This document shows, in pieces, positions 1 to 64,000 of a stretch of DNA of 64,000 nucleotides. The notes beneath the pieces are model-generated. The model did no database searches. It was not told the DNA's origin and saw nothing but the letters and a program-made list of their open reading frames with translations. Within the stretch, counting starts at the first letter, position 1; each line of letters begins with the position of its first letter. The position numbers were made by a program, and so were the translations under genes. The DNA is from Chiloscyllium plagiosum (taxonomy: Eukaryota): the NCBI RefSeq assembly GCF_004010195.1, contig NC_057713.1:99132449-99196448 (forward strand). The letters run 5' to 3'.

Positions 1-160
1 CTCCACCCTGGAGGCAACCTGCCTCTATTCCTGATGAAGGGCTTTTGCCTGAAACATCGATTTTCCTGCTCCTCGGATGCTGCCTGACCTGCTGTGCTTT
101 TCCGGCACCACTCTGATCTAAACTCTGGTTTCCAGCATCTGCAGTCCTCACTTTTGCCTA
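1..160 (+). mobile_element. Penelope-like element 3' terminal fragment with minimal hammerhead motif
   Basis: CTGATGA-agggcttttgcct-GAAAC at 31-55, followed by the terminus shared with 15963-16094 and 14850-15064. Confidence 0.7.
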
Positions 161-2609
161 ATCTTCTAATTGCATACAAATTCTCCAGGAATCTAAACTT
201 CCCATCCATTCCATACTTGATGTATTTACAAACATACAAAATAGGAGTGAGAGTGGATCATTGGACTTCTTGAGCCTGTTCCTGCAATCAGTAAGATCAT
301 GGCTGATCGTTTTGTGTTTTGAATTCCCTATGCACATTTACCTCTGCCCCTTATTTCCTGGCCAATAAGAATCTATCCATCTGTGTCTTAAAGATATTCG
401 ATTACTGTCTCTACTACCTATTGCAGATCAATTGTGCGTGTAAAAATAGGGAAATCCTTGTTCGAGAATGAAAGCTAAAATGGTAGAATGAGGTGAATTT
501 TACACAATTTCTTGTCAATGAGATCACATTTCTCTCAACTGCAGCACAATGGAAGACCCTTGATCTGGTAGCTGGTCAGTTAGACGTGGGTTTCAATTGA
601 ATTAACGATTTGACTCTGAGTTTGAAGGGATCAAAGACAATGGACCGAATCTTATGTTTTTTTTTAAACAAAGTCCAAGTTGCATCACTATGGAAAGTAA
701 CTGTGGGTATTCCTCTCCCAGTAGCTTCCAGCCTCCACCTGAATGTGCCAGTGAGCAACCCCACCCCCCAACACCACCAAAACATTCACATTCCCTACCT
801 TGTAGCCTGGCCTGTAAACCCCATAGGCTCCACGCTTCCCAAATCTCCACCAAACCTATCTACCTGTGCATCTCCTTGTGTTTTTCAATCCATTGCCTGA
901 CGTAAGTGACCAATTGAGGGCTGGTCATTCATTTATTAGCCATGGCCTACTTCCTTGATTAGGGACATGAACAGACAGTCCTAGTCAGACCTAGACTGTA
1001 CCTATACATCTGAGTGCATCAGCACTACCATTCAATCACCACCCCATCCCTAACCAATTACCAGATTGACTGCCACATTACCAACAGACTGATGGTGACT
1101 CTGTCTTTTGTGACTGTGTGCTAATTGGTAAGGCATGGCAATGATTCTGTGGTCATGCACGAAGGTGCTAGGTGAGTGAGCATGAGAGAGCAAGCAGACA
1201 GCCCAGTCTGTGAACTGGGATGCCTGTGCCTGTGTGTACAATGTCCCCACTGCAGCCTTGCAGTGCTAATTTCTGGCTCGCCCTGCAATGCAAGTTTGCA
1301 CTTTCAGAGTACACTGCCACTTCATTGAAGAAGTGCCAGGATGAGCGTGGGGCTGACAGATGCTGAATGCCAGTGCTTGTTTATGAGGTGTGCGTGTGAC
1401 TTGTGTTCTGGGCAGTATTTTAGCTGTAGCTCACCTGGAGCATGCGCTGATCTGAATCCATCAGGTGCACAGTCCTGTTTTCTTGGTGAGGTTTCCCAAC
1501 ATTAAGCTTGTTTGATAAGGTGGGAGCCTTGATATTAATGAGATGGGTTGTACCATTAATAAGCTGTATATCAAGTTTTAATCTCCATTAATTACCATCT
1601 CATCGCTACCCAGAGAATCTCGCTATGCTGCTTGTGAAAAGTATAAAAGATGGTGTGAGTTGCTTTTGATGTTGATACGGGTCTCACTATACTTGTCAGC
1701 TGATTCTGTGTCTCAGCTCATCATAGTTCACGTCACTTAGATCCCCAATAAATTCTGCGTTGTGATTTCTGGAGCTTTCTCTGATCCCAGGAAATAATGG
1801 GGGGCAGTTGGGAGGGGGAGGAAAGGGGATGGGGAGCGTTGGTCTTTGTGGGGGAGGAAGGGGGATTGGGGGGTGGCGTGGGTGTGGGATGTTCATTAAA
1901 GGGTTGTGTGGACTTGATGGGCTGAATGGCCTGCTTCCACACTGTAGGGATTTTCACTCTTGCCTGTGAATAAACCAGCCCAGATTGCAGCAGCACAGAC
2001 TGAAAAGGGACAGTATAAAGCTTGGCTTTAATAACCAAGACTGACTGAGGAGGCCCTTCAAGGCCGTCTGTGGTCTAAGCTGGAGGGTAAGTGCCTTCAT
2101 CCACCCAGGCTGCAGCCACTGGAGAAACATTGTATAGCAATGCCAAGAGAGGCAAAGGGACACGAGGCCTGGCACGAAGGGAATGGACATGGGATTGGCT
2201 TTTTAAATTCATAGTCACATTTATTAATCGAGATTGGAATATGCTTTTTATTCTCTTTCCAACAATGCCTTTTTAAAACAAAAATTGACAAGTAATCAGG
2301 GAACAGTGAAGTGAGTGCAGAAGTGTGATTCAAGATAACATATGGATAATCACTCATTAATACTTCTTCTCGAGCAGGGGACGAGCTGAGAATAGTTCAT
2401 AGGTCAGTGCACCATCGAGGGCTGAAGGGCCTGTTCTGCGCTGTATTGTTCTATGCTCTATATGTTCTATGAAAAGGGCTGTAAACATCTTAGCTAGTCT
2501 TGCTTCCTGTTGTTCCTCCTGATTGTGCAACTGTCTCTCAGCTTCTTGCACGATAGCTCTTTTTCTCATAGTGATCAGATTGTACAAAATGCAACATACC
2601 GTTCTAAAT

Positions 2610-2731
2610 CTGATGAAGGAACGGCGCTCTGAAAGCTGGTGTGCTTCCACTTAAACCTGTTGGACTATAACCTGGTGTTGTGTGATATTTAACTTTGTAC
2701 ACCCCTATCCAACACCGACATCTCCAAATCA
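2610..2731 (+). mobile_element. PLE terminal fragment (second family) starting at its hammerhead core
   Basis: CTGATGA...GAAAGCT; same family as 33490-33673; flanked by the 10-bp direct repeat ttctaaatct (2602-2611, 2732-2741). Confidence 0.65.
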
Positions 2732-4357
2732 TTCTAAATCTTGATACCTATTTAACAGAATACACAGAGGGCTTATTCAGAGAGACCTAGGCAATGAGCT
2801 ATTGCTTAAGGATGGCAGTTGTGAGCTGTTCATGGTAGCAACTTGGCTCTCACTTCAGGTCTGCTGCACATATTATGTGAATTGAAGATGCAAGCTTGAG
2901 TGTCTAAGCTTTATCAGCCATTAGCTACCCTTTGACTTGCTGTAATCTGTTAACTAACTGATAGAGGATTGCAGCAGAATGAATGAATCCTAGTTTTCTG
3001 TAGATTGAGGAATTAGAATCCCTTTGGTCCATTAAAGTGACCATGAGACCCCAGCAAGCCAATGTGTGTGGTCACTCGCACCTTGCATTGAGAAATCTGC
3101 CCAAGTCCTCATGCTAAATTTGTTTTTTGGCTTAGGAAAGCATAAATGGGATGGAGCTTACTTTTCAATGTGGAGAAACCGTGATCTCCATGTGCTGCAA
3201 AATGTGATTACTCTCCAACAGCACCCTGAAAGGAGCCGGATGCATTAAAATTGAGCTGCAGTCACCTTAACAACCACAAGTATTGCTATCCTAACTCTAC
3301 TTTGAGATTGTGGGTGCAACAATTTGTAAATTTAAGTCCTCACACCTATAGTGAAGCAAGCCGGTTTTGAGCCTATTTCCTCATTAAAGGCAAGGTAAGG
3401 GAATTCCATTTTAAAGACCCTGGGGAGATAATTACCTACTGCTGAGAACTACTGCTCTTGACTGTTGGCTTTGTTCATGGATCAGTTCAATTACAAGAGG
3501 AAGAGCTATCCTACATTTTTGGATGCACTTTGTTTCAATTGAACTTTTTAAAGGAACAAAATCTACTTCGGCACCAGCCAGACCATGTCCTGTAAAATAT
3601 TGAAACTTCAGTTAAGTGTCACAAAGCTCCAAACATGTATGTCAGCAACCAGAATAAGTAATCCATCAACTAATCACGAATAGTTGTAACATTGCTGGTC
3701 AGCAGATGCTCCTTCGTGCTACTGAATATTATTCCGTCATACAAAGTAAAGACAGGATTTAAACTGGAGCTTGTAAAGTGCAGTGCTGGCTTTAGATCAG
3801 GGTGGCTTCACATGCTTCTAGCAGTATGTTTGTGGGTATTCCTTAATCAATTAGGTTCTGGCACATTTGAAGCTGCATTGCATTTTTTAAACATAAAGTG
3901 CAAGAGAGTCCAAGTTTTCCTACATAATCTTCCAGCCATCTGCTTGACCTCGAGGGTCTAACCTTTATCAGCCATTAGCAACCCTTTGACTTGCTGCAAT
4001 GTGTTAACTAACTGACAGAAGATTGCAACAGAATGAAGGAATCCTAGTTGCCTGTTTAATTCATCTGGCTTCTTTCACGCTGCTGTTGGAGAGTAACCAC
4101 ATTTTGCTGTACATGGAGATCACTGTTGCTTCACATTGAAGAGGAAGCTCCATCCCATTTATGGTTCCTAATGCCAAAGGTACTTGACCTCATTCAAGTC
4201 TCTCACGCGGATTGTATTTTCCTTGGTGGTCTTAATTAGCTTCTCAATTTCTGGATCAACCTATCCACATTTTGCATGAAAGAAGTACAGGAAGGGAGTG
4301 TGGATGTTGCAGGCATCTGTTATCCATCCCCAAATACTTTTGAACAAGTAGACTGCT

Positions 4358-7177
4358 AAATTAAACTGCATTTAATTCAATGCAAGAGCCCGAACAGGAA
4401 GCCACACGAACTCAGGGCATGGTTAGGAACATGGGACTGGAATATCATAACAATTCCAGAAACACTGCTCAGGGATGGACAGGACTGGCAGCTTAATGTT
4501 TCTGGATACAAATGCGATAAGGAGGAGAGAAAGGGGTGGGGGGGGGCAAGAGAGGAGGGGGAGTACCATTTTTGATAAGGAATAGCATTACTGCTGTACC
4601 TAGGGAGGATATTCCTGGGAATATTTCCAGGGAAGTTATTTGGATGGAACTGTGAAATAAGAAAGGGATGATAACCTTATTGAGATTGTATTATAGACCC
4701 CCTAATAGTTAACGGGAAATTGAGAAACAAATTTGTAAGGAGATTTCAGTTAATTGTAAGAACAATAGGGTGGTTGTGGTAGGGGATTTAACTTTTCACA
4801 CATATAGACTGGAACTGCCACAGCGTTAAGGGTTTAGCTGGAGAGTATTTAAGTGTGTCCAAGAAAATTTTCTGATTATTATGTGGATATTCCTACTAGA
4901 GAAGGAGCAAAACCTGACTGACCCTTGGGAAGTAAGGCAGGGCAGGTGACTAAGGTGTTAGTGGGGCAGCACTTTGGGGCCAGTGACCATAATTCTATTA
5001 GTTTTAAAATAATGATGGAAAAGGATAGACCAGATCTAAAAGTTGAAGTTCTAGATTGGAGGAAAGCCAATTTTGTCGGTATTAGACAAGAACTTTCAAA
5101 AGCTGATTGAGGTAGATGTCCGCAGGTAAAGGGACGGCTGGAAAATGGGAAGCCTTCAGAAATGAGATAACAAGAATCCAGAGAAAGTATATTCCTGTTT
5201 GGGTGAAAGGAAAGTCTGGTAGGTGTAGGGAATGCTGGATGACAGAGAAATTGAGGTTTTGGTGAAGAAAAAGCAGGAAGTATATGTCGGGTATAGACAG
5301 GATATATCGAGTGAATCCTTAGAGTACAAAGGCAGTAGGAGTATACTTAAGAGGGAAATCAGGAGGGCAAAAAGGGAACATAGCTTTGGCAAATAGGGTT
5401 AAGGAGAATCCAAAGGGTTTTTATAAATACATTTAAGGACAAAAGGGTAACCAGGGAGAGAATAGGGCCCCTCAAGGGTCAGCAAGGCAGCCCTTTGCTT
5501 GGAGGAGATACGAAATGAGTATTTTTCATCAGTGTTTACAGTGGAATAGGACAGGGAAGATATAGAATGTGGGGATATTGATGGTGACATCTTGAAAAAT
5601 GTCCATATTACAGAGGAGGAAGTGCTGGATGTCTTGAAACAGATAAAGGTGGATGTGTACCCTAGAACTCTGTGGGAAGCTAGAGAAGTGATTGCTGGGC
5701 CCTTTGCTTCATATTTGAATCATCAACTGTCACGGGTGAGGTGCCGGAAAACTGGAGGTTGGGTAATGTGGTGCCACTATTTAAGAAAGGTGGTAAGGAA
5801 AAGCCAGGGAACTATAGCCTGACATTGGTGGTGGGCAAATTGTTGGAGGGAATCCTGAGGGACAGGATGTACAAGTATTTGGAAAGGAAAGGACTGATTG
5901 GGATTGTCAGAGTGGCTTTGTGCATGGGAAATCATGTCTCACGAACTTGATTGAGTTTTTTTGAAGAAGAAATAAAGAGGATTGAGGGCAGAGCAGTGGA
6001 TGTGATCTATATGGACTTCAGTAAGACGTTTGACACGGTTCTCCATGGGACACTGGTTAGCAAGGTTAGATCTCGTGGAATACAAGAAGACCTAGCAATT
6101 TGGATACAGAACTGGCTCGAAGGTAGAAGACAGAGTATTGTGGTGGAGGGTTGCTTTTCAGAGTATAGGCCTGTGATCAGTGGAGTGCCACAAGGATCGG
6201 TGCTGGGAGCTCTAATCATCATTTACATAAATGATTTGGATGTGAACATAGGAGGTATGGTTAGTAAGTTTGCAGATGACACCAAAATTGGAGGCGTAGT
6301 GGACAGCGAAGAGGGTTACCTCAGAGTACAATGAGATCTTGATCAGATGGGCCAATGGGCTGAGGAATGGCAGATGGAGTTAAATTTGGATAAATGTGAG
6401 CTGCTGCACTTTGGAAAGGCAAATCTTAGCAGGACTTGTACACTTAGTGGTAAGGCCCTAGGGAGTGTTTCTGAACAAAGAGACATTGGAGTGCAGGTTC
6501 ATAGTTTCTTGAAAGTGGCCTTGCAGGTAGATAGGATAGTGAAGAAGGCGATTGGTATGCTTTCCTTTGGTCAGGGTATTGACTGTAGGAGTTGGGAGGT
6601 CATGTTGCGGCTGTACAGGACATTGGTTAGACCACTTTTGGAATATTGCGTGCTATTCTGGTCTCCTTTCTATCGGGAAGATGTTGTGAAACTTGAAAGG
6701 GTTCAGAAAAGATTTACACGGATGTTGCCAGGGTTTGAGTTAAAGGGAGAGGTTGAATAGGCTGGGGCTGTTTTCCCTGGAGCATCGGAGGCTGAGGGGT
6801 GACTTTATCAAGGTTTATAAGATAATGAGGGGCATGAAGAGGATAAATAGACAAAGTCTTTTCCTTGGAGTGGAGGAGTCCAGAACCAGAGGGCATAGGT
6901 TTAGAGTGAGAGGGGAAAGGTATAACAGAGACCTAAAGGGCAACGTTTCACGCAGAAGGTGGTATGTGTATCAATTGAGCTGCCAGAGGATGTGGAGGAG
7001 GCTGGTGTAACTATAGCATTTAAAAGGCATCTGGATGAGTATATGAATAGAAAAGTCTTGGAGGCATGTGGGCCAAGTGCTGGCAAATGGGACTAGAATA
7101 GTTTAGAATAACTGGTTGGCATGGAGAAGTTGGACCAAAGGGTCTGTTTCTGTGCTGTACAACTCTGAGACTCTATA
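4358..7177 (+). mobile_element. CR1-clade (HER1-like) LINE ORF2, endonuclease plus RT, degraded
   Basis: Motifs YRPP, SDHNSI, YMDFSK.FD, GVPQGSVLG, FADDTK and RPLLEYC, plus the CR1 3' tail; many stops and frameshifts. Confidence 0.93.
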
Positions 7178-9069
7178 ACTGAGTGGCTTATTTAGCCATT
7201 TCAGGAGGCAGTTAAAAGTCAACTACATTGCTATGGGTCTGGAGTAGTATGTAGGCCACATCAGGGCAGGAAGACAAATTTCCTTTCCTAAAGGACATTA
7301 ATGAACAATTGATAGTCATTAGCACCATTACAGAGATTAACTTCTGTTCCAACTTTATTAAATACTGTAAATTTTACCAATTGCTGTGGTAGTATTTGAT
7401 TGTCTCCCAGAGCACTAACTTGAGCCTTGATTAATTCAGTGACATCGTATGGCACCACCAGCCCGAGTAATAAAATTACCCAGGCAGTTCAAATTGATAG
7501 TTTTCCAGCCCGTTACAACATTGTCGTGGAGAGATCAATACCGGGGGGGGGGGGCATAGATTTCAAATAAAGGGCAGGAGGTTTAGATGGGATTTGAGGA
7601 AGAATTTTTTCCGCCTAGAGAATGTTGGAAGTCATGACCTGGAAAAGGTGTTAGCGGTGGGAACTGTCAGAACATTTCAGTAGTATTTAGATGATAACCT
7701 AAAGTGCCACAGCAAACAAGGCTATGGGTCAAGTGCTGGAAAATGAGATCAGAATGTATAGGTGGTTGGTTATCTGGCACAGGCATGATGAATTGAAAGG
7801 CCCCTTTCTTACTATGCTGTAAAACTGACTATATAAATGCTGAAAGCACCAGGATTTTAAGAACCTCCACCCCCCCCCCCCAAAAAAAGCACCCATGGAT
7901 CCTCATTAAGAAAAACTTTACTTCCAGTGATTTAACTTCATGCTCGCTTACAATCTTTAAAATACTGGGAATACTTCACATGCATTTAAACAGGTTAAAA
8001 TACTGTATTTGAATGCCTGCTTTAAGTAGTTCTAATTGTTTTAAGTTCCAAAGGCTACTTTAAGCTGAAAGACGCGTTTACTTTTCTCTTTAACTCATCT
8101 TTACAGTTGGCAGTTATATGATAATCGATCGTAACGTTTTGAAAAGTTAACTGCCGGTGAAACTGGCACAAGTCGCTTAGCGGCAGGAAGCATTGGCAAA
8201 GGTAGGAAAGGGGTATTGATTCGCAAGTGCCAAATGCATTTAATTTTATTTTGCTCTACCTGCTGCTGTCTGAATGTTCGTTTGCTGGTGCTCTGCTAGT
8301 TCGATTAGTTGCTGTGCCAACTTCTCCAATTAATATGTTTGATACCTATTGCCCTTGATGTGCTGGATGTGTCACAAGTTCCTTAATTGACTATTTGATT
8401 TTGTAGTTAATTGGTTGCTGTCCTGCTGCTCGTTGACTTGTGTTTTGCAGTGCCCTGTGGTCATCGTAACTTAATTAATTTCAGACCTGCCTACTTTTGC
8501 CCATTTAGTCAGTGGTTGGAGTAGCACAAATATTGTTCACTCACTGCTGTCTACTTAGTAGCTGTCTGCAGTGCTAATTGGCTTGTTTTAGTTGTCCATT
8601 TATAACGGAGTTTGTGTAAATTGCTTTGCTTCCTGTGCTTCTGGTTCTTTGCTCCGATTTGAATGTTGACAGAAAGTGGAAGAATCTAGTTCTAATTTTC
8701 AGTTCTGTTTTTTTTTAGTAAGCTGTTCTGTTGGAGTGATCTGACGACATGTTTTTGGGAAGATTGAGATGCAACTTTCCTACTTTGACACCAACAGAAA
8801 TACATGGAAAAAGGAAAATAATGTGTACAAATCCTATATAAATTTAACATACCTTAATTTGATCTTTACATTGTTGGATTTTTCTGACTTGTAACTTGCA
8901 ATGTACTACTTACCAATTTAAGCAGTTCAACTTTCTTAAATATCCTGAAAACAACTTTTGGAGTTCCTGCAATAAGTAACTTGTGCTTTGTATAATGTAT
9001 GCATTCAGTATTCCATTTGGGAGTATTTTTTAGTCATAAGCATAACTGGGTGGCCATCTTTGAATCATC

Positions 9070-9950
9070 TAGAACATATCATACACCAGCCATTTGGCCC
9101 AACTATCCATGCCAGTGTTTACACTCCATTTGGATCTCCTCCAATTAGTTCGCATCTAAATCTGTTATTGTAATCTTCCATTGTCTTCTCCCTCCTACAT
9201 TTGTCTGGTTTCCCTTTGAATGTATCGGTACTATTCACTTCAACCATTCCCTCTGGTAGCAAGTTCCACATTCTCACCATTTCATAGTTAAAGAAATTGC
9301 TTCTGAATTCCCAATTGGATTCTCAATGACTATTTTATATTGATGGCCTGTAGTATTGATCTTCTCCACAAGAGGAAGCATTTTCTCTGCATCAACTCTA
9401 TCAATACCTTTTAGGAATCTTGAATACCTCTATTGGGTAACTCTTCAAACCTGATGTTGCAAGAGAAAAGGGGCCCAGTTTATTTAATCCTTTCCTGATA
9501 GATATACCCTTCCGTTTTGTCTTTGTACTGGGAAATCTTTTCAGCACCCTCTCTAGTGCTGTTTGTAATAGAATTGTAATCAAGGCTCGATACAGATTGC
9601 GCATGACTAGCTTGTTTTTCAATCCAGTGCTAGAATTAAAGCCTGTTACCAGACATTTTCTATTAGGATCTTGCTAACCAATGAAGCAAGATTGATTGTA
9701 TTTGTTCTTTGAGATCCCTTCGTTCCCCTCCCCCATATTCTAGTCTTGACAAAGTGTACTGCGTATTAATTTGACTTTCATTCACCAACTACTAATAAAA
9801 TTGGAGTCGACCAAGTCTTCCTGCAGTATTAATCTTGACTGTGACCTGAAGTTGGTGTCTCCACAAATTTAGAAATTATTGTTATTCCAAAATCCAAATC
9901 ACTAATGTAAATTGTGAATAGCAGTGACCCCAGCACTGATCCATCTATAT
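9070..9950 (-). mobile_element. Old CR1 LINE 3' fragment
   Basis: Diverged similarity to the other CR1 3' regions; ORF 9401..9622 contains LERV.KRF...LNKLG.FSL. Confidence 0.6.
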
Positions 9951-10214
9951 AATGTGTACTACATGATAGTAAAAAGCACATCTTCAAAACCACAGTAAGC
10001 AGCACCGATCTGCTGAAATGCTGAAAAGTCCCCAGGTTGCAAATGGGTTCCTTTTTGGAGTCAGTTTACAAGACTAACAGTGGAAAGCAGCTGCTCATAA
10101 GTGCTGGAAATGTTTTTATATTGGGTCTTTAAATTTTAAAACCCTGTTTATGATTGTGTTCATCACTACAAGCATTTGTAAATCAGGGATCCTCTGTAGA
10201 TGTATATTTCCTGA

Positions 10215-10392
10215 AATATAGTGCTGGAGAAACTCTGGCAGGATCAGTGGAGAAAGACAAAGTTAACAATCCAATATCAGACTTGAAACATTTAGTTCAG
10301 TTTCTGTTTCTACAGATATTGCTCAACTTGCTGAGTTTCTCTAGCACTTTGTTTTTATTTCATATCTCCAACATCTGTAGTACTTAGCTTTT
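10215..10392. mobile_element. Degenerate inverted (hairpin) PLE terminus
   Basis: Inverted arms agtgctggagaaactc and gagtttctctagcact; same terminus as 37432-37560. Confidence 0.5.
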
Positions 10393-11011
10393 GTTTAGTT
10401 GTATATTTTCTGTTTGTTAAGCATTGTAATGGTTTTGAACAGCACTCTTGATAATTAGTGGATATTCTTTAACAATATAAAGTAATAAATTAATTTAAGC
10501 TAAATGGAGAAATATAAAAGTAGACCGAAATAATTTTCTTCATAGTTGGATTATTTCAGAATGTAGCGTTATGTATGTCTGCTACCTGCCTACTAACCCA
10601 GTGTCCTACCAGTGTGCAAAGTACTGAATTAAACCGGAAGGATCACTGTTCAAACATATTATGATTCTCCATGGAAGGTGGGATTTGAACTGGCCCAGTA
10701 GTAGAAACCACCATTGTGCTAGGAGACCACTCTTTTATCTCTGTGTTGTAGCAATATAATAAATCATAAACACTAATGCCTGCTTCTGTTACTTGAATGG
10801 ACAAGGTTATTAAGCCCCACTGCCTCAAGTGCTACTGTGCCATGTTCTTCCCAGCTTTTTCCACCATATGATGCTAAAGAAGACCATACAAATTAATCTG
10901 TCAGCGTTTATTTTCACCACCTTATCCATGTTATTTCAGTAAAATCTCTTTCCTATCTTTTCTATCCTCTTGACATTTTTCCCTAAGTGAAGAGGCCCAG
11001 ACTTAATAATG

Positions 11012-11982
11012 GATAGAGTCATAGAGATGTACAGCACGGAAACAGATCCTTCAGTCCAACTCGTCCATGCTGACCAGATATCCCAACCCAATCTAGTCCC
11101 ACCTGCCAGCACCTGGCCCATATCCCTCCAAACCCTTCCTATTCATATATCCATCCAGATGCCTCTTAAATGTTGCAATTGTACCAGCCTCCACCACATC
11201 CTCTGGCAGCTCATTCCATACACGTACCACTCTCTGTGTGAAAACGTTGCCCCTTAGGTCTCTTTTATATCTTTCCCCTCTCACCCTAAACCTATGCCCT
11301 CTGGTTCTAAACACCCCCACCCCAGGGAAAAACCTTTGCCTATTTATCCTCTCCCTGCCCCTCATGATTTTATAAAGCTCTATAAGGTCACCCCTCCGCC
11401 TCCGATGCTCCAGGGAAAACAGCCCTAACCTATTCAATCTCTCCTGATAGCCCAAATCCTCCAACTCTGGCAACATCTTTGTAAGTCTTTTCTGAACCCT
11501 TTCAGGTTTCACAACATCTTTCCAATAGAAAGGAGACCAGAATTGCGCGCAATATTCCAACAGTGGCCTAACAAATGTCCTGTACAGCCGCAACATGACC
11601 TCCCAACTCCTGTACTCAATACTGTGACCAATAAAGGAAAGCATACCAAACGCCGCCTTCACTATCCTATCTACCTGCGACTCCACTTTCAAGGAGCTAT
11701 GAACCTGCACTCCAAGGTCTTCTTGTTCAGCAACACTCCCTAGGACCTTACCATTAAGTGTATAAGTCCTGTTATGGTTGCTTTCCCAAAATGCAGCAAC
11801 TCACATTTATCTAAATTAAACTCCATCTACCACTTTGGCCCATCTGATCGAGATTCTGCTGTACTCTGAGGTAACCTTCTTCGCTGTCCACTACACTGAC
11901 AATTTTGGTGTCATCTGCAAACTTACTAACTATACCTCTTATGCACGCATCCAAATCATTTATATAAATGATGAAAAGTAGT
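11012..11982 (-). mobile_element. CR1 LINE 3' fragment (RT C-terminus and tail)
   Basis: ORF 11093..11710 matches the RT C-terminus of 6347-7100. Confidence 0.93.
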
Positions 11983-12129
11983 GTTCACCTAGACAGTGAA
12001 AACAGGATAGTCAGCTCTACCCTTTTCCTTGGTGTGAGCCGTAGCTCACTGGCTAACTCTAATGTGTCAAATCACAAAGCCTGTGAAATGGAACACTGTC
12101 CTGGGCAATTAACCACATAATCTATACTG

Positions 12130-12300
12130 TCACTCCAAAGCAGTATTGAGAGAGTGTCATCTTTCAACTTGAGATGTTAAACCAAATCTCCTTCTACCCT
12201 CCTTTTGAGTATAGAAAATTGCATCTCAAGAAGAGCAGTTCTCTTCCAGTGACCTGGTTCAAATTTATACCTTGACCAGCATTTACCACATTGATATTTG
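12130..12300 (+). mobile_element. Deu-domain SINE remnant (SacSINE-like)
   Basis: cagtattgag...gagatgttaaacc...gaagagcag...tttat resembles the Deu core; similar to the copies at 46300 and 48600. Confidence 0.5.
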
Positions 12301-12562
12301 TAGGATCTTGCTTTGCTCAAATTAGTTACCTTTCTGTAATATTAACTATGCTTCAGGTAAATTTTGTAAAGTTTGGGGACATCCTTATAGCATGAAAGAT
12401 GCTTCATGATGCAAATCTTTTCCTTAAGTGAATCGAAATGACATATTATTACCCCAGCTAAAACCATCTGACTTGGCACAGGTCTTCCTGGTCTGCAGTA
12501 TGTACGTTTGTGTCTCAGTATCGTCTCATTCTGGTTTTTGACCTTTCTTTTTTGCTTTTCAG

Positions 12563-30496
<17,934 letters not shown>

Positions 30497-30568
30497 TTAT
30501 GACAGAGATTGCTCCAGCCAGAATATTAAATATTTGAGTTATAGGTGTTAAATTGCCAATCACTGAAC

Positions 30569-30574
30569 AATAAA
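30569..30574 (+). promoter_or_regulatory. Candidate TOPAZ1 polyadenylation signal AATAAA
   Basis: First AATAAA, about 70 nt after the TOPAZ1 stop. Confidence 0.5.
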
Positions 30575-33136
30575 ACTATTTGATGCTGAAAATCTATCTC
30601 TTCTGTAAACTAAGGAACTTTTGTACAGTCAATGATTTTTGAGATGGTGAGGTCAGGGGAACACTCTTGACCAGACTTCCTTGAACACACCAGAAACCTC
30701 CTTGTAACTTGTAATATTACAATATAAACTTACTTCCCCTAATCTGGTTAAAATCTGGTGGGGCTGGACTTTACATTAATCTATCCTGCTATATATGAGA
30801 GGAACAATAGGCACAAATCCAACTCTTTTATTGTGAAAACTGAATTGGAAGCAAGAATTTTAACCCACCAAATCAATTTTCATGTGTTTTGAATATTTTT
30901 TTCTAAAAGGACATTGAGGTAGTTGAATGTATGCATCTTTGCGTTGCGGTGCAGCTAGCTCTGTTGCAACATACACTTTTCTCCTCCAACTGCACCGATC
31001 TTGTTGCTCGTGGTGCCCTCAGCACGTTAGGTGCACAATGTGATCTCTATCTGGCCTTTTGCTTCCCCATACCATGCCACTGTTCCTTCCAGAAATATCT
31101 TTTCAGTACTGTTGCTTCATGCAAATGCTCAAGTATTTCATTTCTGAATGAACTTTGTTTCTTAATACCCACTGGTCTGTACATCAGTTAATCACATCTT
31201 GAGCATTCTTTGCAAATGTCAAAGTCCAAAAGAATTAATCTTTCTTCATGGTCCAGCATTCTGCACCATAAGTAACAGTAGGAAATACCAATGTGTCCAA
31301 AAATTAGTTAGTGCAGTCATTGCTTGTGATATGGCTTCTACTTCAACTCTATTTTCCATATGCCCTGAAGATCAAAAAAACTCTATATTCCAGCATTTAT
31401 TATATTCAACCACATTCTCAGGTAGTTTTCCAAAGATGTGACTCAAAAAAAACAAGAAATTTTTCATCTCAGTCCTAAGTGATCAGACCTTTAACCTGAG
31501 ACTACCTGTGTTCTAGATTTCCCAGTCGAGAGAAATTACCTTGGTACACCCTGTTAAGCTTCTTCAGAATCCTGTATATTTCAATGGGATAACTTTCTTT
31601 TTTAAACTGCACTGCCTTGTGATCATTTAGGATTTAATTGATGTAAATTAGGATCTAGCTATAACACACTTATGGACCCCATCATCCCATTCCTTCCCAC
31701 CCCCCCCCCCCCATTTCTGATGAAATAAAACTAATACAGTACTCTGCAGCCAAAATCACGACTTCATATTTGCCAACATTCACACAACTTGCACTTGCAT
31801 AGCACCTTAAGGTAGTATAACAACAGTGACCCACAGAAAAAGACATCAAGAGATTTGATTAAAATCTTGGCAAAGAGAGCAGGTTTTAACAAATCTCTTA
31901 AATGAGAGGCAGAGAATTGTGGGTCTTAGGAGCCAAAAAGCTGAAAGCCAGCCACAATAGTGGATTAGCTAAAACTGAGTGTGCCCAAGGTATCTCAATT
32001 AAATGTACACAGATTTCTTGGAAGTTGTAGGGTGGAAGGATGGGACCATGCCATGCCATTTACAAACAAGTGAGAGTATTTTAAGATGGATAGTTTGCCA
32101 GATAAGGAGACAGTTTAGGTCAGCAACACCAGTTGATGAATAAACTGGATTTGATATGAGCTCAAGTTTATGGGAGATGGCCAGGAGAACATCTGGAATT
32201 GAAGTCTAGAAATAACATATGGATGGGTACTTAGGTAGCAGATGAGCTGAGCTAGGGGTGGAGTTTGAGATTGCAGAGGTGAAAGTATTGGATCTTAATG
32301 ATGAGGATTGTGTGGTTGGGAGATCACAGGGTTAGGGATTCATTTTATCTGTACAGTAATTAAGTGTAAGACAACACTTCCAAGATCAGATCTACTGTTT
32401 TAGAAATTCTGTGCCCTGGCTGTGAGAGCTGCAAGTTCTAGATCTACTGTTCTCAATATTCCTCTCAAACTTGGGAACTTTGGATACTGGTGCAAACAGG
32501 AGGAAAGGAAAGATTGAAACAAAAAGTCATAATCCAAATTAGCCTCATTCATCAATATGGTAAGGTGTGACATTAAAAATGAGGTTTATAAGATTAATAA
32601 GAGGTCTTATGGCACAGTAGATAGCACCTCTGTCTCAGTCAGAAACTCTAGGTTCAAGTTCCACTTCAAGACTGATGGCCAAGGAAAGTGTGTTTGACAC
32701 TCACCTGTTTGGCCATATCAATCTTCAGACCCTTCCAAAACATGCATCGACAGGCACTAAGTGGTGGAAATACGTGGGCAGCCGTATGATGATAAAAAAA
32801 TTTTGAGCCTCAACCACAGTCATCTTAATTTCAGCTTACAACGTGCAATTAAAAATGCTGGTTTCCACAGCAAGTCAAATTGGTTGGTTCAGTTAGCCAG
32901 GGGCTGAATTTCCATTTTGGTGGAGCTGGTCACTTTGAGGTTTGAAATTTTTAAAATATATATTTTAATTCACATTACAATTCAGCTCTCTGTGGGCAAC
33001 TTGGGACTTCCCTAAACTTGGTTATTAGCTACAGTTCCAAAACATGCAGACTCCCAGTTTCATACACTTCACATTGCTCCAAGCTGAGATTGTGGGGACT
33101 ATCATGGATCCAGTCTCCTTTCCCCATTCTCCTAAG

Positions 33137-33362
33137 TTACCATTTCCAGTCCCAAGGCACACACAAGTCACCATCCTGTAACACTGTATAGAAATGGGAG
33201 ATACACAGGTGCATCCCTTGTAACTCTCCTATGTGTCCTTCAAGGAGTCTTTGACAGCACTTCACCATTTGTTGGCTGGACACACTGGGCTCCTTATACA
33301 GTCTCTTGAGTCCAAATTGTTCTATACAATCTCTGATCAGTGTCTTCTGTTTCAGTTCCAAT
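33137..33362 (-). CDS. TCAIM: TCAIM last coding exon (...DGDLCVPWDWKW*)
   Basis: Within ORF 33137..33388; acceptor gactag; TAA stop. Confidence 0.93.
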
Positions 33363-36300
33363 CTAGTCGGATAAAGATAAAAATCCATTAATTTCTGGAG
33401 TGAAACAGTGGATTTGCTGGAGAAGTAATAGAGAGTTTACATTTAATTAGCTGTCAAGTTCAAGGGACGAAGAGATAACACTGAGTTGTGATGTAGAAGA
33501 GCTGGTGTTAGACTGGGGTGTACAAAGTTAAAAATCACACAACACCAGGTTATAGTCCAACAGGTTTATTTGGAAGCACTAGCTGTCAACTACCTGATGA
33601 AGGAGCAGCGCTTGGAAAGCTAGTGCTTCCAAACAAACCTGTTGGACTATAACCTGGTGTTGTGTGATTTTTAACTGAGTTGTTGGTCATCAATCTGTTG
33701 TTGCACACTAATGGCTTTTCATCCTCAGCCTTGCTGTTATTTTGAAGAGTTTGCTGGTTTTATGCATTATTTACCAATTAAACTCACCACAGATTTAGGG
33801 CTGATAAGTATCAGTGTAACTATGTATCTATGTAACTTTTGGTGGGCAGAAAAAGAGCAAATTCAATTTAATGAAGTGTGACTTGGTACATTTAGGAAGA
33901 TTTAACAAGGCAAAATAATACACAATTAATCAGAAAATACTGAAAGGTGAAAAAGACCTCTGACTGTAGGTCTATAAATTACTGAAGATAGCAGGACTGA
34001 TCAATAAGTAGGTTCGAAATCTTGCTCTTTATTAGCCAAAGTAGAGGTGATGCTAGAATTGTATAAATCTTTAGTTAGGCCACAAGGACAATTTGCAATT
34101 TTGATCACCTCATTATAGAAAGGATGTAATTGCCCTAGAGAGGGTGCAGATGAGATTTACATAACGGAAAATTGTAGCTGTAAACAAGATTTTGATAGGT
34201 AGGGTTGTTCTCCTAGCAGAAGAGTAGGCTTGGAGGAGAGCTGATTGAGACAAACAAATTGTGAGGGTCCTGGATAGAGCGGCTCAACAGGGCTATTTAC
34301 CTCTGAATTCAAAATGATTGGTAGAAAGATTACAGGTGAGAACAATGAGGCAGAAATCCTCAATTCATATAAAAGGTGTCTGGATATGCAGCTCAATTGC
34401 AGAAACCTGAAGGCTGTAGCCTGATTGCAGCAAAGTGAGATCAGGTTGTGTAGCTAGATTCTCAGCTGGTGCAGCCACATGATCCAAGTGGCTGTTTCTG
34501 TGCCCCACCTTTTCTTGAGTAACAATGTAATAATTAATGCAATGTAAATACATTGCTCTGGTTCAGAACAAGAAGAATTTAAACAATAATATAGAAGAAA
34601 AGATGCGCAGATGCTGGAAACCTGAAATAAAATAAAAAAAAATACTGGATATACTTTGTGAATGAGGGGGCAGTGAACAATTTAAATTGTTTAGGTTCAA
34701 ACTTTCAGATGAAGTAATGCCAGTGATTTTGCAAGTATAAACAGTTTTAGTTTTACTTTTAACTTTATTTTTTCCTTTGTCTCAATTCACCCTTTCTCCT
34801 CCTTCCCTTTATTTCTGGATCTGATTTCACTGTAATTCACCTAATTTCCTTTTTTTTGTCTGTTTCTTTCAGTCCTTAAATCCTCATGTTTAGAGTTCCC
34901 AGATGCCCCTACACTATTATCAAAAGTTTATAAAGAAAGACTTAATTAATGGGGTCTCATTAAGATTTGCCCTATCATCAGAATCTTTCCTTATTAAACT
35001 AAAGAAGTATGACTAATAATGGTTTTATTACACCATGATTTTACCATCTCCTTGCTGTAGCCAGTAAATATCTAAATCACATCTGCATTAACTGTTGATG
35101 TTAATGAGCGATTAGGCATCTTGGAATTCAGAAATACTGACACTCCAATCCCTTTGAGTTGATCCAGTCAATGGTTCTTTATGCACATTGGGAAACTGAA
35201 GTGATTTTATTTTAACAATTCTTTAATGAATTACCCATATATGCAAAAACCATATATGAAAGTGTGTGAATGTCTGATCCTCTTCAAGAGTGCGACTTCA
35301 ATTGTCACCCTCTCATCTATAACATGTGCTCAGTTAGAATCTGTTACTTACTCTTCCTCTTTTCTCAAGTAGGTCCTGGCTCTTTGTGAATGAGCCTGAA
35401 TAAACCGTTGTAAGGTAGTGGGGTCACATGTTACAGGTATGCTCAGTTGACCTGCTTGAAGGAGGCTAGGATCAGAAGAGTCACTGAAATAAAAGAACAG
35501 CATCCTGTTAACATGAGCAGTGTTGAAATGATGGAGTAGCAAGTTGTTAAAAGTCTTTACATTTCCTTCCATAAACGGAGGACATCCCAAAATGCTTCTC
35601 ACTCAAATTATCCATTTCTCCTCAAGTACAGCCACCAATTGCCGGCAAGAAACCTGTGATGTTGATTGAGAGACAAATATTGGCCACACCGAAAAGAACT
35701 CTCCTGTTCAATGAGGTGGGATCTATGACCAACTCCCACCTCTCCCTTTCCTCCCTCTCCCCTCCCCTTAAATGTTCAACTGACTGACTTCCATTGAATT
35801 TATGAAAAGGTCTTTGGATAGAAATAAAGGTTAGTACCATGGTTAATTTTTCGCTGGATTGTGAATCAAACCTGGGACTTTCCATCTAGGGGATAAACAC
35901 TATGTTGGTCCTGGCAATTACAAATTGAGTCATTTGGAGTAGTCAAATGCAAAAACAATGAGAATTACCAGTTTTCCTGCCAGATGTTTCTCCCAGCACC
36001 AGTCAAGACATTGATTGCATAAACTTATCTGGAGTTAAACAGAACTCGAGTAACAGTGATTCAAGAAAGCAGCTCATCAGTGCCTTCTCAAGGTCAGCTC
36101 GGGATAGGCAAGATTCTGGCTTAGCCAGTGACACCCACATCCCATGAGTGAATGAAGAAAATTGCTCAGGAAATGATTGAATGATGCATATGACTGGCCA
36201 TATCATCAAATCCCACCCACCTTACCATCCTTTCCTCAATTGGAGAGGTGAGTACAAACACAAAGGTGGCCATCAAAACAGCTGCCTACACATGCACAAA

Positions 36301-39300
36301 TGGGCCCAGTCACATCAGTTACTGGTGGCAGATGTCCCTAAGCCAGAACAAATCTCAGCACGAATAGCCAGCATCACTATGTTTCGAGGATAATAATGTC
36401 ACACTTGCTGCACTTAAGTGTGGTTTCACTTGCAACTTTAGCAATTACTCACTTTTGTAGAATTATTTGCAGTCCTTTTAGACTTCGTGGGTGAAACAGA
36501 GGTTGAATAACTATCAAATTCTGATAGAAGGTCTTTAACATTCTGTAATAATCTTCGAGCATAACTGTTGGTTGCAGATCCTCATCATAAATTAATTCAA
36601 CGTCTCCCAGAAGGTAGCTGGTCCTCTCTTTCAACACAGAAAGATGGCTGTGAAGATCACAGTAGATGGGCAACCTCTCCAACAGCTTCAAGTAATAACA
36701 AATTAAATATTTACTGAACCAATACTTGATCATTCACAAATTTAAACATTTTACAGATGCCTTTGTTACCTTCAGACTGGACTCGTCCAAAACGTTTTCT
36801 GCCCAGCTTCCCACCTTTCACTCTCTGCCAAATCTACATTATACAAAACTGTGTCAGTTTGTCCCAGTTATCCATCACCCACTGTACTCTGCATTGCCAG
36901 ACTGGGAGCCAGTGTATCTTGCTCCCAGTCTGGCAATGCAATGATGTTAAAAATTATATTCCCCCTCTTCCACCCTACAAGCCCCCTGCGCCCCCCCCCC
37001 CCCCAAGATCTTGGTGCTCCTCCAATTTGGAATTCCTGAGCATCCCTTATTTCTTTCAATCCCATACTTAAGGCTGTACCCTCAGCTGCCTGGCCCCTAA
37101 ATTGAGGGATTTCCTCCCTAAACTTTGACCAGATAGAACAAAGTAAATATTTCTGAAAATAAGAAACATGAAATGCACACATTTTGCTATAATGTTGTCT
37201 TTACTGTTGGTTTCACTTACTTTTGCCCAGTGATGATGGACATCCACAGTTCCCAACATAATCTGCCCTGCAGCATTAATCCCGGAGTTATCAGCAAAGA
37301 TTAAAGTACGTCCTGTAAAGGAAACAGGCACAGCCATGGAGGGGGATGAAAGATTTGCATCAAGATTCACAGCGTAGAAGATACATCACACAGTTCCACT
37401 TTAAATTAGTCACAGCCTTATCTGGAATAAATAAAAGCAAAGCACTGCAGATGCTTGAGATCTGAAATAAAAACAAAGTGCTGGAGAAACTCAGCAGTTC
37501 AGGCAGCATCTATGGAGACAGAAACAGAGCTAACATTTTGAGTCAGATGACTTCTTCAAACCAAAAGCAGCTGGAAAATGGTGGTGTTATGCTGTTGATG
37601 AAGGGGAAAGAGTGAGTAAGTGAAACGGATGGTGAGAGTGGCCAGTATGAAATTGATAATGGTAGGAGGGGAAGGATAAAAGTGCAGAATAGGTTTTAAT
37701 AGAAGATGTTACTTGCAGAAAATAAGTCAGCTCTATTATGAGCAAACCAGACACTGGGGGAAGAGAAGGTGTAATCACAATGGAGGAAATTGTTCATGAT
37801 CTTAAGTTGTTGAACTCAATGTTTACTCCTAAAGATGGTAAAGTGCCTCAGTATACAATGTGGGGCTGTTCTTCCAGCAAGTGTTGAGTTTGGTTTGAGC
37901 ATTAGAGCAGATCTGGGAATGTTAGCATGAGAGCAAAATGGTGTATTAAAATGGCAAGCATCAGGAAGGCTGAAGTCTTTCCTACAGATAGAACTGTGGT
38001 GTTCCATTGAGCAGTCACCCAGCATGCGTTTGGTCTTGCCAATTTATAGGAGAGCACATTGTGACACAAAATACAGCACAGTAGGCTGAACAATGTACAG
38101 GTAAATTGCTGCATCACCTGGAATGCATGTTTGGAACCTTGGAGAGTGAGAGGGAGATGAAAGAGTAAGTAACACACCTGTGCTTACAAGGGAAGGTGTC
38201 ATGGAAGTACTGTGGAGGGAATGATCCTTGCAAAATGCTGACAGTGGAGGAGAGGTGAAGATGTGCTTGGTAGTGGCATTCTACTGGAGGTGGCAGAAAC
38301 GGTGTTGGAAGATGGAAAATCCTCAGTTGAAGAAGATGGTGACGTCGAAAGCATTCCTGTGGAGGAAAGGTGGCATTATTGGAAATGATGTGACAGAGTT
38401 GAAGAAACTGGAGAATGGAATAGAATCCTTACGTGAAGTGGGGTACTGTATGAGGACATGTATTCAAGATAACTGTAAGTATGTAATGTTGTGTCGCCAT
38501 AGTCTTGCCAGACTATAGGGGCTGCTCTCACTGGTGGTGATTTAACCTGAGGGCTGTCAAACCTCAGGCAAGGGAAGAAGTTGAGAAGGAGAGTCCTTCG
38601 TGGTAATCTCAAACCAGTGATGGGAATTGAACCCATGCTATTGACATCACACTGTTCTGTAATCCAACAATCCAGCCAACTGAGCTAAACTGATTCCCAG
38701 GTATGAAATGGATATTAGGGGAATAGCCTATCTTCAGAAATAGAAACAGAGAAGTCAAAGAAGGGAAAGGAGACTCAGATGCACTTGGGGTAGGTGATAG
38801 AAGGATTCTATTAGAAGATCCCTTACAAGAAGTTTATAAGGGTATTGGGTGGATTTAATTGAAAAACTTGGAGCAGAGGGAGGGTAGAATTTGGAATAAA
38901 CAGAAATCACAAATGAAATATTAGCCTGCTTATCTTGTATCTGAACATGCTGGCATAACCATTTTCAAGTTTTGATTTCACATTCCAATGCTTGCAAGTA
39001 TTTATGAAAAGACAGACCTTTGATATTGTGCAAATCTGGAGAATTCTGCTGGATGAAACGAGTGAGGCTGTGTAATTGGCTACATCGATGAGCTACTCCC
39101 CAACTTCTCTGCCACCTAGACCAAGAGCAAAATTAAAATTATATTGCTGGAGATGGAACCAAATGTACTAATGAGCAGTGAGGAATATTCCTAAACATGG
39201 TAGAAAGCAATGTGAAAAATAAAACTTTAATATTCTTCTATATTCCAGAACACACTGGATTCCAGGACAGTTCCAGCAGATTGGAAAACTGCTAATGTGA

Positions 39301-42300
39301 CCCCCTGTTTAAGAAGGAAGGGAGACAGAAATTAGGAAAACTATAGGCTAGTTAGCTTAACGATGGGAAAATGCTAGAGACCATTATTGAGGAAGAAAAA
39401 GCAGGACATTTAGAAAAGCTTAACACAGCAAAACAGACTCAGTATAGTTTCATGAAAGAGAAATCACATTTGACTAATTTAGAATCATAGATTCATACAA
39501 ATGTACAGCACGGAAACAGACCCTTAAGTCCGACTCATCCATGCTGACTGGATATCCTAACCTAATCTAGTTCCATTTGACAGCACTTGGTCCATATACC
39601 TCTAAACTCCTCCTATTCATATACCTATCCAGCTGCTTCTTAAATGCTGTAATTGTACCAGCATCCACCACTTCCTCCGGCAGCTCATTCCATACATGTA
39701 CCACCCTCTGCATGAATAAGCTGCCCCTTAGGTCTCTTTTATATCTTTCCCCTCTCACCCTAAACCTATGCCCTCTAGTTCTGGACTCCCCCACCCCAGG
39801 GAAAAGACCTTGTCTATTTATCCTATCAATGCCCCTCATGATTTTATAAACCTCAATAAGGTCACCCCTCAGCCTCTGACGCTCCAGGGAAAACAGCCCC
39901 AGCCTATTCAACCTCTCCCTATAGCTCAAATCCTCCAACCCTGACAACATCCTTGTAAATCTTTTCTGAACCCTTTCAAATTCTTTGAGGATATAACAAG
40001 CAGAGATGATAAAGAGACTGGTAAATGCAGTGTATTTGGATTTTGAGAAGCATTCAATAAGGATCCACTTATGGGGCTGCATGGTGGCTCAGTGGTTAGC
40101 CTCACAGCACCGGAGACCCGGGTTCAATTCCCACCTTGGGCAACTGTCTGTGTGGAGTTTGCACATTCTCCCCGTGTCTGCATGGGTTTCCTCCAGGTGC
40201 TCCGGTTTCCTCCCACAGTCCAAAGATGTGCAGGTTAGGTGAATTGGCCATGCTAAATTGCCCGTAGTGTTAGGTGCATTAGTCAGGGGTAAATATAAGG
40301 TAGGGGAATGGGTCTGGGTGGGTTACTGTTCGGAGGGTCGGTGTGGACTTGTTGGGCCGAAGGGCCTGTTTCCACACTGTAGGGAATCTAATCTAATCTA
40401 ATCTAAAAGGTTATTGCACAAGATAGGAGCTCACAATTTTGGGGATAATGTTGAGGATTAGTTAACACACAGAAAACAGAAAGTTAGAATTAACAGGTAG
40501 TTTTCAGATTGGACAGATGTAACTATTAGAGTGCCACAAAGATCAGTCCTAGGACCTCAATTATCTAACATTTATATTAATAACCTGGGAGGAAGAGGCA
40601 GAGTAAAAATGTATCCGAATTTGCTAATGATACAAAAATAGATGGAGGGCATTTTGTGATGACAACATAAAGGATTTGTAAGGAGCTACAAATAGGCTAA
40701 ATGAATGGGGAAAACCCTTGGTAGATGGAATTTAATTTAGGAAAGTAGGAGGTCATAAAAGAGCAGTACAGAGGAATTGAGGTGTTCTTGTGCAAGAAAT
40801 ACAAAAGCATGTAGTTACAGTAAATAATTCAGAACACAATGGAATTTTGGCCTTTATTGTGAGAGAGGTGAAGTTTAAAAGCAAGATGTTGGCGAGGCTG
40901 CACCTGGAGTACAGTTTTGGCCATTGTACTTAAAAAAGGATCAAATCATATTAGGGCTCTGATGACTAAAAGCATGGTCAGAGGTAGGTTATAAGGAGGG
41001 GGGGTTGAAGGAGGAAAGTAAAGTATAATGCAGAGAGGTTTAGGGAAGGGATTTCAAAGCTCAATGTCAATGGTGTGCAGTTGAAAGGTATAAGTTAGTG
41101 GTGGAGTACACCCAAGAGGCCAGAATTGGATATCTTGGGAAAGTTGTGGAATTGGAGGACAGCAAAAATAGGGAGGGGTGAGGCATGGAAAGATCTGAGT
41201 ACAAGGGTCAGAAATTTCAAATTAAGATGTTGCCAGATTGGCATCCAATGTAAGTTGGAGGGCCATGGCAGGATGTGGGGGGTGCATGTTTGCATGCGTG
41301 CAGGGGTGGGTGAGTGCTCCCAAGTTTTTATACGAGCAGTACTTTTGAATAAATCCAATTTCTGAAAGGTGAGTTCGACTGGCGAGGATCAGAATAACTG
41401 AGTTTGGCTATAACAAGATCACAGTTGAGGGTTTCAGCAGTGGCAGAGATGGCATTGTTACAGAGGTGCAAGTTGGTGGTTTTGGAGTTGGAGATGCAAA
41501 GAGGTTGGAAGTTCAGTTTGAAGTCATCTGATTCTGCCTTAGCCCTCGCAAGTACCATTAATCCCAACCTGTTTAAGAGGTGCAATGAAAAGCAGTTGTA
41601 GAGTGGGTGTAATCATCTCTGAGCTACAAGACAGCTCAATACCTTTTTAGATTTAAAGAGATTCATTTAAAACTCTATATACATTTCCCTTTCTGGCATA
41701 TTTCACTTCCTTTTAGAAGTAATACCTGATATCAGTTATCTCCAGTTGCAGACACAGTTCCGTTTTTAAACGCTCGAGCTCATCTCGCAGTGGAATACTG
41801 ACAGTTAACTTCTTGGAAGCAGAAGCTCTGTTTTTATGCAACCACAACCTACAAAATTAACAATATCATCAGTTTGTCAGCATTACTCTCTCGATAACAT
41901 CCATGGTTTCCTCAAAATGATTCCAAAACTAAAATCCATGGGGTGGAGAAACCTTGGTCTAGTAACACTTACGTAGCAAAATTTAGGATTGTCTATGACT
42001 CCCGCACCATCAATTTCAGAAAACTAACTGACCTCTTAACTGGCACCACTACGCCTGTACAAATCATTTCACAATACTACCACGTCTAAATAGACTCAAT
42101 ACAACCTGACATCGTCCTCATTTATAAAATACAGAAACCTGCGAAAGCTTGCTTAATTTACCTTTTGCATAATCAAGTCCATGGAATAGCCTAAAATGGA
42201 CAAGTTTTAAGTACGATTGTGAGAATCTTATTGCTGTAAGGGTAGTAGAAACAGATTCAACACTTTACAAAGAGAACTGGATGAATTCTTGATAAAGAAA

Positions 42301-45300
42301 AATGGACAGACTCTGGGAATGAGGGGGAATGAGAGGGAAGAATGGGACTAATTAGATTGCTGTTGCGAAGAGCTAACTCAGGCATTGTGGATCGGATGAC
42401 CTCTTATTGCATTGAGATTTCTAAAAGATTTATTTTGCAAACCTAATCCCTTAGTTTACAAGAACGGAGTGGTTAACAAATTGCCTTTCATGATTTCAGG
42501 ATATCCCAAAATACTTCATGCTCCTACTCTTGAAATGTAGAAACGCTAGTCAACTTGCTCATAGTAAGATCCCACGAATAGCAATTTAATAAGGACTGGA
42601 TAACCTGATTATTTGATGCTGATTGAGGTTTAATACCTCATTCAAACGATTTGCATCCGTAACACTGGTTTTGCAACTGGAAATCTTCTTTCAGTGGAAT
42701 TCCATAGCATATCAGAAATATGCTTTTTCTGATATATGATTTAGACTTAAATATAAAGGTGATCAAAAGATAATTTGATAGTGTCATTGATAGTGTGGAA
42801 GGAAGCTTTTAAACTGTAGCATTTCAATGGACTGTCAAGTGGTTAAAACAAAGTGGCAAGTAGAATTCAATCTTGAGGCATTCAAGGTAATGAATTTGTG
42901 GATGATGGTATACATGGTAAATGGTAAAACATTGAGAAGTGTAGAGGAATAGAGAGACCTCGGAGTGTATTTCTACAGATCCCTGAAGGTAACAGAACAG
43001 GCACATAGGATAGTAGACATAGGGGATAGTTTTCTTTACAAGTCAGTGCAGAAAATATAACAGCAGGGAATTCATACAGGAACAGATAAAGCATTGGTTA
43101 GACCAAAGCTGGAATACTGTGTACGATACTGATCACCTCATTCTAGGAAGGATGTGATCATACCAGAGAGGCAGAGGAGATTTACAATTTCACTGGAAAA
43201 AATTAGCCATGTGGGAAGATTAGTTAAGGCTTGTTTTTAAAATGGAGGATGCTGTGGCAGATCAGTTGGTGTGTTTAAAATTATGAAGGGCCTTGTTGGA
43301 GTAGATAGAAAGGACCGATTTCACTTATCAGTGATATAAATAACTAGGGGGCAAAGATTTCAAGTGATTGGCAGAAGGATTAAAGGGGAGTTGAGGATTT
43401 TTTACTCAGAGGATAGTGCACATCTACAGTCACTGGCTATAAAAGTATAGCATAGGCAGAAACCCTCATCTGAATTATAAACTATGCATTATATATGTAA
43501 AGGACAATTATAAATTATAAAGGGTAAACATACACATCTGAAGTACCACAATGTCAACAGCTACAAACATCAGCCTGAGAAGTTGATTAGGTCTTTTAGG
43601 ACCAGCACAGGCACAGTCTTCTTCAGTGCTGTACATTTTTACGATTCTATAAATGGTGCATTCCCTCAGTACTGTTCCTCTGATAGTGTTGTACTTCTAC
43701 AGTATTGCCCCTCTGACAATGCAGCACTTCCATTGTACTGCCCCTTTGATAATATTGTACTGTGACAGTACTGGCCCTCTGACAGTGCAGTTTTCCCTTT
43801 ATAATGCCCCTCTGACAGTACATACCATCCTCAGCACTGTGGTCTGACATGGTCCCTCTGACACTGCAGTGCTCCCTCAGTACTGACCTACAGACATTGC
43901 AGTGCTCCCTCAATACTGACCTACAGACACTGCAGTGCTCCCTCAGTACTGACCTACAGACATTGCAGTGCTCCCTCAATACTGACCTACAGACACTGCA
44001 GTGTTCCCTCAGTCCTGACCTACAGACACTGCAGTGTTCCCTCAGTCCTGACCCGAGTGAAGATTTGAACTCATGGCCATCTTAGTCGTGCTAAGCACTA
44101 AGCCACAGCTGACATTTGAATGATTAGCCAAATATTAATGATACAATTATCTGGAACTGGGATAGACCAGAGCAACTATTACAGCAATTAACACAACCTT
44201 AACTGAGGTAGGCAGTAACAGTTCTTGTACCCAAGTGCAGGTTCCATATGGACAGTGCAATCCAACTCTTCCTCTGGGTCTCTGTAGCCAGTGACAGTGT
44301 AGTAGGTCTTATCCCACCGGATAGGTCTGCCAAATGGAATGGTCGCAGTCTGCTGAGGCAGGCCCTTGTCAATCTGTGTATCTTGCACATGATCCGTGGA
44401 TAAACTGCAGGATTTCAAGATCGTTACTACCACACTCAGGAGGTCCTTATTCTGTAGCGTGAAAGTAACTGGTCGAAACCCTGAAACAAATAGTTTTGTT
44501 TTAACATTAACTAAATTTGTAGACATAAAGTGAATGTAATTAAACATAGAAAATAAGAACAGGAGAAAGCCATTTGGCCCTTCGAGCCTGATCCACCATT
44601 CAATACGATCATGACTCATCATCCTGTTCAGTACCTGTTATAGCTTTTGCTCCAGATCCACTGACCCATGTAGGCTGAAGAACTATAACTCCTTCTTAAA
44701 AACATTCAATGTTTTGCCCTCAACAGTGTCCTGTACCACTAGACATGCTCACCACTTTGAGTGAAGACATTTCTCCCTATCTCAGTCCTAAATAGCATAA
44801 CCCGCATCCTTAAACTGTGACTCCTGGATCTCAGTTCTCAGGAACACCCTTCCTGCATTTACCCTGTCTAGTCTTGTTAGAATTTTATAGGATTCCATGA
44901 ATTCCCCTCTCATTCTGAACTTCAGTGAATATAGTCCCAACTCTCTTCATATGGTCAGTCATGTCATCCCAGAATCAGTCTGGCAAATTGCATTACATTT
45001 TCTCTGTAGCCAGAACAGTCTTCTTCAGAGAAGGAAGCCAAAACTGCACACAACATTCCAGGTGTGGTCTTACCATGGCCCTGTACAATTGCAGCAAGAC
45101 ATCCCTGCTCCTGAACTCAAATCCTCTTGCTATGAAGGCAGACATATCATTTGCCTTCTTCACCGCCAGCTAGACCTACACGCTTAGATTCAATGACTGG
45201 CACAACAGACAAATTACTGGACGTAAAGCACAGGCAGAGGTTATTCAGCCTACCATCATCAGAAATACTTCTCTGTCCCACATTCTTTTCCCAAAGCTCT

Positions 45301-48300
45301 GTAACTTTTCTTTCCATTCAAACGTTTATCCAATTTCCTTTTGAAAGTTGCTATTGTATCTGCTTCCACTGCCTGTTGCGGCAGTGTCTACCAGACTTCA
45401 CTACTGACATGCAAAGAGAAGTGCGACATTCTTACAGTTTGCAATTTCTAAAATGGTTTCAAATTAACATACCCAAGAATGGTAGAATAAGGCTTACAAC
45501 CACCTGCATTTATGTATGTGGAGTCTTTGACATTGCAGAGTGTCAAAAATGCATAAGAGTCTTATCAAACAAAATTTGACACTGAGACACATGACCTGGG
45601 GCGGTATGGTAGCTCAGTGGTTAGCATTGCTGCCTCACAGCGCCAGGGACCCAGATTCGATCCATTCTTGGCGACTATGTGGAGTTTGCACATTCTCCCC
45701 GAGTCTGCGTGGGTTTCCTCCGGGTACTCTGGTTTCCTCCCACAAAACGTGCAGGTCAGGTGGACTGGCCGTGGGAAATGCAGGGTTATGGGTACAGGTA
45801 GGATGCTCTTTGGAGAGTCAGAGTGGACTTTATGGATCAAGTGGTCTGTTTCCATACTGTAGGGAATCTATGAAATATTAGGACAGGTGTGAGTGTCTGA
45901 AAAGAGAGCAGAGTGGAAAGGAAAGGAAATCCAGTACTTGGGACCTTGGCAACTAACAGCACAGCCGCCATTAGCGGGAGTGGGGTGAAATAAAAGTAGA
46001 GCTGTAGAAGAGGTCAGAACTAAAGAAGTACAGTTATCTCACAGGGTTGAAGTGCTGGAGAAAATTACAGAATTGGGATGGGCGAGACCATGGAGAGATT
46101 TGAAAGCAATGATGAAAATATTAAAATGGAAGCTTTGCTGGACCAGGAGCTAATATACGTCCATGAGGACACTATTCCTGCAAAACACTTCTCACCCTGT
46201 CACTGTGCCAACTCAGGAAAGCATTTGCAAATCACTGCACTATTGTTATTGCTCCACCATGAGCCTGTTGAACATTTATAATCCCTGCATCAGAAGAATG
46301 TTAATTGGTGGATAAATATTGGCCAGGATATTGGGGAGACCTCATTTGCACCTATCCAAAATAATGCCTTGGAACCTTATACGTAAAGCTGAATAGAGAA
46401 ATGAGGTTGTGGTTTAACATTTTATTGAAAGACACCATTGGACAGTGTAGCCCTCCCTAAGTACTGTGCTTGGAATGTCTACCTAAATTTCTATGCTCAA
46501 GCCCTAGAGTTGGACTTGAATCCAGAACATTGTGACTCAGAGATGATGGTGCTAGTCACTAAAATCATAAGCTTGGATTCAATTCAGTTCGATTCCAGCC
46601 CTCGTCGGTTTGGATTTTGCACATTCTCCCCATATCTGCATGACTTTTTCTGGGTGCTCCAGTTTCCTCCCATAGTTCAAAGATGGGCAAGTTAGGTGGA
46701 CTGGCTTTGTTGAATTGCGCGTAGTGTCCAGGGATGTGCAGACTAGGTGGGTTAGCCATGGGAAATGCTGGGTCACAAAGATAGGGTAGAGGGGTGGTTC
46801 TGGGTGGGATGCTCTTTGGAGGCCTGGTCCAGGCTGAATGGCCTGTCTCCACATTGTAGGAATTCTATGATTCATGGCCTTATTTACTGTACTTTGTTAA
46901 ACAAGTAAGGCTTGGCTCCAAGGACACTGGGACTGCACAACTGCATAATTAAAGGAATGGTCTGAACATCAATACTCTGCAGAGAATATCTGCCTTAAAT
47001 CCTGAATGAAACCAGTTAAGTCAGAACAAGAGTAAGAATAGTTCGTAGAGCTCCCAATAAAACATTGCCCCCACCTGAAGTATTTACATGGTGCTGGGGT
47101 GCATTTGGATCACTACTTGTGTCTCTGATGTAGAATGTGAGCTTTGTAGGTTGAAGGGTTTTACGCCCTGGTCTCTGCATGCACTCCAAGTAGCTATTCA
47201 ACTGCTTCAGGGAATTTTCATTCACTTCCTGCAAAAGCAAAACAACACAGAGACTTTCTTCCAGCTGAAAGTAAGGTGCATCGGATTCTTAGAATAATAC
47301 AGCACAGAATTGGGTCCATCGAGTCTGCATCAGTTCATTCAGTCTGAGTTAAAGGATTCTTTCAGTGGGGCAGTGGCCATTGGTACAGATACTTAAGTTT
47401 TTCCAAACATTGGTATATACTACTGTAGTTTTTAACCATATCTTTACCTAACCAAATCTGGGCTGAAGCATTTAAGGAATGAAACCTCTTACCTCCAAAT
47501 GGAATAATGACCATCAGTACCAATCTTTCTTTACACTCAAATATCTTAGAGTGACAGAATATCATGGATTGACTCTGACAATTGTGTTGCACATTGAACA
47601 TAAGGACAGGAGGAAGCCATTCAGCCTCTTGATTCTGCTCTATCATTCAACGAGGTCATAGCTGATCTGTGCCCTAATTGTATTTACCCACCTGGTCCCA
47701 CACTACTTAAAAAGATTGGCTAATAAAATCTATCAATCACCAAATCAAAAATTAACAATTGACTGAACATTAATTGCCGTATTTAGAATAGAGCTCCAAA
47801 CTGCTACCACTCTTTGTGCGTAGGACTGTTTCCTAATTTCACTCCTGAAAAATCTGGCTCCAATTTAGACTTGGTTCACCGTCAAGCACAGAAATTGGGT
47901 GCTCATCTCAAAAATCTGTTTGCAACATGGAACCAATTCTATGTTGCCATACATTTATGTAGCAGTAGTGTCAGTACAAATGAGATGGATTATAACTGGC
48001 AGTGCAATAAGAACAATTTAAGAGCACACATAATTAGTAACAGACCAGTGTAAAGACATTCAGAATGCCTCAAAAAGGCAGAGATGGAACCTGCCTGTGT
48101 AGCTTAAAGAAACATTTGAAACAAGGACACTCCACCTGGAACAGCGACAGCATTTGACACATTGTGCCTGTGTCAGCTCTCTGGAAAAGTTATCAATTGC
48201 TTCTATGCTGCCCCTGTTCTTTCCTCTTCAATTATTTATCGAATTCTCATTTGAAGGTCACAATTGAATTTGCTTTCACCGTTCCCTCAAACAACACATT

Positions 48301-50870
48301 CCAGAACAATTAGCAATTATCTATGTCCTCTGGAAACAGAACTTTCCATCAATGAGCCACTTGCTTACATCTCTTCGATCAAAGCCCTTTGTGATTTTGA
48401 ATATCCCTCAACTTTCTGTGCTGTAACTAGAACAATGTTTATTCATTATCACTAGATATCTCAAATCCTTCATCCCTGATACCATTATGTAAAGAAAGAT
48501 CTGAATTTCTACGCTACCTTTCACATTCTCAAGTGATCCAATACTGCCATACAAGTAATTTGGAAATCTCGCCGTTGTAATATTGGAAATATGACAGCTA
48601 ATTAGCACACATCAACTTCGCACAGATAGCAATGGGAGAATGATAAGAGATAATGATCAGATAACCTATTTTACTGATAATAGTTGATGTATAAATATTG
48701 AGTAAGACACTCGGGAGAGCTCTCCTCTCTTCTCTGAAGTGGTACCAAAGCGTCTTTCACATCTACCTTACAGGGTAGACACAACTTTAAATCTGAAAAA
48801 GATAATCATCCAAAAGATAAACACTTTGTCAGTGTAGCACGTCTTCAGTACTTCACTGGGCATGTAAACATAGATAGTGCTCCAGCCTTTGCAGGAGGAC
48901 TTGATCTCACAACTGCCTGGGATGAGAGTGCTACCCACTAAACCACAGCTGATACCAGATCTTGGTAAAGCTCTGCACCTTCTCCAAGGCGATCATCAGT
49001 TCTCAAACTCAGAAACCTCACAGAGACCATCAGTACCTACCCTCTCTCTTGGATACTGGCCAAAGAAATCTGGGTGGACAGCAAAGTAGAATGGTCTCAG
49101 GGCATTCACAGCTTCAGCCACTGATAAGGTGCTCATTCGACAAATCTGATGATTGGCTATTCCTGCACAGAATCTGGGATAGAAAATTAAGTGATTTGGT
49201 GAGTAACAGGGAGTAGGTTTCTATTGCATTACAGCATGTTTGCTCAGCTGAGCCTGCATAGCAGGAAAGTTTGTAGAAAAAGAAATTCAACAATGAAAAT
49301 GGTAGCTCGGGTTAAATGCAAGTTATCTGAGGAAGGAGGAATTGACACCAAATTGCACAAAGGTCTAGAAATACATGAACAGATGAAAAGGGAATAAGTA
49401 GAAAGAATGACTGATAGGGTGAGATGAATTAGGGAGGAAAGAGTCTCACTGGCTTGGGCTTGTTGGGCCAAATGACTGATACCTGCTGTGCAAACATTGA
49501 TAGATTTAAGATTCTTTCTAAAATATCTCCCAAGGATGGACAATCAACTGAGGGATTCTAGGCCAGGCCTCAAAATCAACTGGAAACAATTCAACAGGGT
49601 ATCCAAATCTAAAAGGACAGTCATATAGCAAACTACATTAGGTGGGTGTATTTATAGGACTATTGACCAAAAGACAAAACATACTATATTGCCTTTGTAC
49701 AAACTTTTGATTAATCCAGTTTCAGTCTCCTCACAAATTAAATGATACTGAGTCCTTGGAACAGGTGGAGAGGGGGGAATATGTCAATTTCCCTGCATAA
49801 AAGATTCTTACTTACGACAGTATGGAAGGGTTGAGACTTTACAGGAATGAAAACTTAATGAGTGATCAGTTTGAGGTTTAGAATAGAATGAAGGGAATTG
49901 ATAATGCTCCAGCTGAGAGTTTGGGTCAGGATGTGAAGGGGTCACAACTTCATGTTGTATAAAGCCACACATAGGTCTACTGTTAGGAAGTGGATCTGTC
50001 CTTACAAAGTAGTGAAGTGCTATCTCACACAATGGACAATGAATCACTGAATTTCTCCACGAGAGGCTGGAGCTGTTTTTGTGACTGGGGCAGATGTTAG
50101 CTTGCTCAAGAGGAAACTACTGCATAGAATGTTCAGGACAACAGTGCTGCCTAAGGCAGTTTTGATCACCTACATAGCTTGAAGAAGAATTTTCCAAGTT
50201 TTCTTCTTTGCCAAATTGGTGCAAGCTCATTTCATGTACTTTTTAGATGCAATGTGTCACAGATTGTGGGGGATGATTTAGATATTGCAGAGCACCCGTC
50301 TTTAACTGTTCAGGTGTCATGACTATGTTGCATATTCATGTATTGTATGTTCATATATGATCCAAAACGGTAAGAGATAGTGAGCAGGACATAGTTGATG
50401 ATTTTGTACTTAGAGAGATAGTGGTCCATCACAAGGTCAAGTGTCATAGAAGGAAAAAGTATGTTTTCTTCATGACACAGACTGGACTTTCAGACTCCTG
50501 TAGGTTTGCAATGCTGAGGTCCACTGAAATAGCAGTTTGGGCTAAGACAGAGTTCAATTCTCATCCCCTCTTTTGTTGAGGGTTCAATTCAACACTCATT
50601 CCAGACGCATCACTCAGAACCTGATGATGATAAAGTGTTTGTCATCCTCCTTTCACACAAACTGGATCAACTTTAAAGCTGGTAAAAGGAGCACAGAGCA
50701 AGTGGGTGGGTGGGGGGTAACACAAGGTGAGGGGCTGTCGAGAGGGGGGTGGGGAGGAGAAGGTGGTGGGGGAGGGGATGAGGAATCGGTGACATTGAGG
50801 TCAGGGTGTCAGGTCAGGACCATTGACCCCTGACCCGAGGCCCTGCTCACCTGCCCAGAAATCGGAGCAT
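33137..50870 (-). CDS. TCAIM: TCAIM (T-cell activation inhibitor, mitochondrial), complete: complement(join(33137..33362,35352..35483,36453..36685,37221..37312,39018..39115,41726..41848,44231..44480,47075..47228,49041..49173,50851..50870)), 486 aa
   Basis: Ten GT-AG exons sum to 1461 nt in continuous phase. Motifs AEAVNALRPFYFAVHPDFFGQ (J-domain-like HPD), WQRSWGVAHRCSQLHSL, DVHHHW, FHPRSLKGLQ and HLCISHFYTVLQDGDLCVPWDWK match vertebrate TCAIM. The N-terminus MLRFLGRF resembles a mitochondrial presequence. Confidence 0.95.
33490..33673. mobile_element. Hairpin PLE-terminus insertion with hammerhead core
   Basis: About 55-bp inverted arms; CTGATGA (33594)...GAAAGCTA; 10-bp TSD actgagttgt (33480-33489, 33674-33683). 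Confidence 0.8.
33790..34510 (+). mobile_element. Old CR1 3' fragment
   Basis: Diverged RT C-terminal and tail similarity. Confidence 0.6.
35352..35483 (-). CDS. TCAIM: TCAIM exon 9 (DSSDPSLL...IPVTCDP...RKEE)
   Basis: Acceptor atttcag, donor gtaagt; 132 nt. Confidence 0.9.
36453..36685 (-). CDS. TCAIM: TCAIM exon 8 (LLERLP...FHPRSLKGLQIILQ)
   Basis: Within ORF 36449..36733; donor gtgagt; 233 nt. Confidence 0.92.
37221..37312 (-). CDS. TCAIM: TCAIM exon 7 (RTLIFADNSG...DVHHHWAK)
   Basis: Acceptor tttacag, donor gtaagt; 92 nt. Confidence 0.92.
37432..38460 (-). mobile_element. Degraded Penelope-like element (Neptune-like), 3' part
   Basis: Translations FQV.QQFTC...LLCCILC and LGD...EH....DFSLPDACHFN are GIY-YIG-region remnants; its terminus matches the short palindromic elements. 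Confidence 0.65.
39018..39115 (-). CDS. TCAIM: TCAIM exon 6 (WQRSWGVAHRCSQLHSL...NIK)
   Basis: Acceptor gtctag, donor gtctgt; 98 nt. Confidence 0.92.
39483..39980 (-). mobile_element. Young CR1 3' fragment (nested)
   Basis: ORF 39567..40082 ERVQKRFTRM...WNELPEEVV; tail at 39483. Confidence 0.9.
40073..40405 (+). mobile_element. HE1-type SINE, full length, (AATCT)n tail
   Basis: A and B boxes, conserved core, CR1-derived tail. Confidence 0.9.
41726..41848 (-). CDS. TCAIM: TCAIM exon 5 (LWLHKNR...PLRDELERLK...ITDI)
   Basis: Acceptor ttttgtag, donor gtatta; 123 nt, phase 2 to 2. Confidence 0.9.
42770..43640 (+). mobile_element. Old CR1 3' fragment
   Basis: Diverged similarity to the RT C-terminus and tail. 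Confidence 0.6.
43660..44052. repeat. 33-bp minisatellite (cagtgctccctcagtactgacctacagacactg)n
   Basis: About 12 units, degenerate on the left and homogeneous over 43858-44052. Confidence 0.9.
44231..44480 (-). CDS. TCAIM: TCAIM exon 4 (FRPVTFTL...RPIRWDKTYY...EPAL)
   Basis: Within ORF 44188..44622; AG/GT bounded; 250 nt. Confidence 0.92.
44545..45170 (-). mobile_element. CR1 3' fragment (different subfamily)
   Basis: Tail catagaaaataagaacagga... and RT-end similarity. Confidence 0.75.
45598..45873 (+). mobile_element. HE1-type SINE
   Basis: A and B boxes, core and tail. Confidence 0.85.
46295..46565 (-). mobile_element. Deu-domain SINE
   Basis: tRNA-like head near 46560 followed by the Deu core (cagtacttagggagggctacactgtc...gttaaacc) on the - strand. 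Confidence 0.6.
46585..46872 (+). mobile_element. HE1-type SINE, 5'-degraded
   Basis: Core and tail similar to 40073-40405. Confidence 0.8.
47075..47228 (-). CDS. TCAIM: TCAIM exon 3 (EVNENSLKQL...HVNTS)
   Basis: Within ORF 47016..47240; AG/GT bounded; 154 nt. Confidence 0.92.
48560..48955 (-). mobile_element. Deu-domain SINE
   Basis: Similar to 46295-46565. Confidence 0.55.
49041..49173 (-). CDS. TCAIM: TCAIM exon 2 (FCAGIA...ALRPFYFAVHPDFFGQYPRER)
   Basis: Acceptor ctatcccag, donor gtaggt; HPD motif. Confidence 0.92.
50851..50870 (-). CDS. TCAIM: TCAIM first coding exon (MLRFLGR)
   Basis: ATG at 50870 and donor gtgagc; its phase 2 matches the next exon; lies in the most CpG-rich unique sequence of the window. 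Confidence 0.75.
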
Positions 50871-50975
50871 CCGCGCGGATCATCGGGGCCGCAGGCCTCG
50901 GCCGAGCTCCCTGCAAGTCCCAGCTCCAGGCGGTCACCAGGACAACGGGGGCACACTCGTGTAATCCATCCCAGA

Positions 50976-51430
50976 GAGGAGCAATCACTCCCGGATAGAC
51001 CGATCATTAGGAAGGAGCAATCACTCCCGGATAGACCGATCATCAGGAAGGAGCAATCACTCCCGGATAGACCGATCACTAGGCAGGAGCAATCAATCCC
51101 GGATAGACCGATAATTAGGAAGGAGCAATCACTCCCGGATAGACCGATCACTAGGCAGGAGCAATCACTCCCGGATAGACCGATCACTAGGCAGGAGCAA
51201 TCATGGATAGACCGATCACTAGGAAGGAGCAATCACTCCCGGATAGACCGATCACTAGGCAGAAGCAATTACTCCCGGATAGCCCGATCACTACGAAGGA
51301 GCAATCACCAGGGCGGAGTAATCACTCCAGATAGACCGATCACCAGGGCGGAGTAATCACTCCCGATAGACCGATCACCAGGGAAGAGCAATGATTCCAG
51401 ATAAACCGATCGTCAGGGATGGGCAATCCA
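50976..51430. repeat. 36-bp CpG-containing minisatellite (aggagcaatcactcccggatagaccgatcactagg[a/c])n
   Basis: About 12 units; gives the 12-aa periodicity seen in ORFs 50823..51356 and 50801..51232. Confidence 0.92.
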
Positions 51431-52247
51431 TTCCGAAGGATATCATGTTCATTCCTTTCTAATTGTCCAACGTAAAGTCTTGATTTAGATTCAAGTCCGA
51501 GCATCTTAACCACCGTCTCAGCCCGGGATATGCTGGGTCAAAGGGATCCTTTGACCTGCTCATGTGCTCAAGCTGAGGCCCAACTCATTTCTTCTGCAAA
51601 TTCACGATAAACTCAATTCCCTTGAGCTCCTTACCCTTGTTAATAAAACATGCAATACTGTGTACTGTCCTCTGTATCAAGTCTATGACTAATAGCAATC
51701 CTGACCCCTTTAACGATTTATATATTGTATGGATCCAGACCTCTCTGCACTGCAGCCCATTTAGAGTTGTGCCATTTAGCAGTCTCTCCATGTTCTTCAT
51801 ACTAAAAGGTTAACACTTCACATTTCTCTGCATTGAACTTACTCTGCCGGCTGGAGAGTATGTTGCTGGAAAAGCACAGCAGATCATGCATGTGAGAAAT
51901 GGCTCTCTTCAATAATTTCAGTCTGAGTCAAATTCCAAAGCAGGTATCTATTAAAACATTCTTATAAGAATGGATGACAAGTAGGCACCCCGAGTTATAC
52001 AGTTCAGCTGAGTCTCTCGGTACTCCTCTTTTAGCTTATTGGCTTAGCATGCAAAGCGTTAAACCTTTCATAAGCTACTCACTTCACTCCTCCTCTGTTT
52101 ACTTCTCCCACAACTCTAAGCCTGTCGCCCCTTACCCTTGTTTGTTTCTTGCCTTATTTGGCCTTACACGTGACAAAGTGCAGGTGTTAGCTTGGCTGTT
52201 TTACCACATAGCTTGCATCCCTTTTTGCTGCAAACTGTGTACATGCT

Positions 52248-52388
52248 TGGTAAAAACAATGACTGCAGATGCTGGAAACCAGATTCTGGATTAGTGGTGC
52301 TGGAAGAGCACAGCAGTTCAGGCAGCATCCAATGCTCCTTGGATGCTGCCTGAACTGCTGTGCTCTTCCAGCACCACTAATCCAGAAT
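52248..52388. mobile_element. Hairpin PLE-terminus insertion (hammerhead absent from the loop)
   Basis: About 53-bp perfect inverted arms; 13-bp TSD ctgtgtacatgct (52235-52247, 52389-52401). Confidence 0.8.
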
Positions 52389-54200
52389 CTGTGTACATGC
52401 TCGCTAGCTCAACACTTCTCCCCCACACTGAGCCTTATGACCTGTTTGTGGTTTTGTGTACGTGTTTGCTAACGCAACATTTCGTCCCCTATGGTCCACA
52501 CTGAGCCTTATGACCTCTGATTGTGGTTTCTGCAGCACTGAGCCTTATATTTACACAAAATTTATTTTTTTACAAGCCTCTTGCAGAAGGAACACTTACA
52601 TTTTTCACAAGCATATTCTCCACAGGCAGCATTCGAGGAGCAGGGAGAATTGACCTTTCGGGTCGGAGCCCTTAAATTTACCAGCTGTCTGGCCAGTTGA
52701 CTATGTTATTAATGTTATTATGGTCCAGCACATTAATAGCACAAGTTATTCAAATCACAGAATAGAATCACAGGCTTGATAGACAAATTAGTTGTGTCTT
52801 TTTCTCACATTCAGTCACTGAACACAAGAGACTGTTAAATTTACTAAATTTACTACTAACATAGTTATAAAAGAAAACAAACTGTAGACAAGCCAAGAAC
52901 TGTTTAAGTGATCTCATTAAATATCAAATGTTTAATCATTTCACCCCCAGCAATACATATACAGACTCTCAAACCTCAATGAAGAGTCGCCCCATCTTCA
53001 CACTAAAATTCTTGCTCAGCTGGCATAGCTGTAATTAGTTTCATTCCAGCAAATTTGAGCATTCACAAACCTACTTTCTTTAGTTGATATGTCTCAATAA
53101 ACAAGCTAACTCAGCTCACTTATTACTTAACATGGGTTCCCTAAATTCATGTCTTCAACAGCCTTGTCGGGTATCTTCCTCTGATAACTCCACAGCATTC
53201 TGCTTCCAGAACTTGTAGGGACTTGTCAGGCCTGACTGCTCAAAGTTTAAGAACAACAGCTGTGCTGTTGTGTGACTCTTCTTTCCATAAACCAACCTGC
53301 TTTTGGTCACGTTGTCTGGGTTGAAAAAACACCTTAGTAATTATCTTCCAAGGTGGCAGGCAGCTGGTCATTTAGTTGAAACAAGATGACTTCTTGTAAA
53401 TGTTATTCTGAACTCAATATTCAAAATAACTTCAATCTTTTAAAAAAAGTCTCACCTTCACATAACTAAAAACTAAAATCCATTTTTTCTTCACTTCAAA
53501 GAAAAAGTTCAAATAATTATATGAAGGTTCACAAAATACAATGTCCTTTCAAAGCTCTACACTATGCTCAAAGTTCACAAAGCTTGAAATTTTCATAATC
53601 ACATGCAAACTTTGAAATTGTACCCTATTAAGGTCTTAAACATTAAGATAAACAAAAAAAAAGTAAGGATCCCAACACTTACCTTAGGGAGCTCCAATAC
53701 AAACTTTCCTTTCATCCCCTAAAACATCCACAAACTGCTATTCTTTTAGCTGTCATTCAGCCAAATTCATAAAGCTGACCCTTTAATTCCATAAACTATA
53801 ACTTTACAAGTTGTTAAAAGCACTGTATAAATCCAGTTTCTTTCTCTTCATTGTCTCCACCTTCACTGGATCAACTTGGTTTCTTTGACAGCATCCTGCA
53901 AATCTGCTGCCTCTACCACCGATGAGAATGGCAGACAGATTGAAGCACACCATCCCGACTTCGAACTATATCACTGTTCTTTTGTTGCCGAGTCAAAGTC
54001 CCGGATCTCTCTCCCTAACAGCACTGTTGGTTTAGCAATATCACACTGACTGCAGCAGTTCACTGCGGTACCTTATCACCAATCTTCTCAAGATTAATTA
54101 GGGATTGGCAATAAATGCTGACCTAATCAGCAACACGCACACCCTTGTACGAGAAAATGAGTGAACATAAACACAGCAGGAAATGAATTGAAAACAGTAC

Positions 54201-54538
54201 TTTATTTTTCTAAAGTAACACCATTTAGTACATTCCAAAGTTTGAACCTTTACTATGAACCATAGACAAAATGGAAATAAGCCCACAATGCATTTATTAC
54301 ATTACCTCATTGCAGTTCTTTTACTCAACAGTATAGTTAAAAGTTGGAATTTGTGTAAGACTACATATACACTAAAACCGTTAGCCTACTCTTTGCCAGT
54401 AACATATTTGTTTTAAATCCAAGGCCAAATTTCAAACTGTAGAATATCCAGCAGTTAAGTTCAATTACATTACTCCTTTATCCAATTACCTTATTCTACA
54501 ATTTCCACTCTTCCACAATTCTTTTTACTTTGTTTATT
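54201..54538 (-). promoter_or_regulatory. Candidate SLC39A6 polyA signals (AATAAA on the - strand at 54533-54538 and 54201-54206), implying a ~1.8-2.1 kb 3' UTR
   Basis: TTTATT on the + strand at the end of an AT-rich, repeat-poor stretch downstream of the stop. Confidence 0.45.
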
Positions 54539-56306
54539 TAAATATAAATGTGTTCACTTGTGCGAACACCAATATACTAATTATAAATACATGTAACAAA
54601 GGAATGTTTGTAACAATTAAATTGTAAACTTTAATTTTGCAAAACATCAGTACTATCCTTTTAAAAACTATCGAGTGATCTGAACTACAGAATGCAGCTT
54701 GAAACAACACAACTGAGTATAGATTACAGTGCATCTTGGAAAATCAATTTCAACACAATTCTTGAAGGAAGACCCTGTGCATACTTTACACTGCATTCTT
54801 ACCAGGACGATAACGTAATCAGCAGCTTTTGTTTCTCTATTTCCTATAGAAGGCAGCTGAGGAATGAGCTTTTCCTTGAAAAGTTCCAATTGATTTTACA
54901 AAATGGGTCTGGAATGGTCTACACTCAGATTTTATTCTATAAATAAAATCTCATTTCTAATCACAAGATTATTTTTAATAAGTAACTCCCAACAGCGCCA
55001 AATGTCTTCGATCAGGAGCTTTGGGTTAGAACTGGACATGAAAACAGAAGTACAAATAATTCACAAGAAAAAGATATAAGCTACAATAACATAAGAACAT
55101 GGCACCATTAGTAACTTAATGTTTTCTCTTGGAAAAATCACAATATTCTTATACACAAAAAGCAAAATTGTCTTATTAATCTGAATTCCAGTAACAACAA
55201 CTGAGATATTATCTTTGCATGCGTAGCAATCAGAGGGGTGGGGAGGGGGCAGCTTCTATTTGGAAGTACAAATTTTGTAACATTTTGCTAATGAAAATTA
55301 TTCTTTTTCTTCACTAAATTTGGTCAATCATTGTTCTAACAGAAAAGTCTAAGGCCACCTTTAATAATAATTGCCTGGTTTAAAATTTTAAACAAAACAT
55401 GGCAGTTAACTGTCAATCTGCATTAACAGGTACATTCTCCATGACAACACCTCAACCAGAGTCCAGGTACCAACTAATCAACTTTCTCCTTTCATGCATT
55501 ACAAATGCTTTTCCCCTTGAATTGGTATTCTTGAAAATTGACCTGATGAGTGCAAGAGATACGTTTTGATAAAATGTGTCTAGTTCAGAAATAACAAGAA
55601 TTCGTTACATAAAATTGTGACCACTTTGAGGACTTAGGGTATCACACAGAATACTGAAATTCCCTCAATAATTGTCTCTGTTTCTCTTATTAGTCATCAG
55701 ATGCCTCAAGTTTTTAATCTTCCACTTTCAGTTGCCCTGACAGCTATTGCTGTTAATTGTGTACTTGAAGGTTCGGATTCTGCATGACAACTGTTTTGTC
55801 AATCAACTTCCCAGTGTCTTTGTTCAGCACATTGCATGTTAACTGTCTGTTACGTTTTTACACTTTGATTTCCCACCCCCCCCCCCCCCAACCAAAAAGT
55901 GGAAGAATGCAGCAATCTGGAACTGGCTTGAGTGAAGGAGAAATAGAAATACAGGAAGTGGGAAAATCTCATTGCAATGGTGATCATCAGATTCTCTTAT
56001 TGTCCTGCCATGTTGTAACTGATTATGTACTTCTTTTTAAATGTACTTGTCCTAATTTGATGAGACTGGGGATACATCACTGCAAGCACATGCATGGGTG
56101 TGGCAACGTTGAGTTGAGTTTTCAGCCATGAGCTGGCCAAGGAAATATGAATGTGGATTCAGGCTTGATCGAGAAGGGAACTATCCCAGATCATTACCAC
56201 AAATTAAACAGCATTAAAGCCTCATTACTTTATTGCAGACACTAGTTAAATAAATAGATGCAAATATAGTACTTCAGAGTACCCGTAGGCCATCCACAAG
56301 CAAATA

Positions 56307-56459
56307 TCACAATCTTACAATTGACAAAATTTTATGTTCAAATACAGCTATAAGCAGCATGATGCCAAATCCCAGGAGCATTCCAGAATTCTGTAGAAGG
56401 AAGTAAGCCCCATGACTGTAGTCATGATCACCAGCGTCACTGTGAAGCATTTCTGGAAC
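56307..56459 (-). CDS. SLC39A6: SLC39A6 last coding exon
   Basis: Acceptor catacag; 50 codons plus TGA. Confidence 0.9.
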   Translation of the reverse strand, partial: VPEMLHSDAGDHDYSHGAYFLLQNSGMLLGFGIMLLIAVFEHKILSIVRL

Positions 56460-57448
56460 CTGTATGAATAAATTGGAAGCTAGCTGAAGTGATTCATACT
56501 TTCAATACAGTCATACGGTGGTTCTAAGCATTGCAAGACACTGGTCCCAGTTTGGAAGCTAGTAAAGGAGTTAATATTCTATCTGTATAATTTGGTCACA
56601 TGTTGAGATAGAGAAGACACCAAGTCTTAAACCTTCCACATCCTACAATGCTGAGGGAAGGCAGGGATGAACTCTGATCACAATCTTTCAACTACCATTG
56701 GAAGGGAATGATCTGCCAGATGATGACAGGGTTACCAAATACAAAATCTCTTATTTACAGTGTAGAAATAACGCTATTACACAAAGAGAACAAAAGCATG
56801 AAAGACATCACAGAAAACAGAGCAAAATAATAAAATATTAAATAAACTGGATGCAGGGAGCAGATGCAGAGGACCATTTATCAGCAGAGTGGCTGAGCCA
56901 GAGATGACAGAAACTGGTAAAATTACTGCCGAAATTAAAAGCTGACATTTATATAGAAAAGACTGTAGAATGATGTACAGTAACAATGTTTTATTAACAT
57001 ACTGTGGAGCAATACTTCCATGCAACACATGTTTATGGGAAACTAGAGAAAAACTTTGTGCCAGGTAATGTATTCTTGTCAACATATTCCAGCATAAGCG
57101 GTGAAACAGTTCAGTTAACTGTCACTGTGTGCTATTTTACTGGAATAGAAGACATCCCAAGAAAATACATAACGGGAGGTTTGTCTTCCGTTAAGACACT
57201 ATATTAATTCATGTACTGCTCTTGCATTGTAGAATACGTAGCAAGGTATATACGTACCATATCAACCAGTGCCACATACAAGAACAACCCAGCAGTAACA
57301 GCAAAGATCCAAGAGGAGACATTTTCAGCATAATGGCCAATGGCAGTGCCAGTTATCATACCCAGGTACCCCAGCAAGGCAGATAGGATATTGTACAGGA
57401 TAGCTTGTTTCACAGTCATTCCAGCCTTCAACAGCACAGCAAAATCAC
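56307..57448 (-). CDS. SLC39A6: SLC39A6 (ZIP6/LIV-1 zinc transporter), last two coding exons: complement(join(56307..56459,57258..57448))
   Basis: Reads GDFAVLLKAGMTVKQA...GHYAENVSSWIFAVTAGLFLYVALVDM | VPEMLHSDAGDH...LQNSGMLLGFGIMLLIAVFEHKILSIVRL*. This is a LIV-1 family C-terminus; GHYAENV, VPEMLH and FEHKI favour ZIP6 over ZIP10. Confidence 0.88.
57258..57448 (-). CDS. SLC39A6: SLC39A6 penultimate exon
   Basis: Acceptor tctgcag, donor gtacgt; 191 nt. Confidence 0.9.
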
Positions 57449-57774
57449 CTGCAGACAGAAATATTGGGAAACATTTTGGAAACTTTCAAACATTAGTGCT
57501 TTCTCATCATTGTTGTTTCATAATATAAGTCCCACCTCAATATTGTAAGGCATGACTCAGTAGGCATCAATTCTCTTGCAAGCAGCGAGTTTATATATCA
57601 AGATGTCAATTTGACTCAGTCGGCAACTCTCTCACTTTATAGCCAGAAGGTGGTGAGTTCAGGTCTCACTCCTGAGTTTGGAGCACAAAATGTAGACTGA
57701 CATTCTCAGTATATTTTAGGGAATGTTGCATTTTGAATGATACAACAAGATTGCAACTACTGTGTGATAAAGGG

Positions 57775-59030
57775 CTACAGCACAGAGAAAGACCCTTTGG
57801 CCCATTTAATCTGCACTAGTTAAAAACACCCAGCAAACTATTCGAATCCCATTTCTCAGTACTTGATCCACAGACTTGTATGCCTTGGCATCACAAGTGC
57901 ACACCTAAATACTTCTTAAATATTAGGATGTTTCTGCTTCCATCATCTATAAAGACAGTGAGTTGCAGATTCCCGCCACATCTGGGTGAAAACATTTTTC
58001 TCTCAATCTCTAAACTTTCTGCCCTTCTCTGAAATCTATGCCCCCACTCATTGATTCGCCCGCTTAGTTCTTTCCTATTTATCCATTCTATTCCCTTCAC
58101 AATTTTATACATCTGGATCATGTCTCCCCTTCACCTCCTCTACTCCAAGAAAAACAACTGTAGTCTATCCCATCTGTCTTCATAACTAAATCTTTCCAGC
58201 CCAGCCAACATCCTGATAAATCTCCTCTGCACCCACTCCAGTGCAATCACTTTCTTCCTATAATATGGATTCCAGAATTGCACACAATACTCTTAAGTGT
58301 GCTGAACCAACTTTATGTAAGTTCCAACCTAATCTCTCGTCTTAAAACTCCATGCATTGGCTATAAAGGCAAGTATCCCAAATGCCTTAACTACATTATC
58401 CAGCTGTCCTTCTACATTAAGGGACTTGTGGATATACCCAGTGGATGTGCACACCAAGGTCCCTCTGATCCTAGATGCTCCCCAAGGTCTTACTGTTCAG
58501 CATGTATTGCCTCGTTTGTCCTGCTTAAGTGCATCACCTCACACCAATTTGGACTGAATTCCATTACCACTGATCAACCTACCATATCTATTTCCTTCTG
58601 TAATCTAAGGATATCCTCCTCACCATTTATGTCTTCAATATTTACCGCTTCATCAATCTTCATATTATCATGAATTTACTGATAAACTCTCCATCATTCA
58701 AGCCGAAATCATTTACATATCTCACAAAACTGCAACACTAATCCTTGCAAAACTCTATTGGTCACAGGTTTCCAGTCACAAAGCAACCCTTAACCAACAT
58801 CCTCTGCTCCCTGCCACTCAGCCAATTCTGGATCCACTTAGTCAAATTTCCTTGGACTCTTACATTCACTATCAGTTCCCCAATCTGCACCTGACAAAAG
58901 TTTTGCTGAAGTCCAGGTAGATTACACCTCCCATCTACGCACCTGGTCGCCTCTTCAAAAAAATTCAATCAAGACAGTTAGAAATAACCTCTTCTTAATC
59001 CTTGTTTCTCCAAGTGCAGATTAATTATGT
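57775..59030 (-). mobile_element. Older CR1 RT/3' fragment in a SLC39A6 intron
   Basis: ORFs 57891..58121 and 58762..58968 (WIQNWLSGREQR). Confidence 0.8.
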
Positions 59031-61094
59031 CGCTCAGAAAGAATTCTGGGTAATGCAAATGGAGGACAGGGAAAAATTGTGGCTGTAAGGACTCAATTTT
59101 TGAGGTATTTTCAATGTTGGACCGGACTTCCCGAATTCTAAAGAGCAATAATTACTGTTTTATAAGCTGTTGCATTGTTTTGGAACTTTGGGAAACAAAA
59201 AGATCAAAATAACGGCACTTTAAAAATAAGGAAAGGAGACAAAGGCAGTGATTGGGAAATGATTCAAACAGATAAAGAAACCATCCCTGCTATCTGACCC
59301 AGCAATAATCTGCACAGCTGCTGCCTTTGCTGTTAGGTTGCAAGTATCTCTGGACATTGGAGTTCCTTCTAAGAAAAATAAACAAACAGCAAAATTCACA
59401 GCTCACCTTGGAGTAACCTGAGTGGGGGTGCTCACAGCAGGACAGCAGTTAAGTGGCTAGTTTTAAAATGTAACCTTACTGTTTTTTTTGTAAATCTACA
59501 ATAGTGAGTAGAGTGGAGTTTTTTTATTTATATGTTTCTATACAGATTTGTCTCGATTAAATCTTAAAAATATAGGTACTAAGCGAGCACGAAACAGTGT
59601 TTTTACAGCAGTAAGACTATGCTATTTTCTGGGTCTGTGGATTGTTGAAGTGCAAATATGGCGTTTCATAGAGTGACATGCTCTTCCTGTTGGATGTGGG
59701 AGATTAGGGAGAGTTTCTACGTTACTGATGATTATGTCTGCAGGAAGTGTGTTGGTTGCACATCCTATTGGATCACATTGATCAGATGGAGCAGCAACTA
59801 GAGACAATGTGGAATTTACAGGAGCTGAGAAGTGAGATGGATGGCAGTTGCAGGGAGGGAGATAAACTGGAGATACAGTCAGGCAGATGGGTGACCTCCA
59901 GGAAAGGTAGGAGAGGAAGGCATGTAGAGCAGGACACTCCTGTGGCTATCCCCATCTCAAACAAGTATGCCATTTTGGAAAATATAGAGGTTGATGTAGC
60001 ACTGACAGCCAGGCTTCTCATACTGAGATTGGCCCAAATGAAGCAAGGGCTATACCAGTTCCAAGCGATTGATGGTGACAGGGGACACTCTAGTCAGAGG
60101 CACAGACAGATGTTTCTGCAGCCAATCGTGACACAATAGAATGGTGTGTTGCCTCCCTGGAGCAAGGATATCTTGGAGAGGGTCCAGAATATTCTCAAAG
60201 GGGAGAGGGACCTGCGGGAGGTCATTGTACACATTGGAACTAATGACATAGGAAGAGAAAAGGATGAGATTCTGATGAGAGAATATAGGAAGTTAGGCAG
60301 GAATTTAAAAAGTAGGAATAGGAGGATAGAGCAGATGGAAGTGTGGATGAAGAGCTGGTGCAGGGGAGAAATATTCACATTTTTGGATCATTGGAATCTC
60401 TTCTGACATAGAAGTGACCTGTATGAAAAGGATGGCTAGCACCTGAATTGAGTGGGGACTGATATCTTGACAGGGGGATTTGCTAGAGCTGTCCAAGAGG
60501 ATTTAAACTAGTTATTTTAGCGGCAGGGGTGGGGTTGGGGAGGGTGTTTGGGACTGGTACTGTTGGGAAAAGGAGCAAGTCAAACAGTCAGAGCAGGCAG
60601 AAATAAAGAAAACAAGGTCGGACTGATAAATTGAACTGCATTTACTTCAATGCAAGAGGTCTAATAGGTAAGGCAGATGAACTCAGGGCAATGGTTAGGC
60701 ACATGGAACTGGAATATCATAGCAATTACAGAGACGTGACTCAGGGATGGACAGGACTGGCATCTTAGTGTTCCTAGATACAAATGCTATAGAAAGGATA
60801 GAAAGAGGGTGTGTGTGTGTGTGTGTGGAGGGGTGGGTGGATGTGTGTGGGGGGAGGGGGGGGGGTGTCGCGGGGTGGGCAGCAGGGGTGTGGCATTTTT
60901 GCTTAGGGATAACATTACAGCTGTACTTAGAGAGGGTTTTTCTGGGAATACATCCAGGGAAGTTATTTCAATGGAACTGAGAAATAAGAAAGGGATGACT
61001 ACCTTATTAGGATTGTGCTGTAGACACCCCCCAATAATCAGCAGGAAATTGAGGAACAAATTTGTAAGGAGATCTCAGTTATCTTTCAGAATAA

Positions 61095-61291
61095 TACAGG
61101 TCATTAACGCAAATTCACTATTCTGCAATTGATGAATTGAGGACTTGGTACTAAAGCGCCATGTTTAAAGCATGCATTGGTTACAACACGATTCTGACCC
61201 CATTGGTCTAAACAGAGCTGCTATTACGCGATTTTCTTAAAACATGGGATTGCATGAAAACAAAACTAGAGAGTTATAGCAGAACTGACTG
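61095..61291. mobile_element. Possible Tc1/mariner (Tigger-like) MITE inserted in the CR1
   Basis: Non-CR1 insert beginning TACAG and ending gttatagcagaactgactg; the left terminal repeat is poor. Confidence 0.35.
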
Positions 61292-62199
61292 GAGGATGAT
61301 TATGGTAGGGGGGGTTTCAACGTAGCCGGGTTTCAACTTTCCAAACATAGATTGGAACTGCCACTGTGTTAAGGACTTGGCTGGAGAGGAATTTGTTAGG
61401 TGTGTACTAGAAAATTTTCTGATTCAGTATGCGGATGTACATACTAGAGAAGGTGCAAAACTTGACCTACTCTTGGGATATAAGGCAGGGCAGGTGATTC
61501 AGGTGTCAGTGGGCAAGCACTTTGGGGCCAGCAACCGTAATTCTGTTAGTTTTAAAATAGTGGTAGAAAAGGATAGACCAGATCTAAAAGTTAAAAGTTC
61601 AAATTGGAGGATGCTAATTTGACAGTATTAGGCAAGAACTTTCAAAAGGTGATTGGGGGTGGATGTTCACAGGTAAAGGGATGGCTGGAAAATGGAAAAC
61701 CTTCAAAGATAAGATAACGAGAGTCCAGAGACAGTATGTTCCTGTTAGGGTGAAGGGTAGGGCTGGTAGGTATCGGGAATGCTGAATGACGAGAGAAATT
61801 GAGGTGGTAGTCAAAAATAAGAAGGAAGCATACAGTAGATATAGACAGCAGGGGTCCAGTGAATGCCTAGAAGAGTATAAAGGCAGTAGGAGCATACTTA
61901 AGGAGGAAATCAGGAGGGCAAAAAGGAGACATGAGAAGGCTTTAGCAAATAGAGTTAAGGAGAATTCCAGGGGATTCTATAAATACATTAATGACAAAAG
62001 GATAACTAAGGAGAGAATAAGGCCCCTCAAAGATAAGCAAGGCCATTTATGTGTGGAACCACAGGAGATGGGGGAAGATACTAAACAAGTATTTTGCATC
62101 AGTGTTTACTGTGGAGAAGGATATTGAAGAGAATGTGGGGAAATAAATAGCAACATCTTGAAAAATGTCCATATTACTGAGGTGGTGGTGCTGGACATC

Positions 62200-62980
62200 T
62201 AGCCGCAGCTGTTCATATTATATATTAATGATCTGGATGAAGGAACTGGGGGCGTTCTAGCGAAGTTTACCGATGATACAAAGTTAGGTGGACAGGCAGG
62301 TAGTACTGAGGAAGTGGGGAGGCTGCAGAAGGATCTAGACAGTTTGGGAGAGTGGTCCTGGAAAGGGCTGATGAAGTTCAATGTGAGCAAATGCGCGGTC
62401 TTGCACTTTGGAACAAAGAATACAAGCATGGACTACTTTCTAAACGGTGAGAAAATTCATAAAGCCAAAGTACAAAGGGATCTGGGAGTGCTAGTCGAGG
62501 ATTCTCTAAAGGTAAACATGCAGGTTGAATCCGTGATTAAGAAAGCGAATGCAATGTTGTCATTTATCTCAAGAGGGTTGGAATATAAAAGCAGCGATGT
62601 GNNNNNNNNNNNNNNNNNNNNNNNNNNNNNNNNNNNNNNNNNAGGGTGGACGCTAGGAAATTGTTTCCGTTAGGCGAGGAGACTAGGACCCGTGGACACA
62701 GCCTTCGAATTAGAGGGGTAAATTCAGAACAGAAATGCGGAGACATTTCTTCAGCCAGAGAGTGATGGGCCTGTGGAATTCATTGCTGCAGAGTGCAGTG
62801 GAGGCCGGGAAGCTGAATGTCTTCAAGGCAGAGATTGATAAATTCTTGATGTCACAAGGAATAAAGGGCTACGGGGAGAATGCAGGTAAGTGGAGTTGAA
62901 ATGCCCATCAGCCATGATTGAATGGCGGAGTGGACTCGATGGGCCGAATGGCCTTACTTCCGTTCCTATGTCTTATGGTC
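62200..62980 (+). mobile_element. Younger CR1 subfamily 3' fragment nested in the long CR1
   Basis: Interrupts the host between ...ctggacatct and aaatgcatcaaaatggataaatcc; has its own F.DDTK motif and a tail ending tcttatggtctta. Confidence 0.85.
62602..62642. other. Assembly gap (41 N)
   Basis: Run of N. Confidence 1.
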
Positions 62981-64000
62981 TTAAAATGCATCAAAATGGA
63001 TAAATCCCCAGGACTTGATCAGATGCACCCTAGAACTCTAGGGGAAGCTAGGGGTGTGATTGATGGGGTCCTTGCTAAGATGTTTGTATCATCAATAGCC
63101 AATGGTGAGGTGCTGGAAGACTAGAGGTTGGCTAACATGGTGCCACTATTCAAGAAAGGTGGTAAGGAAAATCCAGGGAACTATAGACCTATGAGTCTGA
63201 CATCAGTGGTGGGCATCCTGAGGGACAGGATTTACATACATTTAGAAAGGAAAGGACTGATTAGGGACAGTCAACATGGCTAGCGTGTAGGAAATTGTGT
63301 TTCATGACCTTAATTGATTTTTTGAAGTAACGAAGAGGATTGATGAGGACAGAGCGATGGATGTGATCTATATGGACTCTAGGAAAGCGTTCGACTAGAT
63401 GGTAGACTGGTTAGCAAGGTTAGATCACACTGAATACAGAGAGAACTAGCTATTTGGATCCAGAACTGGCTCAAAGGAGAAGACAGAGGGCAGCGGTGGA
63501 GGGTTGCTTTTCAGAGTGGAAGCCTGAGACCAGTGGGCCTCACAGCGCCAGAGACCTGGGTTCAAGTTCGCGGGTGTCACCAAACGTGGAGGCATAGTGG
63601 ACAGCGAAGAAGGTTACCTCAGATTATAACGGGATCTTGATCAAATAGACCAAGGAGTGGCAGATGGAGTTTAATTTACAGAAATGTGAAGTGCTGCAAT
63701 TTGGGAAGGCAAATCAGTTCAGGACTTATACACTTAATGGTAAGGTCCTGGGGAGTGTTGCTGAACAAAGAGACCTTGGAGTACAGGTTTATAGTCTCTT
63801 GAAGATGGCATTTGGTATGCTTGCCTTTATTAATCAGTGCATTGAGTATCGGAATTGGGAGGCCAATTGATTGGGCCACTATTGAAATACTGTGTACAAT
63901 TCTGGTCTCCCTGCTATAGGAAGGATGTTGTGAAACTTGAAAGGATTCAGTAAAGATTTACAAGGATGTTGCTAGGGTTAAAGGATTTGAGTTATAGGAA

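Follow-up and report, generated by a model that had tools for sequence, protein, structure and literature searches.

Endonuclease-bearing Penelope-like elements (PLEs) carry a hammerhead motif in their terminal repeat and a reading frame with reverse transcriptase (RT) and GIY-YIG domains, and in the passages cited here their insertions are described as inverted, 5'-truncated copies with a 30-40-bp tail at one end and a target duplication (PMC3846280, PMC8557442, PMC8969392), the latter of 8-10 bp (PMC3846280, PMC8557442). The cited part of PMC4209133, where sharks are not named, describes metazoan PLE hammerheads as a minimal type I form with an extra base before helix II, a G10.1-C11.1 pair, a palindromic helix III and a short helix I; most of them are single and dispersed, some form opposite-strand pairs 100-700 bp apart, and in other animals both arrangements have already been interpreted as truncated PLEs. 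Insertion has been followed in vitro for one reptile element, PAc (the anole Poseidon). According to the sections cited, cleavage and extension take place on both target strands, the tail is determined by a pair of internal priming sites, and the template is mainly uncut RNA, whose 5' end sets the product length; ribozyme mutants leave the insertion unchanged (PMC11167929). What the hammerhead does in PLEs, and how integration proceeds in its later steps, are named there, and in the cited part of PMC8557442, as open questions. Non-LTR retrozymes are also short, non-coding kin of PLE terminal repeats with a type I hammerhead and many dispersed monomers; as characterised in the portions cited, they form head-to-tail arrays with canonical hammerheads and give circular RNAs (PMC7229834; 10.64898/2026.07.22.740005).

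Here, we analysed a 64-kb stretch of shark DNA (the window), in which a first-pass annotation had described dispersed short hammerhead-bearing insertions derived from PLEs. As elements these are ordinary, namely PLE end-pieces in the insertion form that is already published. The units are probably solo and mirror copies of a terminal repeat with a hammerhead, flanked by duplications; they most likely arise anew at each insertion as dead-on-arrival products of autonomous PLEs (Table 1). Unlike the endonuclease-bearing PLEs described in the cited passages of the three papers above, most of the units here consist of the terminal repeat only (120-210 bp) and have duplications of 10-14 bp; moreover, their 5' ends pile up at the front edge of the motif, which those passages do not describe for PLE insertions. 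The assignment to PLEs is supported by the family D frame and the agreement with the published insertion form. PLE origin is directly evident for family D, whose minus arm contains broken, 5'-truncated RT-thumb and GIY-YIG frames. The thumb region is matched by 3 of 170 candidates, all of them shark proteins with PF26215 and two also with the RT domain PF00078 (62-71% identity, E 1e-32 to 3e-41), and the GIY-YIG match, with an E of 0.003, falls below the Pfam curated cut-off. For families A, B and C, whose copies in the window all stop short of a coding frame, we infer the same origin from the anatomy they have in common with family D.

Table 1. Copies and fragments of PLE terminal repeats in the 64-kb window. 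Arm starts are given relative to the hammerhead core; FPA, first-pass annotation.
Feature	Position	Strand	Details
Family A copy	1..158	+	core at 31, predicted cut after 58; extends past left window edge, so no core-start stub
Family B solo stub	2602..2741	+	120 bp between exact 10-bp duplications (2602/2732); starts at core (overlapping duplication); tail present; cut-site base G, helix I absent
Family C inverted pair, old, degenerate	10201..10408	.	possible 9-bp duplication; weak evidence; absent from FPA
Family A inverted pair	14836..15073	.	210 bp; exact 14-bp duplication (14836/15060); 34-base tail, left arm only; arm starts about -3 and +5
Family A solo stub	15950..16107	+	132 bp; duplication of 13 bp (15950/16095, one mismatch); tail present; starts 2-4 bases ahead of core 15965
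Family C inverted pair, old	17014..17237	.	degenerate core 17131(-); 8-bp duplication possible (about 5% by chance)
Family D inverted pair	19436..21039	.	1,580 bp incl. 273-N gap; 12-bp duplication (19436/21028); tail about 30-35 bases, left arm only; cores 19553(-) and 20951(+); arms join near 20298/20299; TATA-like box about 50 bases upstream of right core
Family C remnant, old	21590..21690	+	degenerate core; absent from FPA
Family B inverted pair	33480..33683	.	184 bp; exact 10-bp duplication (33480/33674); 39-base tail, left arm only; right arm begins just ahead of core 33594, left arm at about +24
Family C remnant, old	37441..37570	-	degenerate core; absent from FPA
Family A inverted pair	52235..52401	.	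141 bp; exact 13-bp duplication (52235/52389); 35-base tail, left arm only; hammerhead absent; arm starts +36 and +44, past predicted cut
Family A fragment, degenerate	52623..52673	-	
Family A fragment, degenerate	51861-51890		

Five of the eight named insertions are inverted pairs, a form which the first-pass annotation had not mentioned and which spans 141 to 1,580 bp. In all four well-preserved pairs the tail is present on one arm only, and the two old family C pairs appear lopsided too, although the evidence there is weak. The arms of one pair are 94.5, 98.3 or 100% identical to each other, versus 84-94% identity to other copies. The five duplications listed in the annotation all begin exactly where it had placed them, and with the one bounding the family D insertion they give target-site duplications of 10-14 bp at six young insertions; since a duplication of 10 bp was reached in 1.1% of 990 trials with random window pairs, the chance level is at most 1.1% for each of the five exact ones. 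Two cores reported as separate short units, 19553 and 20951, proved to be the ends of a single insertion, and the duplication-flanked unit at 52235-52401 is at odds with the idea that each unit bears a hammerhead. As for the proposed minimum of four families, we count only three unrelated lineages (A/C, B and D), in the first of which A and C have a common 3' part. Partial tandems giving direct pseudo-LTRs, which are expected only at near-full-length copies, are not present in the 64-kb window. We rejected a MITE or other DNA transposon because the tail is one-sided, the arms are 5'-truncated and the centres vary. An assembly artefact was rejected as well, as raw reads, too, contain mirror joints, which are also present among the contigs from two organisms.

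A pattern scan of the window located all eight of the named cores, at 31(+), 2610(+), 14969(+), 15965(+), 17131(-), 19553(-), 20951(+) and 33594(+). The loose core pattern gave 31 overlapping matches versus 12.5 ± 5.5 in shuffled sequence, while a stricter scan, in which a paired helix II was required, gave 7 sites versus 0.63 ± 0.83 (100 shuffles, with 7 reached in none), on which basis we rejected a chance motif. The strict sites comprise six named cores and 28002(-), a lone match inside a LINE; the helix II test is failed by cores 17131 and 33594. Motif quality was assessed by the features of the minimal type I PLE hammerhead, i.e., an extra base after A9, G10.1-C11.1, a palindromic helix III and NUH. 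The palindromic helix III, claimed for the core in general, is present in four of the eight (2610, 14969, 17131 and 33594) and missing from the other four, a G-C or G-U closing pair occurs in six, and departures from the minimal motif are mostly CpG-type changes. Helix I is merely 0-3 bp long in the seven cores scored, which differs from the hammerheads described in the cited part of PMC4209133. The minimal type I assignment is plausible for the named units, with all features kept in one core only, 14969. Folding predicts that this core is buried by a hairpin of its own insertion, and for the two mirror pairs that were folded, the predicted probability of helix II is 0.00 in one and does not exceed 0.15 in the other. 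Rfam returned no matches at gathering scores, a result of little weight as minimal motifs score below the curated thresholds.

The genome-wide profile of ends was obtained for family A only, with window positions 1-300 as the query; families B, C and D were judged from their copies in the window. The query matched at least 119,109 contigs in X1 and 101,188 in X12, which represents another organism, and summed contig depth was not taken as copy number. Among the best 18 of 716 rows, loose 5' ends at positions 27, 28 and 29 numbered at least 1,752, 563 and 452 in X1, where counts are lower bounds, and those at 27 and 28 numbered 1,561 and 445 in X12. Consensus agreement at the loose ends is 0.31-0.34, therefore most of them border unrelated flanks. 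The strongest family A pile-up among the rows listed lies 2-4 bases ahead of the core, preceding the predicted cut by some 30 bases; the breakpoints are thus non-random, with 5' ends concentrated at 27-29 and the pile recurring in the second organism. Raw-read depth climbs 18-fold from positions 11-20 to 31-40, and a further 2.3-fold from there to 81-90. Position 27 is the A of the word YYANWYY, which is present at 1.3% of positions and resembles an initiator motif. Among the 13 arms of the eight named insertions in the window, seven start within -9 to +5 of the core, three at +24 to +44 and three far upstream. Mirror junctions differ from copy to copy and none dominates among the best 15 of 94 joints, where the best one, 27-64, is found in at least 25 contigs of X1, 18 of X12 and 5 of 3,692 reads; the second arm starts at 60-71, just past the predicted cut, in 10 of the 11 mirror joints listed. 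Contigs built from short words are biased against tight palindromes. RNA run X21, a poly(A) single-cell library that is blind to cut ends and circles, contains reads on both strands and no cluster of molecule ends. RNA run X22 yielded no matching reads, and no RNA data set was listed as containing 14500-16400; neither result carries weight. Bases 1-26 of the copy at 1..158 are covered by many variant contigs.

By analogy with the anole element in vitro (cited part of PMC11167929), a PLE protein would nick both target strands, and reverse transcription of the terminal-repeat RNA would be primed at two sites within it, one giving a copy with the tail and the other a copy that lacks it; one cDNA would then give a solo stub, and two cDNAs joined by their 5' ends a mirror pair. 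The ribozyme would merely be carried along and would not define the unit. Since the most frequent 5' end precedes the predicted cut by about 30 bases, the motif would have been copied uncut, and we lean slightly towards the view that the fixed edge is the RNA 5' end, in which case most stubs would be full run-off copies of an uncut transcript, covering its first 100-140 bases. This matches the behaviour of PAc in vitro, for which the cited part of PMC11167929 does not report a genomic 5' pile-up. Against a start at this edge, part of the pile at 27 stems from the reference, since a subfamily with different upstream sequence breaks there and leaves its letters in the consensus, and upstream contigs that are identical are collapsed. 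Both family D arms and the copy at 1-158 extend past the edge, and second arms at 60-71 are also expected from a cut template. In D. virilis the RNA begins 46 bases ahead of a 75-base intron ending at the hammerhead, therefore a start at the motif edge is not general. An extra G was looked for at three young core-edge junctions and was not seen.

The first-pass annotation had favoured retrozyme-like mini-elements, in which the hammerhead would excise the RNA before circularisation and reverse transcription. We consider this very improbable: the main 5' end is at 27-29 while the predicted cut follows 58, none of the 13 arms of the eight named insertions starts exactly at the cut, and none of the 11 tandem-repeat rows in the window contains a core. 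Second arms beginning past the predicted cut would suit such processing, and tandem retrozymes are known from one chondrichthyan genome (10.64898/2026.07.22.740005, in the part cited); a few head-to-tail joints also occur elsewhere in the shark genome (4 of the 15 joints listed), running from 141-155 back to 78-82 with the motif not included, and one X12 contig joins 148 to 64 via a degenerate core. However, the units here are solo or inverted, in contrast to retrozyme arrays, and their motifs are minimal and mostly decayed, with a helix I far from the about 6 bp with loop-loop contact of canonical type I hammerheads, a single complete core and a helix II that is hardly predicted inside the folded pairs. 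One unit is devoid of the motif altogether, and the mirror junctions vary. Alternatively, the solo stubs could form a non-autonomous, SINE-like family whose members, beginning at the RNA start and equipped with an internal promoter and the priming sites, would be transcribed at their own loci and copied again, in trans, by PLE protein. The units are very abundant (about 11 insertions in 64 kb, more than 100,000 contigs matched), two solos are of near-fixed length, Penelope has an internal promoter (PMC2377424), terminal repeats are enough for trans mobilisation according to the cited part of PMC3846280, and non-autonomous PLE partners such as MRC1 are known. Nevertheless, we find this account unlikely, as variable junctions indicate that mirror pairs are not copied as units, lengths form a continuum up to 1.6 kb with a single architecture, and copies extending upstream (1-158) have the same end sequence.

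The edge could also be a stop site and not an RNA start, if dead PLE stubs derive from a longer RNA and, in the hammerhead region, either RT stalls or joins are sealed by short homologies. Junctions with 2-3 common bases (14966-14968, 2610-2611 and 15960-15962) are consistent with such sealing, and some copies read through the edge; the 2.3-fold gain in depth means that ends are also scattered across and behind the motif, though this slope may partly reflect family C copies and alignment edges. If a structure caused the stall, however, RT should stop on reaching a helix, at its 3' foot, and not once the whole motif has been copied, and the pile is sharp, repeated in a second organism and placed on an initiator-like A. 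We therefore give this explanation little credence as well. Dead-on-arrival copying of PLE ends is the reading that we prefer, and with it the stubs might, speculatively and with rather low probability, record in fossil form where PLE RNAs ended in vivo: most cDNAs would run off at a start ahead of the hammerhead, and the partner arms behind the cut would come from ribozyme-cut RNA. If true, the genome would thereby provide evidence of germ-line cleavage by minimal PLE hammerheads, and a single protein dimer would be able to take a cut and an uncut template in one insertion. The many short copies with fixed ends allow tests of the RNA start, of RNA cutting and of the sealing of mirror pairs. 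For annotation, such units belong with the PLE terminal-repeat fragments and should not be labelled MITEs, SINEs or retrozymes. The family B pair at 33480..33683 sits between DUF4461 exons.

A motif scan of the window recovered all eight hammerhead cores (CTGANGA type) described in the first-pass annotation, and the five flanking duplications claimed there begin exactly where it had placed them (10–14 bp, one with a mismatch); among random window pairs, a 10-bp match was reached in 1.1% of 990 trials. A sixth duplication, of 12 bp, bounds the insertion carrying cores 19553 and 20951. Window self-comparison also revealed a feature absent from that annotation, namely that five of the eight named insertions are mirror pairs, i.e., two inverted arms. 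Arm identity is 94.5–100% within a pair, versus 84–94% with other copies. Extra bases (a tail) stand at the outer end of one arm in each of the four well-preserved pairs (34, 39, 35 and about 30–35 bases), and the same tail is found on both solo copies (120 and 132 bp); the copy at 1–158 extends beyond the window edge. The insertions are identical in form to the published unit of Penelope-like elements (PLEs), which, in PMC3846280, PMC8557442 and PMC8969392, comprises an inverted 5'-truncated copy, a one-sided 30–40-bp tail and a duplication.

At least four families had been proposed, a number which sequence comparison reduced to three lineages, since the 3' part is common to families A and C, and B and D have at most 7–10 bases in common with A or with each other. 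The frame in the 1,580-bp family D pair is broken and matches GIY-YIG weakly (E 0.003). Of 170 candidates compared with its thumb region, three matched, all of them Chiloscyllium or Stegostoma proteins with PF26215, and two with a reverse transcriptase (RT) domain too. On these two grounds family D is assigned to the PLEs, as an ordinary endonuclease-bearing PLE insertion, and the window to a shark genome. The insertions of families A, B and C behave like such an insertion, and their motif type and common insertion form suggest a PLE origin. A TATA-like box lies about 50 bases ahead of the right core of family D; the left arm (19550–19600) is devoid of about 45 bases of the right arm (20870–20920), this box included.

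Insertions and other features of the window
Feature	Position	Length	Remarks
Mirror pair	14850-15059	210 bp	self-comparison
Mirror pair	33490-33673	184 bp	self-comparison
Mirror pair	52248-52388	141 bp	self-comparison
Mirror pair	19448-21027	1,580 bp incl. N gap	self-comparison
Mirror pair, old	17022-17229		self-comparison
Further old or partial copies	near 10200, 21590, 37440, 51860, 52620		
Exons matching DUF4461 and DUF4460 (-)	33140-47288		gene presumably TCAIM-like; family B mirror pair (33480-33683) sits between
Exon with ZIP zinc transporter match (-)	57207-57485		E 1.4e-19
Tandem array	50977-51418		36-bp and 35-bp units, following a GC-rich stretch; open frame of 185 residues, no Pfam match
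Minisatellite	43667-44053		33-bp unit
Rearranged local duplication	2900-4180		85-87% alike; about 2905-3000 again near 3960-4050 (direct), 3126-3249 at 4055-4178 (inverted)
Imperfect hairpin	36890-36940	51 bp	no relation to PLE families
LINE pieces, many (presumably CR1-like)	4380-7180, 11010-11980, 26740-28500, 39490-40090, 60700-64000		RT matches 5951-6331, 27435-27803
Repeat we take to be SINE-like	near 14226, 40145, 45672, 46653		

The cores are probably minimal type I hammerheads of the kind described for PLEs in PMC4209133, where in 2014 single and opposite-strand copies were interpreted as truncated PLEs. A scan demanding a paired helix II returned seven sites versus 0.63 ± 0.83 in dinucleotide shuffles (n = 100), six of them at named cores and the seventh an isolated hit inside a LINE; cores 17131 and 33594 failed the paired-helix II test. 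The cores have an additional base ahead of helix II and a helix I of 0–3 bp (seven cores scored); the closing pair is G-C or G-U in 6/8 and helix III stays palindromic in 4/8; all motif features are retained at core 14969 only. The predicted helix II probability of this core within its own mirror pair is 0.00, compared with at most 0.15 in the family B pair and 0.64–1.0 in a family A solo. An Rfam search of the window at curated scores gave no match, and the mirror pair at 52235 is without any core.

Measured from the first base of the core, the 13 arms of the eight named insertions start at -9 to +5 (seven), at +24 to +44 (three) or far upstream (three), and none where the cut is predicted (+28 or +29). 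Genome-wide ends were profiled for family A by aligning public runs to window positions 1–300, where the core begins at 31 and the predicted cut falls after 58. Run X1, which may come from the source sample, gave at least 119,109 aligned contigs, and X12, from another organism, gave 101,188; of raw RNA reads, 3,692 aligned from X21 and none from X22. Among the best 18 of 716 entries, the largest loose 5' ends were at position 27 (at least 1,752 contigs in X1 and 1,561 in X12, identical contigs being collapsed), where a subfamily with different upstream sequence breaks off too, and then at 28 (at least 563 and 445) and, in X1, 29 (at least 452). The flanks are mostly unrelated, as consensus agreement at 27–29 is only 0.31–0.34. 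Raw-read depth rises 18-fold from 11–20 to 31–40, then 2.3-fold more to 81–90. Position 27 is the A of what we take to be an initiator-like word, found at 1.3% of positions by chance.

Taken as a whole, the insertions are probably copies of PLE terminal repeats made by PLE insertion, and we lean slightly towards run-off copies whose 5' edge was fixed by the RNA start. According to the account of the anole PLE protein in PMC11167929, both target strands are cut and extended, priming occurs at two internal sites, which set the tail, and the template is mainly uncut RNA whose 5' end sets product length. By analogy, a solo would derive from one cDNA and a mirror pair from two cDNAs fused 5' end to 5' end. 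A short run-off copy would result where the transcript's 5' terminal repeat is primed. An RNA start at the motif edge is not a general rule, since the D. virilis PLE, in PMC2377424, starts further upstream, ahead of an intron. Stalling of reverse transcription on a longer RNA is an unlikely origin of the copies, and SINE-like recopying of the solos is equally so. Still less probable is the retrozyme-like, ribozyme-processed mini-element of the first-pass annotation: as retrozymes are defined in PMC7229834 and 10.64898/2026.07.22.740005, tandem units, a canonical motif and ends at the cut were all missing, and none of the 11 tandem-array rows in the window holds a core. Tandem retrozymes are reported from one chondrichthyan in the latter paper. 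Our literature search, with subscription papers and repeat databases outside its scope, found neither shark stubs of this kind nor a 5' pile-up at the motif edge.

Joints in the runs aligned to family A change strand in 11 of the best 15 of 94. In 10 of the 11 shown, an arm starting at 26–34 is fused to one starting at 60–71, a class which may be favoured by the poor assembly of tight palindromes. The commonest mirror joint among those listed, 27–64, occurs in just 25 contigs (at least) of X1, 18 of X12 and five reads, thus no mirror junction dominates. The second class of arm start is unlikely to be a trace of ribozyme cleavage in vivo. The other four of the best 15 joints return head-to-tail across the 3' part, leaving the motif out. 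Some X1 and X12 contigs repeat the family A 3' part (78–155) head-to-tail, and such contigs might have seeded retrozyme-like arrays in other parts of the genome; one of them, from X12, contains a degenerate core.
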